Positions 1 to 64,000 of a DNA stretch of 64,000 nt are shown here, piece after piece. The position numbers were made by a program, and so were the translations under genes. Below the pieces are notes generated by a model. The model was not told the origin of the DNA. It worked only from the letters and a program-made list of their open reading frames with translations, and searched no databases. This DNA is from a virus. Its lineage: Duplodnaviria; Heunggongvirae; Uroviricota; Caudoviricetes. Positions within the stretch are counted from its first letter, which is position 1, and each line of letters begins with the position of its first letter. The stretch lies in the IMG/VR virus record IMGVR_UViG_3300002834_000024, positions 64,001 through 128,000 of that record. One strand, given 5' to 3'.

Positions 1-879
1 GACTTAACAAAACCAACTGTTGATCAAGGTTTGACAATTGACGGTTATATTGGTATTGATCCATTAACTGTTATTGATAATGCTGCTTTCTTGGTAACTT
101 GGGCGCAATATGATAGTCTTGAACTTGAAACTGAAATCGCAGAGGTTTCTTTCAAAATTGAAGGTGTTACAATCGCTGTTGAATCAAGAAAATTACGTGC
201 AACATGGTCTCCTGAATTAGCACAGGATGTTGCTGCTTTCCATAATATTGATGCCGAAGCAGAATTAACCGCTTTATTATCAGAGCAAGTAGCAGCTGAA
301 TTGGATCGTGAAATTCTTCGTGATTTAAGACACGCATCAGCTTGGCAATTACGTTGGGATGTGAATGGTTGGAGACGTATGGCTTCATTCTCTACCAACT
401 ATACCCAAAAAGACTGGAATCAAGAATTGATTACTTGTATTAACAAAATCAGTGCGCAAATCCATAAAGCTACATTGATGGGTGGAGCTAACTTTATCGT
501 TGTTTCCCCAGAGGTTTCGGCTGTATTTGATAACCTTGAATATTTCCACGCTACAAATGCCGCTCCAGAAGAAGATCAATACTCATTAGGTATTGAAAAA
601 ATTGGAACATTACAAGGACGTTACCAAACCTATCGTGATCCATATAGCCCTCACTGGTCTGTATTGATTGGTCATAAAGGAAAATCTATGTTGGACACTG
701 GCTACATCTACGCACCTTATGTACCATTACAATTAACTCCGACTATCTATAATCAATTTAACTTTGCGCCTGTTAAGGGAATTATGACAAGGTATGCCAA
801 AAAAGTTGTTAATAACAAATTTTACGGACAAGTTAGAGTAGACGGTTTAACTGTATGGAATGTAAATGAGTTCAGATAA
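1..879 (+). CDS. gp23: Major capsid protein, T4 gp23-like (C-terminal part; frame is open from position 1)
   Basis: Motifs SRKLRATWSPELAQD, IDAEAELTALLSEQVAAELDREI, GYIYAPYVPLQ and GIMTRYA are hallmark gp23-family segments. Confidence 0.96.
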   Translation, partial: DLTKPTVDQGLTIDGYIGIDPLTVIDNAAFLVTWAQYDSLELETEIAEVSFKIEGVTIAVESRKLRATWSPELAQDVAAFHNIDAEAELTALLSEQVAAELDREILRDLRHASAWQLRWDVNGWRRMASFSTNYTQKDWNQELITCINKISAQIHKATLMGGANFIVVSPEVSAVFDNLEYFHATNAAPEEDQYSLGIEKIGTLQGRYQTYRDPYSPHWSVLIGHKGKSMLDTGYIYAPYVPLQLTPTIYNQFNFAPVKGIMTRYAKKVVNNKFYGQVRVDGLTVWNVNEFR

Positions 880-900
880 TCAATAGATTATTTATAAATT

Positions 901-936
901 AAAAAACCCAAGTCAATTAAATGGCTTGGGTTTTTT
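901..936. terminator. Bidirectional intrinsic terminator between the convergent capsid and portal genes
   Basis: aaaaaacccaagtca-attaaa-tggcttgggtttttt stem-loop with A/T tracts on both sides. Confidence 0.85.
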
Positions 937-957
937 GTTTTCATAAGATGTTAATTT

Positions 958-2907
958 TTATTCAACTGGTACTTCTTCTGTTTGTTTATCAATCCAATCT
1001 TCAATAGTAGACATCATTTTTTCATATTCTTCATTAATTAATGATTTTCCTGAATATGTTGGAACAGTTTGTGTAAGTTTATTTTCAATTTTTTCAAGTA
1101 TTAATTTACCCTTTTGATTTTTACTTTCACCCATTGGTGCTGCTTCGGTTTCTCCTCCAGCTTCGGTTTCAGCACCTTCACCACCAACATCAGCACCTTC
1201 CATTCCACCGCCAAAATCATCCATTCCCATATCACCACCACCGAAGCCTCCTCCGCCACCAGATCCACCACCTGATGCTTGACCAATATCAGTAACAGTA
1301 TAATCATATTGAGCATTTGGATCACCATATATTAAATCAACTTTATCAAACATTCCTGTTCTTTTGATAATTTGTTGGGTTAATATTAATTCTTGTGAAA
1401 TAACTTTTTCTAATCTTAAATCAGATAATATTTCATCAATTTCTTGGTCAGAAAATTTCATTATATCTTTAAGTGCCTTTTTCCATGAGTAAATTGGTAA
1501 ACCATCATCAGTAGCTGCTGATACTGCATCTTTAACAGCCAATACTTTCTTCTGTAATTCTTCCACACGCATTATCTCGGCTTGTGTGGAAGGATTGTTC
1601 ATTGTGATAGTAAAGTTGTTTAGGTCATCTTTAAAACCTAATAAAAAGAGATGAATAATAGCAATATTATTTAACTCCATTATAGCACATTGTTGAACCC
1701 TATTGATTAATTTTGAAAATCTAATATCAACTAATGACAAATTACGACCTTCGGCTGGGGATGCTTCAAAGTTTAAAAATACTTTGGGTACTCCAAGTGC
1801 TGTTAGCATTTGTAGATGCACATATTCCAACATTTCTTTTAATTTATCCAAATTATTTCCGCTAGCTAATGTTTCAATTTTTGTACCATCTTTTTGACCA
1901 CGTATTGGAATGAATATATCATCAACTGCTGATAAAATATTTTTTGATAAATCTAATTGTCCAGTTTGTGGATCAACTCTTAATGTACGTTTAAAATTAT
2001 TTGCAATATCTTGAATGAAAGCTGGTACATCCGCTGCATCAATTAATCCAACATCAATTTTATAAACAAATCTTTCAAATGCTTTTTCTAAAATATAAAT
2101 TAACATAGCATCTTCCATCATAGTTAATCGTCTCCATTGTTGTCTTGCACCTGCAAGCCATGAACAACCATAGGGTATTGCTATTGTATCATTTAGTAAT
2201 CGGAAATGTGCCATTTGCCATCTCAAATATTTTTGTGAACCAGCAGCTCCAGTCCATTCAAAATATGGGCTTAAATCATCCCCTTTATTTGTACTTTGTC
2301 CTACAACACCATAAGGATATTGATTATTAAATCTTTTGATTTCAACAACTGGCATTTGTTTCCACCCTAATATACCATTTTTTGATGTAACATTAAGTAA
2401 TCTGTAATCATTACCATATTTACACATTGTTCTAATAAGAGGTAATAATTCTAAATGAATTTGCAATCTGTTAACAAATAAATCTTCCAATATTGATTTA
2501 ATTCTTGGTGATGTTGAAAAAATATTTAATAAACTCCCATCTGGCCCAATTGTACATGCTTCATTCGACACAATGTTAAGTGCCTGATATATTTCAGGTC
2601 TTTGTGACATTAATTCAACATCTCTATACATTAAATCAACGAAATTCATATTTCTTGTTTCGTTGATATTAGTTCTCATATTTGAGTTAAACCATTTTCT
2701 ACTTAACCATTTATCTTGTTTAAGTTGAAGTTTTGCATTATCATATTCATTCTTATCTGTTGTTTTTAACAGAATATTAGAATCATAGTTATAAACATTT
2801 GGCGATTGGTTAGATTTTATGTTAGTTGTATATGTACCATTACTCCAACCATTTAATGTTTTATCTAATGATTGGAATATTGTCCATGTGTTTTTATTAG
2901 CTGCCAT
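958..2907 (-). CDS. gp20: Portal protein, T4 gp20-like
   Basis: YGNDY, MAHFRL, PYGCSWL, MEDAMLIY...ERFVYKIDVG, DDIFIP, LTALGVPKVFL and DIRFSKLINRVQ motifs; Gly/acidic C-terminal tail. Confidence 0.93.
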   Translation of the reverse strand: MAANKNTWTIFQSLDKTLNGWSNGTYTTNIKSNQSPNVYNYDSNILLKTTDKNEYDNAKLQLKQDKWLSRKWFNSNMRTNINETRNMNFVDLMYRDVELMSQRPEIYQALNIVSNEACTIGPDGSLLNIFSTSPRIKSILEDLFVNRLQIHLELLPLIRTMCKYGNDYRLLNVTSKNGILGWKQMPVVEIKRFNNQYPYGVVGQSTNKGDDLSPYFEWTGAAGSQKYLRWQMAHFRLLNDTIAIPYGCSWLAGARQQWRRLTMMEDAMLIYILEKAFERFVYKIDVGLIDAADVPAFIQDIANNFKRTLRVDPQTGQLDLSKNILSAVDDIFIPIRGQKDGTKIETLASGNNLDKLKEMLEYVHLQMLTALGVPKVFLNFEASPAEGRNLSLVDIRFSKLINRVQQCAIMELNNIAIIHLFLLGFKDDLNNFTITMNNPSTQAEIMRVEELQKKVLAVKDAVSAATDDGLPIYSWKKALKDIMKFSDQEIDEILSDLRLEKVISQELILTQQIIKRTGMFDKVDLIYGDPNAQYDYTVTDIGQASGGGSGGGGGFGGGDMGMDDFGGGMEGADVGGEGAETEAGGETEAAPMGESKNQKGKLILEKIENKLTQTVPTYSGKSLINEEYEKMMSTIEDWIDKQTEEVPVE

Positions 2908-2928
2908 ATTTGATGATATTTATCTTAG

Positions 2929-2937
2929 TATAAATAT
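2929..2937 (-). promoter_or_regulatory. Putative late promoter (ATATTTATA on the sense strand) upstream of portal
   Basis: Same motif recurs 16-36 nt upstream of several structural genes. Confidence 0.45.
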
Positions 2938-3020
2938 GTAGAATGGATAAAATAAATCAATAATTAAAATCCTTACACTATTTATATGAGGTTAATAGTA
3001 TGTAATGTAATTTTATCATA

Positions 3021-3029
3021 CTATTTATA
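3021..3029 (+). promoter_or_regulatory. Putative late promoter CTATTTATA upstream of the tail sheath (second copy at 2978-2986)
   Basis: Recurrent motif; further copies at 10417, 14224, 33188, 46551 and 49155. Confidence 0.5.
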
Positions 3030-3064
3030 TAAAAGAAATAAATTTAATAATTAAACATAAGATT

Positions 3065-6000
3065 ATGGCATTAACTAATGTAAAGGGACTTCATGTAGCA
3101 CCTGGAATATATCAAAAGGAAACAGAGATCATGCCAGCCAATTCAAGAACAAGTATTACAACACTTGGTCTTGTTGGGGAAACATTAAAAGGTCCTGCTT
3201 TCGCACCGATTTATATACAAAATTGGAGGGATTATGAGGCAACATTTGGTGGTACTTCAACTGAATTATACAAAGGTTCAAAATACCCTCGATATGAACT
3301 TCCTTATATAGCAAGAGATTATTTGGCTGAAAGTAATCAACTAATTGTAACTAGAGTTCTTGGACTTTCTGGTTATCACGCAGGTAAAGCATGGCTTATT
3401 AAAGCTATTGGTAGTGGAAAAGGTGAAAATATGTTAGTTGGTGTTCTTCGTTCAAGAGGACACTATGTAAAAACATTTGGTTCACCACAATTTTCAGATC
3501 AGCCAGTCAAAAGTGGGGATATTGAAAAATATGTACAATACATTGTAGGTAGAGTTGATCAGACAGCAAACAATCCAATTCCAAACAGTGACAGAATTAC
3601 TTATGATGGTAAAAATTATACATTTGGGACAAAATTCTTTGGTACTGACAAACCAACTTACTCGGTAACAGGTAGTAACTTGATTGTATATGGTTATTGT
3701 GGTACAAAATACGAATATGATAAACTTTTGTGGGATGCCGAAGAAGTTTTCATTGGTCCATCAGGACAACCATCAACTAAGTTTACATGCGGTAAATCAG
3801 GTGTTTGGCAAAATGCTCAATTTACAGGAATACCAAGTACACCATCCGATTTGGGTACTTTCAAATTAATTATCAAATTACGTGAAACTGGTGAATATGT
3901 AGAATATACTGTATCATTAAATCCAGGTCAAAAAAATTATATATATAATGTATTAGGCGGAAGAGCTGATGAAGGTAATGCACCTATTTGGGTTGAAGAA
4001 TTGTATGACATTGCTTTCCAACAATTAGTGTATAAAAATGGGGTTGATCCAAAAGATTACATTGAAGGAATTTTATTAAATAGTAGTAATGGTTCTATTG
4101 ACCAAATAGTTGTTACTAATGGTGGTTCTGGATATACAAGACCAATCATAACAATTACCGATCCGAATGGTGTTGCTGCAACTGCTTTTGCAACTATTAA
4201 TCCAGGTGGTGAAATTGATAGTATTGATATTATCAGTGGTGGTATTGGATACACACATCCAACTGTTGTATTTACTGATCCGTATGGTATTGGAGCTGCT
4301 GCAACCGCAACAACAGATATTAATGGTGTAATTGTTGCAATCAATATGTTGACACCAGGTTCTGGATATACAAATCCAACAGTAACCATTGTTGATGAAC
4401 ATATTAGTATGGTAACAGTTGTAAATGGTGGTTCTGGATATACAAGACCAACTGTTATGATAAGTGATCCAACTGGTTCTGGTGCTGCTGTTGAAGCCGT
4501 TATTGATGGTTTAGCTGGTACAATATCTGAAATTACAGTTGCAACACCAGGTTCTGGATATACACATCCTGCTGTAACAATTACTGATGGTGGAACAGGA
4601 ACAGGCGCAATTGCAACTGCTGTATTAGGAGCTCCGATTGCTTCAATTAATGTAATTAGACGTGGTTTAGGATATACAACTGGTAATACAGATGTGGTTA
4701 TTACAGATGAAACAGGAACAGGTGCAATTGCTGTTGCCGTTCTTGGTAATCCTATTCAATCCTTATCATTGCCTGTAGGAACTGGATTTACAAATCCAAC
4801 AATATCATTCTCTGACCCAAGTGGTGGTGGAAATGGTGCAATAGCGACTGCTGTTGTTGTAGCTGGTGTTGTTACATCAATAAATGTTTCAAGACCAGGT
4901 AATGGTTATTCATCAACCGCAGTGGCAACAATTTCTGATCCAGTTGCTCCTTCAGAAACATTAACTATAACATTTGATACAAGTATTACACAAATATCAT
5001 CAATTGATGTTACAAATGGTGGTACTGGTTATATAAATCCTGTTATCAGAATTGTTGATAATGGATTCCCCCCAACAGTAAGTCAAGATGCTGTTGTTTC
5101 TTCGACATTAGGTGTTGCTGATGTGGTTGCTAAAATAGTTGTAAATAATCCTGGTGCAAATTATACATCACCAACTGTAACTATTACAGATGCAGGTGTA
5201 GGTACAGGTGCAACAGCGAGTGCAACAGTAGCAACTGGTACAATTACAGCAATTAATGTTGTTAATAATGGTGGGGTTGGTTATACAAATCCAACTGTTA
5301 TGATACAAGACCTTACAGGAAGTGGCGCAATAGCAACCGCAATGATTGAAGGTACAGGTGCAACAGCAAGTGCAACAGCAAAACCAACAGGTGTAATTAC
5401 TGCTATCACAGTATCTAATAAGGGAGCTGGTTATACAAATCCAGTAATTGATATTACTGACGAACCTGTTATTACACATATTGATGTTGTAACCGCTGGA
5501 TTTGGATACGTTTCACCAACAGTTGCAATATCTGATCCAACAGGAACGGGTGCGACAGCAATAGCACAAATAGATGGTGCTGGTAGAATTATTGGTATTA
5601 CAGTAGGAAATCCAGGTACAAATTATACAAATCCAACTGTTGTTATTCAAGACCAATTTGGTACAGGTGCAACTGCAATAGCAAATGTTGCTGGTGGTAC
5701 AGGTGCGACTGCCTATGCTAATATTGACATGAAACAAATTCGTGTTATAGATGGGGGAACTGGTTATCCAACAATTCGTATTACTGACAGTGCTGTCCCA
5801 GCAACTGGATATGGTGCAATTGCAATATTACAAATGGACGAAAATGGTATTTTACCAAACGCTATAATTACTAATGGCGGAACTGGATATACTTCCCCAG
5901 TGGCAACAATTCAAAGTATGGTCGGTTCAGGTGCAACTGCAACTGTAACAATGGACGGTGCTGGTGTTATCACAGGTATTACAATCAATGGTGGTTCAAC

Positions 6001-8563
6001 AGCAAATGGATATAGTAGAGTAACAATAAATGATTCTACTGGTGCGGGTGCAACAGCAATTGCTACAATAGATGCAAGTGGTGCAATCAACTCAATTGAA
6101 GTTACAAACAGTGGAAGTGGATATACAAGTCCTGTTGTTGCTTTCGGTGTTAATTCAACAGCTAAAGCTGAATTTTTGTACAATGGATTAACAGAACAAG
6201 GTGAATTTGAGGTTATTATTTCTAAATTTAGACCAGTTTTTAGTATATTGGAATTACCAAATCAAGCATTGTTAAGAAGTAACTTGAATGAAAGATACTT
6301 ATATTCATATAATGAATCAATCCAAACAGACTATATTGAAGAAATTGTTACAATTGTAACAGCTCCAAGATACCAAAAAACAACAACAAAGATTGGAAAA
6401 ACATTAGGACCAGACGATGATGGTAAAATATTAGTAGTTAAAGAAGATGTAGATAACAGTGGTAGAAAAACTTATAACTATCATTACATTATTACATCAA
6501 CAAGTAATGGTGTTACAACTGATGTTGAAGAAGAAAGATTATTAAACAAAGGATTTGTTGGCGGATTTTCACCAAAATATGTTTTCGTAAATAATCAAAA
6601 TTTATTCTATGAGATTGAAACATTTGTACCAACTGCTGAATACCCATTTAATCATATAGTTCAACGTGTTGTTGGTGATATGAGTGATTATAAAGAACAA
6701 TTTAGATTTGCTTCAACACCATGGATTGTATCAGAAATGATTGGTACATTTGCAAATAATGAAGTAAAACGTTTGTTCAGATTCCATACAATAAGTGATG
6801 GTGACACTGCTAATACTTTATTTAAGGTTTCTATCATCAATATTGATCCAGCAAACTTAACATTTGATGTTGTTATCCGTAACTTCTATGATTCAGATGC
6901 AAGTATAACAGTAATGGAACAATTTAGAAGATGTAATCTTAATCCATCATCCCCAAATTATATTTTAAATAGAATTGGCGACTTCTATAATTCAACAGCA
7001 CAAACATCAAGATATGTAACAGTTGAAGTTGCTGATGACGAAACAATTAGACATAGAGTACCTTGCGGATTTTTAGGAATACCTGTTCGTGATTTAGGTA
7101 TTGGTTTTAACAAACCCCAATTAGCCTATAACACAGCTGTTTATCCTGAAATAAAAGAAAGAAGACAATATTTTGGATATTCTGATATTTTAGGAATTGA
7201 TACAGATTGTTTAAGTTATAAAGGTAGAACAACTTATACAGATGGTCTATATACAGATGGTTTCCATTTGGATAGTAGAGTAAATGATTGTACAACAGTT
7301 GTAGATGGCGAAAATCCAGGCGTTAATTGTACTTCAATTGACCCAGACCAATATGTAAAAGGTGTTTATACATGGCAAACCCCATCTGTTGATACACTTG
7401 GATTTGGTGGTGAATCTCCACAAATAACCAGTGCTGAAGATGTTGTTGGTACTATATATGAAAATGGGCAAATGCGTAAATTTACTGTAGCGTTCTATGG
7501 CGGATTTGATGCTTGGGATCCATATCGTGCATCTCGTACAACACAAGATGATTTTAAAGCAAGTCGTTATAAAGGTAAAATAAACTCAAATACAGGCGAA
7601 GGAGAACACTTTGATGTTGTAAGAGATGATGTATGGGGATTTGGACAAACAGCCATTACAAGCGATTTCTATGCGTTCTGGGCTGGCTATTTAACTATGG
7701 CTAATCCATCTGAAACTCCGATTAATGTATTTGCTTCTCCAGGTATTGACTATATCAATGATACATTACTTGCAAAAGAAGCTATTGAAATCATTGAAAC
7801 TGATATTAATCAACGTGCAATATACATTATAACAACACCTGATAAACCATTTGGTGCTGATGATATGGTAAGTTCGATGTTTACATCTGATGATGTTGTT
7901 GCCAATTTAGATGCTGTTGAAATTGATAGTAGTTATACAGCAACATATTATCCATGGATGAGATATTGGGATCAAAATGAACAAAAAACCATTTTCTTAC
8001 CTGCAACAAGAGATATTGTTCGTTCAATTGCACAAATAGATAATACAAGTTACGCATGGTATGCACCAGCTGGTGATAGTCGTGGTAGAGTTAATTGTTT
8101 ATCAGCAAGAACTAACTTGAAGGTGTATGATGAAGATACATTATATGCTGGTAGAATCAATCCAGTTAAAACGTTTGCTCGTGATGGAGTATATGCTTGG
8201 GGACAGAAAAATATGAAAATATCATATTACCAAGACAGAGAGGCTTTAACAAGAATTGGAGTAAGACGTATGATGATAAGAATTAAAGATTTGGTTGCAA
8301 GAGCAAACAGAAACTTAATTTTTACACCAAATGATGCAACAACAAAAAACAAATTCATTTCAAATACATCTGCAATATTGAACGATGTTAGAAGTAACAG
8401 GGGTATTACGGATTATAGAATAGAAGTTGATGATAGTATTGAAGCAAGAGAAGCAAGAACACTTCCTGCAAAAATATGGATTAAACCAATTAACTTACTT
8501 GAATATATTGAAATCGAATGGGTTATTACACCAGAAGGTGTTGAACTTTCAAGTTTGACTTAA
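3065..8563 (+). CDS. gp18: Tail sheath protein, T4 gp18-like, with a large internal repeat insertion
   Basis: N-terminal APGIYQKETE...LGLVGETLKGPAF; C-terminal ATYYPW, WYAPAG..RG, GRINPV, WGQK, RIGVRRMM and IKPINLLEYIEIEW are typical of sheath proteins. Confidence 0.95.
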   Translation: MALTNVKGLHVAPGIYQKETEIMPANSRTSITTLGLVGETLKGPAFAPIYIQNWRDYEATFGGTSTELYKGSKYPRYELPYIARDYLAESNQLIVTRVLGLSGYHAGKAWLIKAIGSGKGENMLVGVLRSRGHYVKTFGSPQFSDQPVKSGDIEKYVQYIVGRVDQTANNPIPNSDRITYDGKNYTFGTKFFGTDKPTYSVTGSNLIVYGYCGTKYEYDKLLWDAEEVFIGPSGQPSTKFTCGKSGVWQNAQFTGIPSTPSDLGTFKLIIKLRETGEYVEYTVSLNPGQKNYIYNVLGGRADEGNAPIWVEELYDIAFQQLVYKNGVDPKDYIEGILLNSSNGSIDQIVVTNGGSGYTRPIITITDPNGVAATAFATINPGGEIDSIDIISGGIGYTHPTVVFTDPYGIGAAATATTDINGVIVAINMLTPGSGYTNPTVTIVDEHISMVTVVNGGSGYTRPTVMISDPTGSGAAVEAVIDGLAGTISEITVATPGSGYTHPAVTITDGGTGTGAIATAVLGAPIASINVIRRGLGYTTGNTDVVITDETGTGAIAVAVLGNPIQSLSLPVGTGFTNPTISFSDPSGGGNGAIATAVVVAGVVTSINVSRPGNGYSSTAVATISDPVAPSETLTITFDTSITQISSIDVTNGGTGYINPVIRIVDNGFPPTVSQDAVVSSTLGVADVVAKIVVNNPGANYTSPTVTITDAGVGTGATASATVATGTITAINVVNNGGVGYTNPTVMIQDLTGSGAIATAMIEGTGATASATAKPTGVITAITVSNKGAGYTNPVIDITDEPVITHIDVVTAGFGYVSPTVAISDPTGTGATAIAQIDGAGRIIGITVGNPGTNYTNPTVVIQDQFGTGATAIANVAGGTGATAYANIDMKQIRVIDGGTGYPTIRITDSAVPATGYGAIAILQMDENGILPNAIITNGGTGYTSPVATIQSMVGSGATATVTMDGAGVITGITINGGSTANGYSRVTINDSTGAGATAIATIDASGAINSIEVTNSGSGYTSPVVAFGVNSTAKAEFLYNGLTEQGEFEVIISKFRPVFSILELPNQALLRSNLNERYLYSYNESIQTDYIEEIVTIVTAPRYQKTTTKIGKTLGPDDDGKILVVKEDVDNSGRKTYNYHYIITSTSNGVTTDVEEERLLNKGFVGGFSPKYVFVNNQNLFYEIETFVPTAEYPFNHIVQRVVGDMSDYKEQFRFASTPWIVSEMIGTFANNEVKRLFRFHTISDGDTANTLFKVSIINIDPANLTFDVVIRNFYDSDASITVMEQFRRCNLNPSSPNYILNRIGDFYNSTAQTSRYVTVEVADDETIRHRVPCGFLGIPVRDLGIGFNKPQLAYNTAVYPEIKERRQYFGYSDILGIDTDCLSYKGRTTYTDGLYTDGFHLDSRVNDCTTVVDGENPGVNCTSIDPDQYVKGVYTWQTPSVDTLGFGGESPQITSAEDVVGTIYENGQMRKFTVAFYGGFDAWDPYRASRTTQDDFKASRYKGKINSNTGEGEHFDVVRDDVWGFGQTAITSDFYAFWAGYLTMANPSETPINVFASPGIDYINDTLLAKEAIEIIETDINQRAIYIITTPDKPFGADDMVSSMFTSDDVVANLDAVEIDSSYTATYYPWMRYWDQNEQKTIFLPATRDIVRSIAQIDNTSYAWYAPAGDSRGRVNCLSARTNLKVYDEDTLYAGRINPVKTFARDGVYAWGQKNMKISYYQDREALTRIGVRRMMIRIKDLVARANRNLIFTPNDATTKNKFISNTSAILNDVRSNRGITDYRIEVDDSIEAREARTLPAKIWIKPINLLEYIEIEWVITPEGVELSSLT
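4097..6147 (+). repeat. About 18 copies of a ~35-40 aa repeat (I..I.V.NGG.GYT.P.V.I.DP.G.GA.A.A) within the sheath
   Basis: I counted 18 G-[YF]/N-Y cores; ggtggttctggatatacaagacca is identical at 4121 and 4427. Confidence 0.92.
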
Positions 8564-8581
8564 TCACAACTTGACATAATG

Positions 8582-8618
8582 AAAAAATGGGTGAATTTTT
8601 AACGTTCACCCATTTTTT
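8582..8618. terminator. Bidirectional intrinsic terminator
   Basis: Perfect aaaaaatgggtgaa / ttcacccatttttt stem between convergent genes. Confidence 0.88.
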
Positions 8619-8624
8619 TTTATG

Positions 8625-9785
8625 TTATTCACTTTCCATTATTACTAATCTATTCCATTCATTTACAATATATGGTTGAAGTTCATCACCATACCAACTA
8701 ATACTAATTTTATCTTTTGATACACCATATTTTTCATTTAATATTTTAGCAACAGCTCTTGCTCGTTTTTCTGACAAAGTATAATTATATTTAGGATTAC
8801 CTGTTTCTCTATCCGCATAACCAGTAATTTTAATTGGTACATTATTTTGTATAGCAAATTTAGCCATATCAAATATATTAGTCATCTGATTTGCATCAAT
8901 TATCGAACTATTTAATTTGAATACAACAATTTTGTAAATCATTTCCCTTTCTATATTATTCACAATTGCACTGTTTTCTGGACATTCGGGACAATATTTT
9001 GGTCTTTTACTTAATTCATCATTTTGACTACGAAGATTATTAATCTCATTATTCAAATCATTTAACAAATAATAATCCATTGATTCAATAACTTGAAAAT
9101 TTGTTTTACCTAATTTAAAATTCAAACCAAACATTGCAGATATTAGTCTATCTTCTTCATGGTGCATATCAACCCGATTAAATTGTTCATTTAACATTGT
9201 ATATTGACCTTCAAGATATAAATCAACACGTTCACTTAATCGAATTGGTATTAATAACCCCATATTCAATGTTGGGGATTCTGACCTTTTTATTTTTCGA
9301 TCACCAAATACTTTTTCTGGCCTATGTGCATATCCACCACCGACAAAAGGTATAATTCGCATTATTCTACGTTCATCATATCTACCAAGACAATTTGTAA
9401 TATCAAACATGAAGTCTAAATGTACATTTCCATATGTCAATTGTCTTATACTTAAATTCTTTTCTAAATCGTATTCAAAATTTTTAAATACACCAGCATC
9501 ATATTTTAAACGATTTGCAATATATGGATTAAACCATTTTCCGAAAGACACACTACCTAATGAACCAAGACGATCTTCAAACGCAGCATCACCATTAAAA
9601 TCTCCAAGATAAATATTTCCACCAAAACCAACAGATAGAAATGTATTATCAAATACTCTGTTTTTAACAAAACTGTTTCGATAACCAGATCCAATACTTA
9701 ATCCACTAAATGGTGCATACTCCTGTGCCGACATATTCATAAAAACGACACTACATAACAATAATAATAAAACTCTAAATTTCAT
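8625..9785 (-). CDS. OmpA-family outer membrane protein (signal peptide, beta-barrel, CPECP linker, OmpA C-terminal peptidoglycan-binding domain), Bacteroidales type
   Basis: Signal peptide; GSVSFGKWFNPY..RL; CPECPE; ITGYADRETG...YNYTLSEKRARAVA...WNR. Confidence 0.9.
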   Translation of the reverse strand: MKFRVLLLLLCSVVFMNMSAQEYAPFSGLSIGSGYRNSFVKNRVFDNTFLSVGFGGNIYLGDFNGDAAFEDRLGSLGSVSFGKWFNPYIANRLKYDAGVFKNFEYDLEKNLSIRQLTYGNVHLDFMFDITNCLGRYDERRIMRIIPFVGGGYAHRPEKVFGDRKIKRSESPTLNMGLLIPIRLSERVDLYLEGQYTMLNEQFNRVDMHHEEDRLISAMFGLNFKLGKTNFQVIESMDYYLLNDLNNEINNLRSQNDELSKRPKYCPECPENSAIVNNIEREMIYKIVVFKLNSSIIDANQMTNIFDMAKFAIQNNVPIKITGYADRETGNPKYNYTLSEKRARAVAKILNEKYGVSKDKISISWYGDELQPYIVNEWNRLVIMESE

Positions 9786-9826
9786 AATAATTAAATTTTA
9801 AATGATTTGCGATAAATATAATAGTT

Positions 9827-10372
9827 TTAATTTCCATTTCCTAAAAAACACCTTATTTTATTAATTAAAACTTTGGGACTGTTTTCATCATTCTTATGAA
9901 CTATTGTGTTTAAAGAATAATAATTAGAAAAATTATTTTTCATATTATCCAATTTTTTGATATGATCTGGATCTGAATAGATAATTGTTTTCATCCAAAT
10001 TTCTTTTTCTTCTTGTTTTCTTTGAGTATCATCTGGTGGTAATGAAAGATTACAACAAATTCGTTCTAAAAATGTAATTCCATGTATTGGAAAATACTTA
10101 CTATAATCAATTGGATCCATACCATTTGGATTTATATTTAGTCCCAATATTATTAAATCAAAATCACCACAATATTTTTCCCAATATGTCAGTGCTGATG
10201 TATAACTTCTACTATGTTTTATATCATAACCTGTACTATGTTCTAATTTTTCTTTTAAAACATAATCATCTTCAATTAACAATATTCTTATCTTCCCAAT
10301 ATCTGCTTTTGATAATACTTCATCAATAAAGCCTTGAAAATCATTTGATAAATCCATATAAGATAATTTCAT
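9827..10372 (-). CDS. Response-regulator receiver-like (pseudo-receiver) protein
   Basis: RILLIEDD, DLIILG (Gly at the usual phosphoacceptor Asp position), GITFLERI, IIYS. Confidence 0.6.
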   Translation of the reverse strand: MKLSYMDLSNDFQGFIDEVLSKADIGKIRILLIEDDYVLKEKLEHSTGYDIKHSRSYTSALTYWEKYCGDFDLIILGLNINPNGMDPIDYSKYFPIHGITFLERICCNLSLPPDDTQRKQEEKEIWMKTIIYSDPDHIKKLDNMKNNFSNYYSLNTIVHKNDENSPKVLINKIRCFLGNGN

Positions 10373-10443
10373 ACAAATATATCAATTTTTATTTAATTCT
10401 AAAATATTGGTTATTTCTATTTATAGATATATAATATCATATA

Positions 10444-12252
10444 ATGGCTAATTTACAAGTAATAAGAACCGAAGTTAATACATACGATCATTGGGTGTTG
10501 GATAGAAAACATTATTATGATTTTTTCATATCAAGAGAACCACATTATGCGGATATTGATATGAATCAAGATTGTGTCGCAGTTACAATTGATCCAAATG
10601 AACCAGAATGTATTGGTGAAGATGGGGAAACATTATACAGTTCAACTATATGGAAAGATGCGGTTAATACAGGTATTGAATTACCTGATTGGGGGTTTTG
10701 TTCGATTGATAATGGTTATACAAAAATTGATTGGAATACAGATGATTTGTTGGATATATTCACAAATACCACATTAACAATTCCAGAAAATGATTTACGA
10801 TTTTATATGAAACCAGTTGAAGGTTTTTATTATTGTGATCCAAAAATTGATTACAGTACATCTATTGAAGAAGAAAATGGTCAAAAATTTATCAAAGCTG
10901 ATGGCGGTTTTTATCAAGGGTTTTATAAATTATTTTTACCTGAATATACTGGTCAGAAATATCAAACAATGTATAATCGTCCTGAACAGGTTGAATCATA
11001 TGAATTTATTATTCGCCCAAGAAATATTACAAAGGATAATACTTTGAACTATTATTTTCCAGAAAATAGCGGATTTTTCTTTTATAAAGGAACACGTGCT
11101 GAAAATAAATGGTGGTATTATTCAAACAAGATTAATATGGAAAACTTTGAATATTTAAAGAAAACTATTTTAGAAAATGGGTGGTGTAATTATGATGAAT
11201 TATTAGACCCAGATGAATTAGCAAAAGCAAAATCTATTTATGAAAGTTTATACACATCATCTGGTGTAATATTAAACACACCAAACTTTACTGAATTTGA
11301 ATCAAACAATAAATATTTATTTTTTAACCGAACATGTTGTGGTTATCTTGTTAGAGATGAAGATAAACCAGAAAGTGTAATAGTTGGTTATCAAGAAAAA
11401 AACAAAAATCTGAATTATTATTTATTGTTTAATCGCAGTATTGATTGGAACACAGGACAACCATTGGGACTAAGAGTGAAAGATTTGGAACCAACTGTTG
11501 GTTGTTGTACATTTTCTTATTGGTCATATTTCAGTAAACTATATAGATGTGATCCGTATAAACGATGGAATTTTATTGACAAACCATTACAAAACTTACC
11601 AGATGAATTTAAAGATATTGACATATATGATAATCAATATCATGAAATATTTTCTGATACTTTTAATAATGCAATGGGATTTAGGATAACCCCAAAAGGA
11701 CAATTAGGTTATCGGATAAACATACAAAATTGTGATGATGATAGAAATGAAAATCCAACTAAACTATTAGAAGAATATTCATCAGAAAATATTATTAATT
11801 GGGATCAATGGAATCATATTGTTGTTAAAATAGTTTATGATATTCCAATTAAAAATCCAGAATGTAGTACACAACCATCACGAACTGGTACAATTTCATT
11901 TTATGTTAATGGGTTTTTAAAATTTATATCAAAAAAATATAAAGAACCAATGTTTAAAGAACTGGCAGAATATTTTGAAAAACAAGAAGGTGTACCATTT
12001 AATATGAGTTTAATGGGCGGTTCACAAGGGTTATTGGAAACAATATTGTCTAATAATCCACAAGATTATGACAGATATATTTTTCCAATAGAAAGATTTT
12101 TTACAGGTACATTAATGGGGGATTTAAGATATTTTAGGATAGGTGAATGTAATATTGGATTAAATCAAATCAGAAACATGTATATTAATTTTAGACAAAT
12201 TATACCATTGCCACCCCCAATGTTTACAGTTCAAATAAATAATTTAACATAA
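10444..12252 (+). CDS. Putative structural protein with a C-terminal LamG/concanavalin-like domain
   Basis: WNHIVVKI...ISFYVNGFLK...MGDLRYFRI pattern; late-type motif 18 nt upstream. Confidence 0.5.
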   Translation: MANLQVIRTEVNTYDHWVLDRKHYYDFFISREPHYADIDMNQDCVAVTIDPNEPECIGEDGETLYSSTIWKDAVNTGIELPDWGFCSIDNGYTKIDWNTDDLLDIFTNTTLTIPENDLRFYMKPVEGFYYCDPKIDYSTSIEEENGQKFIKADGGFYQGFYKLFLPEYTGQKYQTMYNRPEQVESYEFIIRPRNITKDNTLNYYFPENSGFFFYKGTRAENKWWYYSNKINMENFEYLKKTILENGWCNYDELLDPDELAKAKSIYESLYTSSGVILNTPNFTEFESNNKYLFFNRTCCGYLVRDEDKPESVIVGYQEKNKNLNYYLLFNRSIDWNTGQPLGLRVKDLEPTVGCCTFSYWSYFSKLYRCDPYKRWNFIDKPLQNLPDEFKDIDIYDNQYHEIFSDTFNNAMGFRITPKGQLGYRINIQNCDDDRNENPTKLLEEYSSENIINWDQWNHIVVKIVYDIPIKNPECSTQPSRTGTISFYVNGFLKFISKKYKEPMFKELAEYFEKQEGVPFNMSLMGGSQGLLETILSNNPQDYDRYIFPIERFFTGTLMGDLRYFRIGECNIGLNQIRNMYINFRQIIPLPPPMFTVQINNLT

Positions 12253-12301
12253 AATCTAAAATAATGGTGTATTTATTTGAATTTTAAATTAGATTAATTA
12301 T

Positions 12302-14215
12302 ATGATTTCACAAGAAGAACAAGTAAAAGAATATGTTAAATGTTTTGAAGATAAAAGTAGAATATACTTTATAGAAAATTATTTTAAAACATACGATGCA
12401 ACTATTGAACGAGTTGTACCATTCAAATTATTTCCTAAACAAAAAGAATATCTTTTAAATTGTGCTAACAATTCCAACAATATTGTTTTAAAACCAAGAC
12501 AATCAGGATATTCAACTGTAACATGTGCTTATATTGCAGCAAGTCTTGTATTTGCTGGAATGGATAACCATGAAGTTGTATTAATAATTGCAAATAAATT
12601 AGATATGTCACAAGATGACTTAGCTAAATTAAAGGATTTTTTATTACAAGTTCCCCGATGGTTTTGGGGCGAAGATTATTATCATCCAGAAGAAAATGCA
12701 CTTAATGATAAAGGGAAAAGAATTAATGATGAAAAAGAAAATTCAATATTTGTCAGAGAAACAATCAAAGAATTAACATTATTTACAGGTACTAAAATGT
12801 ATGCCAGATCGAGTGGTGCAAATGCTTCTCGTGGTATTAGTGCATGTTCTTATTTGTTTTTAGATGAAGCAGCATTTATTGAAAAAGGTTCAAAGGTTGC
12901 AGCAGCAGCTATCCGAACAATGGGTAGTGTTAAAAATAAACATATCTTTATGGTTTCAACACCAAACTTGAAAGATAGTTTATATTATCCAACATATCAT
13001 AATGCACAACTTGGTTTAAACAATTATAAAATTACTTATTTAAAATGGTATTATGATCCACGTTACAATAAAAACTTAAAATGGTATAAGGAATTATTAA
13101 CTACTGATGTTGATGGTAATGAAATCAAAGAAATAATATGGGAAAATGAATCAATTATAGATAAAGTAGGTAATATAAGATACCAACCAGACCGATGGAA
13201 AGAAAAGGAGGGTGATGGGTGGAAAGCAACTTCCCCATGGTTTGTTGAAGAATGTAATAATTCAAACAATGATGCTATTTTAATTGCACAGGAATTACTT
13301 TGTTCATTCATAGGTTCTGGAAATGTGGCTGTTGATCCGAAAGTAGTTGAAATGCAGAAGAACAAAAATGTAACCGACCAATATAAAACAGATCCAATTT
13401 ATGATGATATACGAATATTTAAACCACCAATAACAGGTCATAGATACATATTGGGGGTTGATGTTAGTAGGGGAGATGCTGGTGATAATTCGGCGTTTGA
13501 ACTACTTGATGTTGATGCAATAGATGAATTTGGTATCAAATATATAGAACAAGTTGCAGAATATGAAGGCAAAATGACTGGGGATATTTTGGGCGAATTA
13601 TGTTTTAAATATGGAACACTCTATAATAACGCATTAATAGTTGTTGATTGTATTGGTGGTTATGGAGAATCAACTGTATTAACATTACTTAATTTAGAGT
13701 ATCAAAATCTTTATTATGAAACAGTTCAAAATAAAGATTATATGATTAATTCTCCAAAATTAGAAAAATTTGTTTCAAATGATGAAAAATTACCAGGTTT
13801 CCATGCAAAATCAGCAAGAACATATATGGTTTCCACATTTATTCAAGCATTAAAAAGTAATCTTTTAAGAATTAGAAGTATTAGAGTTATTGGTGAATTA
13901 GAAACATGGGTAATTAAAGCAACAGGCAAAATTGAACATTTATCTGGTTGTCATGATGATACATTAATGAGCATTGCTATGGCAATGTTTGTATATGAAC
14001 ATAACTTTATTAAAATGAAACAACAACAAGAGGCTGATGCTGAAATTCTTAAATCATGGATAACAACATTAAAAGTAAAAGAACCAGAAAAACAGCCAAA
14101 TAATATTGATATTTCACCACATAAAGATAAATATAATATGTTCAAGATATATCGAGGTAATCAATTTACTAACAAAAATCAAAACCCATATTCTTGGTTG
14201 TTTAGTAAAAGATAA
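12302..14215 (+). CDS. gp17: Terminase large subunit, T4 gp17-like
   Basis: KPRQSGYST (Walker A), LFLDEAAFIE (Walker B), MVSTPN, GVDVSRG and HDDTLM (RNase H-like nuclease). Confidence 0.96.
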   Translation: MISQEEQVKEYVKCFEDKSRIYFIENYFKTYDATIERVVPFKLFPKQKEYLLNCANNSNNIVLKPRQSGYSTVTCAYIAASLVFAGMDNHEVVLIIANKLDMSQDDLAKLKDFLLQVPRWFWGEDYYHPEENALNDKGKRINDEKENSIFVRETIKELTLFTGTKMYARSSGANASRGISACSYLFLDEAAFIEKGSKVAAAAIRTMGSVKNKHIFMVSTPNLKDSLYYPTYHNAQLGLNNYKITYLKWYYDPRYNKNLKWYKELLTTDVDGNEIKEIIWENESIIDKVGNIRYQPDRWKEKEGDGWKATSPWFVEECNNSNNDAILIAQELLCSFIGSGNVAVDPKVVEMQKNKNVTDQYKTDPIYDDIRIFKPPITGHRYILGVDVSRGDAGDNSAFELLDVDAIDEFGIKYIEQVAEYEGKMTGDILGELCFKYGTLYNNALIVVDCIGGYGESTVLTLLNLEYQNLYYETVQNKDYMINSPKLEKFVSNDEKLPGFHAKSARTYMVSTFIQALKSNLLRIRSIRVIGELETWVIKATGKIEHLSGCHDDTLMSIAMAMFVYEHNFIKMKQQQEADAEILKSWITTLKVKEPEKQPNNIDISPHKDKYNMFKIYRGNQFTNKNQNPYSWLFSKR

Positions 14216-14250
14216 TCTATAAACTATTTATTGTAAATAATAATACATTC

Positions 14251-16005
14251 ATGAAGATTATTCCAAAATTAAATGAAATAAATTATACTATTGTTCCCCC
14301 ATCTAGAGATGGTGGTAAATCTGTTGGTACACAAATAAGAGGTTTAAGGGATGTTTTCAAAAGAGATGATGATACTATAACTGTTGATGATGATGCTGTT
14401 TTTGAAGAAAAAGAAATTGTAACCGAAGATGCTGCATCGGGAACTGATCAATGGTTAAAAGTATTTGATACATTGTTACAACCTAATGGGGGTGATGTTG
14501 GTCCAATACACAATATTCCAAAACAATTAGCACATAAATTGCGTATTCCAATTACAGCAGAAGTTATTAACATATTACAAGATAGATTTATTAATCAACC
14601 TGAACTTTATCAAAACATTACATGGTTAGATAGAAGTCATAAAGTATTAAAAAATGCTGGTGTTGGAAAAATAATTACAGACCAAGATGATAATATCACC
14701 TATTATCGAAAAGGGGCAATTCAAAAAGATGAAGTTACTTTACAAGCATTAAGAAATTTTATTAATGTTATCAAAGCCAATAGAAACAATATAGAGGGTG
14801 ATGTACAACATCTTGATAAAATAATCAGATCATATGATAATTTATTTAGTGGTGAGGGAAATGCTGACCAAAAGAAAAGAGGCGGTGGATCAACCGCTAA
14901 ACGTACTGGTATTCTTGATATAACAAAGGATTTATCATTTAGGGCAAATGAAATTAATAATTTTATTTTTGGGGAAATTAAAAAGTTGGAACAGGGGCAA
15001 CCAGAAAATCCAGGTGCAACAGATAGAATTGAAAGATTAATTTCAACATTCAGAGTAACAACACAAAGTGTAAAATTAAATGCAACACCAGATCAAAAGA
15101 AAGCAATAGCCATAAAACAAAAAATTGATAATACCAATGATCCAATTGAAAAGAAAAATTTGGAATCGGAATTAAAATTTTTGGCTGCACAAGGTGTAAA
15201 TCTACCAGATAATGTTGAGGGTGATGATCTTGTTGATGCTAATTTACTATTGACTTATGCAACATTGATTGGTAATTTAGGATTGGTAAAATCTGTATTT
15301 GAGTTACATGGTAGAGAAGTTAATTTTAAACAACAAGAAAGAATTGGTGGTAAATTTTCTAAAAGTTTGATCAAAAGATTAAAAGATTTTGCAATACTCA
15401 ATGATTATACAGATATAGTTACTGTATTAACCCATCATGCAGGTATTAAAGAATCATTTATGCCAAAGAAAATTATTATGTCTGAAAGACAGGCAAAATT
15501 ATTATCCATGTTAAAAGAAGAAACATTAAATGAATGTGATTGTCTTATGGGTATGACATTAGCCTCGCCAGACTTTTTAAATAGGGATACTAATAAATAT
15601 CCTACTTATGAATCGTATATGGAAAAATCTGATGAAAATATTTCTGAAAATACAGCAACAGATATAACAAAAAAAGAAATGGGTTATAGACACCCATCAA
15701 ATCACAGAAAAATTAAAAACATTGATAAAACTGATTATTGTAAAAAACTAAAAGATGAAAGGGAATCTAAAACTAATGTTGCTCAAAATGTAACAAGAAA
15801 TGTTAAAACATTTGGTTATAAAACCCCAACAAATAGAAAGAGAAGTATGTCAGTACATAAAGGTGATAATGTGGAAGAAAAGGAAAGAAGAAATGATTTT
15901 TTTGCTAAAGAAGTGAGAGTTAAAAGATATGAAAATAAAGTCTTTACTAAAAAAGAATTAATTGAATCAATATTAAAAAATAGTAGCACAAATGAAAACA
16001 TTTAG
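14251..16005 (+). CDS. Hypothetical protein, candidate internal head protein
   Basis: Late motif at 14224; hydrophobic-x-E sites; internal KKIIMSERQ leader-like motif; one ankyrin-like segment. Confidence 0.45.
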   Translation: MKIIPKLNEINYTIVPPSRDGGKSVGTQIRGLRDVFKRDDDTITVDDDAVFEEKEIVTEDAASGTDQWLKVFDTLLQPNGGDVGPIHNIPKQLAHKLRIPITAEVINILQDRFINQPELYQNITWLDRSHKVLKNAGVGKIITDQDDNITYYRKGAIQKDEVTLQALRNFINVIKANRNNIEGDVQHLDKIIRSYDNLFSGEGNADQKKRGGGSTAKRTGILDITKDLSFRANEINNFIFGEIKKLEQGQPENPGATDRIERLISTFRVTTQSVKLNATPDQKKAIAIKQKIDNTNDPIEKKNLESELKFLAAQGVNLPDNVEGDDLVDANLLLTYATLIGNLGLVKSVFELHGREVNFKQQERIGGKFSKSLIKRLKDFAILNDYTDIVTVLTHHAGIKESFMPKKIIMSERQAKLLSMLKEETLNECDCLMGMTLASPDFLNRDTNKYPTYESYMEKSDENISENTATDITKKEMGYRHPSNHRKIKNIDKTDYCKKLKDERESKTNVAQNVTRNVKTFGYKTPTNRKRSMSVHKGDNVEEKERRNDFFAKEVRVKRYENKVFTKKELIESILKNSSTNENI

Positions 16006-16264
16006 AAATTATTTATATGATTTATTTTCAATGGATAATCAACCAAGCTGCCGATTATTATTTGGTAGTTTAGGTTTTTTAATCTTCATTATACTAATTG
16101 TTTTAACTGTTGTATTTCATTTTAATGGTGAAGCTGAACATGTTGATCTAATTAAACATCTTGGATACATATCCGCAAGTTTAATTGGATTGTCAGCTAT
16201 TGATTTGTCTAATTTGAAATATAATAGAAAAGAACCAGAAGAAGATACAAAGAAATCACGATAA
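15992..16264 (+). CDS. Small membrane protein with two transmembrane segments (possible holin)
   Basis: Two hydrophobic segments and a charged C-terminus, 90 aa. Confidence 0.4.
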   Translation: MKTFRNYLYDLFSMDNQPSCRLLFGSLGFLIFIILIVLTVVFHFNGEAEHVDLIKHLGYISASLIGLSAIDLSNLKYNRKEPEEDTKKSR

Positions 16265-16283
16265 TATTCCGTTCTAACTATTT

Positions 16284-16335
16284 AAAATTTCATGTAATAT
16301 CATTATATTATTTAAAAGATATTACATGAAATTTT
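16284..16335. repeat. Perfect 18-bp inverted repeat (hairpin, possible terminator)
   Basis: AAAATTTCATGTAATATC (16284-16301) and GATATTACATGAAATTTT (16318-16335), 16-nt loop. Confidence 0.8.
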
Positions 16336-16374
16336 TTATTTAATAATATATATAAACAAAAATTATATACCAAT

Positions 16375-17730
16375 ATGACAACAGAACGTGAAAAATATTT
16401 GGCAATGATGAAAGCCAGTCAACAAATGTTAGACAATACAAGAGATGAAATGGATTTAGTAAAAAAAACAAATCCAAAAAAAGATATTGCTGATATTAAA
16501 CATATAGATGATATTCAAGAACAAATTGACCAACAATTCATTAATGAGGGCGTTGAACCAGTGAGTAAACAACGTAGTAAACGGCAAACAAAAGTTGTTA
16601 AACAATCACCAACCCAACAACCACAAGTACAACAACCTGGTATGAATAATCCCCCAGACAAATATACAAAAGAAAATCCATATTATAATTTTGGGGATAA
16701 TGAAGAACAAAAAACGGTTAATGGCTTACCAAAAAGAGAATTGCCAGAGAACGAAAAAAAGATTATAGAAGAATTAACTAAACAAGCTGAAATAGTTCCA
16801 AATAGAAATTATGAGAAGTTTACTCCACCAATTTCAAAAAGAAAATATGATGTCATACCATTACCATCAAAAGGACAATGTTATCCGCACAAAAAAAGTA
16901 AATTACCAATATTTTATTTAACAGCCAGAGAGGAAGATTTAATTACATCATTTAATCTGTATAAGGGGGGACTTTTAATTGATTCTATTTTAAAATCAAC
17001 AATGGCTGATAGTGAAATTGATCCAGATACATTAATTCAAGCTGATATAGATGCTATAATTTTATTTTTACGTGCAACTGCATACGGTCCAGAGTTTCCA
17101 ATTATTGCGAGAAATCCACATACAGGCGAACAATTTGAAGCGACTATTTCATTATCAGACATTGGATATAAAGAGTTTACTGGAGTTGGGGATGAATATG
17201 GGTGGTTTACCTACACAACTGGTGATGGCGATTTAATTAAATGGACATTATCAAACAGGGCTGATGATAGAATGTTTGAAAAAATGGTAAGTGATGTTGA
17301 AAAAAGTATTCAATCATCTAGAATATCTCAAATGGTTGAAGATTTAAGACTATTAGGAAAGGTTGGTTTTGAAGAAATTACACAAAATGATTTATTATTT
17401 TTTGACAATACTTGTAATAAATTAGAACTCATTAAAAATAAATTAAAATATGGAAATGAAGGACAATTTTATTCAGATGTATTAACAACTAAAATGGCTA
17501 TGCTTACCATGAGTATTAATGGTGAAATGGATAGACAATATGTAAAAGAATATATATACAATATGAGAGCTGGCGAGGCAAGAAAATATCGTAAACATAT
17601 TGATCAAAATGTACCAGGTTTAGATTATTCTATTGAATTAACAATTCCAGAAGGACAAGAGGGTGCTGGTGAAACATTTAAAACATCATTAACAATTGAT
17701 GATAGTGTATTTTTAAATTATAATGATTAA
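16375..17730 (+). CDS. Baseplate hub subunit, T4 gp26-like, with an N-terminal extension
   Basis: YDVIPLPSKGQCY...YLTAREEDLITS...DIDAIILFLRATAYG...PGLD motifs. Confidence 0.8.
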   Translation: MTTEREKYLAMMKASQQMLDNTRDEMDLVKKTNPKKDIADIKHIDDIQEQIDQQFINEGVEPVSKQRSKRQTKVVKQSPTQQPQVQQPGMNNPPDKYTKENPYYNFGDNEEQKTVNGLPKRELPENEKKIIEELTKQAEIVPNRNYEKFTPPISKRKYDVIPLPSKGQCYPHKKSKLPIFYLTAREEDLITSFNLYKGGLLIDSILKSTMADSEIDPDTLIQADIDAIILFLRATAYGPEFPIIARNPHTGEQFEATISLSDIGYKEFTGVGDEYGWFTYTTGDGDLIKWTLSNRADDRMFEKMVSDVEKSIQSSRISQMVEDLRLLGKVGFEEITQNDLLFFDNTCNKLELIKNKLKYGNEGQFYSDVLTTKMAMLTMSINGEMDRQYVKEYIYNMRAGEARKYRKHIDQNVPGLDYSIELTIPEGQEGAGETFKTSLTIDDSVFLNYND

Positions 17731-17736
17731 TTTATT

Positions 17737-18144
17737 ATGGCTGGATGTAGAAATTCTGTTAATCAAATTTGTAAAGATCTGAATGATATTCTTCATTTAG
17801 CAATCCCATGCTTACCAAAAATACCAGCAGTAGTATTGGCATTAGGCGCACCAAGTAGAAAGGGATTAAACAAAAAGATGATTTCAAGTAAAATTATTTC
17901 AAGATTTTCGGAAGTTGGTATTCCTAATGGCGCAGATGCAGCTGGTAATCAAAATGTAATGGAAGCCTATACAGCATTAGTTGTTGATGAAATAATTGAT
18001 GCTATTTGTTATGATGCAAGAGTTGATGTCGCATTTAAACCAATGGCTATAACTATTATGGGAACTGGTGGAAATGCTGGGGGACCAGTCGTTGTTCAAG
18101 GATATAATACTTCATTTGCATCTACTAATGGAACAGTTGGATAA
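17737..18144 (+). CDS. Hypothetical baseplate-region protein
   Basis: ORF within the baseplate operon, tightly packed. Confidence 0.55.
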   Translation: MAGCRNSVNQICKDLNDILHLAIPCLPKIPAVVLALGAPSRKGLNKKMISSKIISRFSEVGIPNGADAAGNQNVMEAYTALVVDEIIDAICYDARVDVAFKPMAITIMGTGGNAGGPVVVQGYNTSFASTNGTVG

Positions 18145-18145
18145 T

Positions 18146-18337
18146 ATGGAAAATAAAAAAAATACATCAATAGATTGGAAACAATTTACATCGGAAGAAA
18201 TTAATTTAAAAAAAATTGATTTGAATAATACATATCAAATGTTACATAAAATGTGTTTAGATTTGTTAAAACGTATGGATGAAATAGAAGTCGAGTTTAA
18301 TAATGCAAATATAGAATTAGAAAACAGAGGATTTTAA
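18146..18337 (+). CDS. Small hypothetical protein (start re-assigned to ATG 18146)
   Basis: MENKK start lies 1 nt after the upstream stop; helical/coiled-coil composition. Confidence 0.55.
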   Translation: MENKKNTSIDWKQFTSEEINLKKIDLNNTYQMLHKMCLDLLKRMDEIEVEFNNANIELENRGF

Positions 18338-18338
18338 A

Positions 18339-19289
18339 ATGAGAGTAAATCACGAAATAGTAATTAAACTTGGAACAGTCGTAAATAACAATGATGTTTA
18401 TGGCGGGGGTAGAGTTCAAATTCGTTTAAATGATGATGATATACTAAATGATGACGAATTACCATGGGCGTTTCCGTTAATACCTAAACATTATCATATT
18501 ATTCCCAAAATTGGCGAAGCCTGTTGGGTATTTGCACCACAAGCTGGACAGTTTAAAAAGATAACTGAACGATTATATATTGGCCCAATTATATCACAAT
18601 TGGATAGATTGGATAAAGAACAAACCATGACAGCAAAATCATTTTTTGATAGTGCTTTGGTTGATCAATCATTAAATCCTCAATGGCAACAAGATTCTGT
18701 TGGAATTTATCCAGAAAGTGGTGAAGATGTACGAGAAGTTGGAGAATTTATAGGACTTCTTGGTAGACAAAATAACGATGTACTATTAAAAGATAATGAA
18801 CTTTGGATACGTGTTGGAAAATACAATGTTACTAATAATAAAAAAGTATTCAGTGAACATCCAGGTTTTATAAAAATGAAAAATTATAAAGATGTTTCAC
18901 CAACATATAATCGAATTGATGAGGCTGGAAATGTTGATTTTAGTTCAACATACAAAACAGTAACAACAGTCGTTTCAGATGAAATACTTTTAATTTCAAG
19001 TAGTCCTGATGCAAAAGGTGAAGATAAATACATGCACCATGGGGGTAAATATCCTGTTAATAACCCAAAAGAAATGGTTGATGATGAAACCATTCAAGAA
19101 ATATTGGAAACAGCACATAGACTTCCATATGGAGATGTATTGGTGGATTTTTTAGATAAATTACGTTCAGCATTTTTACATCACACGCATAATATTGTTT
19201 TAGTTGAACCAGTTCGAGATAAAGAAATTGAAAATATTGCTGCATACGATTTAGAACAAATGCTAACAAATAATATTAAAATTAATTAA
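18339..19289 (+). CDS. Baseplate central spike/hub protein, T4 gp5-like (N-terminal OB fold)
   Basis: LGTVVNNNDVYGGGRVQIR...LPWAFPL...IPKIGEACWVF; C-terminal HHTH. Confidence 0.8.
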   Translation: MRVNHEIVIKLGTVVNNNDVYGGGRVQIRLNDDDILNDDELPWAFPLIPKHYHIIPKIGEACWVFAPQAGQFKKITERLYIGPIISQLDRLDKEQTMTAKSFFDSALVDQSLNPQWQQDSVGIYPESGEDVREVGEFIGLLGRQNNDVLLKDNELWIRVGKYNVTNNKKVFSEHPGFIKMKNYKDVSPTYNRIDEAGNVDFSSTYKTVTTVVSDEILLISSSPDAKGEDKYMHHGGKYPVNNPKEMVDDETIQEILETAHRLPYGDVLVDFLDKLRSAFLHHTHNIVLVEPVRDKEIENIAAYDLEQMLTNNIKIN

Positions 19290-19290
19290 A

Positions 19291-19635
19291 ATGATATTCT
19301 CAAAAAGTAATAAAAATCTACCACCTATTAGATATAAAAATACTATGATGAGAAAAACAAATATCAGATGGAGGTTTCAAGATTTTGCCTTTAATGGTTT
19401 AAATCCAGGTTATGAGATTCCATTAAGACAAGAAATTTTTGGTTTAAGAACAGTTGTTGGGTTTACAATGGATGAAATTTTAGATATGCCAATTCAAGAT
19501 AGACGATATTATACTATTTTACATAATGAAAAGGTAGAACGTGAAAATCAAGCAATGAAAGGAAATACATCACTTGAAAATAGTATGGGTGATGTTAGAC
19601 ACATGACAGAGCAAGCTAATAAAGCAAAAAAATAA
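19291..19635 (+). CDS. Baseplate hub assembly protein, T4 gp51-like
   Basis: QEIFGL...GFTMDEILDMPIQDRRYY...EKVERENQ pattern; position after the gp5-like gene. Confidence 0.65.
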   Translation: MIFSKSNKNLPPIRYKNTMMRKTNIRWRFQDFAFNGLNPGYEIPLRQEIFGLRTVVGFTMDEILDMPIQDRRYYTILHNEKVERENQAMKGNTSLENSMGDVRHMTEQANKAKK

Positions 19636-19866
19636 TTATCTTTGACTATTATTATATCTATAAGTTATTCTTCCACGATTTAAGTCATATGGGGACATTT
19701 CAACTTTTACTTTATCACCAGTTAATATCTTTACATAAGATATTCGCATTTTTCCACTGATAGTACAAATAATGGGATGACCATTATCTAATTCAACCCT
19801 AAAATTTGCATTTCCAAGTGTTTCGGTAACTGTTCCATCTACTGTTATACAATTCTCTTTTGCCAT
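19636..19866 (-). CDS. infA: Translation initiation factor IF-1
   Basis: [30 protein letters not shown]...ISGKMR...[24 protein letters not shown]. Confidence 0.97.
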
Positions 19867-19867
19867 T

Positions 19868-20833
19868 TTATTTTATAATTTTAAATTTCAATTGGTAATA
19901 CTTGTAAGTATATCCATTAATTAAACCATTATCATTACTTGTTCCAACATATCTATATGTATCCCCAATACTTGGTATATATAAGTTTGTTCCTATTTTA
20001 ATACAATTATACCCTCTCCATTGATAAATCTCAAAACCAGTACCACTGTTAACAATTCGTTTGACTTGTTCACCAGTTAAAGGTTGAGTTACAACATATC
20101 CAACAGATACTTGTGCATTAGTATTAAGATATACATAACCATCTATAATACCATTATCTTTTCTTTGGCGAACATCTGTAACAACAGTTAAAACTAAATT
20201 ACTTCTCATATACTCACCTTTGGTATTATGATATGATTGAATTATCATTTGATAATCATCCCCATCTCTATAATTCACACCATTTAAGTCAATAGAAGTT
20301 ACAAAATTCAACTTATTATATGGATTACTGGATGTAATGATATTGTATGGTGTTCGGATTGTATATGAACGTAACAAGTATGAACCACCATACCCGCTTT
20401 CAATCCAATTTGTTTTTTCAACAAAATTCATTTTACTAAAAGTCCATTTATCACCTTTTTGTAAACCACACATAATCATTTCATACTTGTCATAAGTTAC
20501 AAAACCTGGTAGATTAACAACCTCTTGATTTTTGGTAAACAATGCTTCAACTGGTTCATCAAAAAATGGAATAGTGTTTTTACCTTGCATTGTAAAAATT
20601 TGTTCTAATTGCATTGTAAATCCATTCGCAAAGTATGATTCCAATGTGGATAACTTACTACCATCAGATTTTGTTTGTGTGGTGGTTTTTGTTTCGGTTG
20701 GACAGTTTTTCTCACATTTTAACTCATCATCTATCCATTCAGGAACACATGAATTAAAAGAGATTAATAATAGAGCTAAAAGAGTTAGCCCTATTATTAA
20801 CCATACAGTTTTTTTTATTATTTTAGTTTTCAT
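19868..20833 (-). CDS. Putative lipoprotein (start re-assigned to ATG 20833)
   Basis: Basic N-region, hydrophobic stretch and FNS-C lipobox-like site. Confidence 0.55.
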
Positions 20834-20834
20834 G

Positions 20835-21344
20835 TTAAAAGCACATACCAAGACTTACATAAAAACCAACTCGATTTAACTTTAAATCGCCAAAACTTTT
20901 TTGATAATAAAGTGTTGGTTCGATAAAAATATCATTTGTTAAACAAAATGTATAACCTAAATCAATCATTGAACTATTTTCATATGATTTATAGTTATCA
21001 TAAGTAATACCTTGATACCATAATCCAACAAACCACCAATTGACCCATTTTCTAACTCCAATGGTATAATCTAATGTTTTGGTTTTTGTACCATCAAGAT
21101 TTTCATAGCCGAAATTTAAACCTACTGTTGGGACAATGTTGTTTGCAACAGCGTAATAACCCATCAACCCCAATGATAAATTATCTGTTTTATCATTGAA
21201 AATACCTTTTGATATATCCAAACTGTTGAAGTTTGCAATAATACCCTTAGATCCTTTTGGATTTGCAATAATTGGTTCTTGACCAAAAGAATACACACTA
21301 ATTAACATTAAAGTTAATACCATCAAAAATTTTACTTTTCTCAT
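20835..21344 (-). CDS. Small outer-membrane beta-barrel protein
   Basis: Signal peptide, alternating aromatic beta-strands, DIFIEP motif, terminal Phe (GFYVSLGMCF). Confidence 0.75.
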   Translation of the reverse strand: MRKVKFLMVLTLMLISVYSFGQEPIIANPKGSKGIIANFNSLDISKGIFNDKTDNLSLGLMGYYAVANNIVPTVGLNFGYENLDGTKTKTLDYTIGVRKWVNWWFVGLWYQGITYDNYKSYENSSMIDLGYTFCLTNDIFIEPTLYYQKSFGDLKLNRVGFYVSLGMCF

Positions 21345-21376
21345 TTTACAAAAATTTTAATTATTAATAAATTTAA

Positions 21377-22282
21377 CTAACATATTTCATTCATAATATT
21401 ATCAATATAATCCACATAATTATGGAACTCAATTGTTTTTCGGATAGATGGTGTTCTTCTATCGAAATTTATGTCTATCACTTTGTGAATTGTACATGGA
21501 TTTGCGGTTAAAATATAGATTCTATTTGACATATATACATTTTCTTCAATGTTATGTCCAACATTCACAAATGTTCTGTTGAAATCTGTATGATTATAAC
21601 ATAAATTAACCAATGTATCCTGTAATTCTCTTTTCATTTTAATATCCAAACCTGAACTTGCTTCATCAAGTAGCAATATTTTGCTATTACAATTCAATGA
21701 CCTTGCAATAGCAACCCTTTGTTTTTGTCCACCCGATAATTGGTTTGGATATTTGTACGCATGTTGTTCCAATCCAACCAGTTTCAACATCTGCATGGTA
21801 CGTTCTTTTCTTTCTTTTTTTGAAACCCCATATAGTTCCAGTGGAATAGCAACATTATCAAATACATTTCGCCAAGGGTAACTACTGTAATTTTGAAAAA
21901 TTAATGGAACTGATTGATCTCTTTTTAAATCCATTCCATCTATTTGTACTTTTCCACTATCGGGTTCTATTAACCCAGCAATAAGATTTAGGATTGTACT
22001 TTTACCGCACCCAGATTGTCCCATTAAAGAAATAAATTGGGATTGATTCACAAAATCTTGAATTTTAAAATTAAAATTTTGAAAAACTGTATTTTTAGTT
22101 GTTGGTGTTTTAAATGTAAGACTAATATTATCAAGAGTGATTATATCTTGTCCCTCATTTACATTTGATTCTTCCAATACAGTTTCGGAAATATTAATAA
22201 TAGGTTTAATTTTTTCTTGAATATCATTCGGATTCGTATCAACAATTGGTTGTTGTTTAATTAAATCTTTGAAGCCAGCCAT
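21377..22282 (-). CDS. ABC transporter ATP-binding subunit (NitT/TauT-like)
   Basis: GQSGCGKST, LSGGQKQRVAIAR, ILLLDE, H-loop VGH. Confidence 0.95.
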   Translation of the reverse strand: MAGFKDLIKQQPIVDTNPNDIQEKIKPIINISETVLEESNVNEGQDIITLDNISLTFKTPTTKNTVFQNFNFKIQDFVNQSQFISLMGQSGCGKSTILNLIAGLIEPDSGKVQIDGMDLKRDQSVPLIFQNYSSYPWRNVFDNVAIPLELYGVSKKERKERTMQMLKLVGLEQHAYKYPNQLSGGQKQRVAIARSLNCNSKILLLDEASSGLDIKMKRELQDTLVNLCYNHTDFNRTFVNVGHNIEENVYMSNRIYILTANPCTIHKVIDINFDRRTPSIRKTIEFHNYVDYIDNIMNEIC

Positions 22283-22287
22283 TGTAA

Positions 22288-23223
22288 TTATTTTTTATCA
22301 GTTAGAAATAATGTTTTTAATTTGCTCCCAGAAATCCATTTTTTAATTAATGCTGGAAATTTTTTAATTGTTGTAAATAATCTACGGACTATTGACATTT
22401 TTTCATACTTGTATGGAAATAAGAATTTATCTATTTCTACTAATAAAAAGTTTTGAAATAACCCAATAGAAATTATAGAAAACAATACACCATAATATTC
22501 AGCCATAAGACCTTGCCTTCTCAATAGATGTAATAATCCACCAAGACCACCCTTATGATTTAATAATTCGATTATGATAATGTATGTGTATGATATTGCA
22601 GTAAGGATTATAATATCGCTGAAAACTCGACCCATTACATAAGGAAAATAAACTTTGGTAAATTTTTGATAATTATTTGCACCTAATGTCTTTATAGTTT
22701 GTAAATAGACAAAATCTTTGTCATTTTTAGGATTTTGTAAATCTTCAATTTTTTGAATAACAGCAGGTAATAATGACATAAAAATAGCAAATGCTAAAAA
22801 AGATGCTTTCATTCCAATACCAAGACCAAATGCTGTCATAAATATCCCAGTAATAGCAGGTGGCGGTAAATATCGCATTGCATCAGTGTATTTCTGAAAC
22901 ATTGATTTTGGTAATGGAAAAATACCTATCAAAAAACCTAATGGTAACGCAAATATTATAGCAAAAAAATATCCCCATAGATTTATTTTAACAGAATACC
23001 ATGCTTCCTTAGGTAAATTATGTTCAGTAAATAAATTACCAAAATTTTGAAATACTGAAATTGGGGATGGTAATATTTTTGGTGATATTAATGTACCATT
23101 TAATGTTACAAAATGCCATATTAACAATAGTACAAATGCACCAAAAATAGTGAATATCATATTTGTTTTATTATCTATGATACCTCCAAATTTTAATAAT
23201 TCTTTATAATTACTTTTTGCCAT
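22288..23223 (-). CDS. ABC transporter permease (NitT/TauT-like)
   Basis: ILPSPISV, multiple transmembrane segments, RYLPPPA, EAA-like TIKTLGA. Confidence 0.92.
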   Translation of the reverse strand: MAKSNYKELLKFGGIIDNKTNMIFTIFGAFVLLLIWHFVTLNGTLISPKILPSPISVFQNFGNLFTEHNLPKEAWYSVKINLWGYFFAIIFALPLGFLIGIFPLPKSMFQKYTDAMRYLPPPAITGIFMTAFGLGIGMKASFLAFAIFMSLLPAVIQKIEDLQNPKNDKDFVYLQTIKTLGANNYQKFTKVYFPYVMGRVFSDIIILTAISYTYIIIIELLNHKGGLGGLLHLLRRQGLMAEYYGVLFSIISIGLFQNFLLVEIDKFLFPYKYEKMSIVRRLFTTIKKFPALIKKWISGSKLKTLFLTDKK

Positions 23224-23246
23224 AAAATTGTCTTTTATATTTTATA

Positions 23247-23290
23247 CAAAGATAATAATTGTTTTATATACACAATAGATACTGGATGTT
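23247..23290 (-). promoter_or_regulatory. Promoter: AACATCCAGT box + 26 nt + TATCTTTG (-7)
   Basis: One of seven copies of the same architecture. Confidence 0.75.
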
Positions 23291-23292
23291 AA

Positions 23293-23333
23293 AAAAACTC
23301 TAGAAATATTTCAAAAACATTTCTAGAGTTTTT
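23293..23333 (-). terminator. 15-bp perfect hairpin after the SBP gene
   Basis: aaaaactctagaaat / atttctagagttttt. Confidence 0.75.
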
Positions 23334-23354
23334 ACATCATATCACTAATAGATA

Positions 23355-24974
23355 TTATTCAGCAACAAGTTGAAAATCTGTTGTACGATAATTCTTATCT
23401 GGTCCAACACTTCCTGCTGCAATAGCATGTTTACTACCATTTCCTTCAACAATAAATCTTGTTTTAGGGAAACCATGTTGTTTTACAAGATAATCAACAA
23501 CTGATTGCGCACGTCTTTTTGATAAATCTCGATTTAGTTCTGCAGAACCTGTATTATCCGTATTTCCTTCGACCCTAATATAATTTGTGAAATTTTTAGC
23601 AATTTCAACAAATTCGCTATCAATAATATATTGTGCATCACTATTCAAAATAGCACTATTTGTTGCAAATTCAATTACTACCTTTTTATTAGACAAGGCG
23701 GGTGCAGCAATTTCTCTTGCAGTTGGTGCTACATAACTTCTATCTTTTTCAGCACTTTGATCATTTGTTAATTTATGGTTATCCATAAGATATTCAATTA
23801 TTGAAGCATCCATAGTTCTTCCCCATCTTACAGGGCTTTTAACCATACCAACTTCTTCGCTACTATATATTCTTGCCATTCTTGAATATAATTGTTCGTA
23901 TGTAATTCCGTTATAATTCGGATTCAATCCAAAGAAATTAATATTATCGCCAAGTGTTGAAAATCTAAGAACATCTCTTATACTTGAAACAATCTTTCCA
24001 TTATTATCCAATTCACAAATAAATTCTTTATCAACGCCAAATCCTTTTGCAAATGTTTCTGCTGCACCTTTCAAAAATACATCATTTGTTGCTAATTCGA
24101 CATTTGCGTATAAAATAGCTTCTGTTAATTTGACAATTTTTTCCCTATTCTTTTCGATATAACTTTCTTTTGCAAGATAAGCATCTACAATAAGATTAGG
24201 TGCTTGCTTTGTTGAAAAAAATACTTTTGCGCCAGGTATGTTTTTAACCAAATCAACATCATCAGGACTATAAACAAGAGCTGCATTTGCTTGACGAGAT
24301 TTCATTACTTCTGCTGCATCCATACCATTATCAACTTTTGTTAGTTTTCCATCAACAAACCATTCCGCTAAAGTAACATCATTTCCTTTTGCACCACTTG
24401 TTGCCAATACTTCAAGTAAAAGGGAATGACCAGCTTGTCCAAGAGGAAATGCTACTTTTTTCTTTAATAAATCAGCAACACTGTTTATTGTTGCATCAAC
24501 AACCAAAGCATCAGCACCACGAGAACGATTAGCATCAACAAATGCTCTTGTATCTAACATAACACTACCCTCGCCCATCTCAATCGGGCGTACATCAATT
24601 GTCCCAAAAATAACATCAATAAGGCCAGCTTTAAATGCCTCTCTATCATTTTCTACAATTTCAAATTTCAACTTAATACCAAACCTTTTGTAAATTTCTG
24701 AATTTTCATTTGGTTCCATTCCACCATTCAAATACACAATCGGTGCATGACCACCATATGTATCTACACCAATCGTAATATAGTCTTTCGACCCACTTTT
24801 ATTTGTAAAAAGGTTACTTAAAAAATTGCTTGATTTTTCTTTATCAACAGCTTGTGTTACCTCTTTATTTTCTCCTGGCAGTTCTACTTTACCACCACCC
24901 ATTTTAATTAGCATAAACGCTATACCAAGCACTGCTAACGTAATTCCAAAAATTTTTACCCACGGTCTTACCAT
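23355..24974 (-). CDS. ABC substrate-binding protein (NMT1/SsuA-like) fused to an OmpA C-terminal domain
   Basis: N-terminal membrane anchor; SRGADALVV...INSVADL..KKVAF; C-terminal IRVEGNTDNTG...NRDLSKRRAQSVVDYL...YRTTDF. Confidence 0.85.
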   Translation of the reverse strand: MVRPWVKIFGITLAVLGIAFMLIKMGGGKVELPGENKEVTQAVDKEKSSNFLSNLFTNKSGSKDYITIGVDTYGGHAPIVYLNGGMEPNENSEIYKRFGIKLKFEIVENDREAFKAGLIDVIFGTIDVRPIEMGEGSVMLDTRAFVDANRSRGADALVVDATINSVADLLKKKVAFPLGQAGHSLLLEVLATSGAKGNDVTLAEWFVDGKLTKVDNGMDAAEVMKSRQANAALVYSPDDVDLVKNIPGAKVFFSTKQAPNLIVDAYLAKESYIEKNREKIVKLTEAILYANVELATNDVFLKGAAETFAKGFGVDKEFICELDNNGKIVSSIRDVLRFSTLGDNINFFGLNPNYNGITYEQLYSRMARIYSSEEVGMVKSPVRWGRTMDASIIEYLMDNHKLTNDQSAEKDRSYVAPTAREIAAPALSNKKVVIEFATNSAILNSDAQYIIDSEFVEIAKNFTNYIRVEGNTDNTGSAELNRDLSKRRAQSVVDYLVKQHGFPKTRFIVEGNGSKHAIAAGSVGPDKNYRTTDFQLVAE

Positions 24975-25011
24975 AATTTTAAACTTTAATAATGATTAAT
25001 ATTTTTTTTAT

Positions 25012-26118
25012 TTAATTTTGTTCATCAGGAAAAAATCTACTTTTTAACCTTTTTGGCTGTTCTTCATTTGCATAATTAGCCAAAATTGGTTCAGCTTCTC
25101 TACGAGATTGAAATACTTCAATATATGGAGTGTTTATATGATTTTCTATCATTTTAACACTGTTATCACCAAAGTTTTCAAACATTCCATCCAAACCATA
25201 TTGGTCATACTTTGAAATAATTTCACTTGCTTGTTTGGATGTTAGAAGTTTATTCATGTCATACTGATCCATTAAACCGCCAGCAGAATCTATAATAAAT
25301 TCCATTTCACCAATCTTATTGCTCATATCTTTCGCCATGAACTCCATAGCATCCATGAATAATGCAGCCTCATCAGGATCACCTTTTATTACAGACATGA
25401 TACTCTTAAATGTGGCATGTTGTAATTTTATCTGGTCATATTGTTCTGTTCTTATTTCTACCTGAAACTCGGTATCCTGAACAGTAAGATCAGCCATCTC
25501 ATACAATTTGGTTAAAATATCTTGCCATTTATTAGATTGTGCGAGATTTTCTTTGTAAGTATTTATGAGATCAGATAAACTTTTAACCTTATTACCAACA
25601 ACTTGGGCTGCCTTTTCTTTATCTTTACCCTGTGCGATATAGATTTTATATTCCTGAATAGCCGTATCAAATTCGTCAGATCGTTGTTTAAGTTTTCGTT
25701 CAATTTCCTTAATTGAACCTTTTAACTTTCCAAGAAGTTGTTGAATTTTAGTCATCTTTTCTTTTAAAATTACAATTCTTCGTTTTACAATAGCAACAGG
25801 ATTTGTCTGAACAAAAACACCCCACAATTTTCTCATAAACATGAAATAACTAACAGATACCATTCGTCTAATATCCTTATTAGTTAATAACCACAAAATA
25901 CCTGCAATTGCCACACATAATCCAATTAAGGTTAGCAAATTTGATGCAAGTGTTATCAGCCATGGTAAAATTTTATATAATACCATTAAGGCACCAGCTC
26001 CAAGCAAACCAGCAAAAACCATTCCGAGTTTGCCACCTGGTTTTTCCCAATTGCTCATCTTGATTTTATTGTTTGCAATGGGATTTGAAGAAAGATTAAA
26101 AGGAACTAAATCATTCAT
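25012..26118 (-). CDS. Membrane-anchored coiled-coil protein (PspA/IM30-like architecture)
   Basis: Two N-terminal transmembrane helices followed by long heptad-rich helices. Confidence 0.5.
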   Translation of the reverse strand: MNDLVPFNLSSNPIANNKIKMSNWEKPGGKLGMVFAGLLGAGALMVLYKILPWLITLASNLLTLIGLCVAIAGILWLLTNKDIRRMVSVSYFMFMRKLWGVFVQTNPVAIVKRRIVILKEKMTKIQQLLGKLKGSIKEIERKLKQRSDEFDTAIQEYKIYIAQGKDKEKAAQVVGNKVKSLSDLINTYKENLAQSNKWQDILTKLYEMADLTVQDTEFQVEIRTEQYDQIKLQHATFKSIMSVIKGDPDEAALFMDAMEFMAKDMSNKIGEMEFIIDSAGGLMDQYDMNKLLTSKQASEIISKYDQYGLDGMFENFGDNSVKMIENHINTPYIEVFQSRREAEPILANYANEEQPKRLKSRFFPDEQN

Positions 26119-26142
26119 TTGTTTTAATTTTTATTGTTTATA

Positions 26143-26865
26143 CTAATTTACATTTGCTAATGCGTTTAAAATGTTATTTTTATCACCATTCAATAAATCT
26201 TTCATATGATTAATAGTGGCAATCAAATCACTTTCTTTTTTTCTAATATTGACAGATGCACTTTCAACATTATTCTTTATTGTGGAAACTTCTGTTTCTT
26301 TATTTGAAATTTTGGCAAAGATTTCTTCATGTTGTTTTTTTAATTCTATAATTTCATTGTTAATTTCTTGTATTTTGGACAAAGGTATATCAACTTTAAG
26401 TCTTTTTTCTTCTGAAATAATATTCTTTTCAGCATCTTTTTGTTCCATAATAAGTTTCAAGTAATGATCAACTGAACTACTAATAACTGCTTTGTTAAAA
26501 CTTGGAGAATGTGATTTGAGATTAATATAAGCCGCTTTAATTAATTCTTCTTCTTTTGCAGAGGTTAAAATTTCTCTTAATTGATCTACATTCTTTTTTA
26601 AATCCAAATAATTGGTTGTTTTTAACGCACTTTCATCAATTATTTTACATAATTCAGTAAAAATATTCTCATCAATTTCACCATTTACATTAGATGGTGG
26701 TTGAATATTATCATCCACAGGTTGTTTCTTTCTTGGTTGAGAAACAAATTGTGGCTGGTACGCAATTGTAGTATTAACAGGAATACTACTTTCAGTTTTC
26801 TTGGGATTTGATGTTGCTTTATCATCAACAAAAACTGCATTTTTTAAAAATTGACCTAAACCCAT
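26143..26865 (-). CDS. Coiled-coil hypothetical protein, first gene of the transporter operon
   Basis: C-terminal heptad repeats; co-oriented and tightly linked. Confidence 0.55.
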   Translation of the reverse strand: MGLGQFLKNAVFVDDKATSNPKKTESSIPVNTTIAYQPQFVSQPRKKQPVDDNIQPPSNVNGEIDENIFTELCKIIDESALKTTNYLDLKKNVDQLREILTSAKEEELIKAAYINLKSHSPSFNKAVISSSVDHYLKLIMEQKDAEKNIISEEKRLKVDIPLSKIQEINNEIIELKKQHEEIFAKISNKETEVSTIKNNVESASVNIRKKESDLIATINHMKDLLNGDKNNILNALANVN

Positions 26866-26884
26866 TGTGATTTTGTTTAATTAT

Positions 26885-27214
26885 TTAACTATATTTTTCT
26901 TTAAAGATATTCTTTTTTATTTGTAATTTAATAACATATATAATACGCCTTAATAACCAATCTTTTTTATTATTGTATGTTTTTCCACAATATATCCAAC
27001 CTTGATGGAACACAAATTTATTTTTGCCAACTGTTTTATGATCATTTAAAACAAATGCAGGAAATTTACCACTACCAAAACAATATTTACATCGGTCTTT
27101 GCAAGCAACCGAACCACACATATAGTCTTGTTCATTAAATGGACATTCATTTAAGCAATCAAAATCAATTCCATCATCAGTGGTATTATATAATATTTTA
27201 ATAAGTTTCTTCAT
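26885..27214 (-). CDS. Cys-rich hypothetical protein
   Basis: CLNECP, CGSVACKDRCKYC. Confidence 0.55.
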   Translation of the reverse strand: MKKLIKILYNTTDDGIDFDCLNECPFNEQDYMCGSVACKDRCKYCFGSGKFPAFVLNDHKTVGKNKFVFHQGWIYCGKTYNNKKDWLLRRIIYVIKLQIKKNIFKEKYS

Positions 27215-27218
27215 ATTG

Positions 27219-27488
27219 TTAAAGATTTTTAATTACTTTTTCCTTGTATCCGACTAATTGTTTAAATCGTCTTAAATTTCTAAAATCTTCTCCATGATTT
27301 ATATATAGGTAATTAGTACCATGAATACTATGTTGGTTTGTATCATAGAATAAAGAAGTGTCTGTTTCATCAACATAAATTCTTTCTAAATTTATATTTC
27401 TTCCATCATCATTGATTAATACAATGTCATTCATTTTTTCTTTTTCGGACATTTGATCAATTATATCCCTAAGTTCATTCCAAGTCAT
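27219..27488 (-). CDS. Hypothetical protein
   Basis: Tightly packed ORF with ATG start. Confidence 0.55.
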   Translation of the reverse strand: MTWNELRDIIDQMSEKEKMNDIVLINDDGRNINLERIYVDETDTSLFYDTNQHSIHGTNYLYINHGEDFRNLRRFKQLVGYKEKVIKNL

Positions 27489-27490
27489 GA

Positions 27491-27748
27491 TTATTTATTT
27501 TTATTAGTGTTACATTCACAATCTGGATCATGTACTATCCCAAAATCAAAAGAATAAAAATTATTTTTTTTCTTAAATGAAATGTACTTGTGATTTTTAT
27601 ACTCAAAATGATGAGTGGACATTTCTGTTTGGGTATCATAGGTTACAGTTTTTTTATCAAATGCACCATATCCCCATAAACAAAAAACCACAACAATAAT
27701 CATCACTATACCATTAAATACACCACCAAAAACTCGTCCTCGTCTCAT
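27491..27748 (-). CDS. Small single-transmembrane protein
   Basis: N-terminal hydrophobic helix; HKYISF...GIVHDPDCEC. Confidence 0.55.
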   Translation of the reverse strand: MRRGRVFGGVFNGIVMIIVVVFCLWGYGAFDKKTVTYDTQTEMSTHHFEYKNHKYISFKKKNNFYSFDFGIVHDPDCECNTNKNK

Positions 27749-27779
27749 ATAAATTAAAATTAAATTGTTAATAATACAG

Positions 27780-27822
27780 CAAAAATAATAAAACTTAAAT
27801 AAAAAATATTTTACTGGATGTT
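27780..27822 (-). promoter_or_regulatory. Promoter: AACATCCAGT + 25 nt + TATTTTTG
   Basis: Conserved architecture. Confidence 0.75.
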
Positions 27823-28627
27823 AAAATCTGATTTCATTTACAGTTTCACATTCACAGGTAAAAAACTTTATATTTTCTTTATCATATTCTATATTGTGCA
27901 TATGAAAATGACCATAAACCCATGTTAAAATACATTTTTGGTCAGTTATAAGATGATTGTATATCTGTGTCATATTACCTCTTTCAATATTCAAATCTTC
28001 TTCAAGATATGGATCTCTTGCTATCCAGCCTTTAACACCAACCTTTGAGGTTGGAAATATAAAATCAGGGCAAGAATGAGTTGCAACCATATGAATAAAT
28101 GATGGAAATTGTTTATTTATTTCATCTAATTTAAACTCATTATAAACAACATTTTCATTTTCCCAATAAATTGGTCTAATTTCACTTTTAAATGAATGAT
28201 GTTGAAAATTTTTTGACATTTCATTTAATCTATCAAGTCTATCAATGGATATTCCTCCACCAATACATAATATGTTAAATCTGTCATTTAATGTAACAAT
28301 AGTATAATCAGGTATTACATGAATATGTGAAAATTTTTCAAATAGTTTATTTTTTTTCCCATTAAAATATTCCGGCGAATCATGGTTCCCACGAAACATT
28401 ATAATATGATTATTTTGTTTTTTGAACTTAGTATTTAGACGTTTAAATAATTGGAGATAATATTCATCTTTATGAAAACCTATACCACAATCACCTAACA
28501 CAATATTAACAGAGTTTTCAATGAGATAACGTCTGTTAATATTGTATTCTAATGTTTCAAACTTTCCATGAATATCACCTACCACATTCAAGATTTCTAC
28601 ATCACTAAATGTCAAAACATTAACCAT
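27821..28627 (-). CDS. Calcineurin-like metallophosphoesterase
   Basis: GDIHG, GDCG, RGNHD, THS and GHFH motifs. Confidence 0.9.
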   Translation of the reverse strand: MVNVLTFSDVEILNVVGDIHGKFETLEYNINRRYLIENSVNIVLGDCGIGFHKDEYYLQLFKRLNTKFKKQNNHIIMFRGNHDSPEYFNGKKNKLFEKFSHIHVIPDYTIVTLNDRFNILCIGGGISIDRLDRLNEMSKNFQHHSFKSEIRPIYWENENVVYNEFKLDEINKQFPSFIHMVATHSCPDFIFPTSKVGVKGWIARDPYLEEDLNIERGNMTQIYNHLITDQKCILTWVYGHFHMHNIEYDKENIKFFTCECETVNEIRF

Positions 28628-28628
28628 T

Positions 28629-28739
28629 TCAATTAGATGATTGAATGTAAGTATTGTTTCCTCTTTTGTTTATACCAATAAGGTATCCAATGATTAATCC
28701 AATAACAACACCAAAACCAAATAAAGCTACAAATCCCAT
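28629..28739 (-). CDS. Unlisted 36-aa single-transmembrane peptide (MGFVALFGFGVVIGLIIGYLIGINKRGNNTYIQSSN)
   Basis: Translated by hand; fills the gap between co-oriented genes, and its stop lies 1 nt before the next ATG. Confidence 0.65.
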   Translation of the reverse strand: MGFVALFGFGVVIGLIIGYLIGINKRGNNTYIQSSN

Positions 28740-28759
28740 AATTTCTATATATTTAAAAG

Positions 28760-29911
28760 TTAATAATTTCTATATACAATTAATTCATGTGCCTCATGAC
28801 TATATGGAAAATCCATTTCACGTTGCATTTTATCAATTTGTGATGATTGTATTTGACCGTTTCTCCTAATAATATTATTTTCTTTAGAGGTTTCGACATA
28901 CACAATAACAATTTTTGCATTATATTTTTTAAATACTTTGATAGAATTGATAAATTCATCACGATACTTTTTTCTGATATTCAAGTTATCATAAACAAAT
29001 GATTGACAATTTCGACACATTTCTTTCACTTGTTCATTTATAATTCTCGAAACAGCATCTTCCTGATTTTTATCTCCCTTTAATTTACCATCCTTTTCAA
29101 TGTATCCAAGTTGTATTCTTACTAAATCTCTTGAAATTATTGGGTACTCTTTTAGAAATTTACTTGAATATGTGGATTTTCCAGATCCAGCAACTCCGCA
29201 CATAAGATAAACTGTAAAATCAAAATTATGACTATATTGATTTGTTTTTTCATATGTATTAGTGTTATCTTTAAAGTAATTGAATTTTACTTGATCACTA
29301 AAAAATTTATAAGGATTATCAAAACAATCAAGTAATATTGATTTCAATTTTAAATCTTCACACTTTTGAATTTCCAATTCTCTATATGGACCAAGAGCTC
29401 CAGTCCTATCACATTTATCCAAAAGATATAATAATTTACAATTGGAATTATGAGATATTTCAATGATTATTTTTTCAATCAACGAATCATCCTTATCTAT
29501 AAAATGTTTCGGTTTCATATGATATTTAATTAAGGAACATATCATTTCCCGAACTTTATAAGGTTCATCCCAAAGTAAATATCTTGTTATTTTTTCACCA
29601 ACAACAGAATGGTATGGCGCAGAATAGTTTATTCCATCTTCATCCAATTTGTTACATACACCTTTACCAATATCATGAAACAAAGCAGCCCCAACCAAAC
29701 ATAGTTTTTCAAAACTATTTAAGTTGTTCCATTCTGGTAATTTATAAACTTCATTTACAGTTAAAACGGTATGGTTTAAAGAATTACCTTCGGTGTGCCA
29801 ATCAGCATGATAACCACCGCCTTCCAATTTCAAAAATTCAGGCATCTTCATAACTTCAACCCAATTAACTTTGAAGTTTAAATTATCTATTAGTTTATTT
29901 AAAAGTGTCAT
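28760..29911 (-). CDS. HD-domain + P-loop kinase (AAA_33/PNK-like) fusion; start re-assigned to ATG 29911
   Basis: WHTEGNSLNHT...ALFHDIGK (HD); MCGVAGSGKST, ISRD and YDNLN (kinase). Confidence 0.85.
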   Translation of the reverse strand: MTLLNKLIDNLNFKVNWVEVMKMPEFLKLEGGGYHADWHTEGNSLNHTVLTVNEVYKLPEWNNLNSFEKLCLVGAALFHDIGKGVCNKLDEDGINYSAPYHSVVGEKITRYLLWDEPYKVREMICSLIKYHMKPKHFIDKDDSLIEKIIIEISHNSNCKLLYLLDKCDRTGALGPYRELEIQKCEDLKLKSILLDCFDNPYKFFSDQVKFNYFKDNTNTYEKTNQYSHNFDFTVYLMCGVAGSGKSTYSSKFLKEYPIISRDLVRIQLGYIEKDGKLKGDKNQEDAVSRIINEQVKEMCRNCQSFVYDNLNIRKKYRDEFINSIKVFKKYNAKIVIVYVETSKENNIIRRNGQIQSSQIDKMQREMDFPYSHEAHELIVYRNY

Positions 29912-29938
29912 ATCAATAAAATGAAAAATTATATAACT

Positions 29939-29981
29939 CAAAGGTACAAAAATTTAAGTTATATAATTTTTACTGGATGTT
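29939..29981 (-). promoter_or_regulatory. Promoter: AACATCCAGT + 25 nt + TACCTTTG
   Basis: Conserved architecture; overlaps the listed TTG start, which supports the downstream ATG. Confidence 0.75.
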
Positions 29982-29990
29982 AAAAATGTT

Positions 29991-31589
29991 TTAAAATACT
30001 AATTCAACAGGCAATTTAACCAGTTGTAGGAGTTCTTGATCTAAAGCGTCTTTAATTATGTCTAACATAGATGGTTTTTCTTTGTTAATTTTTTGAATAC
30101 CGCCTAATAATGTAGTAAGGATACTTCCATCAAAACCTGAAAATATATAATTTCCACCATCTTCAATGGTTGCTGGATAATCATTTGTTCTACCTCTAAC
30201 ATCCCACCATATAAAAACAAAATCTTTTACCCATTCTTCTGGAAATACTTCCAATAGTATTCTTTCATATGATTGTCTTACAGTTTCTTTACCACAAGCA
30301 TCAAATTGCATATCAGATACAATAAGAAGTGTATTTGGAAAATCTTCCAACGGAATATTTGAATATTGTTTTCTTTTTTCAGCAATAGACCTAATAACAC
30401 TTATTGCATCAGTATTAGACGGACAATCCCCCCATTTCATACTTAATTTCTTTTCACAAAATCCATCACCAGTTAATTTAACCCATTGACTTCTTTCTGA
30501 AAATTTGATAACCCAATCTTTAAATTCAGTTTCTTGAAGCGATGCGAAGAATATGCCTAATGATTCAGCAATACACATTCTTGTTACATTACCAGTAACA
30601 ATTACATCCATACTTCCGCTTCTATCAATAGCACAAATTACTTTTCGATTTGATAAAATACCACTTTCAGTATCAGATTTAGCAACTTTAATAAGATTTT
30701 CAAACTGTTTGTCAATTGTTAATTTTTGATATAATGGTATTGGAAAATTAGAATTAACCTTTGAACCCAATTCATAAACATATCCATTGAAATTAACATT
30801 TGGTTGATTTTTAACCCAATTAATAAATTTATCGGTTAAATTATTTCTTTCAATAAATTTTCCGCTTGTTAAAAGTAATAGTGCCTTTCCAGGTATTGTT
30901 TTGAAATTAAGATTATCAAAATCTTTATTACAGATAAGTTTTTGGAAAATATGTGCTTTTCCATCAGCCTTTAATTCCCTGTATTCTTTCGCATTAATAT
31001 GATTGTACTTGGCAAAGTACTTTGCAAAATTATTTGTAAACAATGACCATTTTGTTGTACATTTTTGTTGACTTCTAATTCTTGGCAAATATTTTTTAAC
31101 AAGATCACGTTGAGCATCACTCATCAATCCAATATTAATAACATCAAAGAACTTTGTCCATGAGAATGAAATATTATTGTCAATTGCCATAAATACAAGT
31201 TGAAATATATCTTTCCATGAACCAACTAATGGTAAAAGATATAAATTATCATAAAATGTGTTAGAACGATATGTTAAATACCATAATAAACGTTTTAAAC
31301 TTTCATCTCTATTACCTTGCCCTCGTTGAACTTTTTCTGTTGATTGAGAATTGCTATTTACGACTTTTCTTGTAATCATTCTTAAATAAAAAACAAATTT
31401 CAATGCAAGTTCTTCATCATAACTTGCGAGTTTTGCTTGGTCATTAAAAACTTCTTTAAGTGGTCTGTTTCTGTAAACACCCGCCTTTCCAAATTGATCA
31501 ACCAATTCATTTCCTGCACTTGAATTTGTTATTGCCCCATTATCGGTTAAATTATCCATCGTATTCACTTTGTTTAAAAATTGATTCAT
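29991..31589 (-). CDS. TROVE/Ro60-like vWA protein (DUF2828-like)
   Basis: ALKFVFYLRMITR...GQGNR, GSWKD, KYLPR, vWA MIDAS IDRSGSM, IVSDMQFD, SGFDGS. Confidence 0.8.
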   Translation of the reverse strand: MNQFLNKVNTMDNLTDNGAITNSSAGNELVDQFGKAGVYRNRPLKEVFNDQAKLASYDEELALKFVFYLRMITRKVVNSNSQSTEKVQRGQGNRDESLKRLLWYLTYRSNTFYDNLYLLPLVGSWKDIFQLVFMAIDNNISFSWTKFFDVINIGLMSDAQRDLVKKYLPRIRSQQKCTTKWSLFTNNFAKYFAKYNHINAKEYRELKADGKAHIFQKLICNKDFDNLNFKTIPGKALLLLTSGKFIERNNLTDKFINWVKNQPNVNFNGYVYELGSKVNSNFPIPLYQKLTIDKQFENLIKVAKSDTESGILSNRKVICAIDRSGSMDVIVTGNVTRMCIAESLGIFFASLQETEFKDWVIKFSERSQWVKLTGDGFCEKKLSMKWGDCPSNTDAISVIRSIAEKRKQYSNIPLEDFPNTLLIVSDMQFDACGKETVRQSYERILLEVFPEEWVKDFVFIWWDVRGRTNDYPATIEDGGNYIFSGFDGSILTTLLGGIQKINKEKPSMLDIIKDALDQELLQLVKLPVELVF

Positions 31590-31642
31590 AATATTTAAGT
31601 TTAAATGATTTTATATAAAATTACTATTTTTATTTTAAATAC

Positions 31643-33127
31643 CTAAAAAGGTTCCATATTTTGTTGTTTATTCATAACATTTGCTGCTATATTATTAATA
31701 GGTGAATTATAATTATCATCGCCATAAGCTTGTTCATAAGACATTTTTCTTGCATCATTTTTTTGAGCCTCTCTCATTTCATCCACACTATCAAAAAAAT
31801 CATAAACTATAATTTTTGGAATACCATTGTTTAAGGTTATTCTAAATGATCTTCCAGATTTCCCTTCTCGATTTTTTGGTATAAACAATTCTGCTTTATT
31901 TTCTTCTGCATCTTTCAATGTTCTATTTAATGTTATAACACAATGACCAACCTGAACTTTTCCAACTGATCCACCAACCTTTTCTAATGTCATTAACATA
32001 CCTTCCATTGAAGATTTTGTCCCTTGTGTTGTGACAACGATTGCACACCCAAAGTCTGCTATGAAGTTTTCTAATTGTCGCATTTTTTCAGTTTCAAGTT
32101 TCCATTCATTAGTTATATTTCTAACAGTTGGATTGGCAATACACTCAAAATAATCAATAATAATCATATCTGGTTTAAATCCTTTATTGATTTCTAATTG
32201 TATCTCATGTTTTATATCCAGTGGTGTTTTTTCACCTGTTCTAAATTTACTAAGTTTTATATTATTTTTAATAAGGTCTTTATGCTCATATTCTAAAGCA
32301 CGTTTTTTTGCTTTTTCGTTTTCTTCTTTTGTATTAATAAATCTTGCTTCTATTTCTGTAATTGCCCCCATATGTTTTCTTCTAATAGCAGCTGGATTAT
32401 CCTCAAAAAATATTTGCATTACTTTAAATCCTTCATTGTTATTTTCAGGGCATCTAAATGTTGCAGCACTTTCAGCTAATGCTGTTGATAAAGATGTTTT
32501 ACCTATACCTGAAGCTGCTGCTATAACGGTTAAATTTCCTTTAATTAATCCACCTTGTAAATATTCATCAATTTGAGGACATCCAATTGGTATGCGAACA
32601 ATACTTTCTGGTGAAAATGTTTCTTCAAAATTATCATAAACACCTGTCCATAAGTTTTCATGTTTACCAATAGATAAAATTTTACTTAATTCTTCTTGTA
32701 ATCCATCACTAATATCATTACCCCTTGAAATATAATCAAGTTTTTCATTAAAGAATTTAATTAATTCTTGTTGTTTAAAGAAATTTACGCTTTCTTCTTT
32801 AACAACATCAAAACCCTCTGTATCACGAGTTTTTATTGCATTTATGGTTTCACGTGTTAATTGTAATTCAATATCATTAGTAATAGTTTTAGATATTAAT
32901 GATGATAATAATTCATAAGAAGGTATGTAATCATTTTTTTGAACAAAATCTTTGATAAATCCAACGATTGTTCGATATGTTGGATTTGTAAAAGCATTTT
33001 GGTTTACAAATGTCATGTCATTTTTGAAAGCCTCTTTATCTTCAATAAAGATTTTAATTAACCTCATTTGAAAATCTTCCCCTAAATATCCTAGATGTGG
33101 ATTTTTTATAGATATTTTACTACGCAT
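31643..33127 (-). CDS. dnaB: Replicative DNA helicase (DnaB / T4 gp41-like)
   Basis: LQGGL..GNLTVIAAASGIGKT, IIIDYFE, VVTTQG, KNREG. Confidence 0.93.
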   Translation of the reverse strand: MRSKISIKNPHLGYLGEDFQMRLIKIFIEDKEAFKNDMTFVNQNAFTNPTYRTIVGFIKDFVQKNDYIPSYELLSSLISKTITNDIELQLTRETINAIKTRDTEGFDVVKEESVNFFKQQELIKFFNEKLDYISRGNDISDGLQEELSKILSIGKHENLWTGVYDNFEETFSPESIVRIPIGCPQIDEYLQGGLIKGNLTVIAAASGIGKTSLSTALAESAATFRCPENNNEGFKVMQIFFEDNPAAIRRKHMGAITEIEARFINTKEENEKAKKRALEYEHKDLIKNNIKLSKFRTGEKTPLDIKHEIQLEINKGFKPDMIIIDYFECIANPTVRNITNEWKLETEKMRQLENFIADFGCAIVVTTQGTKSSMEGMLMTLEKVGGSVGKVQVGHCVITLNRTLKDAEENKAELFIPKNREGKSGRSFRITLNNGIPKIIVYDFFDSVDEMREAQKNDARKMSYEQAYGDDNYNSPINNIAANVMNKQQNMEPF

Positions 33128-33212
33128 GTAAATTTTAGTTTATTCAAAATTACCGAAAAAAAGGTTTAATTGAAATTATTTTAAAGCCTATTTATAGTAA
33201 ATAAATCGCCTT

Positions 33213-33584
33213 ATGATTGTAACTGAAAATGAAATAAAACAGATTATAGAAACCTATGTTATACAATATTTAACAGAGCTTGGTGGTGGTCAAAGATTTG
33301 GTACTGGAAATAAAAATGTTGAAGATGATGCTGAAATCAATAAAAAATTGAGAGACAAAGGTCATAAAGAAACAGAAAGTGACAAAGCATTAAGAACTGC
33401 ATTAAGAACGCCAGGCTTGAATAAATCTGCTGTGGCTAAACAGGTTCAAGCATGGCGTGGACAAACAAAAGATACTAATCGAAGTTTGATTTCAAAAATA
33501 AGTCGGGGTATAATTAAACCAGACTCGGTTGTAAAAAATCAAATTAAAAGAGCAATTAGCAATGTTGGTGGAAAATTAAAATAA
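33213..33584 (+). CDS. Small basic protein with a leader motif and a C-terminal HTH-like region
   Basis: MIVTENEIKQII...YLTE leader; LNKSAVAKQV...NRSLISKISRG; late motif at 33188. Confidence 0.55.
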   Translation: MIVTENEIKQIIETYVIQYLTELGGGQRFGTGNKNVEDDAEINKKLRDKGHKETESDKALRTALRTPGLNKSAVAKQVQAWRGQTKDTNRSLISKISRGIIKPDSVVKNQIKRAISNVGGKLK

Positions 33585-33588
33585 AAAA

Positions 33589-34473
33589 TTATCCAACCTT
33601 TTCTTTTTGATAATTATAATATTCTCGCATTAATTCTAAACTATTTTCAATAATTTGTCTAATTCTTTCTGGAACATATTTAGTTTGCTCTGCGATTTCA
33701 ATTATTGTATGCGCTTTATAACAACCAATTCCAAAATGGAGACGGATAATATTTTCTTCAACTTTGTTTAGAATACATAATAATTTTTCAATATTATCTA
33801 TGTTATATTCTCTGTCAATAGCTTTTTCAAAATCATTATTATAATGATAACGAGTATCAAACTCATTATTAATTTGATAGTTTTCAGTAAATGTATCAGC
33901 AGAATCGTCATCATCCATGTCTATTGAGGACACTGATAAATTATAAACATCCTTTTCATTAAAAATTTCAACATCATATTTTGTACGAAGAATATGAATG
34001 ATTTCATCTGGCGTTGGTTCACGCAATTCTCGTTGCAGAAATTCATTTTTTATCTTTGTCAAAAGATATACTGTCTTATGTAAGTTTGTTTGTGTAATAA
34101 GTGGTTGGTCTATTTGATATTCACGTATTCTTTTTTCAATATAGTGAACTGCAAAGGTAATAAATTTAACACCTTTTTCTAAATCAAAATTATCTATTGC
34201 TTCCATTAATCCAATATTACCTTCATTAATAAAATCAAGTAAATCTTCGTCTTTTCGTATGTATTTTTTGGCAACTGACACAACAAAGCGAAGATTGGAT
34301 TTTATAATTTCATCTCTGACACTTTCATCACCATTCTTTAATCTATTGAATACTTCTATCTCATATTCTCTAGACATTTGTTTATACTTGCGTATATCTG
34401 CATAATACGCATCTATGATCGGTGAGTTTTCGACAAACTTACCAACCCTTTTGACATCTAAATTTCTTTTCAT
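33589..34473 (-). CDS. RNA polymerase sigma factor, RpoD/sigma70-like (no region 1.1)
   Basis: YYADIRKYK, NLRFVVSVAKKY, INEGNIGLMEAIDNFD..KGVKFITFAVHYI, region 4 ERIRQI. Confidence 0.93.
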   Translation of the reverse strand: MKRNLDVKRVGKFVENSPIIDAYYADIRKYKQMSREYEIEVFNRLKNGDESVRDEIIKSNLRFVVSVAKKYIRKDEDLLDFINEGNIGLMEAIDNFDLEKGVKFITFAVHYIEKRIREYQIDQPLITQTNLHKTVYLLTKIKNEFLQRELREPTPDEIIHILRTKYDVEIFNEKDVYNLSVSSIDMDDDDSADTFTENYQINNEFDTRYHYNNDFEKAIDREYNIDNIEKLLCILNKVEENIIRLHFGIGCYKAHTIIEIAEQTKYVPERIRQIIENSLELMREYYNYQKEKVG

Positions 34474-34515
34474 TTTTATTATTATTTTGTTTATTATCTA
34501 ATGTTTATATATAAA

Positions 34516-34558
34516 CAAAGATAATATATTTAAAACAAAAGTGCTTATGCTGGATGTT
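34516..34558 (-). promoter_or_regulatory. Promoter of the sigma gene: AACATCCAGC + 25 nt + TATCTTTG
   Basis: Conserved architecture with one mismatch. Confidence 0.72.
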
Positions 34559-34910
34559 AATATTTTAAATTATCTAAAACAGATTTTTTAGTATGATGTT
34601 CATAAAAAAATGTTGTTATTGTATAACATTCCACTGTTCCATCATCATTAGCATCCACTTCTGAATATATCTCATATAAGATGTGAAATATATCTCTATA
34701 TGATAATATTCGTTCAGGACATTTTTTACAACATTTTTTGCAATCTAATAATTTAGATGCAAATAATTTTATAAAATATTTTTTTTCTTTCGTTGTCAAT
34801 GGGTGCGAAGTATCACAATCTGACTTTACATTTTCAAAATATAATGAAAGTGTTGATTGTAATACTTCACTGTTAATTTTTACTTCTTCATTTAGCCACG
34901 CACCACCCAT
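34557..34910 (-). CDS. Hypothetical protein
   Basis: Tightly packed ORF. Confidence 0.5.
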   Translation of the reverse strand: MGGAWLNEEVKINSEVLQSTLSLYFENVKSDCDTSHPLTTKEKKYFIKLFASKLLDCKKCCKKCPERILSYRDIFHILYEIYSEVDANDDGTVECYTITTFFYEHHTKKSVLDNLKY

Positions 34911-34913
34911 TGC

Positions 34914-35195
34914 TTAACCACAAACTTCTTCAATCGTAATTTTTACTTTTTTGTTCTTAAATTTATTAAGAGTAGTATGTTCTCCCTTTCTATCCACAGA
35001 AGACAATACTAATGCGACATGCGAATCACAAGTATTACAGATTGGTTCTATTAATTTGATTTCTTCGTAATCATTTTGTTCGTCTTTCAAAAACAATTCA
35101 CCACTACACCCAGTTAAAGAAAATTCATTTTTACATTTACAAGTGTTAGAACCACAACATGCTTGGTCCAAAGATACACATTCATTTACACACAT
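34914..35195 (-). CDS. Cys-rich hypothetical protein
   Basis: Tightly packed ORF containing CxxC. Confidence 0.5.
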   Translation of the reverse strand: MCVNECVSLDQACCGSNTCKCKNEFSLTGCSGELFLKDEQNDYEEIKLIEPICNTCDSHVALVLSSVDRKGEHTTLNKFKNKKVKITIEEVCG

Positions 35196-35330
35196 AATTT
35201 AATTTTTATTCTATTCAATAATAATGAATTTATTTTAAAAAAGCAAAAAAGGCTAACATCTTTTTTAAATATTAACCTTTTTAGTCGGAAGGGGTACTTC
35301 CTAAAATATAGTGATACAAGAAAGAAATAC

Positions 35331-36953
35331 CTACTTTAAATAAATTTTACCCTCCATCATATCATTTTTATCTTCTTTACCCAATAGAAGATACTCACAT
35401 ACTGGTTTTGCTAACCCAAAATTAACTTGCGCCCATCCACTTGAACCAAATAATGAACCAACTGATTTGTATTGAAAACGTTTCCCATATGAATTTGCTG
35501 ATTGATGTAAATCACCTTTTATGAATACTGTATTTTGTTGATAAAGTTTACTATCAAAATAATTATCTAAAAATTCATTGATTTTATTTTCAGTTTTATC
35601 ATCTAAAACTAAAGGATACCCTCTTGTCATATCTTTAGCATCTTTACCATGTGTAAACAATAATGTATGCTGTCCATAACAAATAAAATCAATAAATCTA
35701 TCAAAAGTTAAAGCAAGCATACCAGGATATTTTACTTTAAAATATTCTTCCAATAATCTGTTTGCAATAAACCCATTGATACCATCATGATTTCCATCAG
35801 AAACAGAATAAAAATCAATATTTTCAGCAACTTCTGATTCATATAATTCTTCAACAAAATCTTTCATTAATTTTACATAATATTCAAATTGCTGTTTATT
35901 TGTTAGATTTTGTGGTAATTGATGTTGATGATGTCTAATTGTGCTATTATCAAAACCATCTAAAGCATCTCCAAGATTAACTAATATAATTCTATCAAAT
36001 ATTCCAACAATTTCAGAAAGATTTACAATTCGATTTAAAATAATTTCAAAACGTCTGTAAACTTCTTTAATGTTATAGTTGTTATCATATAATGAATCTT
36101 CGGATACCATTGCACCAATATGTAGATCAGATAACAAAATTACTAATGCTTTATCGGTTGTTTTCTTTACAATTTTAAAATTATAAGGTTCAATATCATC
36201 AAACGAAATAGTTTTAATCCATTCACTTATGTTTTTAAATCTATTTTTTAAATTTGTATGTTCTTGAAGTAATTTCAAATAATTTGTTTCAATATGTTTA
36301 CATTTTTCAGCTTCAATCTTTTTAAAATAAAGACTATCTTTTGCTCGAAACGTATCAGCCACTTTTTCATCAACATCTTTTTCTTCCAATTCATGGAATC
36401 CAAATGGAATACTTGCTTTTGTTATTGAAAAAGCACGTAATATCTTTTGAAAAATATAAAAATCAACATCCAATTCGTCTAACAATTCACGACTAACTTG
36501 TCTTTGCGTTAATTTACCCCCTTCATTAGTATATAAAGAAAGTATTTTATTCATAGCCTCTCTACTAATGTTACCAGTAACAATATCACCATATTTATTT
36601 TTAACGGAGTAAGAATAATACATTATTTTTCCATTCTCATCCCTTACAAATTGTGATGAATCTTCACATAACATATCATCATCTAATTTTATGATAGGTT
36701 CAGGTCTTTCTTTATATTTATTACGTTTTAACTTATCGTATAAATCATAAATTGTTTGGTATTGGTCTTGTGTAATACTACCACTTTCTAATGCACGTTT
36801 ACCACCATACCTTAAATAATCATAAAAATAATCATCATGTACATTGAAATAATCTGTGGTTTCAATTCGTGTTAAATTTTCGTCTAATCCATATTGAAGT
36901 TTCTTTAAAACATCATCATAATAGACATAATTTTTTTGTTTTTTTTCTTCCAA
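35331..36953 (-). CDS. Calcineurin-like metallophosphoesterase with a long N-terminal extension
   Basis: SDLHIG, LGDALDG, GNHD, HG and GDLH motifs. Confidence 0.85.
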   Translation of the reverse strand: MEEKKQKNYVYYDDVLKKLQYGLDENLTRIETTDYFNVHDDYFYDYLRYGGKRALESGSITQDQYQTIYDLYDKLKRNKYKERPEPIIKLDDDMLCEDSSQFVRDENGKIMYYSYSVKNKYGDIVTGNISREAMNKILSLYTNEGGKLTQRQVSRELLDELDVDFYIFQKILRAFSITKASIPFGFHELEEKDVDEKVADTFRAKDSLYFKKIEAEKCKHIETNYLKLLQEHTNLKNRFKNISEWIKTISFDDIEPYNFKIVKKTTDKALVILLSDLHIGAMVSEDSLYDNNYNIKEVYRRFEIILNRIVNLSEIVGIFDRIILVNLGDALDGFDNSTIRHHQHQLPQNLTNKQQFEYYVKLMKDFVEELYESEVAENIDFYSVSDGNHDGINGFIANRLLEEYFKVKYPGMLALTFDRFIDFICYGQHTLLFTHGKDAKDMTRGYPLVLDDKTENKINEFLDNYFDSKLYQQNTVFIKGDLHQSANSYGKRFQYKSVGSLFGSSGWAQVNFGLAKPVCEYLLLGKEDKNDMMEGKIYLK

Positions 36954-36974
36954 AACGTATAAATTTTATTTAAG

Positions 36975-37352
36975 TTATTGTTGAGTTTGTGAAAAACTTT
37001 CATATTGCCATAATCCAGGTTCTTTGTCTTTTCTTTTATAAATACCAACCTTAACACCATTTACGGCGTTGGTCATAACAATACTTATTATATCATTCAA
37101 ATTATTAATAATATAATTGTAAGTATTCCACGCTTTATCTTCTAATTCGTTATTCCAAATACGTCCATCAAATGATTTTTCAGTATCCTTGATGTGATTA
37201 TCATATTTACCCCACACCATCATAATGGTAGATAAAACATCAGATGTATAAAATAAATCATTGGTTAATATATCAACACCGCCGTTTATATTATTTATTT
37301 TAATTTGTCCTAAAACATTTAAAATATCTTCGGTAATTTCAATTTTTATCAT
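36975..37352 (-). CDS. Hypothetical protein
   Basis: Tightly packed ORF. Confidence 0.55.
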   Translation of the reverse strand: MIKIEITEDILNVLGQIKINNINGGVDILTNDLFYTSDVLSTIMMVWGKYDNHIKDTEKSFDGRIWNNELEDKAWNTYNYIINNLNDIISIVMTNAVNGVKVGIYKRKDKEPGLWQYESFSQTQQ

Positions 37353-37410
37353 TACGGAACAATTTTATTCAAATATAAAAATAATTTTTAACAATTCAAA
37401 GTTTATTTAC

Positions 37411-37929
37411 CTAATTACTATTAATTTCAATTATTTTTTCATAATATGGTAAGTGTTTTTGATGTGTTTTATTTTTTAATTCATTATATGTCATCCATTT
37501 AAAATCATCATTTTCAGGAATTGTCAATATTTCACCTTTATATTCAAATTGCATAGTATTTGAATAACAATTCTCTGGTCTTAAATCCCAAGTACATTCA
37601 TGTGCAAAAACAAATACTGTTTTTGACTTTCTCTGTTTAAAATGACCAACAAAAACTGGTTGAATATTTAGTTTAATTGGCATTTCATCAGCCGTTTCTT
37701 CAAAATATTCTCGAATAGCAGTATTTCTAAATCCCTGTATCCACGATTCAATATCGGATTTAAACATAATATCTTCTGACCAATCACATTGTTCGTTATG
37801 TCCTTTTGGAAAAAGCCAATAATCATTATTTTTATTGTGTGGTCCTCCAGCATGTGCGAGAAAAAATTCTAATTCATTAGTATTTCCCCTTTTTCTATAT
37901 AAAATCAGTCCACTACTTTTTTCCATCAT
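37411..37929 (-). CDS. NUDIX hydrolase
   Basis: SSGLILYR...FLAHAGGP...WLFPKGH...AIREYFEET; ATGA overlap with dnaJ. Confidence 0.88.
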
Positions 37930-39014
37930 GAGAAATTTTTATTTTTTCTTAATTTTTCTATTGTTTTCTGTTCGTCTTTATCCATTCTATCTGGAAATTT
38001 ATGTTTTATAAAAATATATAAATCACCATTTTGAATTGTTTGCATTTTAGGCAATCCTTTACCAACAACACGAAACTTATATCCGTCAACAGTATTTTTT
38101 TGTACTTTAATAGATACTTTTTGTTTATCAGGTAAAATACAAGTTGTTTCACAACCAGTTAATATATCAAGTATTGGTACTTCTTTTACTGTCATTAAAT
38201 CATAACCATTAATTTGAAATTCATTACTTTCAATATTACCAATGATAATATATAAATCCCCAGGTTCACCCTTGTACGCCTTTGGTAATTGATTTCCTTG
38301 ACCTTTCATTATTAAATTACTACCAACAACAATACCTCTTGGAATTGTTACATCAACGGTTCTTTCTTCTTTTTGTAATCCAGTTCCTTTACAATAAAGA
38401 CAACTATTTTCTATAATTTTACCATTACCATTACATGTTGGACATGGTGTCATAGTTTGAAAAACACTAAATGCCATAGTCTTTGTTTCAGTTATTGAAC
38501 CAGTGCCTCGACAGGTATGACAAGTAACCATAGTACCACCATTACAATTTTTACATGGTACATCAATATTATATTTATATTTCTTTGTTGTACCCTTATA
38601 TATATCATCTATTTTTAATGTTATTTTTAATGATATATTACTTCCCTTATAAGTTTGCGGATAATTACTTCTTCTAAATGGATCACCACCAAAACCAGGA
38701 AATCCCCTATTGGACATAAATTCTCGAATTATATCATCCATATCAGGATTATTGAAATTGGAATAATTAAAACCACTATTGGAACCTGTTAAATCATATT
38801 GTTGTCTTTTATTCGGATCGGAAAGAACATCATATGCTTCGGCTGCTTCTTTAAATTTTTCTTCAGCATCCTTATTACCAGGGTTTTTATCGGGATGAAA
38901 TTCCATAGCCTTTTTTCTGTATTTAGTTTTTATGGCTTCTTTAAATTCATTACCTTGTAGTTTTTTTTCTTCATCAGTTACCTCTAGAATATCATATAAA
39001 TTTTTTTTACTCAT
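37926..39014 (-). CDS. dnaJ: DnaJ chaperone (start re-assigned to ATG 39014)
   Basis: J-domain with HPD, G/F-rich linker, four CxxC zinc repeats, C-terminal domain. Confidence 0.95.
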
Positions 39015-39039
39015 AGTAAACAAAGATTTTTATTTTAAA

Positions 39040-39083
39040 CAAATATAATTATTTTAAATTATAATATTAACACACTGAATGTT
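39040..39083 (-). promoter_or_regulatory. dnaJ promoter: AACATTCAGT + 26 nt + TATATTTG
   Basis: Conserved architecture with one mismatch. Confidence 0.68.
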
Positions 39084-39091
39084 AAAAACAA

Positions 39092-39117
39092 GGATTGAAT
39101 AATCTAATACTCAATCC
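39092..39117 (-). terminator. Hairpin after dnaK
   Basis: GGATTGA / TCAATCC stem, followed on the minus strand by a T-rich tract. Confidence 0.5.
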
Positions 39118-39148
39118 CCATAACATAACATTTTCTTAATTACAACAC

Positions 39149-41104
39149 TTATTTGACTTCTTCAAAATCACTTCCTTCTGTATCAGATGCAGTTGAATTA
39201 TCAGTTGGATTACCTTTATTAAAATTGCTAAAATCAAAACCATTAAACGGATTTGATGGATTACCACCAGTAAAAGGATTTGCTTGTGTATTATCACCAC
39301 TTGATTGAGAATACAATTTTGCTGAAATTGGTATCCATTTAGAATTTAATTCTTTTTCAAGAGAATCAACTTTTTCGTATTCACCAGTTTTAATAACATC
39401 TTTTAATTTATCAATTATCTCATTCAATGATTTTTTATCATCATCAGTAAGTTTATCACCATATTCTTCAATTTGTTTTTCTGTTTGAAAAACAATTGTA
39501 TCAGCCTTATTTAATTGATCAATTTTTTGACGTTTCTTTTCATCTTCAACTTTAAACTTTTCTGCATCTTTCTTTATTCGTTCAATTTCAGCATCGGATA
39601 ATCCAGATTTTTGCTCAATGGTAATTGTTTGTTCTTTACCAGTCCCCAAATCTTTTGCTGAAACGGTAAGAATACCACTAACATTTATATCAAATGCAAC
39701 TTCAATTTGTGGAACGCCACGTCTTGCTGGGGGAATACCATCAAGTTTGAATATTCCAATCTGTTTGTTGTCAGATGCAATTGGTCTTTCTCCTTGTAAT
39801 ACCCTAATTTCAACACCAGGTTGGTTATCAACAGCTGTTGAAAATACATTTGTTTTCCGAATAGGAATTGTAGTATTTGCATCAATCAAACGTGTCATTA
39901 CACCACCAAGTGTTTCAATGCCTAATGATAAAGGTGTAACATCAAGTAATAACATATCACTTTGATTATCACCCTTTATAATACTACCTTGAACGGCTGC
40001 TCCCAGCGATACACATTCATCAAGATTAGCAGTTTTTGATAATGAAACACCAATTTCTTTTTCTAATCTTTCTTGTATCAACGGAATACGAGATGAACCC
40101 CCAACTAATAAAATAGTATCCAAATCTTTCGGAGTAACATTAGATACTTCTAATGCTTTTTTAGCATATTCGATAATTTTATCTACATGAGTTGAAATTA
40201 ATTTATCAAATTGCGCTCTTGTAATAGTTTTGATTAGATGCACTGGTGTTCCTTTAGGTGCTGCAATATATGGTAAATTAATTTCTGAACTACTTGTTGT
40301 TGATAGTTCACATTTAGCCCTTTCAACGGCTTCCAGAACTCTCTGTTTCGCTTGAACATCTTGATTAATATCAACGTCCCACTCGTCTTTAAAGTCTTTT
40401 ATAAGCCATTCAGCAATGGTTAAATCGAAATCTGATCCACCCAAGAACATTTCACCATAAGATCCAAGAATTTCAATCATATTATCAGTAACTTCGGCAA
40501 CTGAAAAGTCTGTTGTACCAGAACCAATATCAGCAACCAACACTTTCTTTTCTTTTTGTAAATCCAAACCAGATGCTAATAGTGCAGCTGTCGGTTCTGA
40601 AATAACACGTAACACATTTTTAAATCCAGCCAATTCTGCTGCTACACGTGTAGCTTCACGTTGTTCATTGGTAAAATATGCAGGACATGTTACAACAATA
40701 TCTGTAACGTCTTCACCAAGAAAATCTTCTGCTGATTTTTTCAAATTTGCTAAAATATAAGAAGAAAGTTCTTCTGGAGAATATTTTTTACCTTCAATTA
40801 ATACACGTGGTTTGTTATCTTCATTGACAACCTCATAAGTAACATGCTTGATTGCCTTTTGACAATCAGGATCATCATATTTTAATCCCATGAAACGTTT
40901 AATAATATAAACAGTTTCTTTCGGATTAACAACTTGCTGTCTTTTAGCAGATGCCCCAATTTTTCTATCACCACCTTTAAGGGCAATAACTGATGGTGTT
41001 GTTCTTGCACCATCGGAATTTGTAATTATTTCACCTTCTTTTCCATTGTAATATGAAACTGCACTAAAACCAGTTCCCAAATCAACTCCAATTACTTTAC
41101 TCAT
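39149..41104 (-). CDS. dnaK: DnaK/Hsp70 chaperone
   Basis: GVDLGTG, NSDGARTTPSV, VTCPAYF, ISEPTAA, LVGGSSRIP, LLDVTPLSLGIET. Confidence 0.97.
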   Translation of the reverse strand: MSKVIGVDLGTGFSAVSYYNGKEGEIITNSDGARTTPSVIALKGGDRKIGASAKRQQVVNPKETVYIIKRFMGLKYDDPDCQKAIKHVTYEVVNEDNKPRVLIEGKKYSPEELSSYILANLKKSAEDFLGEDVTDIVVTCPAYFTNEQREATRVAAELAGFKNVLRVISEPTAALLASGLDLQKEKKVLVADIGSGTTDFSVAEVTDNMIEILGSYGEMFLGGSDFDLTIAEWLIKDFKDEWDVDINQDVQAKQRVLEAVERAKCELSTTSSSEINLPYIAAPKGTPVHLIKTITRAQFDKLISTHVDKIIEYAKKALEVSNVTPKDLDTILLVGGSSRIPLIQERLEKEIGVSLSKTANLDECVSLGAAVQGSIIKGDNQSDMLLLDVTPLSLGIETLGGVMTRLIDANTTIPIRKTNVFSTAVDNQPGVEIRVLQGERPIASDNKQIGIFKLDGIPPARRGVPQIEVAFDINVSGILTVSAKDLGTGKEQTITIEQKSGLSDAEIERIKKDAEKFKVEDEKKRQKIDQLNKADTIVFQTEKQIEEYGDKLTDDDKKSLNEIIDKLKDVIKTGEYEKVDSLEKELNSKWIPISAKLYSQSSGDNTQANPFTGGNPSNPFNGFDFSNFNKGNPTDNSTASDTEGSDFEEVK

Positions 41105-41124
41105 AGATATTAATGTTATTAAAA

Positions 41125-41589
41125 TTATTGAATTTCGATTTTAATTTCGATTGGTTCTTTAATTGCTTGCTTGTTAGCTGTTATTGTTAATATTCCGTTA
41201 TTATATTCTGATTTAAAACTTTTTAAATCCACTTCTGAAGGAATATTCCACGTTTCTTTAAATGATTCTTGTCTAAAAACACTATATGTTTCATCACCTT
41301 CTTTAACTTCTTCATTGTATGATACACATAGAGTACTATCTTCATTAAGAGTAACTTTTAAATTTTCTTTTTGAATACCAGGTAATAATAATTCAATTCC
41401 CCATTTGTTTTCACTATTTAAAATATTGAACTTTAATGCAGGAAAAAAATTATTTTTACAATTTTTGATTTCAAACAATTCTTCTAATTTTTTTCTATCA
41501 AAAAATAAAGATAATTTGTTTTTTAAATCTCTTAACTCTTTTTGTTCTTTTAGGTCTTCTACCAGACCTTTAATGTTTAATTCAGTCAT
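41125..41589 (-). CDS. Small heat-shock protein (Hsp20)
   Basis: ELLLPGIQKENLKV, FKETWNIP..VD...SEYNNGILTIT. Confidence 0.88.
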   Translation of the reverse strand: MTELNIKGLVEDLKEQKELRDLKNKLSLFFDRKKLEELFEIKNCKNNFFPALKFNILNSENKWGIELLLPGIQKENLKVTLNEDSTLCVSYNEEVKEGDETYSVFRQESFKETWNIPSEVDLKSFKSEYNNGILTITANKQAIKEPIEIKIEIQ

Positions 41590-41624
41590 TTTTTTTAATT
41601 AATATTATTTTTTATTATTCATTA

Positions 41625-41632
41625 CAAATATA
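41625..41632 (-). promoter_or_regulatory. Bacteroidota-type -7 element TATATTTG upstream of hsp20-dnaK
   Basis: Matches TAnnTTTG. Confidence 0.6.
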
Positions 41633-41659
41633 CACAATTTTTATACCAAACATAAAAAA

Positions 41660-41727
41660 TGACATTATGACTTAATCTTATTATCGAATATGACATAATA
41701 TCATTTTATGTGTATGCCAATTTGTCA
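41660..41727. promoter_or_regulatory. Three 13-bp TGACA-N3-TGTCA-like pseudo-palindromes (putative operator sites)
   Basis: TGACAttaTGACT (41660), TGACAtaaTATCA (41691), TGCCAattTGTCA (41715). Confidence 0.6.
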
Positions 41728-42276
41728 GTATCCCGTTTGTAGGGTATAAAAATTGATATTTCCGAAACCACATAAACTCCTATATGTTGTATCTTCTATA
41801 TCAAAATCAAACACATTAATTTCACCAGTGAAATCTTTTATTAAGGTCGCTAATCGGTTATATGTAGATTCTTGTATCTTTTCACCCCTAATAAATTTTC
41901 CATTCTCATCATAATGAGAACCATAATAACATTCATTAATTTCAAAATTAGGGTTTATTTTTAAAACTTCATCACGATAAACAACACAAACTTCACCGCC
42001 ATCAGCACAAAATTGACCAATAACTTCATCATTTGCATTATTTATATTTTCATTAGCGACATCTCTGGCATACCAACCCAATTCAGTTATATTTTTAATG
42101 TTTGGATTTCTTGTTTGAAATGTGGTACAAGACCAATCACCATAAAGTGTACCTTCTTTTATGTTATCAGTAAAGCCATGATTAGATAAATCATCTTCAT
42201 ACCCATCATACCATTTATCTTTACCATCTAAATAACATGGATCAGTAATTATAATACTTCTATTGTTTACTTTCAT
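41725..42276 (-). CDS. Hypothetical protein
   Basis: IIITDPCY...GDWSCTT...FCADGG; tightly packed. Confidence 0.65.
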   Translation of the reverse strand: MKVNNRSIIITDPCYLDGKDKWYDGYEDDLSNHGFTDNIKEGTLYGDWSCTTFQTRNPNIKNITELGWYARDVANENINNANDEVIGQFCADGGEVCVVYRDEVLKINPNFEINECYYGSHYDENGKFIRGEKIQESTYNRLATLIKDFTGEINVFDFDIEDTTYRSLCGFGNINFYTLQTGY

Positions 42277-42586
42277 TATTTTTATTTTCTAGATATTTAA
42301 TTAAACAAATCATAAATTTTATTGAAATAAATTGTGTAATTGTTGGATAATCAGTTTTTGCATTTAAAAGTAATGTATCATCTTTGACTGATATTGTTGC
42401 TATTCCAGGATGAAGTAATAAATCATTCGTAATATCACCAATGGAAATAAAATCTTCTCCTGTATTAGTTTCATATGTTTTAAATAATTTCAATATATCA
42501 TTATATAATGAATAATATAATGTATTATACTGTTCATTATAAAAATCATATAAAGTTTTTTCTTTAACAATATTATCCATTTCCAT
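42260..42586 (-). CDS. Hypothetical protein
   Basis: Tightly packed ORF. Confidence 0.5.
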   Translation of the reverse strand: MEMDNIVKEKTLYDFYNEQYNTLYYSLYNDILKLFKTYETNTGEDFISIGDITNDLLLHPGIATISVKDDTLLLNAKTDYPTITQFISIKFMICLIKYLENKNNESKQ

Positions 42587-42588
42587 TT

Positions 42589-43521
42589 CTACAATTTGTA
42601 TTTTAAATTTAATTTTTTAATAACCATGTCTATCATTTTTTTACATGATTTGTGCATATTATTGTCGGTTTCTACACATAAATTAACGACTTTAACTGTA
42701 TCAAGATCATCACCAGCTGAAAGTGTACTCATATCTGAACAGACAACATAATGTACATGTGTCATAATTTTATCTTTTTCTCTTTTGTATCGGTAATCAT
42801 CAACAACAAAAGAACCAATATATTTTATTGAATCTTTATTGAGAGATAAATTAGTTTCTTCTAATGTTTCATGATAACATGTATCTATTAAATTTTCATC
42901 TCTGAATGGATCAACAAATCCACCAGGAAAAAGATACTTGTCTCCATAAACTTTCTTAGTTCCAACAACAACTTCGCAATCAACAATGTATTCTGACAAT
43001 TTTTTGAATATGAGTATGTCAATTGTTTGATACATCGTTGGAAATTTTTGGTGTGCGCCATAAATCACACCATGACGATAATCTTTACTAAATCCAACAG
43101 AACTTCCATATTTTTCTCTTTCCTTTGTAGCATCTGAATAAGTTTTTGGTTGAAATTCAGTAACATTAAATTTTCCATGATAACATTTTTTGAAACTATC
43201 TCTTGAACCATACAATGTTATATTAGTTGTATAAGGGAAAGCCATTTCAATTATTTGATCCAATTGCTTGGACCAAATAATATCACATGGATTATCATGT
43301 AATGGCATATAGATGAATTGTGGGTGTGTTTCCCTCATCATTGCCACTCTTGCTGTATAATGTAATGGATTATTATGTGTACATGGAGTACCAGCAATAC
43401 CAAGAACGATTAAAATTTGATTATGTTTTTGTTTTTCAACAAATTCAATAAGTTCCTTATGTCCTGTTGTTAATTCAGCACATTGAAATCTACCAACAAT
43501 TACACCTACACTTTCATTCAT
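42589..43521 (-). CDS. nadM: Bifunctional NMN adenylyltransferase / ADP-ribose pyrophosphatase (NadM-Nudix); start re-assigned to ATG 43521
   Basis: VGVIVGRFQ...TTGH nucleotidyltransferase motif; FPGGFVD...ETLEETNL Nudix box; ATGA overlap with NAMPT. Confidence 0.9.
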   Translation of the reverse strand: MNESVGVIVGRFQCAELTTGHKELIEFVEKQKHNQILIVLGIAGTPCTHNNPLHYTARVAMMRETHPQFIYMPLHDNPCDIIWSKQLDQIIEMAFPYTTNITLYGSRDSFKKCYHGKFNVTEFQPKTYSDATKEREKYGSSVGFSKDYRHGVIYGAHQKFPTMYQTIDILIFKKLSEYIVDCEVVVGTKKVYGDKYLFPGGFVDPFRDENLIDTCYHETLEETNLSLNKDSIKYIGSFVVDDYRYKREKDKIMTHVHYVVCSDMSTLSAGDDLDTVKVVNLCVETDNNMHKSCKKMIDMVIKKLNLKYKL

Positions 43522-44948
43522 AATTTTGCATTTGAACAGATTTCGTCCCAAGAGTATTCTTTCAAAATTTCGCCATTCTTAAAGACTGGTGTGAGTAAAT
43601 CTTGGTTTTTATCTTTAATTATTTCTGGTACTGTCATAAATCTACCATTGGCATCTTGTATTAAGGATAAACGACCACTTTTCGATGCTTTTGTCGGATC
43701 TAATGGTTTTTTGTAAACATCATGCCATTGATTATCATAGCATTGAGCCGAACATTTGAAAGCATTTCGCTGGGTATCACGTGTACATGATGTATGTAAT
43801 CCGCCACCCATACCAAACACAATGTTTGATGCAGCATATCCATTATTTTTTAATGCGTGAAGAATATTTCTGATACCATCATATTGTATACCATCACCCC
43901 ACAACATACCTGTTTGTTGATTAAATATTCGATACCCCTTTGTGTTTAATGTAACACCAAATAATTCGGCAATTAATCCAGCCACATCAAGTGAAGTAGA
44001 TACTGGATCACCACTATCAGGTCTGAAAACAATTTTATTTGTTGGCGTTCTGTTTAACCATGTGGCTAATTCGGGTAATTTTGCGGTTTCTTTAATAAAT
44101 CTTCGATAATCATAACTATCAATTACAACAGACAAAATTCCATCAGGTGTTGTATTAAGAATGTGTCTTACAACATCAAATTCACCTTTTTCAAGTCTGG
44201 ATGTCATAATGCTATGTTCGGTGGCTAATACTGATTCGCCAGGACAATAATCTTTTGGAGCATTATAAAAATCTTCTGGAAACAATAATGATAAAATAGT
44301 ATCAGTACCCCGAAAATTAATAAGATGGGCAGCACCATTGATTTCAGCAGATTCTTCGGAGCTATCGCCCCGATAACCAAAATCATGTAACATGTATGGT
44401 AATCCATCAACACTATCAGAAGTAACTTCCAAATAATGTTTTATCAAAATTTTTATTTCACGACTTAATGTTGCAACAGCACTTGGCGACCAAATCTTCA
44501 TCAATAAACTTTCAACAAAATTTGTAAGCCATGGAACTTTTTGATCTGTAACTTCAACTGTTAATTGACAATTGGATACAGGAATAGGTAATCCTTCTGG
44601 TACACTTCGTATTAGTAATGGCAATTTTCCATAATGTTTATCTAAAATATATTGCCACCCATCAACATTAAATCTGCCAGGTCCTAAATGTTTTTCAGCT
44701 AATTTACTTGCCCTTTGAATATCCAATTGATTGAGAACTCTACCAGCAAGGTATTCTTTTAAATAATATTGCAACCCAAAAAATACGGTGTTATTAAATT
44801 TAGCACCATTTCGGCTTTCAAGATATGAATAAACATTTTGGGTATTTGGCAAATATTGCATCCAGTGTCCCCATTTATAACTGTCAGTGCGAAATATAAT
44901 ACTGGGTTTCCTTCGTCTTTCGTTATCGTAATTACTGTACATAGTCAA
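43518..44948 (-). CDS. nadV: Nicotinamide phosphoribosyltransferase (NAMPT)
   Basis: TDSYKWGH, LHDFGYRG, ATEHS, SVVIDSYD, FRPDSGDP, GDGI, FGMGGGL, RDTQRNAFKCS. Confidence 0.96.
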   Translation of the reverse strand: MTMYSNYDNERRRKPSIIFRTDSYKWGHWMQYLPNTQNVYSYLESRNGAKFNNTVFFGLQYYLKEYLAGRVLNQLDIQRASKLAEKHLGPGRFNVDGWQYILDKHYGKLPLLIRSVPEGLPIPVSNCQLTVEVTDQKVPWLTNFVESLLMKIWSPSAVATLSREIKILIKHYLEVTSDSVDGLPYMLHDFGYRGDSSEESAEINGAAHLINFRGTDTILSLLFPEDFYNAPKDYCPGESVLATEHSIMTSRLEKGEFDVVRHILNTTPDGILSVVIDSYDYRRFIKETAKLPELATWLNRTPTNKIVFRPDSGDPVSTSLDVAGLIAELFGVTLNTKGYRIFNQQTGMLWGDGIQYDGIRNILHALKNNGYAASNIVFGMGGGLHTSCTRDTQRNAFKCSAQCYDNQWHDVYKKPLDPTKASKSGRLSLIQDANGRFMTVPEIIKDKNQDLLTPVFKNGEILKEYSWDEICSNAKL

Positions 44949-45468
44949 CTAAATTTGTTTGTATATATTCCAATTCATCTTTAACAATATTTTCAAACCT
45001 TTCCTGTGCTAACATTGAATAAGATGTAGCAATCAAACTTCTGTGTGATTTCAATGCTCTTTTGATAGCAAAATTAACGCCAAAATTATAATCATATTTA
45101 TCATTTGGGTGGGTAATTGAATAACCAAGTTTTAAAACTGTATGTTTTTTTGGTGATTCAAACTCAAAGTATTTTTTATTTCTTATTGGGGGATTGATAC
45201 CTATTTTTTCAAGTACAATCATACTTGTTTTATAACGAATACCCACAACAATAATTTTGCGTTCTTTTTGATCATCCTGTGGATTATCAAAAGTAGCATT
45301 ACCTTCTGTGATGAAAATATCACCAACTAATCTTGATACTTCTATTTTATCAGAAACTTCAATTGTTTTATTTTTGTCATTAGGATCAACAACAAGTTTC
45401 TTATATGGTTCATTCCATTTCAAATAAACTTTATTACCCTCAATAACAATTTTCTTTCCTTTTGCCAT
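44932..45468 (-). CDS. Hypothetical protein, first gene of the NAD operon
   Basis: ATG ORF directly downstream of the conserved promoter. Confidence 0.65.
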   Translation of the reverse strand: MAKGKKIVIEGNKVYLKWNEPYKKLVVDPNDKNKTIEVSDKIEVSRLVGDIFITEGNATFDNPQDDQKERKIIVVGIRYKTSMIVLEKIGINPPIRNKKYFEFESPKKHTVLKLGYSITHPNDKYDYNFGVNFAIKRALKSHRSLIATSYSMLAQERFENIVKDELEYIQTNLVDYVQ

Positions 45469-45500
45469 AGATTTAAAAATTTAAAAATTAATATTCATGG

Positions 45501-45543
45501 CAAAAATATAACAAGTTTTTTAAAAAACCAAATACTGGATGTT
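45501..45543 (-). promoter_or_regulatory. Promoter: AACATCCAGT box, TTTG (-33), 20 nt, TATTTTTG (-7)
   Basis: Full Bacteroidota -33/-7 consensus plus the conserved upstream box. Confidence 0.82.
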
Positions 45544-45550
45544 AAAAAAT

Positions 45551-45575
45551 AAGGATCGCCTTTTGAACGATCCTT
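45551..45575 (-). terminator. Intrinsic terminator after phoH
   Basis: AAGGATCG / CGATCCTT stem, followed by attttt on the minus strand. Confidence 0.75.
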
Positions 45576-45621
45576 CAACTCCTTCAACACATGGTTGATG
45601 AGATATACATAAATATATGTA

Positions 45622-46407
45622 TTAATCCCAATGATTCAAAAATATTGAAATTAATGGATTTCTTACTATATCATCATTATGAAACTCACATACACCTATA
45701 TTATCCATATTCTTGAATTTCTTCATACAATATGTTAATCCACATTCCTCTTTTGATTTTTTAATTTTTTCATTATCTATCTGTTCTGTGTCCCCAAGAA
45801 AAATGTATTTGGAATTTTCACCAATCCTTGTTAATATAGTTTTCATTGCCGATTTTGAATATTGTTGTGCTTCATCAATAATTACAATTGAATTATCAAT
45901 ATTTACACCCCTTAAAAAAGCAATATGATTATATGCTATATAATTTGATTTAATAAGATTATCTAATATTTCTTTTTCATTTCGATTGTTATTTGATTTT
46001 TTTAATATTTTTTTAATTGTATACCAAATAGGTTCAAGGAATGGTTGAATTTTTTCTAAAAAAGTGCCTTTGAGAAATCCTATCTCTAATTCTGCTTGAA
46101 CTGTTTGGACTATAAACATTATGTTTGTATATGGAAGTTCAGAATTTTTTAATAATTCCAGTGCTGATGCAATTGTTACATACGATTTTCCACTCCCAGC
46201 TGAACCAGCACAAAACACAACTTCTTTTTCTTTAATTAAATTATATAACTCTTTTTGTTTTTGATTTTTACATTTTAAATCTACTTTGTAATTAAGAATT
46301 GAAGAATTTGAATACTCTGTTTTGTTGTAACCATTACTGTTTCCATTCATTTTTTCTGCAATAAGCATTTCATCTTCAATAGACAATCCGTTCTTTTTTC
46401 TAGCCAT
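45622..46407 (-). CDS. phoH: PhoH-family protein
   Basis: AGSAGSGKSY, LRGVNIDNSIVIIDEAQ, LTRIGENSKYIFLGDTEQID, DIVRNPLI. Confidence 0.93.
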   Translation of the reverse strand: MARKKNGLSIEDEMLIAEKMNGNSNGYNKTEYSNSSILNYKVDLKCKNQKQKELYNLIKEKEVVFCAGSAGSGKSYVTIASALELLKNSELPYTNIMFIVQTVQAELEIGFLKGTFLEKIQPFLEPIWYTIKKILKKSNNNRNEKEILDNLIKSNYIAYNHIAFLRGVNIDNSIVIIDEAQQYSKSAMKTILTRIGENSKYIFLGDTEQIDNEKIKKSKEECGLTYCMKKFKNMDNIGVCEFHNDDIVRNPLISIFLNHWD

Positions 46408-46576
46408 AAAATATATTTTATTATTATCTTATTTAAAAATAAAAAGTCACTGGATAACCTCTGTTATCATTCAATGACTTTTCATAATATATGTAAATGT
46501 TCTTTCTATTAGCATACATTTATAAATATTACAAAATATTTTTTACTATCATATTTATAGTAAATAACAATCTACA

Positions 46577-47101
46577 ATGATTTTTACTGAAAAGGAATTA
46601 CGACAATTAATTGAATTTCATGTTAGAGAAAAACTGGGAATAAATGAAGATCGTACTTTATTAAGATTACCCAATACTGGTGGTGAACAATACCCACCAA
46701 TGGATGATGCTAATATGCAGCCAACAGAAGATATGGAACAACCACCAATGGATGATGAAATGAGCGATGATGTTCAACCTGATAATATGCCACCAACAAT
46801 TGATGATCCTAATATTGCTGAATTGGTTGATTTATTACAGGCTAATCCAGATAGAGCAGAAGGTGTTCTTAAATATGCAAAAGGAATAATTGGTAATGAT
46901 AATGTACCATCACAAGATGTTAATCAGCAACAATCACAAGATAGTAATTTGCCAGAAAATAGAACATTTGATTTAGATGAAATGATAAGTGATATTATTA
47001 TGGGAAATAATCAAAAAACAAAACCAACAATAACAAGACCAATAGGAACAATGAACACAATGAAAGGAAAAATGTTCAGACCTATTATGGGGAATGGATA
47101 A
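46577..47101 (+). CDS. Low-complexity acidic/Pro-rich protein with a leader motif (candidate head protein)
   Basis: MIFTEKELRQLIE...GINE leader; late motif at 46551. Confidence 0.55.
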   Translation: MIFTEKELRQLIEFHVREKLGINEDRTLLRLPNTGGEQYPPMDDANMQPTEDMEQPPMDDEMSDDVQPDNMPPTIDDPNIAELVDLLQANPDRAEGVLKYAKGIIGNDNVPSQDVNQQQSQDSNLPENRTFDLDEMISDIIMGNNQKTKPTITRPIGTMNTMKGKMFRPIMGNG

Positions 47102-47142
47102 AAAAAAGCACAGTTACCAACAATAGGAAACTGTGCTTTTTT
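47102..47142. terminator. Bidirectional terminator
   Basis: aaaaaagcacagtt / aactgtgctttttt. Confidence 0.85.
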
Positions 47143-47158
47143 ATCGTAACTGACTCAT

Positions 47159-48040
47159 TTATAATTTAGCACCACATTGGAAACAAAATTTATCTGATTT
47201 TTTTACTTTAGCACCACATTGACAACAAAACATTTTTGATTTATTCAAATCATCATTGGTTAAATTTTTTTGACTAATCGGTAACAATTTGTATTCAACT
47301 GTTGTTGATGGAGAATATTCTTCATCAAAAGTTGTGTTCACAAATTTCTGTTTTGATTCATCCCCCATTTCAACTCTACCAGTTTCAATACTTTTTGAAC
47401 AATAGTTTAAAGATGGTGTTGAAGAAAAATCATCTAAACTATCAAGACAAACTTCACCACTGGCTGATGTGGTAGTTGAATAGTTAATATTAGCAGTAGT
47501 TATTGTACTACTTCCATTTATTCCGCCTAATGTACTGTTATGATAACAGGTTGCATAACGTGGGGTACTTGTTCCGACCCATATTGGACCAGCTGGATAA
47601 GTTGGAACATAAGGAACATAATAAGGTTCACGAACATAAATTGTTGATGTTTTTGTAACACAACATTGTTCCTTTTCATTATAAAATTCAATTTTTATAT
47701 TACCATTTTTTTGAATGGCTTTTTCAACCTCACTATTATTTCCAGAAACATCATATACATCAAATAATAATTTCTTATTATCTGAAAGATGACGATCTAA
47801 AAACATTCTTTCACCAGGTCGAATAATTAATAAATTGGAATTTGAAACACCATTGAAATAAAATTTGACACCAACTCTTTTTTGCGTTGGATTAAAAAGT
47901 TCAATTTCAAATTGGGTTTGATTTGGTAGATAAATGGTTTGTTCGCCATTCTTGTCATAGATTTTTTGTCTATTTTTGTTTACCGAGATAAACGCTTGCG
48001 GAGATAGACAACATGAACCGCCATTAGCAATTTTAGCCAT
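47159..48040 (-). CDS. Hypothetical protein with a C-terminal double zinc ribbon
   Basis: CCQCGAKVKKSDKFCFQCGAKL. Confidence 0.75.
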   Translation of the reverse strand: MAKIANGGSCCLSPQAFISVNKNRQKIYDKNGEQTIYLPNQTQFEIELFNPTQKRVGVKFYFNGVSNSNLLIIRPGERMFLDRHLSDNKKLLFDVYDVSGNNSEVEKAIQKNGNIKIEFYNEKEQCCVTKTSTIYVREPYYVPYVPTYPAGPIWVGTSTPRYATCYHNSTLGGINGSSTITTANINYSTTTSASGEVCLDSLDDFSSTPSLNYCSKSIETGRVEMGDESKQKFVNTTFDEEYSPSTTVEYKLLPISQKNLTNDDLNKSKMFCCQCGAKVKKSDKFCFQCGAKL

Positions 48041-48190
48041 AATTAAAAAATTTATTAAATATTATTAATTATCCTCACATTATTGTAACCCTATTTTACT
48101 AAAATTACTCAAGAGCCATATAGACTCAATGCGAAAATAGATTTTTTCAATATACTATAAATATACAGATATTATTTTTTATTTCAAGAA

Positions 48191-49120
48191 TTAATAGTCA
48201 TCCCCAGAGCCAACAATAATTGATTTTTTAAGTGGTAATTTTTTTCCATTTTCAGTCATCATTTGATATATTTCAATTGGAATATTTTTTTGTGTTCTAA
48301 TTTCTCTTTCATCCATTCCGCTACCATTTAATGCACAAGTTCTAACCCAATCTATATTATCAGGCGAAATTAACCCATAAACTATTATTGTTGTACCAGC
48401 ACCACCACTATGTGGAATTGCACCGCCTACTTCATAAGACCAACACATACCAATTCCATTGAATCTTCTATTTAATTCTTCATAAAAATCTTCATTTTCA
48501 TTTGCATTATATTGTGTTGATGTTAATGCAGGTATTGATATTGCTCTATATATGTAAACTAAATTTCGTTGATTAAGTTGATATGTTACATCAACCCTAT
48601 CTTGATAAAGTCCCCATAAAAAATCTTCCCATGCTTGTTCCCCGTCTTCTGTTAAATCATGTGTATCTTCTTCATAGTAATCTGGATAATCCTCTGGATT
48701 ATAATCCTCTAAAAACCAATCCATGTCGCTTTCCCACATTGGATGATTATCTTTTAATTCGATAAATCCATCATGTAGGGCATTTTCATATAATTTCTGC
48801 GCATTACCAGAACCGCTAAGTTCACCATATTTTCCAATATTTTCAAGATAATCTATAAAATGATCATAGTTTGCCTTTTTGCCATATTCTCCCTCAAATG
48901 GTATTCTTTTATCACCTCTCCATTCACCCATTAATCCTGGTGCGTGCATATTAACATGAGTTAATTTTTTCTTTTTAAATGGATCCTGTTTAGGTGGCTT
49001 CCATCCCATTCGTTTTGTTACATCTTTAACATTTATTTCATTTTGAGGATTTTCGGTTAAATATGCTTGAATGATAGTTGAAATGATGTTTTTTATCTCA
49101 TATTCTTTTAATATCAACAT
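48191..49120 (-). CDS. Putative ADP-ribosyltransferase-fold protein (R-S-ExE), paralog A
   Basis: YIYRAI, GMCWSY, DEREI; N-terminal leader ending YLTE. Confidence 0.58.
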   Translation of the reverse strand: MLILKEYEIKNIISTIIQAYLTENPQNEINVKDVTKRMGWKPPKQDPFKKKKLTHVNMHAPGLMGEWRGDKRIPFEGEYGKKANYDHFIDYLENIGKYGELSGSGNAQKLYENALHDGFIELKDNHPMWESDMDWFLEDYNPEDYPDYYEEDTHDLTEDGEQAWEDFLWGLYQDRVDVTYQLNQRNLVYIYRAISIPALTSTQYNANENEDFYEELNRRFNGIGMCWSYEVGGAIPHSGGAGTTIIVYGLISPDNIDWVRTCALNGSGMDEREIRTQKNIPIEIYQMMTENGKKLPLKKSIIVGSGDDY

Positions 49121-49181
49121 AATAGTTAATTATTACATATAAATATATTGACTTCTATTTATAAGAAAAATATAGAATAGT

Positions 49182-51026
49182 ATGGGTTGCTGCGATAATA
49201 ACTGTAACAAGAATATAAATTTCTGTGTTGGTCCACTGAATGGTGATGAAGATTTTGGAACATTAACAGCTTCGGATGGTATTTACACTTCAAAAATATA
49301 TGATGCCTGTGGTAATTTAAGAATTGATTTTGGGGGGCCAAATTGTGATGGCGTACAAGATTGTGGTGATATTGTTCGTGATTGTGGTGGCGAGGAAATC
49401 CAAGTAGTTGCTTTAATCGAAAAGGCAACTGGTTCAGTCATTCCATTTATAGGGTGCGATCAAATTAATGCAATTAGGAGAGCTGGAAATGGTGCTTGTT
49501 GGCAAGTTAGAACCATAGATGGTAGAAGATTAAACCTAAATAGTATTACATGTTGTAAAAAAGTGTGTGAAGATTTACCAACAATTATTGAGGGAGGACT
49601 TGTTGTAAATGGTGATTTAGAAGTAAATGATATTACTGCTAATGATATTAATGCAAAGACAATTACAGCAGAAGAATTTATTGGTAATGGTTGTGGTATA
49701 ACAAATACTGATAATCAAGAAGTTGAACATTTTTATCATGATGTTGATAATGATTTGCTTGTACTGACTACTGTTAATACAAAGAATTGTCCAAATATGC
49801 CTGATACACATAAGTTATGGTCTATTAATACAGAACCATTTACACATAATACTAAAAATGAGTTTTTCGGTTTTGTTCCACCTGGTTCTGACAATTTGGT
49901 ACTTCGAGATACTGATGGAGATGAATTATCAGTAGATTTAAACAAATATAATACTTACATTGCAGATGGTTGGTGTAGTAATGATGGAATTATAACATTA
50001 GAATATAATCCCGAATCACCATTATATCCAGATAAACAAGTTATTGTTGATATTTCAAATGCTATTCACACAATAGAAACTGCTGAATATGATCCATGTA
50101 AAGGTGAAATGTTATTGTGTCATGATAATGGCGAGTGTGTGTTGATGGATAATTTACCAATAAATGTTGATATTGCAGGTGAAGTTACCTTGAAACCAGA
50201 GTGGTCTGGAAAAGTATTTTATCATATTCGTTCAAACGTAATTATGGTATCTGTCAATGTAGAATTATCCCAATTTACACAATTTCCTCCTGGTAATTTT
50301 ATGCCTGTTGAATTGGGAAGATTACCAGTAAAACTATTTGACTATATTGACAATGATAATTTAGCAGTTGATACCTATACATACAAATATTTGGTTAGTC
50401 ATTCTTCAAAATCAATGGGATTTATTAACCATGTACAGTTAGGTATTTCGATTGATGGTATAATGCGAATTACACAATGGCAAGTTCCAGAAAGAATACA
50501 GGATAGTTTTTGTTTAGTTATTAGTGAAATTGATAAGAGTGTAACACAAAATCTTTGTCCAACACCAGTAGTTCCGCCAACATTCACTGTCAGATACCAT
50601 AGTAATAATAGTTTAATGGAAGTTATTACTGTTACTGTTACTGATGATAGATATTTAATATCACAAAATACATTTGTATATGCACATTGGGATTTCCTAC
50701 TTTGGAATACAATGCCAGATAGAAGTGGAAATTCATATAAACCAAATTATTATATAAAAATGACTGGCGATATTGATTTATATGCAATTTGGAAACAAGT
50801 AATTTTTATCGTAACATATGATGCAAACAATGGAACTGGTGAATTTTTACAATTTGAGTTCTATCCTGGTGCAGTCGTTTTAAATAGTCTATTCCAAAGA
50901 CCATTAAATACAACATTTACATTTATTGAATGGAATACAGAAATTGATGGTAGTGGTACAACTTATTTACCAGGAAGTTTACTATATGTAGCAAAAGATA
51001 TAACATTATATTCAATTTGGGGATAA
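49182..51026 (+). CDS. Putative tail/fibre structural protein with two C-terminal InlB B-repeats
   Basis: TVRYHSNN...F..WNT.PD.SG.SY....DIDLYAIW occurs twice; late motif at 49155. Confidence 0.65.
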   Translation: MGCCDNNCNKNINFCVGPLNGDEDFGTLTASDGIYTSKIYDACGNLRIDFGGPNCDGVQDCGDIVRDCGGEEIQVVALIEKATGSVIPFIGCDQINAIRRAGNGACWQVRTIDGRRLNLNSITCCKKVCEDLPTIIEGGLVVNGDLEVNDITANDINAKTITAEEFIGNGCGITNTDNQEVEHFYHDVDNDLLVLTTVNTKNCPNMPDTHKLWSINTEPFTHNTKNEFFGFVPPGSDNLVLRDTDGDELSVDLNKYNTYIADGWCSNDGIITLEYNPESPLYPDKQVIVDISNAIHTIETAEYDPCKGEMLLCHDNGECVLMDNLPINVDIAGEVTLKPEWSGKVFYHIRSNVIMVSVNVELSQFTQFPPGNFMPVELGRLPVKLFDYIDNDNLAVDTYTYKYLVSHSSKSMGFINHVQLGISIDGIMRITQWQVPERIQDSFCLVISEIDKSVTQNLCPTPVVPPTFTVRYHSNNSLMEVITVTVTDDRYLISQNTFVYAHWDFLLWNTMPDRSGNSYKPNYYIKMTGDIDLYAIWKQVIFIVTYDANNGTGEFLQFEFYPGAVVLNSLFQRPLNTTFTFIEWNTEIDGSGTTYLPGSLLYVAKDITLYSIWG

Positions 51027-51045
51027 TAAAATAATAAAAAAAGGT

Positions 51046-52029
51046 ATGATTTTTCATAACATTTTTGTAAGAAAAAACAAATATAAAGGAAATATGTTCT
51101 TTATGCGTTTCCAAAATACAACTGGAAGTGCTGTTACAATCAATACATTGAGATACTTAATCAATGATTCATATTCCCCAACCAGACGATTATTAACAGC
51201 AGTTGTTGAGCGATCTGGTGGTGTTGATAATGTTTATTCTGGTGGAACTATAAATGATTTTATTGTCGCAAATGGTGAATCATGTGTTTTTAGAATGACA
51301 TGGGATGGTGGAATGTACAGTCTTCAAGGACATACTTCTATTAATTCAAATTCGTACAAAGATATTGTTAGGAGTGCTGGTTGTGAAATAAGGGGGTATG
51401 ATAATGTTCCAAATTATTTTATGCGATCTTTATTTCAAAATTGTGTAAATTATAATCAACAACCTGGCGATATATTTGATACAAGCCAATGGTATCCAAC
51501 CAGTATTGGGGATGATTTCATGTATAGAACATGGAGTGAATGTTCATCATTAGCAAACCCTGTAACATTAAATACAACAAACTGGAATATAACAGGATCA
51601 ATTGGTCAAGGTTTTCTTACACAAACTTGGTTTTATTGTACATCTCTATTAAATTCTGTTGCACCAGATACAAGTAATTGGACAGTTGGACCATCACTTG
51701 GTAATTATTTTATGTATTCTACATGGACTAATTGTCCATCATTAATGAGTGTTGTTTTACCTGACACAACAAATTGGAATGTTACTTCTGTTGGTAGTAC
51801 TTTTATGTCACAAACACTTACGAGCTCTTTTTTATCCACAGGTATTGGAACAACTTGTGAATTAGGCGGTAATCTTTATGTTAGTTTTCCATCTCTAACT
51901 TGGCCCAGTTTGGGGATTACAAATAGTAGAATACAAAATATTAAAGTTGATGCCGCTTTAATACCAACATATCAATCAAGTTCAGCTTGGAGCAGTATAA
52001 CTCCAAGTAGTAAATTCATTGCTAGATAA
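51046..52029 (+). CDS. BspA/LRR-like repeat protein, paralog A
   Basis: ~29-aa repeats PDTSNW...F...TW..C.SL; C-cap IKVDAALIPTYQSSSAWS. Confidence 0.65.
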   Translation: MIFHNIFVRKNKYKGNMFFMRFQNTTGSAVTINTLRYLINDSYSPTRRLLTAVVERSGGVDNVYSGGTINDFIVANGESCVFRMTWDGGMYSLQGHTSINSNSYKDIVRSAGCEIRGYDNVPNYFMRSLFQNCVNYNQQPGDIFDTSQWYPTSIGDDFMYRTWSECSSLANPVTLNTTNWNITGSIGQGFLTQTWFYCTSLLNSVAPDTSNWTVGPSLGNYFMYSTWTNCPSLMSVVLPDTTNWNVTSVGSTFMSQTLTSSFLSTGIGTTCELGGNLYVSFPSLTWPSLGITNSRIQNIKVDAALIPTYQSSSAWSSITPSSKFIAR

Positions 52030-52053
52030 TTATGTAAAAAAAAAGAATGTAAT

Positions 52054-53598
52054 ATGATAATTAAAACATATTTTGATAAAAGTAATACAATTGTTAAAGA
52101 CTCAAATATAAACTATGGGTTAAACCCAATTACAACAATTTTCTATGGGTATACAGGGTATTCTCGGTATATGTTTCATTTTTCTTTTGATTACATAAAA
52201 CAATTATTAACAGATCAGACATTTCCTGATATATTCAAATTAAAACATAAATTAAAACTATTTAATGCAGGTGATATAGATTTTAAATGGATGTTTGATC
52301 CATGCTGGACACTGGAAAATAAGGTTGCTGATAGAGCGAGTTCTTTTGATTTAATTCTATTTAGAATACCACAAGCATGGGATCAAGGAAAGGGTTATGA
52401 TAATCTTGTAAATACTACCTTTACATTTGATGAATTTCAAAGTTGTGAAGGAAGTAACTGGTATCACAGAAAATCATTAGTACAATGGGGCAGTAGTCAG
52501 TTGGGAAATCATTCTCATAAAAACAGTGATCCTTATGCCGGAATTGTAAATGGAATCTATTGTAATAAATATTTACAAGACCAATATAGAATATTTTTAA
52601 ATGGTGGGAAATCAGTTATATTAAGGCACCAACATTTTGATTTAGGTAGTGAAAATATTGAAATTGACATAACTGATATTATTAATCGTGCAATATTAGT
52701 TGAAGGTGGCGAACCTAATCATGGATATTGTCTTGCATTTGATCCATTCTTGGAAATAAAAAAAGCAAATCCAATTCAATCTATTAATTTTTTTACAGAA
52801 AAAACATCAACATGGTTTGAACCATATCTTGAAACTTCTTATGATGAAGATATACATGATAATAGACAAGATATGTTTCTGGATGTACCACGTAGATTAT
52901 ATTTTTACAGTAATGTTGGTGGAGTTCCAACAAATCTTAACCAATTGCCAAGTGTTAAAATTACTGGTAATTTTGAAAATGGTGAAGAAATTGAAATTGT
53001 ACCAGAAGTAAAACAAGCCACAAGAGGTGTTTATTTTACAGAAGTAATGATACAATCTGATGATAGTAATGGTAATGAATTAGTACCAAATAGAATGTTA
53101 TTTGATACATGGTCTAATCTTGAATATTATAATGAAAGATTTGATAAAACTGTCAAAATGAAAGATCAAACATTGGAATTTACAACAAAAGATTCAAGTG
53201 AATTTAATCTTTCTGGTGATAGTGATTTCTTACCAAGACAATATTCACCAACTATATATGGTATCAAGTATGATGAAAAAATACAAAGAGATGAAGGATT
53301 TAGAAAAGTATATGTTGAATGTTCAATACCATTTACAGTACAACAATCTGAATTAGTTGATGATTTATATTACATGATTTTTGTTAAAGAGGGGGATAAA
53401 ATAATCAATTGTTTTTCCGAATGGCAACCAATAAACAAAACATTCAATACAAACTATTTTATGTTCGACAGTAGAACATTTTTACCAAGAACATATTATT
53501 TGGATGTGATTACAAGATCCAATATGGAAACAAAAAGACATGCTAATTTGGTTAAATTTGAAATAGTTAATATTGACAAAGATGGGTACTACAACTAA
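52054..53598 (+). CDS. Putative structural (baseplate-region) protein
   Basis: Large beta-rich ORF within a late structural cluster; no specific motif recognised. Confidence 0.5.
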   Translation: MIIKTYFDKSNTIVKDSNINYGLNPITTIFYGYTGYSRYMFHFSFDYIKQLLTDQTFPDIFKLKHKLKLFNAGDIDFKWMFDPCWTLENKVADRASSFDLILFRIPQAWDQGKGYDNLVNTTFTFDEFQSCEGSNWYHRKSLVQWGSSQLGNHSHKNSDPYAGIVNGIYCNKYLQDQYRIFLNGGKSVILRHQHFDLGSENIEIDITDIINRAILVEGGEPNHGYCLAFDPFLEIKKANPIQSINFFTEKTSTWFEPYLETSYDEDIHDNRQDMFLDVPRRLYFYSNVGGVPTNLNQLPSVKITGNFENGEEIEIVPEVKQATRGVYFTEVMIQSDDSNGNELVPNRMLFDTWSNLEYYNERFDKTVKMKDQTLEFTTKDSSEFNLSGDSDFLPRQYSPTIYGIKYDEKIQRDEGFRKVYVECSIPFTVQQSELVDDLYYMIFVKEGDKIINCFSEWQPINKTFNTNYFMFDSRTFLPRTYYLDVITRSNMETKRHANLVKFEIVNIDKDGYYN

Positions 53599-54262
53599 AA
53601 GAATAAAAATAACTGAAAACCAATTATCAATGCTTGTTAATGAATTAATGAAAGTTGGTGATACACCTCGTGAACAATTTTTAAATTATTTAGATAAAAT
53701 TGGTAAACCAGGCAGATTAACTGGTACTGGTAATATTGAAGAATTGTATCAAAATGCAATTCAAGGTGGGTTAAGTAATTTTATAAAAAGAAATACAGAT
53801 GATCCAAAAGTTACTTATACAAAAGAAGATATTGAAGATTTAGAAACCGAATTTTATGATGAACATGGTGAAATTCTTCAAAAAATATCAGTTGATAAGG
53901 CAAGAAACCTAATATATGTTTATAGAGGTTTATCATTACCAAAACAAATTGATAACTATTATGAAGAATTAACTAAATATTTTGATGGACTTGGTTTACC
54001 ATGGGGTGTTGATTATGAAGCAGCCATTCCTTATGGTGGGGATTTAAGTGGCGATATTGTAACATTATGTGGAAAAGTATCACCAGATAGTATAGATTGG
54101 GAATATACAATTTCAATTGCTGCTGATGTAAAAGAAAATGAATTAAGATTACTAAAAAACAAACCAGTTGAAATTTATAAAATTGTTACTTCAATTGGTG
54201 TTTCACTTCCATTAAAGAAACCTATTATTGTTTCGACTGGTAATTCAACAAAGTGGGATTGA
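53582..54262 (+). CDS. Putative ADP-ribosyltransferase-fold protein, paralog B (start re-assigned to ATG 53582)
   Basis: YVYRGL, LPWGVDY, KENEL; aligns by eye end to end with 48191-49120; KITENQL leader. Confidence 0.55.
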   Translation: MGTTTKRIKITENQLSMLVNELMKVGDTPREQFLNYLDKIGKPGRLTGTGNIEELYQNAIQGGLSNFIKRNTDDPKVTYTKEDIEDLETEFYDEHGEILQKISVDKARNLIYVYRGLSLPKQIDNYYEELTKYFDGLGLPWGVDYEAAIPYGGDLSGDIVTLCGKVSPDSIDWEYTISIAADVKENELRLLKNKPVEIYKIVTSIGVSLPLKKPIIVSTGNSTKWD

Positions 54263-54308
54263 TTTAATCAAAAAAAAAAACAGTTATTTATTTGAAAAGA
54301 TAATTACT

Positions 54309-55466
54309 ATGTTAAATGACTCACTTTTTATAAGAAAAACAACCAGTAAAGAATCCATGTTTTATATGAGATTCTATAATCAAACTGGAACCATTGTTAC
54401 AGTAAGTGGATTAAATACATTATTTACAAATCCAACAGGTTCGCCAACGTTAACCAGTGCTGTTGTTGAACGGGCTGGCGGTGTTATAACTAATGTTTTG
54501 GCTGGTGGAAGTTCGATAAATAATTTTACTGTTACTAATGGAGAATCTTGTGTGTTTAGGATGACATGGATTAATGGAATGTATCCATTAGCAGGTAATA
54601 CCCCAGTTACTTATCAGAATATTGTTCGTAGTGCGGGATATAGACTTGTTGGGAGTTATAATGTTCCAACATCTTTTATGGCATATCTTTTTTATAATTG
54701 TATAAATTACAATCAGCAAGTTGGTGATGTTTTTGATGTAAGTGGATGGACACCAACATCTATAGGAAATACATTTATGTATAATACGTGGTATACTTGT
54801 ACATCATTAACTAATGCTGCAGTTCCTAATACAAGTCATTGGAATATAACAACAATTGGAACTTTATTTTTAGGACATTGTTGGAGAGGTTGTACATCAT
54901 TAGTAACTGCTGTTGTACCTGACACATCAAATTGGAGTGTAACAACATTTAACAATGATTTTATGGGATATACATGGTATAATTGTACATCATTGGTAAA
55001 TAGTGCTGTCCCTGATACATCAAATTGGAGACCAATAAGAATGTGGGCTACATTTTTAGATTCAACCTGGTATAATTGTTCATCAATGGTACATTGTGTA
55101 TCACCAGATACATCTAATTGGAGTATAACAACTATTGATGGTTATTGGTTATATGCTACATGGTGGAATTGTTCATCAATGGTAACTTGTGTTGCACCAG
55201 ATTCAACCTTATGGAATGTTGGGGGAACACCAAGTATATTTGTAAATATGGCTTGGGGTTCTGGGGCATTTTCAGCAAATACATCACTTCAACGAGAATT
55301 AACATTGAAAGGAAGTATATATATACAAAAAGCACTTTATGTAAATAGTGGCGGTCTTGATAATGCTCGTATAAGTAATGTTAAAGTGGATACTGGATTA
55401 ATACCAAATTTCCAAGCCAGTACATATTGGTCTAATATAGATGATAATAAATTTATAAGTTGGTAA
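54309..55466 (+). CDS. BspA/LRR-like repeat protein, paralog B (start re-assigned to ATG 54309)
   Basis: Same N-terminus (F.RK......MFYMRF), PDTSNW repeats and C-cap as 51046-52029. Confidence 0.65.
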   Translation: MLNDSLFIRKTTSKESMFYMRFYNQTGTIVTVSGLNTLFTNPTGSPTLTSAVVERAGGVITNVLAGGSSINNFTVTNGESCVFRMTWINGMYPLAGNTPVTYQNIVRSAGYRLVGSYNVPTSFMAYLFYNCINYNQQVGDVFDVSGWTPTSIGNTFMYNTWYTCTSLTNAAVPNTSHWNITTIGTLFLGHCWRGCTSLVTAVVPDTSNWSVTTFNNDFMGYTWYNCTSLVNSAVPDTSNWRPIRMWATFLDSTWYNCSSMVHCVSPDTSNWSITTIDGYWLYATWWNCSSMVTCVAPDSTLWNVGGTPSIFVNMAWGSGAFSANTSLQRELTLKGSIYIQKALYVNSGGLDNARISNVKVDTGLIPNFQASTYWSNIDDNKFISW

Positions 55467-55467
55467 T

Positions 55468-56187
55468 ATGAAGAAAATAATTATAACAGAAAATCAATTT
55501 AATATTATAAAAGGTAATATAATAGTTGAAAATAATTGGTTACAAAATCAAAATGGTGTTAATTATATTTTTAAAGAATCAGTTAAACCAAAAATAAACT
55601 CAAATTGGAAAAGGGTTGTTATTGAGAAATCCCCATATGAAAAAATAAATTGGGTTGAATTATTACCAAATGGAAAAGAAACAGTAAAAATAAGACAAGT
55701 TATATCAAAAGATAAAAATGGGAAAACAAGTAGTGTGTATTATAAAGAATATGATACAGGATTAATAACTAGAATGAGTAATCATTGGAGTATTTACATT
55801 TTAAAAAATTATCAACTTAAAGATTTTCCTACAATAATGAGAGATACTTTTGTAAATTTAATATGGGGACCATTTCTATCTATTAAAGCCAATGCAAATT
55901 ACAATTTATCACTTAATCCATTGTGGGGTGACAAACTAATTAGTTCAGATGTAAAAGATATAGTCAAAAAAGAAAAACCAGGTAGGGATTTTTATGTTTT
56001 ACCAAGAAACACATTAAAACTTGCTGAAAAGGTTACTTTAACAGGAAGTATAATGCAACCTAAAAATGATAGATTTGACTTAATTGAACATTTAATTCAA
56101 AATGAAAATTCTTTTGTATTAAATGAACAAGAAGAAAATAATATTATTGATGAAAAATTTGTAAGTTGGATAATTCAAAACGCCTGA
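55468..56187 (+). CDS. Hypothetical protein with leader motif (MKKIIITENQF...IIVE)
   Basis: Leader motif; internal RMSNHW. Confidence 0.6.
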   Translation: MKKIIITENQFNIIKGNIIVENNWLQNQNGVNYIFKESVKPKINSNWKRVVIEKSPYEKINWVELLPNGKETVKIRQVISKDKNGKTSSVYYKEYDTGLITRMSNHWSIYILKNYQLKDFPTIMRDTFVNLIWGPFLSIKANANYNLSLNPLWGDKLISSDVKDIVKKEKPGRDFYVLPRNTLKLAEKVTLTGSIMQPKNDRFDLIEHLIQNENSFVLNEQEENNIIDEKFVSWIIQNA

Positions 56188-56191
56188 TTTT

Positions 56192-56234
56192 AACATCCAG
56201 TAGAATTTATCTTATTTAAAATTATGTATTTTTG
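56192..56234 (+). promoter_or_regulatory. Promoter: AACATCCAGT + 25 nt + TATTTTTG
   Basis: The only plus-strand copy of the conserved architecture. Confidence 0.78.
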
Positions 56235-56258
56235 TGCTATAATTTATAATAATAAAAT

Positions 56259-56408
56259 ATGACAACAGAATTAGATTTTTTAGATGAAATGGTGGAAAAT
56301 GAGAGTGTTTTTGATATAGAACACGAAGAAATGTCCGATGAAGAAAGAGATGAAATGCTTGGTTGGATAATCAAAAATACCCCAGACTTTAACACAGACC
56401 AGGTATAA
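56259..56408 (+). CDS. Unlisted 49-aa highly acidic protein
   Basis: MTTELDFLDEMVENESVFDIEHEEMSDEERDEMLGWIIKNTPDFNTDQV; has its own promoter. Confidence 0.7.
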   Translation: MTTELDFLDEMVENESVFDIEHEEMSDEERDEMLGWIIKNTPDFNTDQV

Positions 56409-57846
56409 GGGTTGCTAACATATTTCTGAATTTGATTAGTTGATCTTTCCCAATCTCCTTTGCCATTTTTGCTGCCAAATCTATTGCTAATTCTTTGATG
56501 ATTTTTAACAATTCATCAAGAATTGCATCTTTTACTGCATTTAATATTCCTGTTACTAAATTAAGATTTTCTTGTAAGAATGATAATGCTGTATATTTAG
56601 CCTGTACACCTAAAAGTTTTAAATTAATTAATAATAAAAGATAAATCTTTGGGGCTACTAATAACATTGAAAATGCTGCTGATAATTCTACAATAAGTTG
56701 TTTAAGTATATTTACTTTAAAATTAAACTTATCCCTTTCATAAACTTTCGGATTATCTTTTGCCACCTGATCAACTAATGTGTCAAGCGCATGGGTAAAT
56801 ATATCAGTTTGTTCTTGTAAATCAGATGTTTGGCTTAAACCAGCTAATGCAGTTGCAATATCTTCTGGACTAATATTAACTGTCATATTGGCATCAGCAC
56901 TATATTCAAACCTACCATGTTTGACATGTTCCGCTCTTATCAACATTGCATTATAAGTTTCATTATCAAATGAAAAGAAACTATCATCAACTTCTGATGT
57001 TGTAACACACTGTGATAATCTATCAATTATATCTTCTATTTGTTCCGCAACAAAAATTTCTTCTCTTGTTCGTTGAATTGATATATCAATTGAACCAAAA
57101 ACTCTACCTAATAATGAGGCTACCAGAGATTCTTTATCAAAAAATACAATACTATCAATCCAATCAGAATTAAAATCATGTAATTTGTTATATGATGGTC
57201 CAACACGCACAGTAAGTGTATTAAACCATGTACCAAAACCTGGTATTTGACTTGCACTTTCAGTGAACTCAAAGGTTGCAATATTACTTGGAATATTCGG
57301 ATCGGTTGGTGGCGGTAATGCAGGATTATATTGTGGCCAGCTCACCTGACCTGATGCTTCATTTATTACATACCACAAAAAAGCGTTTAAATCTTTTGCC
57401 ATTGGTAAATTTCCAACAGTAGGCGGGTCATCAACCATACCAAAGTAAAACATTTTTCCAACTTTTTTTGTAGGATTAATTCGCATTAATCTTAATAAAT
57501 CAAATTCATCAATATGTACCTTAATCCCTTCACCTTTTAATTTAGCCATTACAGTTGGGTTAATATTACATGAAATATTATCTCTTATAAGTAATTTTAA
57601 AGCCAATTTAACGGCTTTTTCAATCACAGTGAGTTGTTGTATTATTACCTTTGCAATAGCCTCTTTAAGCATGTCAAAATTACCCAGAGCAATAAATAAA
57701 TCTACAGTAAATTGAATTTGATCTGCACTGTTGTTAATAGAAGGAAATAGAGAACTCAAATCGAATTTCGGAAAAGATTCGGTTAATGTTCTATATGCAG
57801 AAATTATACCAAATGTATCAGCCTTTTGTTGTTGGAGATTTGCCAT
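56389..57846 (-). CDS. Hypothetical protein
   Basis: Long ORF coupled to the upstream gene. Confidence 0.7.
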   Translation of the reverse strand: MANLQQQKADTFGIISAYRTLTESFPKFDLSSLFPSINNSADQIQFTVDLFIALGNFDMLKEAIAKVIIQQLTVIEKAVKLALKLLIRDNISCNINPTVMAKLKGEGIKVHIDEFDLLRLMRINPTKKVGKMFYFGMVDDPPTVGNLPMAKDLNAFLWYVINEASGQVSWPQYNPALPPPTDPNIPSNIATFEFTESASQIPGFGTWFNTLTVRVGPSYNKLHDFNSDWIDSIVFFDKESLVASLLGRVFGSIDISIQRTREEIFVAEQIEDIIDRLSQCVTTSEVDDSFFSFDNETYNAMLIRAEHVKHGRFEYSADANMTVNISPEDIATALAGLSQTSDLQEQTDIFTHALDTLVDQVAKDNPKVYERDKFNFKVNILKQLIVELSAAFSMLLVAPKIYLLLLINLKLLGVQAKYTALSFLQENLNLVTGILNAVKDAILDELLKIIKELAIDLAAKMAKEIGKDQLIKFRNMLATLIPGLC

Positions 57847-58280
57847 TAAGAATTTTTATTGATTTTATATATCACTCTTTCTGGTTCTGATGTGTTACTT
57901 TCGGATGGAGTATTTTGTTTATTCATTAAAAGATTTTGTAAATCTTTTATATTAAGTGCTTTGTTATTTACAGATTTATTTTTATTGATTGCATTTAATG
58001 CCCCACTTTCATCTCCACCAAATTTAAGAATTTCAGCAACAATTTTTTGAACATCCAATTTAATTTTAAGAGCATTACTTTTACTTGTTATCAAAGCATT
58101 AATTGCTTTGGCATAATCAGATTTTTCTTCAATTGAAACACTACTCAAACTTGTGCTAATTGATATTTTATCAATTTCACCCTGTATTTGATTTATTAAT
58201 CTATCTGCTTCATGATATAATTCATTCAAATAAGTTTGAAGATTTAATTTATTGTTTAGTTCTATACTGTTCTTTCTCAT
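57846..58280 (-). CDS. Hypothetical helical protein
   Basis: Tightly packed ORF. Confidence 0.65.
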   Translation of the reverse strand: MRKNSIELNNKLNLQTYLNELYHEADRLINQIQGEIDKISISTSLSSVSIEEKSDYAKAINALITSKSNALKIKLDVQKIVAEILKFGGDESGALNAINKNKSVNNKALNIKDLQNLLMNKQNTPSESNTSEPERVIYKINKNS

Positions 58281-58295
58281 GGTTTATTGCATTTT

Positions 58296-59171
58296 TCAAT
58301 AAATACTTAACAGGTTTTTTTTGGTATTTTGATATATTATTTTATATTTTTTGATACTATTTCTTACAGTTTTAATATCTAAAAATGTACTTTCGGTTAT
58401 AAAAGTTAAAAGAATAGTTTTGTTAAATTTATGTGAACCAACATCGCCAATAATATTTTCCCAATCATCTAATATTTGTATTAAACATAAACCAACATTA
58501 CAATCCTTTTCATTCAAATTATATTGTTCAGGACTATCTACACATTCTTGTATGTCTTTTATTGTACATTTAAACAATTCATTTATAAAACTATTATCGT
58601 TGTTTACAGGTAAAACTTCATTATTTACAAAAGAGTGTTCATTAAGACTGAATGTACTAACTTCTTCTTTTGCTTCTTCATATTCTTTATTTTTAATATC
58701 TTGATAAACATCGCCAATTGGTAAATATCGTTTCATTTTTTTATCATAACTAAGATATTTGCTACCAATATAATGTTTGATAACCGTTTGAATATATGAA
58801 TATGCTTTAAATCCCATTTCAGGATCAAACTTATCCAGTTTGGTTACAATAAATGAAAAAACATCAGAAATTATATCTTCAACAGATTCATCAATTTGAA
58901 ACTTATTGTTATAATATCTCATCAATATTGTTTGTATCATATAATAAATTGGTGAATACAAATGTTTATTGAATATCATATTTCTTTCAATATCACTTTC
59001 GGAATTAAGATAATCCATCAAATATTTTTCAACAGGCGCAAAATAATTTCCTGTTGCGCCTCGTTGTTTATTTTCTTTTCGTGGTCGCCCACGACCTCTT
59101 TTAGTTGGTGGTTCTATAATAACAATATCGCTTTGTTTTATAGCATCATCCAAAGTTTCTTCATATGTCAT
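58296..59171 (-). CDS. Late-transcription sigma factor, T4 gp55-like, with an N-terminal AT-hook
   Basis: IISDVFSFIVTKLDKFDPEMGFKAYSYIQTVIKHY (sigma region 2-like); KRGRGRPRK. Confidence 0.65.
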   Translation of the reverse strand: MTYEETLDDAIKQSDIVIIEPPTKRGRGRPRKENKQRGATGNYFAPVEKYLMDYLNSESDIERNMIFNKHLYSPIYYMIQTILMRYYNNKFQIDESVEDIISDVFSFIVTKLDKFDPEMGFKAYSYIQTVIKHYIGSKYLSYDKKMKRYLPIGDVYQDIKNKEYEEAKEEVSTFSLNEHSFVNNEVLPVNNDNSFINELFKCTIKDIQECVDSPEQYNLNEKDCNVGLCLIQILDDWENIIGDVGSHKFNKTILLTFITESTFLDIKTVRNSIKKYKIIYQNTKKNLLSIY

Positions 59172-59986
59172 TATGTAACATCTTCTATTTTCTTATTATA
59201 TGTTAAATCTCTTTGGGCGTTGAAGTAATATTCATTTTGAACTGCATCCCAATAAAATTTAGCTTCATCAGTTTCAATATTAATAGCTGTGAAATAAACA
59301 TGATTATACAATGATTTTGGTATTACAAATGCGTTTTTGGAATTATATACAAGCCTTAATAAAAATTCATACCAGAAGTACAATTTTATATTATTTTTAA
59401 GACCACCAATTTCATCAAAATCATTTTTATTGATTATTGAACCAGATAAATTCATATCAAACATAACTTTTAAACCTTCTTCATCAACATAACCAAGATC
59501 TAAATCTTTACTAAACCCATTTGCCCACCATTGTTCATTCAAAAATCGAACAAATTCACCATTCTCATTAAACACTTTACAAATTGGTAAATAAATGGAA
59601 ATATCTTTATCTAATGTTGATATATATCTATCAACATTTTCAAACCATGTTGGTTCAAATTGATCGGTTAATTCCAAAATAGTAAAATATTTTGTTTTTA
59701 CTGCTTTTACACAATCTATAATTGCTGTAACACTATTATGTGGATAATGCTCAAACACATAATCTGAACATTTATTAGTAATAGTGATGTTAATCATTTC
59801 AAATTCTTTAACGGTTTTATCAAGATATTCACCATATTTGTTATCGTTTAAATCGCTATGTGTTCCCAAGATAATTTCACTTGGTTTAACTTTTTGATTA
59901 AATACAGAATCTAATGCTCTGTCAAGATATTTTTGTACTTCTTCATCCCATTTTCCGATGGGAATTATAACTGTTAAGTCCATCAT
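59171..59986 (-). CDS. Glycosyltransferase family 2-like (GT-A)
   Basis: LTVIIPI...YLDRALDSVFNQ..KPSEII; WYEFLLRL. Confidence 0.8.
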   Translation of the reverse strand: MMDLTVIIPIGKWDEEVQKYLDRALDSVFNQKVKPSEIILGTHSDLNDNKYGEYLDKTVKEFEMINITITNKCSDYVFEHYPHNSVTAIIDCVKAVKTKYFTILELTDQFEPTWFENVDRYISTLDKDISIYLPICKVFNENGEFVRFLNEQWWANGFSKDLDLGYVDEEGLKVMFDMNLSGSIINKNDFDEIGGLKNNIKLYFWYEFLLRLVYNSKNAFVIPKSLYNHVYFTAINIETDEAKFYWDAVQNEYYFNAQRDLTYNKKIEDVT

Positions 59987-60002
59987 TTTTTGTTAATTTT
60001 TT

Positions 60003-60332
60003 TTAATATGTTTTTGGTTTACCCATTCCAACTGATGCCTCACCAAAATAGGTTGTTTCATCAATAGGTAATTCTTCCTGTTTAGTATATTCATAATCTC
60101 CGTCTTTCATATCTGGTAAATCGGGAAGTTCAGTATAATTGAAGCCTAAATTATATGCTTCAATTAAATTTTGTTCATCTTCTTCTTTAAGATCTTTATA
60201 TGGATCATCATTGTTTAATAAAAAATCATTATTAGTTTCATTTTCAAACCAACAATCATGGTCATCTTGAAAATCACTATAATATTCTTTTAATAATTCT
60301 GTTGTTTCATCTGTTAAATTAAGCGTTTTCAT
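60003..60332 (-). CDS. Highly acidic hypothetical protein
   Basis: About 30 D/E versus 8 K in 109 aa (hand count). Confidence 0.6.
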   Translation of the reverse strand: MKTLNLTDETTELLKEYYSDFQDDHDCWFENETNNDFLLNNDDPYKDLKEEDEQNLIEAYNLGFNYTELPDLPDMKDGDYEYTKQEELPIDETTYFGEASVGMGKPKTY

Positions 60333-60978
60333 ATGAAATTTTATTTTGTAAAATTTTTATTTGATTATTTTCAATAACAATACCGCACCCATTAATTTTA
60401 TGTGCAAATAAGTTTGCGAAATATAGTTTAAATAATTCATCTTCATCCAATGACCTATCATCTTCTGGAATATTTTTTATTAAACTTTTTAACCCATCCG
60501 TTACATTTACAAAGAACTCAAATAAATCAAAATCAGTATAATTATAATTTAATTCTTTAACCCTTTTTATAGTTTTGCGTTCCGAATTATAGAATTTTTC
60601 AATATATTCTATTTCATCTTGTAAAAAAGCAGATTCATCAAGATTTCCATCTTTAAAGGCTTGTTGTTCTTTAAATTTTAAATCAGATAAAAGATTATTA
60701 ATATTACTTACAGGTTCATCATATTCACGACTTTCTGATGTTGCAACATCAATTGGATCCCACAATGTAGTATTACTTCTTCTCAATAAACTAACAACAA
60801 GTGGGTAAATATCATCAAAATTGTATTTATCCATTACATCAGATGCTTTTTTCATCCATTCTTTGGTGGCAGCAATACTGTTTACTTTTTGTTGTATCCA
60901 AACCCTTTCAAAGCCTATATTATCGTTTTCCATAGAATTAATGTTTACTTTGTAAAAATTCGGTAAATCCTTTTCCAT
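60319..60978 (-). CDS. Hypothetical protein
   Basis: Tightly packed ORF. Confidence 0.6.
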   Translation of the reverse strand: MEKDLPNFYKVNINSMENDNIGFERVWIQQKVNSIAATKEWMKKASDVMDKYNFDDIYPLVVSLLRRSNTTLWDPIDVATSESREYDEPVSNINNLLSDLKFKEQQAFKDGNLDESAFLQDEIEYIEKFYNSERKTIKRVKELNYNYTDFDLFEFFVNVTDGLKSLIKNIPEDDRSLDEDELFKLYFANLFAHKINGCGIVIENNQIKILQNKISYENA

Positions 60979-61666
60979 TTAAAAAGTATTCATAATATTC
61001 ACTTAAAATTAAGCAAGTTTCTAATACTGTATCAAATGTTCTTTCTGGTGTTTTACTTGCAATATCATCAATATATTGTTTAATTTGAGGATAATAGAAG
61101 TTGGTAAATAACAATAAATCATAAACATTAAAATTGTATACAACATTGTTAGTTTCAAGGGTTAATAATTTCTTAATTATTGGAAATACTATATTTTCAA
61201 TTTCATCAATAAAATATTTTCCATGTAAACTATTTAAAAATTGATTAATCTTTTCCATTTCAGATGAAACTGGATATTTTAATTCATTGTTTAAATTATC
61301 CAAAAACCCCAATTGTTGCCATTTATTAAGTATTTGATCTGCTACTTCTGGGGGATATACACCTGTAATAGTTGTATACATATATTTCTTTGGTTCTTCC
61401 ATTACACTTAAAGACATATCTCCAAGCAATTCTCCATTCACCCAAAATTGAATGGTGTTTTCCGATAATCTGTCTTGGTCATCTTGTGTACAAACAACAG
61501 CCATACCACTAATTTCACCTATTCCAAAAGGAATAGTTGTATTTTTACGAAAATTTTGAAATGTGGTAAACAAATCTGCATTGGCTGGATTTATTTTAAT
61601 CATATTTGGATATTTTCCAATATTATTAAAAAATTCGTGTGCTTTGTTTATTATTTTACTTTCCAT
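60938..61666 (-). CDS. Hypothetical protein
   Basis: Tightly packed ORF; contains KWQQLGFLDNL. Confidence 0.6.
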   Translation of the reverse strand: MESKIINKAHEFFNNIGKYPNMIKINPANADLFTTFQNFRKNTTIPFGIGEISGMAVVCTQDDQDRLSENTIQFWVNGELLGDMSLSVMEEPKKYMYTTITGVYPPEVADQILNKWQQLGFLDNLNNELKYPVSSEMEKINQFLNSLHGKYFIDEIENIVFPIIKKLLTLETNNVVYNFNVYDLLLFTNFYYPQIKQYIDDIASKTPERTFDTVLETCLILSEYYEYFLNGKGFTEFLQSKH

Positions 61667-61671
61667 TTTGT

Positions 61672-62811
61672 TTATTTATTTTTAAAAATATTTATTGCTT
61701 CATTTAATTCTTTTATTCGTTCTTCAATGTATTGGTCAAAAACGGTTTGAACTTTTTCTTTTTGTTGTTCTCTTGTGAATAAATTATCAAATTTTGACAT
61801 ATTTTCTGAAAAATTATTTGGTACTTTATCTTCCATCCATGAAGATACAACTGACACAATAGCAGTATGAATCTTATTCAAATTTGATACCCATATAATA
61901 CCATCCGTCATTTCTTTTTTAGTATCCGAAAGCATCCAATCAGTCGGTTCATCAGGAATAACACCTATTACAATCGTTCCACATTTCATTGCTTCAATTG
62001 GGGCAAATCCAAAATTAGTTTCTCTATCAACCCAAACACATGCAACTGAATTTCGTATTTCCTCTGCAAATAATTCTTGATTTAAGCCATTAAGATGTTT
62101 AAATGTAAGAAATTTAAACAACGGATATTTTAGATAAAATAATTTGGCAATTTTATTAACATCTGATCTATCTCTTGCAACAATGGCAACCTGTAAATTT
62201 CTTTCTGTACTTTGTGGCTTATAAAAATAAGGTGCAATAGATGGTTCAATTATCTTAATTTTAAGATATGGCATTATTTCCATTAACAATCTTTTTTGAG
62301 ATTCTGATGTTGTTATAACATCCAATATGTTTTTTTGACCCCATTCTACACCAATAGGCATTATTTCAGGAATAAAATTAAAGTTTTGACAAAAAACTAT
62401 TCTTTTGCATGGCATGTTTTTTGTTTGTTCCATTAAATTAGAAAAAATTTCTGGAATAATTAGAATATCACTTGCATTAATTGTAACCTTGTCATTCTTT
62501 ATATTGTAGTGTGGTATGGTCATATATTTTTCACCTATAAATCCACTAACGCCAACAAATTCATCATTATCATCATTTTGATAAAGCATTGCAACATTAT
62601 AACCCAGTTCTTTCAACATGTATGCCATAACATATATGTTACCAACACTCCCACTTGGATTATCTTTTGCATCCATAATCCAGAATAAGATTTTATTTTC
62701 TTTCTTATTCAATTTTTCAAGTTCAGTTTGAAGTTTACCTATTCTTTCTTCAGGTGAAACAACTGGTTGTTCAACCTCTTTTACTTCGATTTTTTGTTTT
62801 TTATTTGCCAT
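61672..62811 (-). CDS. Glycosyltransferase (GT-B, family 4-like)
   Basis: PSGSVGNIY..AYML, DILIIPEI, FGFAPIEAMKCGTIVIG. Confidence 0.85.
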   Translation of the reverse strand: MANKKQKIEVKEVEQPVVSPEERIGKLQTELEKLNKKENKILFWIMDAKDNPSGSVGNIYVMAYMLKELGYNVAMLYQNDDNDEFVGVSGFIGEKYMTIPHYNIKNDKVTINASDILIIPEIFSNLMEQTKNMPCKRIVFCQNFNFIPEIMPIGVEWGQKNILDVITTSESQKRLLMEIMPYLKIKIIEPSIAPYFYKPQSTERNLQVAIVARDRSDVNKIAKLFYLKYPLFKFLTFKHLNGLNQELFAEEIRNSVACVWVDRETNFGFAPIEAMKCGTIVIGVIPDEPTDWMLSDTKKEMTDGIIWVSNLNKIHTAIVSVVSSWMEDKVPNNFSENMSKFDNLFTREQQKEKVQTVFDQYIEERIKELNEAINIFKNK

Positions 62812-62874
62812 ATATTGTATTTTTGTAATATATTATTTAATGTAGTATATTTTGTATCTTTTTAAAGATTAATT

Positions 62875-63255
62875 TTATTTTTTTATTTCAACTAATATTC
62901 CAAGCGAAATTAGTGTATTCCAAGCAATAGTTTCAGATAATGAAATATTTTCTTCAATTGAAGCATACTTATAAAAATTTCCACCTTCACCCTGCCTTAT
63001 ACCAATATGTGATAAAATTTCAAGCATTAATTTTACTGTATCATATTTAAGGCTATCTGCTGTTTTTATTTGTCCATTTTGTATTTTTGTTTCATTGATT
63101 TGTTTTTGGACAAGCTGCATACCATCAAAACCATCTTTATATAATTCGGTAATATCTTTTTGAATTGATCTTTCATCTTGTGTTCCAGTACAATATTTTA
63201 TAATTGCATCTACATCTAATCTGAAACACTTTCCATTAGCTAATGATAATAACAT
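62875..63255 (-). CDS. Hypothetical protein
   Basis: Tightly packed ORF. Confidence 0.6.
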   Translation of the reverse strand: MLLSLANGKCFRLDVDAIIKYCTGTQDERSIQKDITELYKDGFDGMQLVQKQINETKIQNGQIKTADSLKYDTVKLMLEILSHIGIRQGEGGNFYKYASIEENISLSETIAWNTLISLGILVEIKK

Positions 63256-63256
63256 G

Positions 63257-63877
63257 TTATTTAAGTTTTAAAAATTTTGAATAATTTGGTTTATTTTCAA
63301 GAAATTGAATAAAAGTATCATAAGATATTAACATTCTGTTTTCACCTACCCAAGACCCTTCATTATATGTTGTATTAATTCTAATTACCAATTTATTTTC
63401 AGGAATTGTTTTGATTATTCGTGGATCTGCTGTAACAACCATATCGAATTTATTCCATATTTCTTCCGAAGATTTTGGAAACTCTATATTTCTTACTCTT
63501 GTACAATTTTTAGACAAAAAGAATAATGTCGCTTGTATGGATAATTCATTTTCATCACCCCCTATAATAGAAATTTCAATATCTTCTTCTTTTTCGGTAT
63601 CTTCAATATCATTTCGCCAAACATTAAACATTCCAGGTATGTTTTTATCTATACATTTTGCTGAACCATAAATTTCAAAAGAATAATCAATATATTGAAA
63701 ATCTTCTCTTTCTTTTAATGATTTAAAATTAAAGGGAGAATACATATCATCTCCATCATAGATTAAATTATTTATGTTAAAATTTTTGTCAAAAAAATTT
63801 AATTTTTGATATTGTAAAGCATACTGATTAGTAAATGCTCTTATAGTATCATTTATATCTATTGCTACTCTTATCAT
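63257..63877 (-). CDS. HAD-superfamily 5'(3')-nucleotidase-like protein
   Basis: N-terminal IRVAIDINDTIR (degenerate DxD); C-terminal VVTAD...INTTYN. Confidence 0.6.
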   Translation of the reverse strand: MIRVAIDINDTIRAFTNQYALQYQKLNFFDKNFNINNLIYDGDDMYSPFNFKSLKEREDFQYIDYSFEIYGSAKCIDKNIPGMFNVWRNDIEDTEKEEDIEISIIGGDENELSIQATLFFLSKNCTRVRNIEFPKSSEEIWNKFDMVVTADPRIIKTIPENKLVIRINTTYNEGSWVGENRMLISYDTFIQFLENKPNYSKFLKLK

Positions 63878-63999
63878 AAGTTTTTTTGTTTGTATTCATT
63901 TATTGTTATATAATCTGTAATAGAATCACCTGTTATTTCGTTATATTTTTGGAGGCAGTTCGTACACATTCCAATTCCATATTCCAATTTTGTAAGACG
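63874..63999 (-). CDS. C-terminal fragment of a CxxC-containing protein truncated by the window edge
   Basis: RLTKLEYGIGMCTNCLQKY...KQKNL*; ATGA overlap with the next gene. Confidence 0.55.
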   Translation of the reverse strand, partial: RLTKLEYGIGMCTNCLQKYNEITGDSITDYITINEYKQKNL

Positions 64000-64000
64000 A

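Follow-up and report, generated by a model that had tools for sequence, protein, structure and literature searches.

A single-copy phage tail sheath with a ~700-residue loop insertion of GxGY repeats, probably displayed as nested barrels

In the window analyzed here, a stretch of 64,000 nucleotides, a phage encodes a contractile tail sheath whose middle is occupied by 18 repeats inserted in a single loop. The gene is present once, the array is conserved in sheaths from two other samples, and the repeats evolve under purifying selection. Our reading of the whole, which we consider fairly probable, is that a single sheath protein carries a ~700-aa loop insertion of nested barrels of the gp18 domain I type, which would form a cluster facing outward from the tail. 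The gene and its parts are as follows:

3065..8563 (+), stop codon included: tail sheath gene, 1832 aa (P0001), assigned from its open reading frame and from PHROG 23, T4 gp18 and PF17482
3065..4078 (+): N-terminal sheath part, residues 1-338, a conserved core segment followed by the beta-rich outer domain(s)
4088..6184 (+): inserted array of 18 three-strand GxGY repeats, residues 342-1040, interpreted as ~9 six-stranded barrels
6185..7684 (+): C-side outer (non-core) sheath domains, residues 1041-1540, which hold sites C and B (alignment A1)
6506-6508 (+): site C, after residue 1148, a loop with GxGY repeats in relatives
6614-6616 (+): site B, after residue 1184, a loop with GxGY repeats in relatives
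7685..8560 (+): conserved C-terminal sheath core, residues 1541-1832, with the PHROG 23, PF17482 and gp18 matches

The reading frame is open along all 1832 aa. PHROG 23 (‘tail sheath’) matches residues 1545-1827 (E 2.4e-35), and residues 442-655 of T4 gp18 align to residues 1619-1832 (E 4e-18). PF17482, placed on residues 1726-1821, scored 26.2 bits in hmmscan, just below the cut-off of 26.9; in the genome search the sheath reached 31.7 bits, above the cut-off. The sheath fold was tested not on P0001 but on its insert-free homolog P0005, which is 68% identical to it and aligns with it over both flanks. The P0005 model (pLDDT 88, pTM 0.88) matched the solved sheaths of phage KP1 (Z 36.6, 451 residues), of pyocin R2 and P1 (both ~32; 32.5 for pyocin R2) and of T4 (27.6), the matches spanning residues 28-1150. 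This model is confident over residues 31-340, equivalent to the N-terminal part of P0001, and residues 1-338 of P0001 align full-length with the insert-free sheaths P0005, P0006 and P0012. With its C-terminal core match and with Z values of 27.6-36.6 between the P0005 model and T4-type sheaths, the protein belongs to the same family as T4 gp18.

The sheath gene has as neighbors the genes for a T4-type major head protein (1-879), a T4-type portal (958-2907, PF07230, E 1.6e-58) and the large terminase (12302-14215), together with baseplate-like genes; beside it, no gene for a tail tube was recognized. This record has one sheath homolog, as does each of two complete relatives with terminal repeats. 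P0001 is the contractile tail sheath of a myovirus structural module, with a core made of N- and C-terminal segments. The source is an uncultured phage with a genome of ~350 kb, sequenced from a metagenome.

An earlier note, made by a model from the nucleotides and their translations, had already called the gene a tail sheath of 1832 aa, far above T4 gp18, with about 18 repeats (~680 aa, 4097-6147) inserted in its middle. The sheath assignment agrees with the matches, the P0005 fold and the single homolog described above, the size comparison is correct (1832 against 659 aa), and the boundaries are accurate within one repeat of those given by the repeat HMM (nt 4088-6184, residues 342-1040). 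The family’s own insert-free sheaths, of ~1080-1190 aa (1130-1190 aa in the closest relatives), are nevertheless a fairer size baseline than T4 gp18. Even excluding the array, the non-core sheath body measures ~800 aa, far larger than gp18 domains I and II together. Sheaths of the P0001 type, at 1832-1995 aa, are the longest among the best 120 and 150 sheath matches listed from two very large collections.

That the repeats are an insertion in mid-sheath, as the earlier note held, is borne out by alignment with insert-free homologs. In alignment A1, residues 339-1036 are absent at the insertion point (site A) from P0005, P0006, P0008, P0012 and P0013, and the flanks of site A are contiguous in P0006 and P0012. 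The closest insert-free relatives have a short or disordered loop at exactly this point; in the P0005 model it is the only internal low-confidence (disordered) loop, residues 352-367. By this alignment and model, the array can be recognized as a derived insertion in one flexible outer, non-core loop.

Collinear arrays are found in P0003 (1834 aa) and P0004 (1995 aa), from two independent metagenomes, and both are orthologous to the P0001 array repeat by repeat. Repeat number is equal in P0001 and P0003; repeat content differs between P0001 and P0004. At dS of ~0.7-0.9, dN/dS is 0.195 for the repeats, compared with 0.06-0.12 for the sheath body, and sequence comparison thus marks the array as real, maintained and under purifying selection. 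An in silico fusion of the sheath gene with part of the repeat-rich 3073-aa gene is scarcely credible against this background. The GxGY repeat does fill that second gene, ~110 kb away in the record, and could mislead an assembler; yet the repeats are ~40-46% identical in protein and not repeated at the DNA level, both sheath halves flank the array in frame, and the layout recurs in P0003 and P0004 from other samples. Another objection is that the insert is never displayed, being removed post-translationally, or that the long form is just a minor variant or lacks function. We judge this highly improbable: there is only one sheath gene, three independent assemblies show its frame intact, and the insert, which evolves under purifying selection, contains no intein, Hint or endonuclease domain.

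The repeat HMM, built from the motif, resolved 16 full 40-aa repeats, two short ones comprising strands 1-2, and two extra strand-3 fragments, with per-repeat E-values of 1e-10 to 1e-20. Residues 342-1040 are tiled end to end by repeats, with no other domain within the array. Each repeat is ~40 aa long, has three strands in the array model, and carries a G-x-G-Y turn. The parts of the array, with the evidence for each, are:

4088..4324 (+): outer-level barrel 1, repeats 342-381 and 381-420 (repeat HMM; nesting grammar)
4322..4402 (+): interrupted repeat 1, strands 1-2 only, residues 420-446, ending ...TVTIVDEH (HMM positions 1-27; period 24)
4394..5356 (+): eight full repeats in a nested run, interpreted as four barrels, residues 444-764 (HMM; grammar)
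5345..5383 (+): extra strand-3 segment, residues 761-773, GTGATASATAK (HMM positions 28-37 only; period 51)
5387..5470 (+): interrupted repeat 2, strands 1-2 only, residues 775-802 (repeat HMM; period)
5462..5698 (+): two full repeats in a nested run, interpreted as one barrel, residues 800-878 (HMM; grammar)
5687..5734 (+): extra strand-3 segment, residues 875-890, GGTGATAYANID (repeat HMM; period; grammar)
5720..6184 (+): outer-level barrels, repeats 886-926, 927-966, 966-1004 and 1005-1040 (repeat HMM; grammar)

The repeats are diverged, with a mean identity of 40% among themselves, and Tandem Repeats Finder detected no DNA-level repeat in nt 1-12000, the repeats being visible only in protein. 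The array is therefore an old, protein-level one rather than a recent or assembly-made duplication. Recent internal amplification was ruled out, since the repeats are ~40% identical mutually and on average closer to those of the 3073-aa protein. An intein or other self-splicing insertion was likewise rejected: a Pfam search found no Hint or homing-endonuclease domain in the insert, which consists wholly of repeats. The raised GC content of the array (0.39 vs ~0.29) was considered as a sign of foreign origin and discarded, as its GC3 of 0.10 is like that of the rest of the gene; the excess stems from Gly, Ala and Thr codons.

Direct searches with the repeat returned little. No Pfam family matched the repeats, Ig, FN3 and Big families included, and a single-repeat profile gave chance matches only against PDB sequences. 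The ESM Atlas, searched by features, yielded only low-score viral hypothetical clusters, and tblastn of the array against cultured-phage records gave five weak cyanophage matches, the low-complexity filter probably being limiting. A single-protein search of IMG/VR found no close relative; an alignment query did find the relatives.

In sister lineages, two to four copies of the GxGY repeat occur in two other loops, sites B and C (P0014 and P0007/P0009/P0010/P0011), which in the P0005 model are beta-hairpin loops (483-486 for C and 518-522 for B). Close complete relatives, of 360-367 kb, have no array or only these two to four repeats in other loops. In the tree, repeat-bearing sheaths fall into three distinct groups, each well supported, with insert-free sequences interspersed. 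The sister lineages gained the module independently at the two other loops, and such independent gains argue that a decorated tail surface is of advantage to these phages.

The fold of the repeats was approached by modeling and by sequence. The array model is of moderate quality (mean pLDDT 61, pTM 0.25) and is poor just where the closing strands are proposed. When it was compared exhaustively with 48,161 PDB chains, the three best matches were all gp18 residues 99-188, twice from T4 and once from phage KP1: 3fo8_D (rmsd 2.9 A, 76 residues) at Z 7.0, a moderate value within the tool’s range for best chance matches, 3foa_A (Z 6.6) and 9ev2_S1 (Z 6.1). They cover residues 448-523, exactly two repeats within the nested run of eight, where local model pLDDT is ~70. 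Matches to FN3/Ig chains (Z 3.5-5.2) fell only on a low-confidence stretch of the model, residues 256-341. A Foldseek search of the array model against the PDB gave nothing at E <= 0.001 and only weak strings of sandwich domains (S-layer proteins, protocadherins).

The sequence signal for this kinship is weak. With a two-repeat profile, gp18 domain I scores 11.6 bits, a value reached by 1 of 2000 shuffles, and the domain has two degenerate turns, TPGSNY and PTGKNY, 41 residues apart, both GxxY turns being in register with the repeats. Alignment of the repeats with gp18 domain I by hhalign gave E 0.045 at a probability of 1%. PF22639 (Gp18_dom_I) had no match at E <= 1 on P0001 residues 342-640, while recognizing T4 gp18 96-188 at E 5e-37, and it does not match cyanophage sheaths, which might have served as a bridge. 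Together, model and profile give moderate support to the view that two consecutive repeats form a small six-stranded barrel of the gp18 domain I type, and to kinship of the repeat with that domain. In T4, domain I is a six-stranded barrel, itself an insertion, that protrudes outward and makes no inter-subunit contacts (PMC3004832).

The order of full and partial repeats suggests how such barrels may be connected. Two P0001 repeats break off after strand 2 and are completed further on, the enclosed runs comprising 8 and 2 repeats, and there are as many extra strand-3 segments as short repeats. The segment at 761-773 would close interrupted repeat 1 under a balanced grammar, although model confidence is low here, and that at 875-890 would close interrupted repeat 2. 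The paralogous 3073-aa protein of the same genome (P0382) shares the ~40-aa repeat and the same syntax of short repeats and extra strands (e.g., ...TVTIVDEHI...), and its enclosed runs are, like those of P0001, all even (2, 4, 2, 4, 2, 2, 4, 2). Random orders meet the nesting grammar in 0.022% of cases for P0382 and in 6.9% for P0001, which taken alone is weak. A strand-3-only HMM was too weak for tokenizing the repeats, and a length-based parse is reliable only for P0001, P0003 and P0382, being noisy for distant proteins, P0004 and P0266. A nested rather than linear topology is thus moderately supported by these repeat orders, the strong case being the paralog.

A barrel of the gp18 domain I type, with adjacent N- and C-termini, could be inserted into loops, its own kind included, and the nesting grammar requires such adjacency; barrel-type repeats do occur in three different sheath loops. 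The 18 repeats would make ~9 barrels, four of them on the outer level, and one outer-level barrel would be split twice, with a run of four barrels in one half and one barrel in the other. The two ends of the array must lie close together, as the flanks are contiguous in P0006 and P0012. With adjacent ends, repeat pairing and nesting, a compact branched cluster of ~9 barrels is likelier than an extended fiber, and since the array leaves the sheath body and returns to it at a single point, every subunit should show such a cluster.

The non-core sheath part faces outward in all solved sheaths (PMC9230969; PMC3004832), and by analogy with this topology we infer outward display of the array in the virion. 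Each of several hundred subunits would then hold a ~72 kDa barrel cluster outside the tail, and the tube-facing core and the contraction machinery should stay untouched. The earlier note had likewise proposed an outward-facing position, which fits the location of site A in the non-core part. Its picture of a long arm turning the tail into a bristle coat, in contrast, is not supported in view of the adjacent array ends, the probable pairing of repeats into barrels and their nesting; the coat probably consists of knobby clusters, an extreme form of known sheath decoration. The functions that the note suggested for it, namely adhesion, shielding or stabilization, are putative.

For the clusters, the likeliest role would be to give the tail, over its whole length, a binding surface that is multivalent and of low affinity, with polysaccharide or other surface material of the host or surroundings, or the phage’s own fibers, as candidate ligands. 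A binding function is favored because the array has no other domain and because the repeat is common in extracellular giant proteins and in baseplate and fiber proteins, although the sequence points to no particular ligand. The earlier note had associated the repeat type with fiber and baseplate proteins; the PHROG matches and the 3073-aa protein bear this out and extend it to virion structural proteins. The broader proposal is tentative: the sheath would serve as a binding organelle, its nested clusters of ~9 barrels letting the whole tail adhere multivalently to host capsule or gut material, and the self-inserting barrel would be a general building block of branched surfaces in phages and cells.

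The clusters might instead be structural and bind nothing external. Packed against their neighbors, they would glue together or rigidify a very large virion’s extended sheath, or determine the contraction threshold. Extra sheath domains have been proposed as tail stabilizers, e.g., domain II of phage 812 (PMC9230969), purifying selection and the repeat number kept between P0001 and P0003 would suit such a role, and ~72 kDa per subunit would crowd the clusters into touching. We nevertheless think it rather unlikely, because the homologous T4 domain I lacks inter-subunit contacts (PMC3004832), complete relatives of similar size manage with no array or two to four repeats elsewhere, the repeats evolve faster than the body, and the differing repeat content of P0001 and P0004 is unlike a precisely fitted lattice contact.

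T4 also offers a precedent for barrels as docking sites, the array multiplying parking places for the phage’s own fibers or whiskers along the tail. Domain I of gp18 binds the baseplate and the retracted long tail fibers, and mutations in it, including G106S, affect fiber retraction (PMC3004832); G106S sits in the PGSNY turn, the counterpart of the GxGY motif. Some ~350-kb phages, such as phAPEC6, bear fibers along the sheath (PMC7247149). We regard docking as unlikely, as one barrel per subunit is enough in T4, the GxGY repeat is also present in cellular extracellular proteins with no fibers to dock, and the phAPEC6 fibers are confined to three rings and have not been ascribed to the sheath protein (PMC7247149).

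Compared with known systems, this sheath shares with T4 gp18 the insertion of domains within domains, the most exposed one in gp18 being a six-stranded barrel, but gp18 has one such barrel (domain I, 98-188; PDB 3FO8/3FOA; PF22639) where this sheath would have about nine, nested. Type 3 sheaths of large and jumbo phages combine a conserved N- and C-terminal core with extra domains away from the tube, mostly Ig-like sandwiches, five or more at most; their size rises with genome size, and adhesion or stabilization has been proposed as their role (PMC9230969, Evseev et al. 2022). Here, by contrast, a homogeneous array of 18 repeats (~9 barrels) occupies one loop atop an already large body. A parallel from a cultured phage is the T4-like sheath of cyanomyovirus S-CAM3 (807 aa, NC_031906), with four tandem copies at non-core residues ~210-350, which scored 25.9 bits (0 of 2000 shuffles); these four would make just two barrels, without signs of nesting, and the sheath is of another subfamily (~27% core identity).

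‘Hairy’ phages of ~350 kb (phAPEC6, CBB, Rak2-like) are also large myoviruses with extra tail appendages, thought to aid host interaction; the filaments of the phAPEC6 type occupy three annular positions and the capsid and are not assigned to the 97-kDa sheath (PMC7247149), whereas the decoration described here is built into every sheath subunit. The same GxGY repeat is found in cyanophage virion structural and baseplate proteins and in Methanoperedens multicopper-oxidase surface proteins, and extracellular giant proteins of archaea and bacteria often carry it. In those giant proteins the arrays separate distinct terminal domains and possibly serve as stalks, while the sheath array is an internal loop insertion.

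Sheath proteins with optional outer domains were already known; what is added here is ~60% more protein in one loop of a single-copy sheath, under purifying selection. A widespread and unnamed 40-aa GxGY repeat is tentatively tied to a solved structure, that of T4 gp18 domain I, for which fiber and baseplate binding is already documented. The grammar of barrels inserted into barrels predicts branched, not linear, architectures for giant GxGY proteins. Site A and the two other loops would be natural permissive sites for display on sheaths or contractile injection systems.

Together with its neighbours (a T4-type major head protein, a T4-type portal, the large terminase and baseplate-like genes), three matches of the P0001 C-terminus bore out the tail sheath call of the earlier note: PHROG 23 'tail sheath' (E 2.4e-35), Pfam Phage_sheath_1C and residues 442-655 of T4 gp18 (E 4e-18). 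A second sheath homolog was found neither in the IMG/VR virus record (274,786 bp, of which the window covers bases 64,001-128,000; CheckV completeness estimate 74%) nor in two complete relatives with terminal repeats (360 and 367 kb), and P0001 is the sheath, the sole one in the record. A 347-kb contig carries the cluster of this sheath protein. The surrounding genes in the window are as follows.

1-879 (+), major head protein
958-2907 (-), T4-type portal, between the head protein and sheath genes on the opposite strand
3065-8563 (+), sheath P0001, open throughout its 1832 aa
8625-10372 (-), OmpA-domain protein (386 aa, PF00691 E 8.5e-14) and a 181-aa ORF

In contrast to the gp18-gp19-gp20 order of T4-like phages, no recognised tail tube gene adjoins the sheath gene. 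Immediately past the sheath gene, and on the other strand, come the OmpA-domain gene and the 181-aa ORF, the latter without family matches. In a close relative (L092), nothing intervenes between the sheath gene and the counterpart of the + strand gene that comes next here, so the two ORFs look like a moron inserted locally.

Matches of a repeat HMM seeded on a G-x-G-Y/F motif tiled residues 342-1040 (nt 4088-6184), and the coordinates, length and repeat count first proposed for the array proved right.

Residues 342-1040 (+), 16 full repeats of ~40 aa, E 1e-10 to 1e-20 each
Residues 420-446 and 775-802 (+), two short repeats ending after strand 2
Residues 761-773 and 875-890 (+), two extra fragments matching strand 3 only

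The repeats are old, with ~40% identity among them at the protein level and no DNA-level repeats detected in the array by Tandem Repeats Finder. The GC content of the array, raised locally to 0.39, owes its rise to Gly, Ala and Thr codons; its GC3 (0.10) is as low as that of the rest of the gene (0.15-0.16).

With the C-terminal 793 residues of P0001 as query, hundreds of relatives of ~1080-1190 aa, many from 330-360-kb contigs, were recovered from 5.8 billion proteins. Among the matches listed, only three others carry the array.

P0003, 1834 aa, 86% identical to P0001
P0004, 1995 aa, 75% identical to P0001
P0002, a fragment

Alignment with insert-free homologs, proposed earlier as a check, revealed that residues 339-1036 are missing from P0005, P0006, P0008, P0012 and P0013, with contiguous flanks in P0006 and P0012. 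The array is thus a derived insertion in one loop. Confidence was high for the model of insert-free P0005 (68% identical; pLDDT 88, pTM 0.88), whose sole disordered internal segment, 352-367, is the array insertion site. Over residues 28-1150, this model matched solved sheaths with Z 36.6 for KP1, ~32 for pyocin R2 and P1, and 27.6 for T4. Because only the N-terminal ~80 and the C-terminal ~300 residues have counterparts in the minimal sheaths, P0005 ~115-790 can be considered an 'additional' domain, with every insertion site well inside it. Additional domains lie away from the tube in every sheath studied (PMC9230969; PMC3004832); from this and from the position of the insertion site, we infer that the array lies on the outer side of the sheath.

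Shorter runs of the same repeat occupy two other hairpin loops in relatives.

P0014, 2 copies, after the equivalent of residue 1148
P0007, P0009, P0010 and P0011, ~4 copies, after residue 1184

In a tree built on the conserved C-terminal 620 residues, the carriers of the array and those of the insert after residue 1184 each formed a group (100/100), P0014 fell beside insert-free P0013, and the three kinds were separate. Insert-free P0005 lay inside the clade of all three insert-bearing groups, and insert-free P0006, P0012 and P0008 lay outside it. As the sites differ, the repeat was gained three times independently, at three sheath loops. Other long sheaths of the wider family (1390-1590 aa) contain neither the GxGY repeat nor a Pfam-recognisable insert; P0129, P0134, P0143 and P0242 (1555-1593 aa) have large inserts with neither this repeat nor any Pfam family.

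P0001 and P0003 have collinear arrays of 18 repeats, with a dN/dS of 0.195 in the repeats versus 0.06-0.12 in three body regions (dS ~0.7-0.9); P0004, from a third sample, keeps the array with extra divergent units. These observations exclude misassembly and junk, and the array is evidently maintained. That the insert is removed, or that the array is an artefact, is unlikely given its conservation in P0003 and P0004, its low dN/dS, and the single sheath gene in the record and both complete relatives.

Residues 330-1050 were folded with an alignment of register-shifted windows from repeat-bearing giant proteins, giving a model of moderate quality (pLDDT 61, pTM 0.25; several repeats 70-90) with three strands per repeat. 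Foldseek found no PDB match to this model at E <= 0.001. An exhaustive VIA-align comparison with 48,161 PDB chains ranked the following three highest.

T4 gp18, 3fo8_D, Z 7.0, rmsd 2.9 A over 76 residues
T4 gp18, 3foa_A, Z 6.6
KP1 sheath, 9ev2_S1, Z 6.1

All three align via gp18 residues 99-188 to model residues 119-194 (P0001 448-523), which are exactly two consecutive repeats. Domain I of gp18, a binding site for the baseplate and for the long tail fibres in their retracted state (PMC3004832), contains two degenerate copies of the turn, TISTPGSNY (102-110) and KINIPTGKNY (142-151), 41 residues apart; of all local hits of the repeat HMM in gp18, these two score best. A two-repeat profile scored 11.6 bits against domain I, equalled by 1 of 2000 composition-preserving shuffles, and hhalign placed its best alignment in gp18 at 101-153, with low probability. 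The Pfam Gp18_dom_I model (PF22639) did not match the repeats, which by Pfam's sequence criterion are not members of that family. Clear copies do occur in the sheath (807 aa) of a cultured cyanomyovirus (25.9 bits; 0/2000 shuffles, shuffle maximum 3.7).

L096:1579-4002, Synechococcus phage S-CAM3 (NC_031906), annotated sheath with four GxGY repeats at residues ~210-350

The S-CAM3 wording, AGTGYTVGDVLTV, is intermediate between PGSNYAVGDKITV of T4 and GGSGYTRPTVMIS of the present phage. The sheaths of S-PRM1, S-CAM9 and S-CAM7 gave no clear repeat match, so this decoration varies among T4-like cyanophages. We consider it fairly probable that a pair of repeats folds into a single gp18-domain-I-type barrel and that there is kinship between the two families.

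No Pfam model exists for the repeat, which is present in PHROG families annotated as virion structural, baseplate wedge, tail fibre and head closure, in line with the initial association of the repeat type with fibre and baseplate proteins. When the search was limited to long proteins, many giant ones turned out to contain the repeat. Among these are 3161-aa P0266 on the contig of P0004, phage proteins with Gp8 or 'stabilisation' domains, multicopper-oxidase surface proteins with the label Methanoperedens and, from a Geobacter relative, an FN3 protein. In this genome, only one further gene carries it.

G000:C1:177673-186894 (L009:5674-14895), outside the window, P0382, 3073 aa, ~50 repeats

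The distinct N- and C-terminal domains flanking the P0382 repeats had no Pfam match; P0266 is its ortholog. An HNH/homing-endonuclease-like gene (L009:3788-4729, +; PHROG 559, E 7e-57) lies two genes upstream of P0382. Whereas the repeat is concentrated in two genes in this phage, the complete relatives G001 (367 kb) and G002 (360 kb) each have a small number of copies spread among several large ORFs of 829 to 2339 aa, which suggests that the module moves between structural genes within this phage group.

Periods between repeat starts cluster at 38-39, with a minor peak at 23-25, where strand 3 is lacking, and a tail at 47-52, with one extra strand 3. When each short repeat is taken to 'open' a nested run and each extra strand 3 to 'close' it, P0001 parses as two repeats; open, eight, close; open, two, close; four repeats. 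The parse is balanced and all runs are even, as pairing of repeats into barrels requires; for P0001 alone this is weak, being equalled by 6.9% of random orders. The stringent test is P0382, in which eight repeats are interrupted and eight strands are extra, four of the latter in one unbroken run. Its parse nests correctly to a depth of up to six, with enclosed runs of 2, 4, 2, 4, 2, 2, 4 and 2, all even, a result reached by only 0.022% of random orders. Both proteins share the junction wording ...TVTIVDEHI.... Since model confidence is low at the closing strands, the topology is drawn from the repeat grammar, by which the array would be nested, not linear. It would comprise ~9 barrels, four on the outer level.

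342-420, first outer barrel
420-446+761-773 / 775-802+875-890, split barrel, its first half hosting four barrels (444-764) and its second half one (800-878)
886-966, third outer barrel
966-1040, fourth outer barrel

The earlier note envisaged a long arm on every subunit, forming a bristle coat. The array, however, starts and ends at one point of the sheath body, each nested run would do likewise, and the termini of a gp18-domain-I-type barrel should be adjacent, since gp18 has this barrel as an insertion domain. One would thus expect the array of each subunit (~72 kDa) to form a compact, branching bunch of barrels rather than an extended arm. By rough volume arithmetic from T4 lattice values (PMC3004832), such bunches could fit as a shell a few nanometres thick, even on the contracted sheath, and the tail would appear thick and knobby.

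As the array contains no domain other than the repeat, its function would reside in the barrels or their bulk. We rank first a putative role as a surface for multivalent, low-affinity binding of polysaccharide from the host or the environment, because the repeat is widely used in extracellular proteins, was gained repeatedly and independently in surface loops, and evolves faster than the sheath body. Putative lateral stabilisation ranks second. Docking of the phage's own fibres, third, may draw on the precedent of T4 domain I and on gp18 G106S, a substitution in the equivalent of the GxGY turn that affects fibre retraction (PMC3004832).

The literature searched contained no account of a sheath bearing a long, uniform array of repeats, of a link between the GxGY repeat and gp18 domain I, or of the nesting grammar. 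Filaments at three rings of 'hairy' 350-kb phages were reported without assignment to the sheath protein (PMC7247149). Outer extra sheath domains are well known and increase with genome size, with adhesion or stabilisation proposed as their role (PMC9230969), and the P0001 array is an extreme version of this decoration. Two points may be of wider use: the repeat has been given a tentative structural identity, and self-insertion would offer a route to branched giant proteins.

Follow-up and report, generated by a model that had tools for sequence, protein, structure and literature searches.

A five-gene module of a large termite-gut phage that combines a PspA homolog with an ABC importer and is shared with Bacteroidota

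A large phage of the termite gut (genome >275 kb) carries, as a five-gene module, a bacterial envelope operon whose main occurrence is in Bacteroidota. It comprises a coiled-coil protein (cc240), a membrane-anchored protein that is, by profile comparison and predicted fold, homologous to PspA (TM-PspA), a solute-binding protein fused to an OmpA-like domain (SBP-OmpA), and the permease and ATPase of an ABC importer. The grouping of these genes is conserved well beyond chance. We consider it somewhat probable that the five products work together to maintain or remodel the inner membrane, coupled to ATP-driven transport, and that the host membrane would thereby stay intact and energised throughout a long infection.

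The five genes and their products

The window (the whole stretch of 64,000 nucleotides that was analyzed) contains five intact open reading frames on the minus strand from 26865 to 21377 (translation table 11; Table 1), at the places given to them in an earlier note on this DNA. Checks of reading frames, domains and folds agreed with the anatomy proposed there, namely an intact ABC importer, an SBP-OmpA fusion and two coiled-coil proteins ahead of them, one being membrane-anchored and PspA-like. We established in this way the identities of the genes and their homologies.

Table 1. Positions of the module's genes and intergenic elements in the window
Feature	Positions	Strand	Remarks
cc240, predicted cytoplasmic coiled-coil partner	26143..26865	-	240 aa ORF
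TM-PspA, membrane-anchored PspA/IM30 (ESCRT-III superfamily) homolog	25012..26118	-	368 aa ORF
SBP-OmpA, TM-anchored binding protein fused to OmpA peptidoglycan-binding domain (predicted)	23355..24974	-	539 aa ORF
Perfect RNA hairpin, then T-run	23291..23333	-	between SBP-OmpA and permease genes
AACATCCAGT box, candidate phage promoter element	23281..23290	-	58 nt upstream of permease start
ABC type-I importer permease	22288..23223	-	311 aa ORF
ABC ATPase, N-terminal extension ~45 aa	21377..22282	-	301 aa ORF

The PspA/ESCRT-III-like layout of the second protein was originally a guess from the sequence, and it is now backed by family profiles and fold searches. Hydropathy and an AF2 model (pLDDT 77.6) place two N-terminal TM helices at about residues 29-58 and 61-79, an alpha0-alpha5 PspA fold at 81-317 and a disordered tail behind it. 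The helices of the model (81-105, 107-162, 165-244, 250-277 and 283-317) follow the ESCRT-III order of alpha0, a long alpha1/alpha2-3 hairpin, alpha4 and alpha5. The window's own protein had no Pfam match, and its orthologues scored 21.8-25.5 bits, under the gathering threshold of PF04012 (PspA_IM30; 33.9 bits). The family comprises 805 representatives, and 13/62 of its members matched PF04012 at E<=0.01 (best 7e-7). When the family profile was run against Bacteroidota genomes, the weak matches were ORFs of ~260 aa, and the two that were checked were PF04012 proteins at 66 and 73 bits. A direct comparison of the family profile with bona fide PspA (hhalign) gave 95.3% probability and an E-value of 2e-8 over query residues 87-200 and PspA residues 3-116; the alignment is in register with the (E/D)P ('DP') motif between alpha0 and alpha1, and P107 is the sole invariant column of the family. 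In a Foldseek search of the PDB, Vipp1 was the top match to the model (E 3.5e-4) and occupied 9 of the first 11 positions. The E-values are modest, as they commonly are with helical hairpins. Vipp1, YjfJ, Mtb PspA and LiaH led the corresponding Swiss-Prot search.

In the model of cc240 (pLDDT 77.4), a short amphipathic helix at the N-terminus (3-12) is followed by a disordered linker (14-56), then by three short helices (66-119) and a long one (125-236); the protein has no TM segment. Pfam and PHROG searches gave no match to a known family, a fold search of the PDB was likewise without a match, and AFDB returned only unnamed or DUF5667 clusters. As a separate soluble PspA, cc240 was not recognisable, a PspA signal being absent both by Pfam and by fold; it represents a distinct coiled-coil family. 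Homologs of cc240 occupy the position immediately upstream of TM-PspA in both phage and cellular loci, whether ABC genes are present or absent.

SBP-OmpA, which phrog_25518 matches over its full length, begins with a conserved cytoplasmic stub (VRPWVK) followed by a signal-anchor TM segment (about 8-25). Its middle part is a periplasmic class II binding domain of the NMT1/SsuA type (Pfam NMT1 28.6 bits, above the cut-off) that falls in the NMT1/SsuA/Phosphonate-bd clan, and SsuA, TauA and a nitrate binder are its sequence relatives in the PDB, all of them remote (E 3e-4 to 7e-3). The C-terminal OmpA-like domain (about 430-539; PF00691 61 bits versus a cut-off of 27.2) contains NTDNTG at 471 and NRDLSKRRAQSV at 481, which correspond to the conserved peptidoglycan-contact motifs TDxxG and NxxLSxxRAxxV. 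W5, D473 and R488 are invariant in the SBP-OmpA alignment, the latter two being residues of these motifs, and the domain is a predicted peptidoglycan binder.

The permease scored 25.3 bits with BPD_transp_1 (Pfam), close under the cut-off of 26.4, and matched phrog_6743 (E 3e-21); its Dysgonomonas orthologues are annotated as BPD_transp_1. It has at least five hydrophobic segments and a diverged EAA loop (QTIKTLGANNYQKF...P). The ATPase scored 107.8 bits with ABC_tran (Pfam) and matched phrog_293 (E 5e-63). Its motifs are complete: Walker A (GQSGCGKS, 88-95), Q-loop (IFQ, 128-130), signature (LSGGQ, 182-186), Walker B with the catalytic Glu together with the D-loop (ILLLDEASSGLD, 202-213) and H-loop (VGHN, 241-244). 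That the importer is intact and its motifs are complete suggests a genuine importance of solute uptake, which counts against the maintenance and remodelling unit that we favor.

Linkage in phages and bacteria

Of 52 loci from huge phages, 46 had all five genes in a colinear arrangement, Lak megaphages among them, and huge phages are enriched for the module. TM-PspA adjoined SBP-OmpA in 38 of 48 cellular loci, with matches to the coiled-coil gene, the permease and the ATPase in 35/48 each. The earlier note had staked its proposal on the coiled-coil genes occurring together with the ABC genes elsewhere, and they do so in these 46 viral loci and in most of the cellular ones; the conservation of this linkage is likewise established. 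The five-gene order is identical in the chromosomes of Bacteroidota such as Dysgonomonas, Niastella, Aquimarina and Saprospiraceae. The module is therefore no invention of the phage; it is a host-type operon that the phage shares with Bacteroidota chromosomes. Phage copies are interleaved with cellular copies in the tree, which indicates frequent exchange.

This exchange and the enrichment in huge phages are compatible with a role in conflict, in which the PspA-like system would neutralise membrane-depolarising abortive-infection effectors or exclude superinfecting phages through a change of the envelope; PspA-family proteins (PspA, LiaH, Vipp1) are established as counteracting loss of the proton-motive force. 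However, the cellular copies occur in ordinary chromosomal contexts and not in defence islands. In Dysgonomonas the operon is flanked by SusC-like receptors, seryl-tRNA synthetase and glycoside hydrolases, and the Niastella and Aquimarina copies are on contigs of 0.7-2.2 Mb. None of the family matches was to a defence or anti-defence family, and we regard such a role as very unlikely. Of the proposal of envelope sensing or repair in the earlier note, the general idea fits the gene linkage, but the part directed against abortive infection is pure speculation.

The pair of cc240 and TM-PspA, frequently with SBP-OmpA, forms the conserved core of the module. This pair is retained in loci without ABC genes, and in 7-8 loci (Saprospirales, Lewinellaceae and Sphingobacteriales) it is accompanied by SBP-OmpA without a permease or ATPase, so that the wall-anchored binding protein is tied to the ESCRT-III pair and not to transport alone. 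These observations bear on a plainer explanation, according to which the module is an auxiliary metabolic set whose three ABC genes import a nutrient that feeds phage replication, with the coiled-coil genes as functionally unrelated neighbours. A few loci (L062, L063 and phage G), which carry the ABC genes and in which neither cc240 nor TM-PspA was detected, agree with this explanation, as do the intact ATPase motifs, the clan of the binding domain and its nearest solved relatives. However, colinearity with the coiled-coil pair persists across deep divergence, the absence of the ABC genes from some loci counts against a simple nutrient importer, and a TM-anchored, wall-tethered binding protein is unusual compared with the diffusible binding proteins of Gram-negative bacteria. 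We consider an importer of this kind rather unlikely.

A two-domain AAA+ ATPase was found in 5/48 cellular loci and in 0/52 viral loci; it was also not found in the 275-kb contig, which is ~74% complete, so that its absence from the phage is unproven. The lack of this gene in the phage loci counts against the maintenance reading, as it leaves polymer turnover without an explanation. In another reading, the ABC unit would serve as a motor or sensor instead of an importer: the wall-tethered binding protein would report the state of the envelope, the TM-PspA polymer would be assembled or turned over by means of ATP hydrolysis, and the phage ABC ATPase would replace the Vps4-like AAA+ ATPase of some cellular versions. 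The distribution of the AAA+ gene, the double anchoring of SBP-OmpA in membrane and peptidoglycan, its conserved cytoplasmic stub with the invariant W5, and the trio without ABC genes in some genomes all point in this direction. However, the permease appears to have an ordinary type-I importer fold (BPD_transp_1) and not that of the mechanotransmission type (FtsX, MacB), and the AAA+ gene is missing from most cellular operons as well. We give this possibility little credence; if it were nonetheless true, the module would represent membrane-remodelling machinery of a new, ABC-driven type, with which huge phages reshape or protect the host inner membrane.

Substrate, expression and proposed function

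No subunit reached the cut-off of an NCBIfam equivalog (score/cut-off: SaoA 189.9/360, NrtCD 177.7/291.8, TauB 171/357, SsuA_fam 34.8/163.5), and the substrate of the importer is therefore not indicated. The ATPase was closest to the models of SaoA, PotA, NrtCD and TauB, and the permease resembled SaoP, TauC and PhnE, all under their cut-offs. As a nutrient importer, the set could carry sulfonate, taurine, nitrate, bicarbonate, phosphonate, thiamine-pyrimidine or nicotinamide, and the resemblance of permease and ATPase to TauBC, NrtBCD and SaoAP is in line with such a function; the scores below these cut-offs speak against it. Import of nicotinamide or pyrimidine, as suggested in the earlier note, is unsupported: SsuA, TauA and nitrate binders are only distant relatives of the binding protein (E about 1e-3), and no link was found between the module and the NAMPT genes ~20 kb away.

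The hairpin between the SBP-OmpA and permease genes has a fold energy of -27.1 kcal/mol (z = -8.2 versus shuffled sequences), and similar hairpins with T-runs occur at the equivalent position in many diverged phage loci. It resembles an intrinsic terminator or an mRNA-stabilising element and may act as either. The adjoining AACATCCAGT box has six exact copies in the window; with at most one mismatch there are 20 copies versus 6.2 expected, and 20 or more were found in 0/100 shuffles. The box may act as a promoter. New in this analysis is that the hairpin and the promoter-like box divide the module into two units. This division would allow separate expression of the two halves, which counts against the module as a single unit, and a permease-ATPase pair with its own promoter-like box is what an independent importer would lead one to expect.

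PspA, Vipp1 and LiaH polymerise at the cytoplasmic face of the membrane, where they seal or remodel stressed membrane, and PspA and other ESCRT-III proteins are cellular membrane-repair machinery. In the maintenance and remodelling unit that we favor, TM-PspA would be anchored in the host inner membrane by its two-helix hairpin and expose its ESCRT-III-type PspA domain to the cytoplasm, with cc240 as its dedicated cytoplasmic partner; these locations are predicted from TM segments and domain types. SBP-OmpA would span the periplasm from its inner-membrane anchor to the peptidoglycan and deliver or sense a small solute for the permease and ATPase. The five proteins would presumably contact one another, and the phage would benefit in that the expressed module may preserve the integrity and energisation of the host membrane over a long replication cycle.

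The module has been kept whole, with its genes colinear, in dozens of very large phages, among them the Lak megaphages that inhabit human and animal guts. These occurrences suggest that giant phages with long cycles repeatedly need to care for the inner membrane of the host. The operon is also present in cultivable Bacteroidota (Dysgonomonas, Niastella vici and Aquimarina rubra), so that a wall-tethered ABC transporter beside an ESCRT-III protein is open to bench study without phage culture.

Comparison with known systems

As a discovery the module is not new, and the view in the earlier note that the combination lacked a prior description is contradicted by the literature. Ravi et al. 2024 (mSystems, PMC11237479) described this class of operon by comparative genomics, with OGG56892.1 of Candidatus Handelsmanbacteria as an example, and inferred 'a link between membrane remodeling and solute transport'. 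Their operon and the phage module have in common a membrane-anchored ESCRT-III-superfamily protein clustered with a solute-/peptidoglycan-binding fusion, a type-I permease and an ABC ATPase, and an additional coiled-coil gene was noted in Bacteroidetes, as in the phage. However, the order that they gave (PspA, PBPB+OmpA, permease, ATPase, TM+Snf7, AAA+) differs from that of the phage, in which neither the two-domain AAA+ ATPase (N-terminal copy inactive) nor a separate soluble PspA was found; moreover, the phage TM protein scores as PspA/IM30, whereas their class has a TM-Snf7 protein.

Yuan & Chen 2026 (bioRxiv 10.64898/2026.10.24.761521) reported that complete ABC systems adjoin 15 huge-phage pspA genes, and interpreted these loci as mitigating membrane stress. 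Like the phage module, the loci place PspA beside a binding protein, permease and ATPase in genomes >200 kb. The available part of their text describes no OmpA fusion, TM anchor on PspA, coiled-coil partner or shared cellular operon; the 15 loci may belong to the present family.

TM-PspA shares with PspA/PspBC of E. coli, LiaH/LiaI of B. subtilis and Vipp1/IM30 the cytoplasmic alpha0-alpha5 ESCRT-III fold, the long alpha1/alpha2-3 hairpin, the DP motif and recruitment to the inner membrane, as far as can be predicted. However, its anchor is fused within the protein, whereas the classical systems use separate PspB/C or LiaI proteins, and the phage module is linked to an ABC importer and is without a PspF-type or LiaRS-type regulator. 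The NMT1/SsuA-clan binding domain, the BPD_transp_1-like permease and the related ATPase resemble those of NitT/TauT importers (TauABC, SsuABC, NrtABCD and ThiY-type), but the phage binding protein is in addition TM-anchored and carries an OmpA domain. In its N-terminal TM segment, its C-terminal OmpA-like domain and the TDxxG and NxxLSxxRA motifs, SBP-OmpA is similar to anchors of the MotB/PomB/Pal type, from which it differs by the insertion of a complete solute-binding domain of ~350 aa between the anchor and the OmpA domain.

Composition of the module and identity of its coiled-coil proteins

The earlier note had described a five-gene envelope module, and we found all five open reading frames intact on the minus strand, separated, in gene order, by gaps of 24, 37, 131 and 5 nt. 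They encode cc240 (a coiled-coil protein of 240 aa), TM-PspA (a PspA/IM30 homolog of 368 aa anchored by two TM segments), SBP-OmpA (a binding protein with an OmpA peptidoglycan-binding domain, 539 aa), a permease (311 aa) and an ATPase (301 aa). Pfam assigned ABC_tran to the ATPase, NMT1 and OmpA to SBP-OmpA, and BPD_transp_1 to the permease at 25.3 bits, slightly below the cut-off of 26.4, and returned no match for the 368-aa and 240-aa proteins. Every ATPase motif that had been reported was located in the sequence. In SBP-OmpA, the binding domain spans residues ~60–420, and the OmpA domain (residues 430–539) retains its peptidoglycan-contact motifs. Among the PHROGs families, phrog_25518 matches the SBP-OmpA fusion end to end (residues 8–530), and the permease and the ATPase each match ABC families. 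Hydropathy predicted one signal-anchor in SBP-OmpA and no TM segment in cc240.

The source contig (274.8 kb, IMG/VR viral, estimated 74% complete; the window is its bases 64001–128000) has a GC content of ~29%. A megablast search of the 5.5-kb module region against GenBank phages gave no match, and two termite-gut metagenome runs carry DNA nearly identical to the window; among the runs listed for the module and for the TM-PspA gene, none is of RNA. Directly after the ATPase gene lies a 169-aa open reading frame, for which we found neither a Pfam or PHROG match nor a homolog at the loci of Lak, LR756501 and phage G; it is followed by a 327-aa open reading frame and by a phage-encoded homolog of translation initiation factor IF-1 (see the table).

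Coordinates of the module, neighboring genes, exact box copies and rhomboid genes
Feature	Sequence	Position	Strand	Remark
Five-gene module	window	21377-26865	-	
169-aa ORF	window	20835-21344	-	signal-peptide-like N-terminus; C-terminal Phe as in small outer-membrane beta-barrels
327-aa ORF	window	19868-20851		one N-terminal hydrophobic segment; no Pfam/PHROG match
IF-1 homolog	window	19636-19866	-	Pfam eIF-1a, 93.9 bits
AACATCCAGT box	window	23281-23290	-	exact copy
AACATCCAGT box	window	27813-27822	-	exact copy
AACATCCAGT box	window	29972-29981	-	exact copy
AACATCCAGT box	window	45534-45543	-	exact copy
AACATCCAGT box	window	56192-56201	+	exact copy
Rhomboid protease gene	Dysgonomonas locus L007	13365-13925		directly after operon
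Rhomboid protease gene	Dysgonomonas locus L010	5964-6530		directly after operon

TM-PspA belongs to a family of 805 representatives (exhaustive HMMER search, 50% clustering), which are ~340 aa each and matched over their full length. The window's own protein falls under the Pfam threshold for PspA_IM30; this model is matched by 13 of the 62 members of the family alignment (A1), with a best value of 7e-7, and no second family recurs. Apart from a sole invariant residue, P107 of a 'DP' motif, A1 is without a conserved stretch. When the A1 profile was compared by hhalign with one bona fide PspA, the probability was 95.3% (E 2e-8), and the alignment began at the alpha0/alpha1 junction, the site of P107. 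Searched against 301 Bacteroidota genomes, the same profile gave strong full-length matches in ~11 genomes and weak matches to ~260-aa open reading frames in ~24 further genomes; the two weak matches that we inspected were both bona fide PspA (66 and 73 bits).

The AF2 model of TM-PspA (pLDDT 77.6) contains two N-terminal TM helices, in agreement with hydropathy; the helices after them are arranged as in ESCRT-III and include a long hairpin. In Foldseek searches with this model, Vipp1 was at the top against the PDB (E 3.5e-4; nine of the first 11 rows), and the best Swiss-Prot matches were Vipp1, YjfJ, M. tuberculosis PspA and LiaH. The PspA/ESCRT-III-like layout claimed in the earlier note is thus backed by the Pfam matches within the family, the hhalign comparison and the Vipp1, PspA and LiaH folds, and the 368-aa protein is best placed, within the ESCRT-III superfamily, in the PspA/IM30 branch, of which it is a divergent member with a TM anchor.

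We also considered whether cc240 is a second PspA. In its model (pLDDT 77.4), a short helix at the N-terminus is joined by a disordered linker to three short helices, which precede a single long one of ~110 residues; this fold had no match in the PDB and matched solely unnamed or DUF5667 proteins among the AFDB clusters, and the idea was dropped on these grounds. A word search recovered few close relatives of cc240; an HMM built from them detected homologs whose genes directly precede that of TM-PspA in Lak phages, Dysgonomonas and several other Bacteroidota, including at loci without ABC genes. The protein cc240 represents a separate coiled-coil partner family and is not detectably a PspA. 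A predicted complex of TM-PspA (residues 81–320) with cc240 (residues 60–240) scored 0.00 in a run without controls, which weighs neither way.

Distribution of the module in large phages and Bacteroidota

A tblastn search with SBP-OmpA detected the protein in all Lak megaphage records (43–45% identity), and also in two uncultured phages of 735 kb (LR756501 and LR756503), in LR756511 and in Bacillus phage G; all five genes of Lak-C1 and Lak-B5 are syntenic with the window module. IMG/VR was scanned with the SBP-OmpA alignment as the query (a single TM-PspA protein returned no related loci), which yielded 47 loci on contigs mostly of 100–676 kb. With five GenBank loci, these constitute 52 viral loci, and cc, TM-PspA, SBP-OmpA, permease and ATPase are colinear in 46 of them.

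Several viral loci have other arrangements. In phage G, which has a Gram-positive host (L003, gp243–gp250), the order is permuted, and the permease and ATPase are accompanied by three unknown genes and a tandem pair of SBP-OmpA paralogs; hhalign comparison of gp246 and gp247 with the cc and TM-PspA families gave probabilities of 0.3% and 9%, so kinship is not supported. The 595-kb phage LR756511 (L004) has a variant cluster of two OmpA-domain proteins, a VWA-domain protein and several unknown genes, followed by the permease and the ATPase, and a search of this locus for cc and TM-PspA gave no match. Four phages of the Lak-B type (L044, L049, L050 and L005) contain ~1.4 kb between SBP-OmpA and the permease, an apparent insertion within the module.

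We scanned cellular genomes at one genome per species and compared 48 loci. Niastella vici (DJ57) and Aquimarina rubra (KCTC 52274), both cultivable, have full-length SBP-OmpA fusions, as do many MAGs of Saprospiraceae, Lewinellaceae and Chitinophagales and a few of Spirochaetia, Patescibacteria, Acidobacteriota and Myxococcota. TM-PspA is adjacent at 38 of the 48 loci, cc at 35 and the permease and ATPase at 35. A two-domain AAA+ ATPase gene is also present at five cellular loci; it was found at none of the 52 viral loci and had no match in the source contig, which is ~74% complete. On Dysgonomonas chromosomes, the five genes occur in the same order with a rhomboid gene next, flanked by SusC-like receptors, a hybrid two-component system, seryl-tRNA synthetase and glycoside hydrolases. 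We rejected the possibility that these copies stem from a prophage or from phage sequence binned in error, because the flanks are ordinary chromosomal genes. Among the loci compared, the rhomboid protease gene directly after the operon is confined to Dysgonomonas (2/48 cellular loci, no viral locus). The module is a host-type operon common to Bacteroidota and huge phages.

Seven or eight cellular loci contain cc, TM-PspA and SBP-OmpA without a permease or ATPase within 7 kb, and many genomes contain the cc and TM-PspA pair alone, or TM-PspA on its own. Because such units exist, the conserved core of the module is the ESCRT-III pair (cc and TM-PspA), and SBP-OmpA is bound to this pair at least as tightly as to the transporter. 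The three-gene units, judged over 7 kb around each, are at loci L085, L090, L096, L097, L101, L107, L116 and L120 (Saprospirales, Lewinellaceae and Sphingobacteriales).

In a tree of 73 dereplicated phage and cellular SBP-OmpA sequences, phage and cellular rows were intermixed, and the well-supported branches require at least eight label changes; some MAG rows counted as cellular, which lie on short contigs (e.g. L113, L084 and L102), could be mis-binned phage. The window's SBP-OmpA forms a long branch in a clade of 16 phage and three cellular rows, and the Dysgonomonas chromosomal copies are nested among phage copies of this clade. This interleaving of phage and cellular sequences indicates an apparently repeated exchange of the module between Bacteroidota and their large phages.

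Candidate transcription signals

Downstream of the SBP-OmpA gene, the 131-nt gap contains a perfect hairpin with a T-run (–27.1 kcal/mol, z = –8.2), which a generic terminator scan overlooked because its stem is AT-rich. A hairpin with a T-run occupies the equivalent position in many diverged phage loci. Immediately after the hairpin, and before the permease gene, lies a AACATCCAGT box, of which the window contains six exact copies, and 20 copies at ≤1 mismatch compared with 6.2 expected. Since each exact copy that we inspected (at 23281, 27813 and 29972) lies in a gap, shortly before a gene start, the box is a candidate promoter element of the phage. The binding proteins of bacterial ABC operons are known to be made in excess; the hairpin and box could likewise allow cc, TM-PspA and SBP-OmpA to be produced in larger amounts than the permease and ATPase, and they predict separate transcripts for these two groups of genes.

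Putative function and relation to known operons

Comparisons with Pfam, NCBIfam and the PDB yielded no substrate assignment for the binding protein, permease and ATPase, and the suggestion that the system imports nicotinamide has no support. The role against abortive-infection defenses that the earlier note also proposed is speculative. The nearest NCBIfam models for the ATPase and permease were SaoA/SaoP, PotA, NrtCD and TauBC, with all scores far under the curated cut-offs. The pattern of gene linkage favors a putative envelope maintenance or remodeling unit rather than a plain nutrient importer.

Operons that combine genes for PspA, for divergent Snf7 proteins with a membrane anchor and for an AAA+ ATPase with those for a PBPB+OmpA protein, a permease and an ABC ATPase were described by Ravi et al. 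2024 (PMC11237479, section 18, Text S2.2, Table S3), who inferred a link between membrane remodeling and solute transport. Yuan & Chen 2026 (bioRxiv 10.64898/2026.10.24.761521) counted 189 pspA genes across 184 huge phages; 15 of these genes adjoin complete ABC systems. A literature search on this operon type returned nothing further than these two studies. The hairpin and the AACATCCAGT box, as putative transcription signals of the module, appear to be new here; the window locus itself belongs to a kind of operon that is already known, because both studies describe comparable operons.

Follow-up and report, generated by a model that had tools for sequence, protein, structure and literature searches.

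A conserved box upstream of a Bacteroidota-type -7 element marks a predicted pre-late promoter class in a giant termite-gut phage

In a phage of Bacteroidota, seven sites carry the same short box, each at a nearly constant distance upstream of a sequence like the -7 element of host promoters. This raises the question of what kind of promoter the sites form and which protein reads the box. The phage is giant, uncultured, and from the termite gut. The window analyzed here is a stretch of 64,000 nucleotides (positions 64,001 to 128,000 of IMG/VR record IMGVR_UViG_3300002834_000024), and the phage genome, G000, amounts to 274,786 bp. DNA of the phage occurs in two metagenome runs from termite guts, and one of them may be its source; among the runs listed for a 7-kb and a 1.8-kb stretch, none is an RNA run.

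Bacteroidota promoters are unusual in that the -7 element is strong and the -33 element is weak. The canonical sigma-ABfr promoter is described in PMC7366714, which cites Bayley 2000 and Vingadassalom 2005, as a -33 TTTG and a -7 TAnnTTTG. A sequence-only reading of the window took the box to be either an activator site or an extended element for a phage sigma factor.

Box copies and promoter architecture

The 13-mer TTAACATCCAGTA is present in the window in five exact copies, four on the minus strand and one on the plus strand (Table 1). There are two near-copies, one before sigA with a single mismatch (...CAGCA) and one before dnaJ with two mismatches. All seven copies claimed by the sequence-only reading exist, are intergenic, and point at the next gene; its coordinates were 1–2 nt off. 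Other near-matches, at 1532, 12679, 13503, 20326, 39936, and 62315, were discarded as chance, as they lie in coding sequence and have no -7 element. The spacing between the box and TAnnTTTG had been claimed to be fixed at 25–26 nt. The rigid register stands, and the value, measured from the end of the 13-mer, is 24 nt (five copies) or 25 nt (two copies), which corresponds to 26–27 nt from the 11-mer core. From the T of the -7 element to the next ATG (of an ORF of at least 40 residues) there are 31–50 nt in the seven window copies.

A genome-wide motif scan, suggested along with the original claim, agrees with this picture. The 11-mer core TTAACATCCAG has 26 exact copies in the genome as against about 0.17 expected from base composition, and chance is therefore excluded. 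Every one of the 26 is intergenic and co-oriented with the next gene, and 25 of them have a perfectly matching TAnnTTTG at +26/27; the -7 element is likewise perfect in all seven window copies. The core of the earlier reading, namely a phage-specific promoter class with a box at a fixed distance upstream of the Bacteroidota -7 element, thus holds at the level of sequence.

Table 1. Box promoters of the window and associated features (positions in the window unless prefixed with G000)
Feature	Sequence	Position	Strand	Remarks
Box	TTAACATCCAGTA	23280..23292	-	Heads permease / ABC ATPase / ... / IF-1 unit, 23223 down to 19636 (Pfam)
Terminator hairpin and T-run, strong		about 23295-23333		Directly before the 23280..23292 box
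-7 element	TATCTTTG	23247..23254	-	25 nt past 13-mer box; ATG 23223
Box	TTAACATCCAGTA	27812..27824	-	Heads unit 27748 down to 23355: small ORFs, coiled-coil proteins, NMT1-OmpA fusion
-7 element	TATTTTTG	27780..27787	-	24 nt past box; ATG 27748
Box	TTAACATCCAGTA	29971..29983	-	Heads HD + AAA_33 kinase (29911-28760) and Metallophos phosphoesterase (28627-27821)
-7 element	TACCTTTG	29939..29946	-	24 nt past box; ATG 29911
Box, core exact	TTAACATCCAGCA	34548..34560	-	Heads RpoD/RpoS-like phage sigma gene sigA
-7 element	TATCTTTG	34516..34523	-	24 nt past box; ATG 34473
sigA		33589..34473	-	294-aa sigma-70-family protein, regions 1.2 to 4.2; recognition helix VPERIRQI
Degenerate box	TTAACATTCAGTG	39073..39085	-	Terminator hairpin before; heads dnaJ (39014-37926) and Nudix (37929-37411)
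-7 element	TATATTTG	39040..39047	-	25 nt past box; ATG 39014
Box	TTAACATCCAGTA	45533..45545	-	Terminator hairpin before; heads 178-aa ORF, NAMPT, Nudix-fusion gene (NAD salvage unit)
-7 element	TATTTTTG	45501..45508	-	24 nt past box; ATG 45468
Box	TTAACATCCAGTA	56190..56202	+	Heads 49-aa acidic ORF 56259-56408, pI 4.1
-7 element	TATTTTTG	56227..56234	+	24 nt past box; ATG 56259
sigB		G000:201390-202133		Sigma-70-family protein with region 4

With the TA of the -7 element set as -12, the box spans about -49 to -39 and is centered at about -44. It is asymmetric, 11–13 bp long, and invariant, with four invariant G/C positions and without an A-tract. The downstream module consists of TAnnTTTG followed by TAnTA around the presumed start, and leaderless-looking cases among the promoters of relatives lend indirect support to the predicted start a few nucleotides past the -7 element. 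A TTG at -33 (19–21 nt upstream of the -7 element) is found in 7 of 71 box promoters versus 3.9 ± 1.9 in shuffled spacers, the promoter of the NAD salvage unit being among the few that also have TTTG at -33. Since the -33 TTG is missing, the box appears to replace it. Box-less TAnnTTTG upstream of genes shows no sense-strand enrichment. TTAACA was considered as a TTGACA-like -35 element and rejected: its spacing to the -7 element is 31–32 nt, and with a weak TAnnTA as the partner the spacing is 17 nt, but TAnnTA is present in only 20 of the 71 promoters.

Gene set and lineage variants

Genome-wide, the box heads about 26 units, among them two tRNA arrays, MetK with a radical-SAM gene, a UvrD helicase, a primase-like gene, a SAM lyase, many small ORFs, chaperones, and genes of NAD and SAM metabolism. 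For the window, Pfam agrees with the gene identities read from the translations: permease, ABC ATPase, and IF-1; HD + AAA_33 and Metallophos; sigma-70 r2/r4; DnaJ, Nudix, NAMPT, and the Nudix fusion. The tiny acidic protein is borne out by its length and pI. The description of these genes as a takeover and counter-defense regulon proved too narrow, as the box units are essentially the non-late gene set. Structural genes have a CTATTTAT(A) motif in place of the box. This late motif is common to G000 and its distant relative G001, and so only the box promoter class has diverged between the two. A few G000 genes (the Hsp20-Hsp70 unit and FKBP) have a full canonical Bacteroidota promoter. As judged from this pattern of occurrence, the box with TAnnTTTG is a phage-specific pre-late (early/middle) promoter class. 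A strong terminator hairpin with a T-run lies directly before the box in 8 of the 26 genome copies and 3 of the 7 window copies. In relatives, arrays of up to 13 box promoters occur within 8 kb of small ORFs (in L016, 13 copies in 8 kb).

Near relatives, at 70–80% nucleotide identity, contribute 46 further unique box promoter instances. The box and the -7/start module alone show high information content, and the sequence between them is scrambled; recent duplication or gene conversion therefore cannot account for the invariance of the box. The box is kept in the orthologous promoters of the HD + AAA_33 kinase in L053 and of the NAD salvage unit in L035. Variants of the box follow lineages. All six promoters from two sister lineages (four in L279 and one each in L287 and L278) have the CCGG variant TTAACATCCGG, and the CCAC variant TTAACATCCAC is found once, in L280. 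G001, whose genome is complete at 367 kb, has no copy of the G000 box and has 73 copies of aTAgCATCGGAaTAATAT (aTAgCATCGGA) with TTATATT at a fixed +14. This variant box is one helical turn closer to the -10 element than the G000 box and sits at the -35 position (GCATCG-N17-TATATT). Its promoters are concentrated in small-ORF arrays beside the terminal repeat. An alternative alignment of the G001 promoters, with the -10 element placed on TATAAT at +27, was rejected, as three of them have the ATG only 12–15 nt past the T of TATATT. In the more distant L283 and L284, a canonical TTG-N19/20-TAnnTTTG precedes Hsp70, DnaJ, and IF3-sigA, which points to Bacteroidota as the hosts and to the box as a derived replacement of the -33 element. 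Because relatives have their own versions of the box, its reader is most likely lineage-specific and probably phage-encoded.

Searches of wider collections returned little outside this group. No close relatives were found in INPHARED phages and no close relative of sigA in IMG/VR, where exact matches to the box were limited to three single chance occurrences. In GTDB genomes, among the matches listed, no bacterial genome exceeded a chance single copy, and a host regulon was not found. The multi-copy box in GTDB and metagenome scans, again among the matches listed, is confined to phage-like contigs; JAIRTE01, a 'Mycoplasmataceae' MAG, is a mis-binned phage contig set carrying it. Different hosts, and not different phage proteins, could in principle explain lineage-specific box variants.

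Candidate readers of the box

Most likely, the box docks a lineage-specific factor that would adjoin sigma region 4. A sigma-A-type sigma bound to host core RNA polymerase would recognize TAnnTTTG with its region 2; this would be the host's own sigma when infection begins and later possibly the phage RpoD-like sigA. A monomeric sequence-specific protein on the box would recruit or stabilize RNA polymerase by contacting either region 4 of sigma or the C-terminal domain of alpha. Such a reader would either be produced very early or enter with the virion, and the outcome would be a promoter class absent from the host genome. As the specificity differs among phage lineages, the reader is most likely phage-encoded. 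Nearly all non-late units, including sigA, are box-driven, and therefore a phage-made reader would need a bootstrap, either by basal host transcription or by virion delivery. Architecture, copy number, gene set, loss of the -33 contact, conservation in relatives, and lineage variants are seen in the sequences, and from them we infer where and when transcription starts, which sigma acts, and that a reader protein exists. Taken as a whole, the explanation of a pre-late promoter with a -7 element for a sigma-A-type sigma and a box docking a lineage-specific, most likely phage-encoded protein is held with moderate confidence.

The protein itself was sought in the 275-kb record (CheckV, 74% complete), in which MotA_activ, MotCF, Sigma70_r4_2, Trans_reg_C, HTH_3, and GerE have no matches; for MotA_activ and MotCF (PF09114, PF09158) there is none at E ≤ 1. 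Small proteins beside sigA and in box units have no Pfam matches. A basic 143-aa protein was considered as an autoregulated reader, as its canonical promoter is preceded, at a distance of exactly 26 nt, by the single orphan box (G000:248818-248830) in inverted orientation. This candidate was rejected: L285 and L286 lack the inverted box at the orthologous promoter, and a confident AF2 model of the protein (pLDDT 86) matches no DNA-binding fold in PDB.

It is possible, and we suggest it only tentatively, that these phages have an orthogonal system in which a box-binding adaptor and a phage RpoD-like sigma on host core define promoters invisible to the host, while specificity and even docking position drift between sister lineages. 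If so, the adaptor would have no homologue in MotA, OmpR/PhoB, HTH_3, or GerE and would be virion-delivered or bootstrapped; its specificity would have changed among CCAG, CCGG, CCAC, and CGGA and its docking between -44 and -33, with dozens of promoters following.

The phage has three sigma-70-family genes, of which two, sigA and sigB, have region 4. sigA is one candidate sigma for reading the -7 element. That sigA or sigB uses its region 4 to read the box directly, the box then being a displaced or extended -35 element, and its region 2 to read TAnnTTTG is unlikely. Apart from one ParB-type HTH, the only recognizable sequence-specific HTH domains belong to region 4 of these two sigmas, and the scarcity of others raises the prior for sigma involvement. 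G001 also fits a sigma reader: its box is at the canonical -35 with a 17-nt spacer to TATATT, as sigma-read elements look, besides sigA it encodes a paralogue whose recognition helix has diverged strongly, and in its sigB the residue equivalent to sigma-70 R588 is different. Phage sigmas evolve fast, with 36–40% identity between G000 and G001 as against 60% for the helicase. Against this stands the spacing. In sigma-70-family holoenzymes core RNA polymerase sets the distance from region 2 to region 4, and so the box is too far for sigma region 4: the end of its core is 26–27 nt from the -10-like TA in G000 and near relatives, not the 16–18 nt of a -35 element (19–21 in Bacteroidota notation), and 10–11 bp beyond the reach of such a holoenzyme. 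The proteins do not follow the box either. The sigA recognition helix, (V/T)(P/S/T)ERIRQI, is of the primary-sigma type and the same in CCAG, CCGG, and G001 lineages (the single CCAC-lineage sequence, P0005, has ENIRQI), and the first HTH helix of sigA varies out of step with the box. Two candidate covariations were rejected: at the sigA residue equivalent to sigma-70 E574 (I, S, Y, or D), two CCGG lineages have S and Y, and the HTH of sigB does not differ at all between the CCAG phage and the CCGG lineage. Moreover, the sigA gene is box-driven in every box-bearing lineage, including the orthologues of L281, L279, L280, and L278, so that sigA cannot be the sole trigger. The box is probably not a -35 element for a phage sigma. 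Between the two roles first proposed, spacing and the unchanged helix thus disfavor an extended element for the 33589-34473 sigma, and docking or activation is favored.

Reading by the host, through its alpha C-terminal domain (with the box as an unusually specific UP-like element) or a transcription factor co-opted by the phage, would make these plain early promoters, open to unmodified host polymerase as soon as the DNA has entered, and this is distinctly unlikely. The box occupies what we take to be the position of the proximal UP subsite. Almost all non-late units, including sigA, depend on it, resembling T4-type or SPO1-type early promoters, and G001 box promoters are clustered in small-ORF arrays at the terminal repeat. 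High conservation has a parallel in the T4-type early promoters of PeSL cassettes, which are much more conserved than host promoters (PMC4122927). However, the position fits a UP element but A/T-richness does not, as the box lacks an A-tract and has G or C at four invariant positions. Close phage relatives from similar termite-gut samples carry three uniform variants (CCAG, CCGG, CCAC), and the change in both sequence and position in G001 would need a matching change in a highly conserved host protein. The GTDB result, for the matches listed, also argues against a host reader.

It is very improbable that the box is kept for a role other than initiation (a recombination handle of terminator-promoter cassettes, methylation, restriction avoidance, or packaging): the hairpins before 8 of 26 copies and the PeSL-like arrays of relatives recall the recombination or shuffling role proposed for PeSL cassettes (PMC2839356, PMC4122927), but homologous recombination needs a longer identity than 11–13 bp, the strict 26/27-nt register, co-orientation with genes, and loss of -33 favor promoter function, and any shuffling would add to that function, not replace it.

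Relation to known systems and implications

Docking of a lineage-specific, most likely phage-encoded factor, the preferred explanation, invites comparison with several known systems. Like T4 middle promoters (MotA box and AsiA, sigma appropriation), the class has an asymmetric phage box of roughly 9–11 bp that replaces the -35/-33 element, retains a host-type -10/-7 element, and covers pre-late genes of a T4-like myovirus. Unlike them, it has the box centered at about -44 and not at -30, no MotA_activ/MotCF homologue was found in the 275-kb record (CheckV, 74% complete), and the class takes in almost all non-late genes and is not clearly 'middle'. Lambda cI at PRM is centered at -42, and the alpha-CTD proximal UP subsite spans -46 to -38. 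As with these class-II activators and the proximal UP subsite, the box is immediately upstream of sigma region 4, and its shift by one helical turn in G001 keeps the same DNA face; in contrast, the box is asymmetric (monomer-like) and not A/T-rich, and no homologous regulator was found. SPO1 gp28 is a phage sigma that reads middle promoters. The present phage likewise has its own sigma-70-family factors, and the G001 box is at -35 with a 17-nt spacer, whereas the G000 spacing of 26–27 nt is incompatible with a -35 role. The -7 element matches the Bacteroidota sigma-ABfr promoter, and the full canonical form is present at a few phage genes and at orthologous units of distant relatives; the phage class differs in lacking the -33 TTG and in having an invariant upstream box not known from host promoters. 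PeSL/PmSL cassettes (Arbiol 2010, PMC2839356; Comeau 2014, PMC4122927) also repeat one promoter in front of small variable ORFs and auxiliary genes, with a sequence that differs between phage pairs. PeSL promoters are ordinary sigma-70 -35/N17/-10 promoters (PMC4122927), whereas the phage class has no -33 and takes its specificity from a box that lies a helical turn farther from the start. In the cassettes the promoter often adjoins a terminator stem-loop; here about a third of the box copies have one.

To our knowledge, very little work has addressed the transcription programs of phages of Bacteroidota. The large phage lineage described here appears to have swapped the weak -33 contact for a highly specific box, and sister lineages change the box of all their promoters at once. 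In these uncultured jumbo phages, the box and CTATTTAT(A) together give an annotation rule that tells pre-late from late genes. If a phage protein reads the box, it would be a natural and compact route to host-orthogonal promoter classes in Bacteroidota, useful for synthetic biology in gut Bacteroides, and a clean system for the co-evolution of DNA-binding specificity with dozens of sites.

The box promoter class and its genes

A class of promoters in this termite-gut phage of Bacteroidota consists of an invariant upstream box at a fixed distance from the -7 element TAnnTTTG. The sequence-only reading had claimed seven copies in the window, and a pattern search located all seven, each intergenic, oriented toward the next gene and followed by TAnnTTTG. 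The 13-mer TTAACATCCAGTA is exact in five of these and has one mismatch in a sixth and two in the seventh. The sites had been placed correctly to within 1-2 nt, and the spacing is indeed fixed, at 24 or 25 nt in all seven, one less than the 25-26 nt first given. The genome-wide scan proposed at that stage was carried out on the whole record, G000 (274,786 bp, 29% G+C, of which the window is bases 64001-128000; 74% complete by CheckV). The invariant 11-mer core TTAACATCCAG has 26 exact copies there, where base composition predicts about 0.17; TAnnTTTG stands at +26/27 in 25 of them; the window copy at 39085, with one mismatch to the core, is additional. In the left 110 kb the boxes are on the minus strand; from 120 kb onwards most are on the plus strand, and box orientation is that of the genes throughout. 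G000 DNA is present in termite-gut metagenome runs, and the same sigma protein is encoded on a 347-kb contig in the protein database.

The TA of TAnnTTTG is taken as -12/-11, a choice supported by leaderless-looking promoters in relatives, with ATG 4 nt past the -7 element, and in the distant relative G001. On this numbering the box occupies about -49 to -39. A sequence logo of 71 instances has only three informative places: (T)TTTAACATCCAG(T/A)A, TAnnTTTG-TA-n-TA and, with weak signal, TAnnTA, a sub-element preceding the -7 element by 14 nt (20 of 71). In G000, TAtAa starts 11 nt past the T of TAnnTTTG. Bacteroidota promoters are described in PMC7366714 as having a -33 TTG element. This element is absent from the box promoters (7 of 71, against 3.9 +/- 1.9 with shuffled spacer), and box-less TAnnTTTG upstream of genes shows no sense-strand enrichment. 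Some promoters of the class in relatives have ATG only 4-7 nt past the -7/-10 element (see table), and such promoters would yield leaderless messages.

The target genes named from sequence were confirmed by Pfam. They had been viewed as a takeover and counter-defence regulon; such genes are included, but the set is wider. The box marks the non-late gene set, because box units also hold two tRNA arrays of 11 and 12 genes (the first begins 10 nt past the -7 element of its promoter), MetK with a radical-SAM gene, UvrD helicase, a primase-like gene, SAM lyase, a DUF932 protein, a ParB-HTH protein and many small ORFs.

Features with coordinates. G000, whole record; G001, distant 367-kb relative; L-numbers, contigs of relatives
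Feature	Location	Strand	Description
sigA	window 33589-34473	-	RpoD/RpoS-like, regions 1.2 to 4.2
sigB	G000:201390-202133	+	247 aa, regions 2 and 4, outside window
sigC	window 58296-59171	-	291 aa, region 2 only
TTTG-N18-TATATTTG, no box	window 41618-41625	-	heads Hsp20 (41589-41125) and Hsp70 (41104-39149)
TTTG-N19-TATATTTG, no box	window 37363-37370	-	heads 125-aa ORF 37352-36975
tRNA-Gln	L279:6998-7069; L281:6958-7029		in two relatives
Box promoters of tRNA arrays	G000:215064 and G000:218144 (= L245:7064 and L245:10144)		locus total 24 tRNA genes
CTATTTAT(A), by downstream ATG	window 2907, 49120	-	
CTATTTAT(A), by downstream ATG	window 10444, 14251, 33213, 46577, 49182	+	
Only box without -7 element on own strand	G000:248790-248830		last of three TTTTAACA repeats, 10-bp period
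Palindrome (AT)ACTCAAATGAGT(AT)	G001:333795, 338577, 362522; L016:2521, 4138, 6143; L033:2698		17 copies in G001, examples given
Promoters with ATG 4-7 nt past -7/-10 element	L053:~850-895; G001:123760, 20085, 286299		

Box-less and putative late promoters

Only two strong k-mer signals are found in the upstream regions of G000, the box and CTATTTAT(A). The latter precedes the ATG of structural and late genes by 25-30 nt; it occurs in 21 upstream regions, a 28-fold enrichment, and is unchanged in G001, where 48 upstream regions carry it. This distribution fits a reading as a putative late promoter.

Canonical TTG-N18/20-TAnnTTTG promoters number a handful in G000 and head Hsp20-Hsp70, FKBP and a few unknown genes. 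ATGTCAT-type repeats upstream of the Hsp20 promoter recur in G000, L279 and L281 and may be an operator. In two relatives, a tRNA-Gln lies between the canonical promoter corresponding to window 37363-37370 and the orthologue of ORF 36975-37352. Its counterpart is missing at window ~37353-37362, where seemingly only its first bases (gttccgta) are left; ARAGORN found no tRNA in the window.

Divergence of the box among relatives

Searching metagenomes with the box/-7 pattern recovered many termite-gut contigs, 67-82% identical to G000 in coding DNA, which bear the same box in up to 13 copies per 8 kb. At orthologous promoters the box and -7 element are kept and the flanks are no longer alignable. 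The spacers of the box promoters are all different, and it is therefore selection, rather than recent copying, that has kept the box invariant. Among the matches listed, a GTDB scan of bacterial genomes gave chance-level single matches and one phage contig set mis-binned as Mycoplasmataceae.

Following sigA homologues yielded a graded series of lineages. The box is TTAACATCCAG in L281 (sigA identity 74%), TTAACATCCGG in L279 and L287 from one sample (69%; 5 of 5 promoters, all at +27), TTAACATCCAC in L280 (58%) and TTAACATCCGG in L278 (43%). L283 and L284 (39-40%) have canonical TTG-N19/20-TAnnTTTG before Hsp70, DnaJ and IF3-sigA, and no invariant box.

G001 is complete at 367 kb, with a helicase 60% identical to that of G000. 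The G000 box is missing from it, even with one mismatch allowed; in its place stands intergenic aTAgCATCGGAaTAATAT, 73 times, with TTATATT at a constant +14. TATAA follows 11 nt past the T of TATATT, a distance equal to that of TAtAa in G000. In three G001 promoters the ATG is 12-15 nt past this T; TATATT is therefore taken as the -10 element. The G001 box then spans -37 to -28 and, with its 17-nt spacer, occupies the -35 position; it is 11-12 bp nearer to the -10/-7 element than the G000 box, a difference of one helical turn.

An exact palindrome of 12-16 nt, (AT)ACTCAAATGAGT(AT), is common to G001 and near relatives of G000 and is absent from the 275 kb of G000. It stands just upstream of box promoters in G001 and twice within the box/-7 spacer in L016, and may serve a dimeric regulator as operator or form a short stem-loop.

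Candidate readers of the box

G000 has three sigma-70-family genes, of which only sigA and sigB have region 4. SigC is likely a gp55-type late sigma; neither box, -7 element nor late motif is recognisable in the minus-strand block that contains its gene. In region 2.3 of sigA, H-Y takes the place of the primary-sigma W433-W434 pair and K that of sigma-70 Q437, and because of these replacements it may read the -10 element or melt DNA differently from the host sigma.

It is an even call that the box is read by a putative lineage-specific adaptor docked on it beside sigma region 4. Such an adaptor would resemble a class-II or lambda-cI-type activator, or T4 MotA shifted one turn upstream. That a phage sigma reads the box directly is unlikely, although the G001 box has the geometry of a -35 element, G001 encodes, besides orthologues of all three sigmas, a second sigA paralogue whose recognition helix has strongly diverged, the residue of its sigB that corresponds to sigma-70 R588 is different, and the other DNA-binding families tested were not found in G000. 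Against reading through region 4, the G000 spacing exceeds by 10-11 bp what a holoenzyme can span. The sigA recognition helix (V/T)(P/S/T)ERIRQI is alike in G001 and in the CCAG (that of G000) and CCGG lineages, named by box variant, with ENIRQI in the single CCAC-lineage sequence; the first HTH helix of sigA is out of step with the box variants, and the sigB HTH is identical between CCAG and CCGG lineages. The CCGG lineages come from samples 3300042550 and 3300042636, the CCAC lineage from sample 3300042606. The sigA gene is itself box-driven in all box-bearing lineages, and has a canonical host promoter in box-less relatives. The adaptor is favoured because this evidence on spacing, helix, HTH and sigA promoter was weighed against the points for a sigma. 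Reading by a host component is decidedly improbable, and a non-transcriptional role of the box very improbable indeed.

For the box that lacks a same-strand -7 element, the other strand has a canonical TTG-N20-TATATTTG promoter exactly 26 nt downstream, relative to which the box is inverted; the spacer of this promoter is conserved in two relatives, both without the inverted box. The basic 143-aa protein behind this only inverted box was considered as the reader and rejected: the orthologous promoters lack the inverted box, and its confident structure model matches no DNA-binding fold.

Box promoters appear to work like T4 middle promoters and activator-dependent phage promoters, but differ from the former in two defining traits, the place of the box and the MotA genes, which were not found in G000. 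In organisation they recall the PeSL cassettes of T4-type phages (PMC4122927), in that a strong terminator hairpin with a T-run lies directly upstream of 8 of the 26 boxes (three of these in the window), but the defining host -35/N17/-10 promoter of those cassettes sets them apart from the box class. A literature search found no published description of this class. What is new is the finding that neither sigA nor sigB covaries with the box variants, and the comparative series, in which each lineage has a uniform box variant, the G001 box is shifted by one turn and the outgroup uses canonical promoters. The pre-late promoter class, that of the box promoters, has diverged lineage-specifically, genome-wide and in concert, because the late motif is common to G000 and G001 while their boxes differ.
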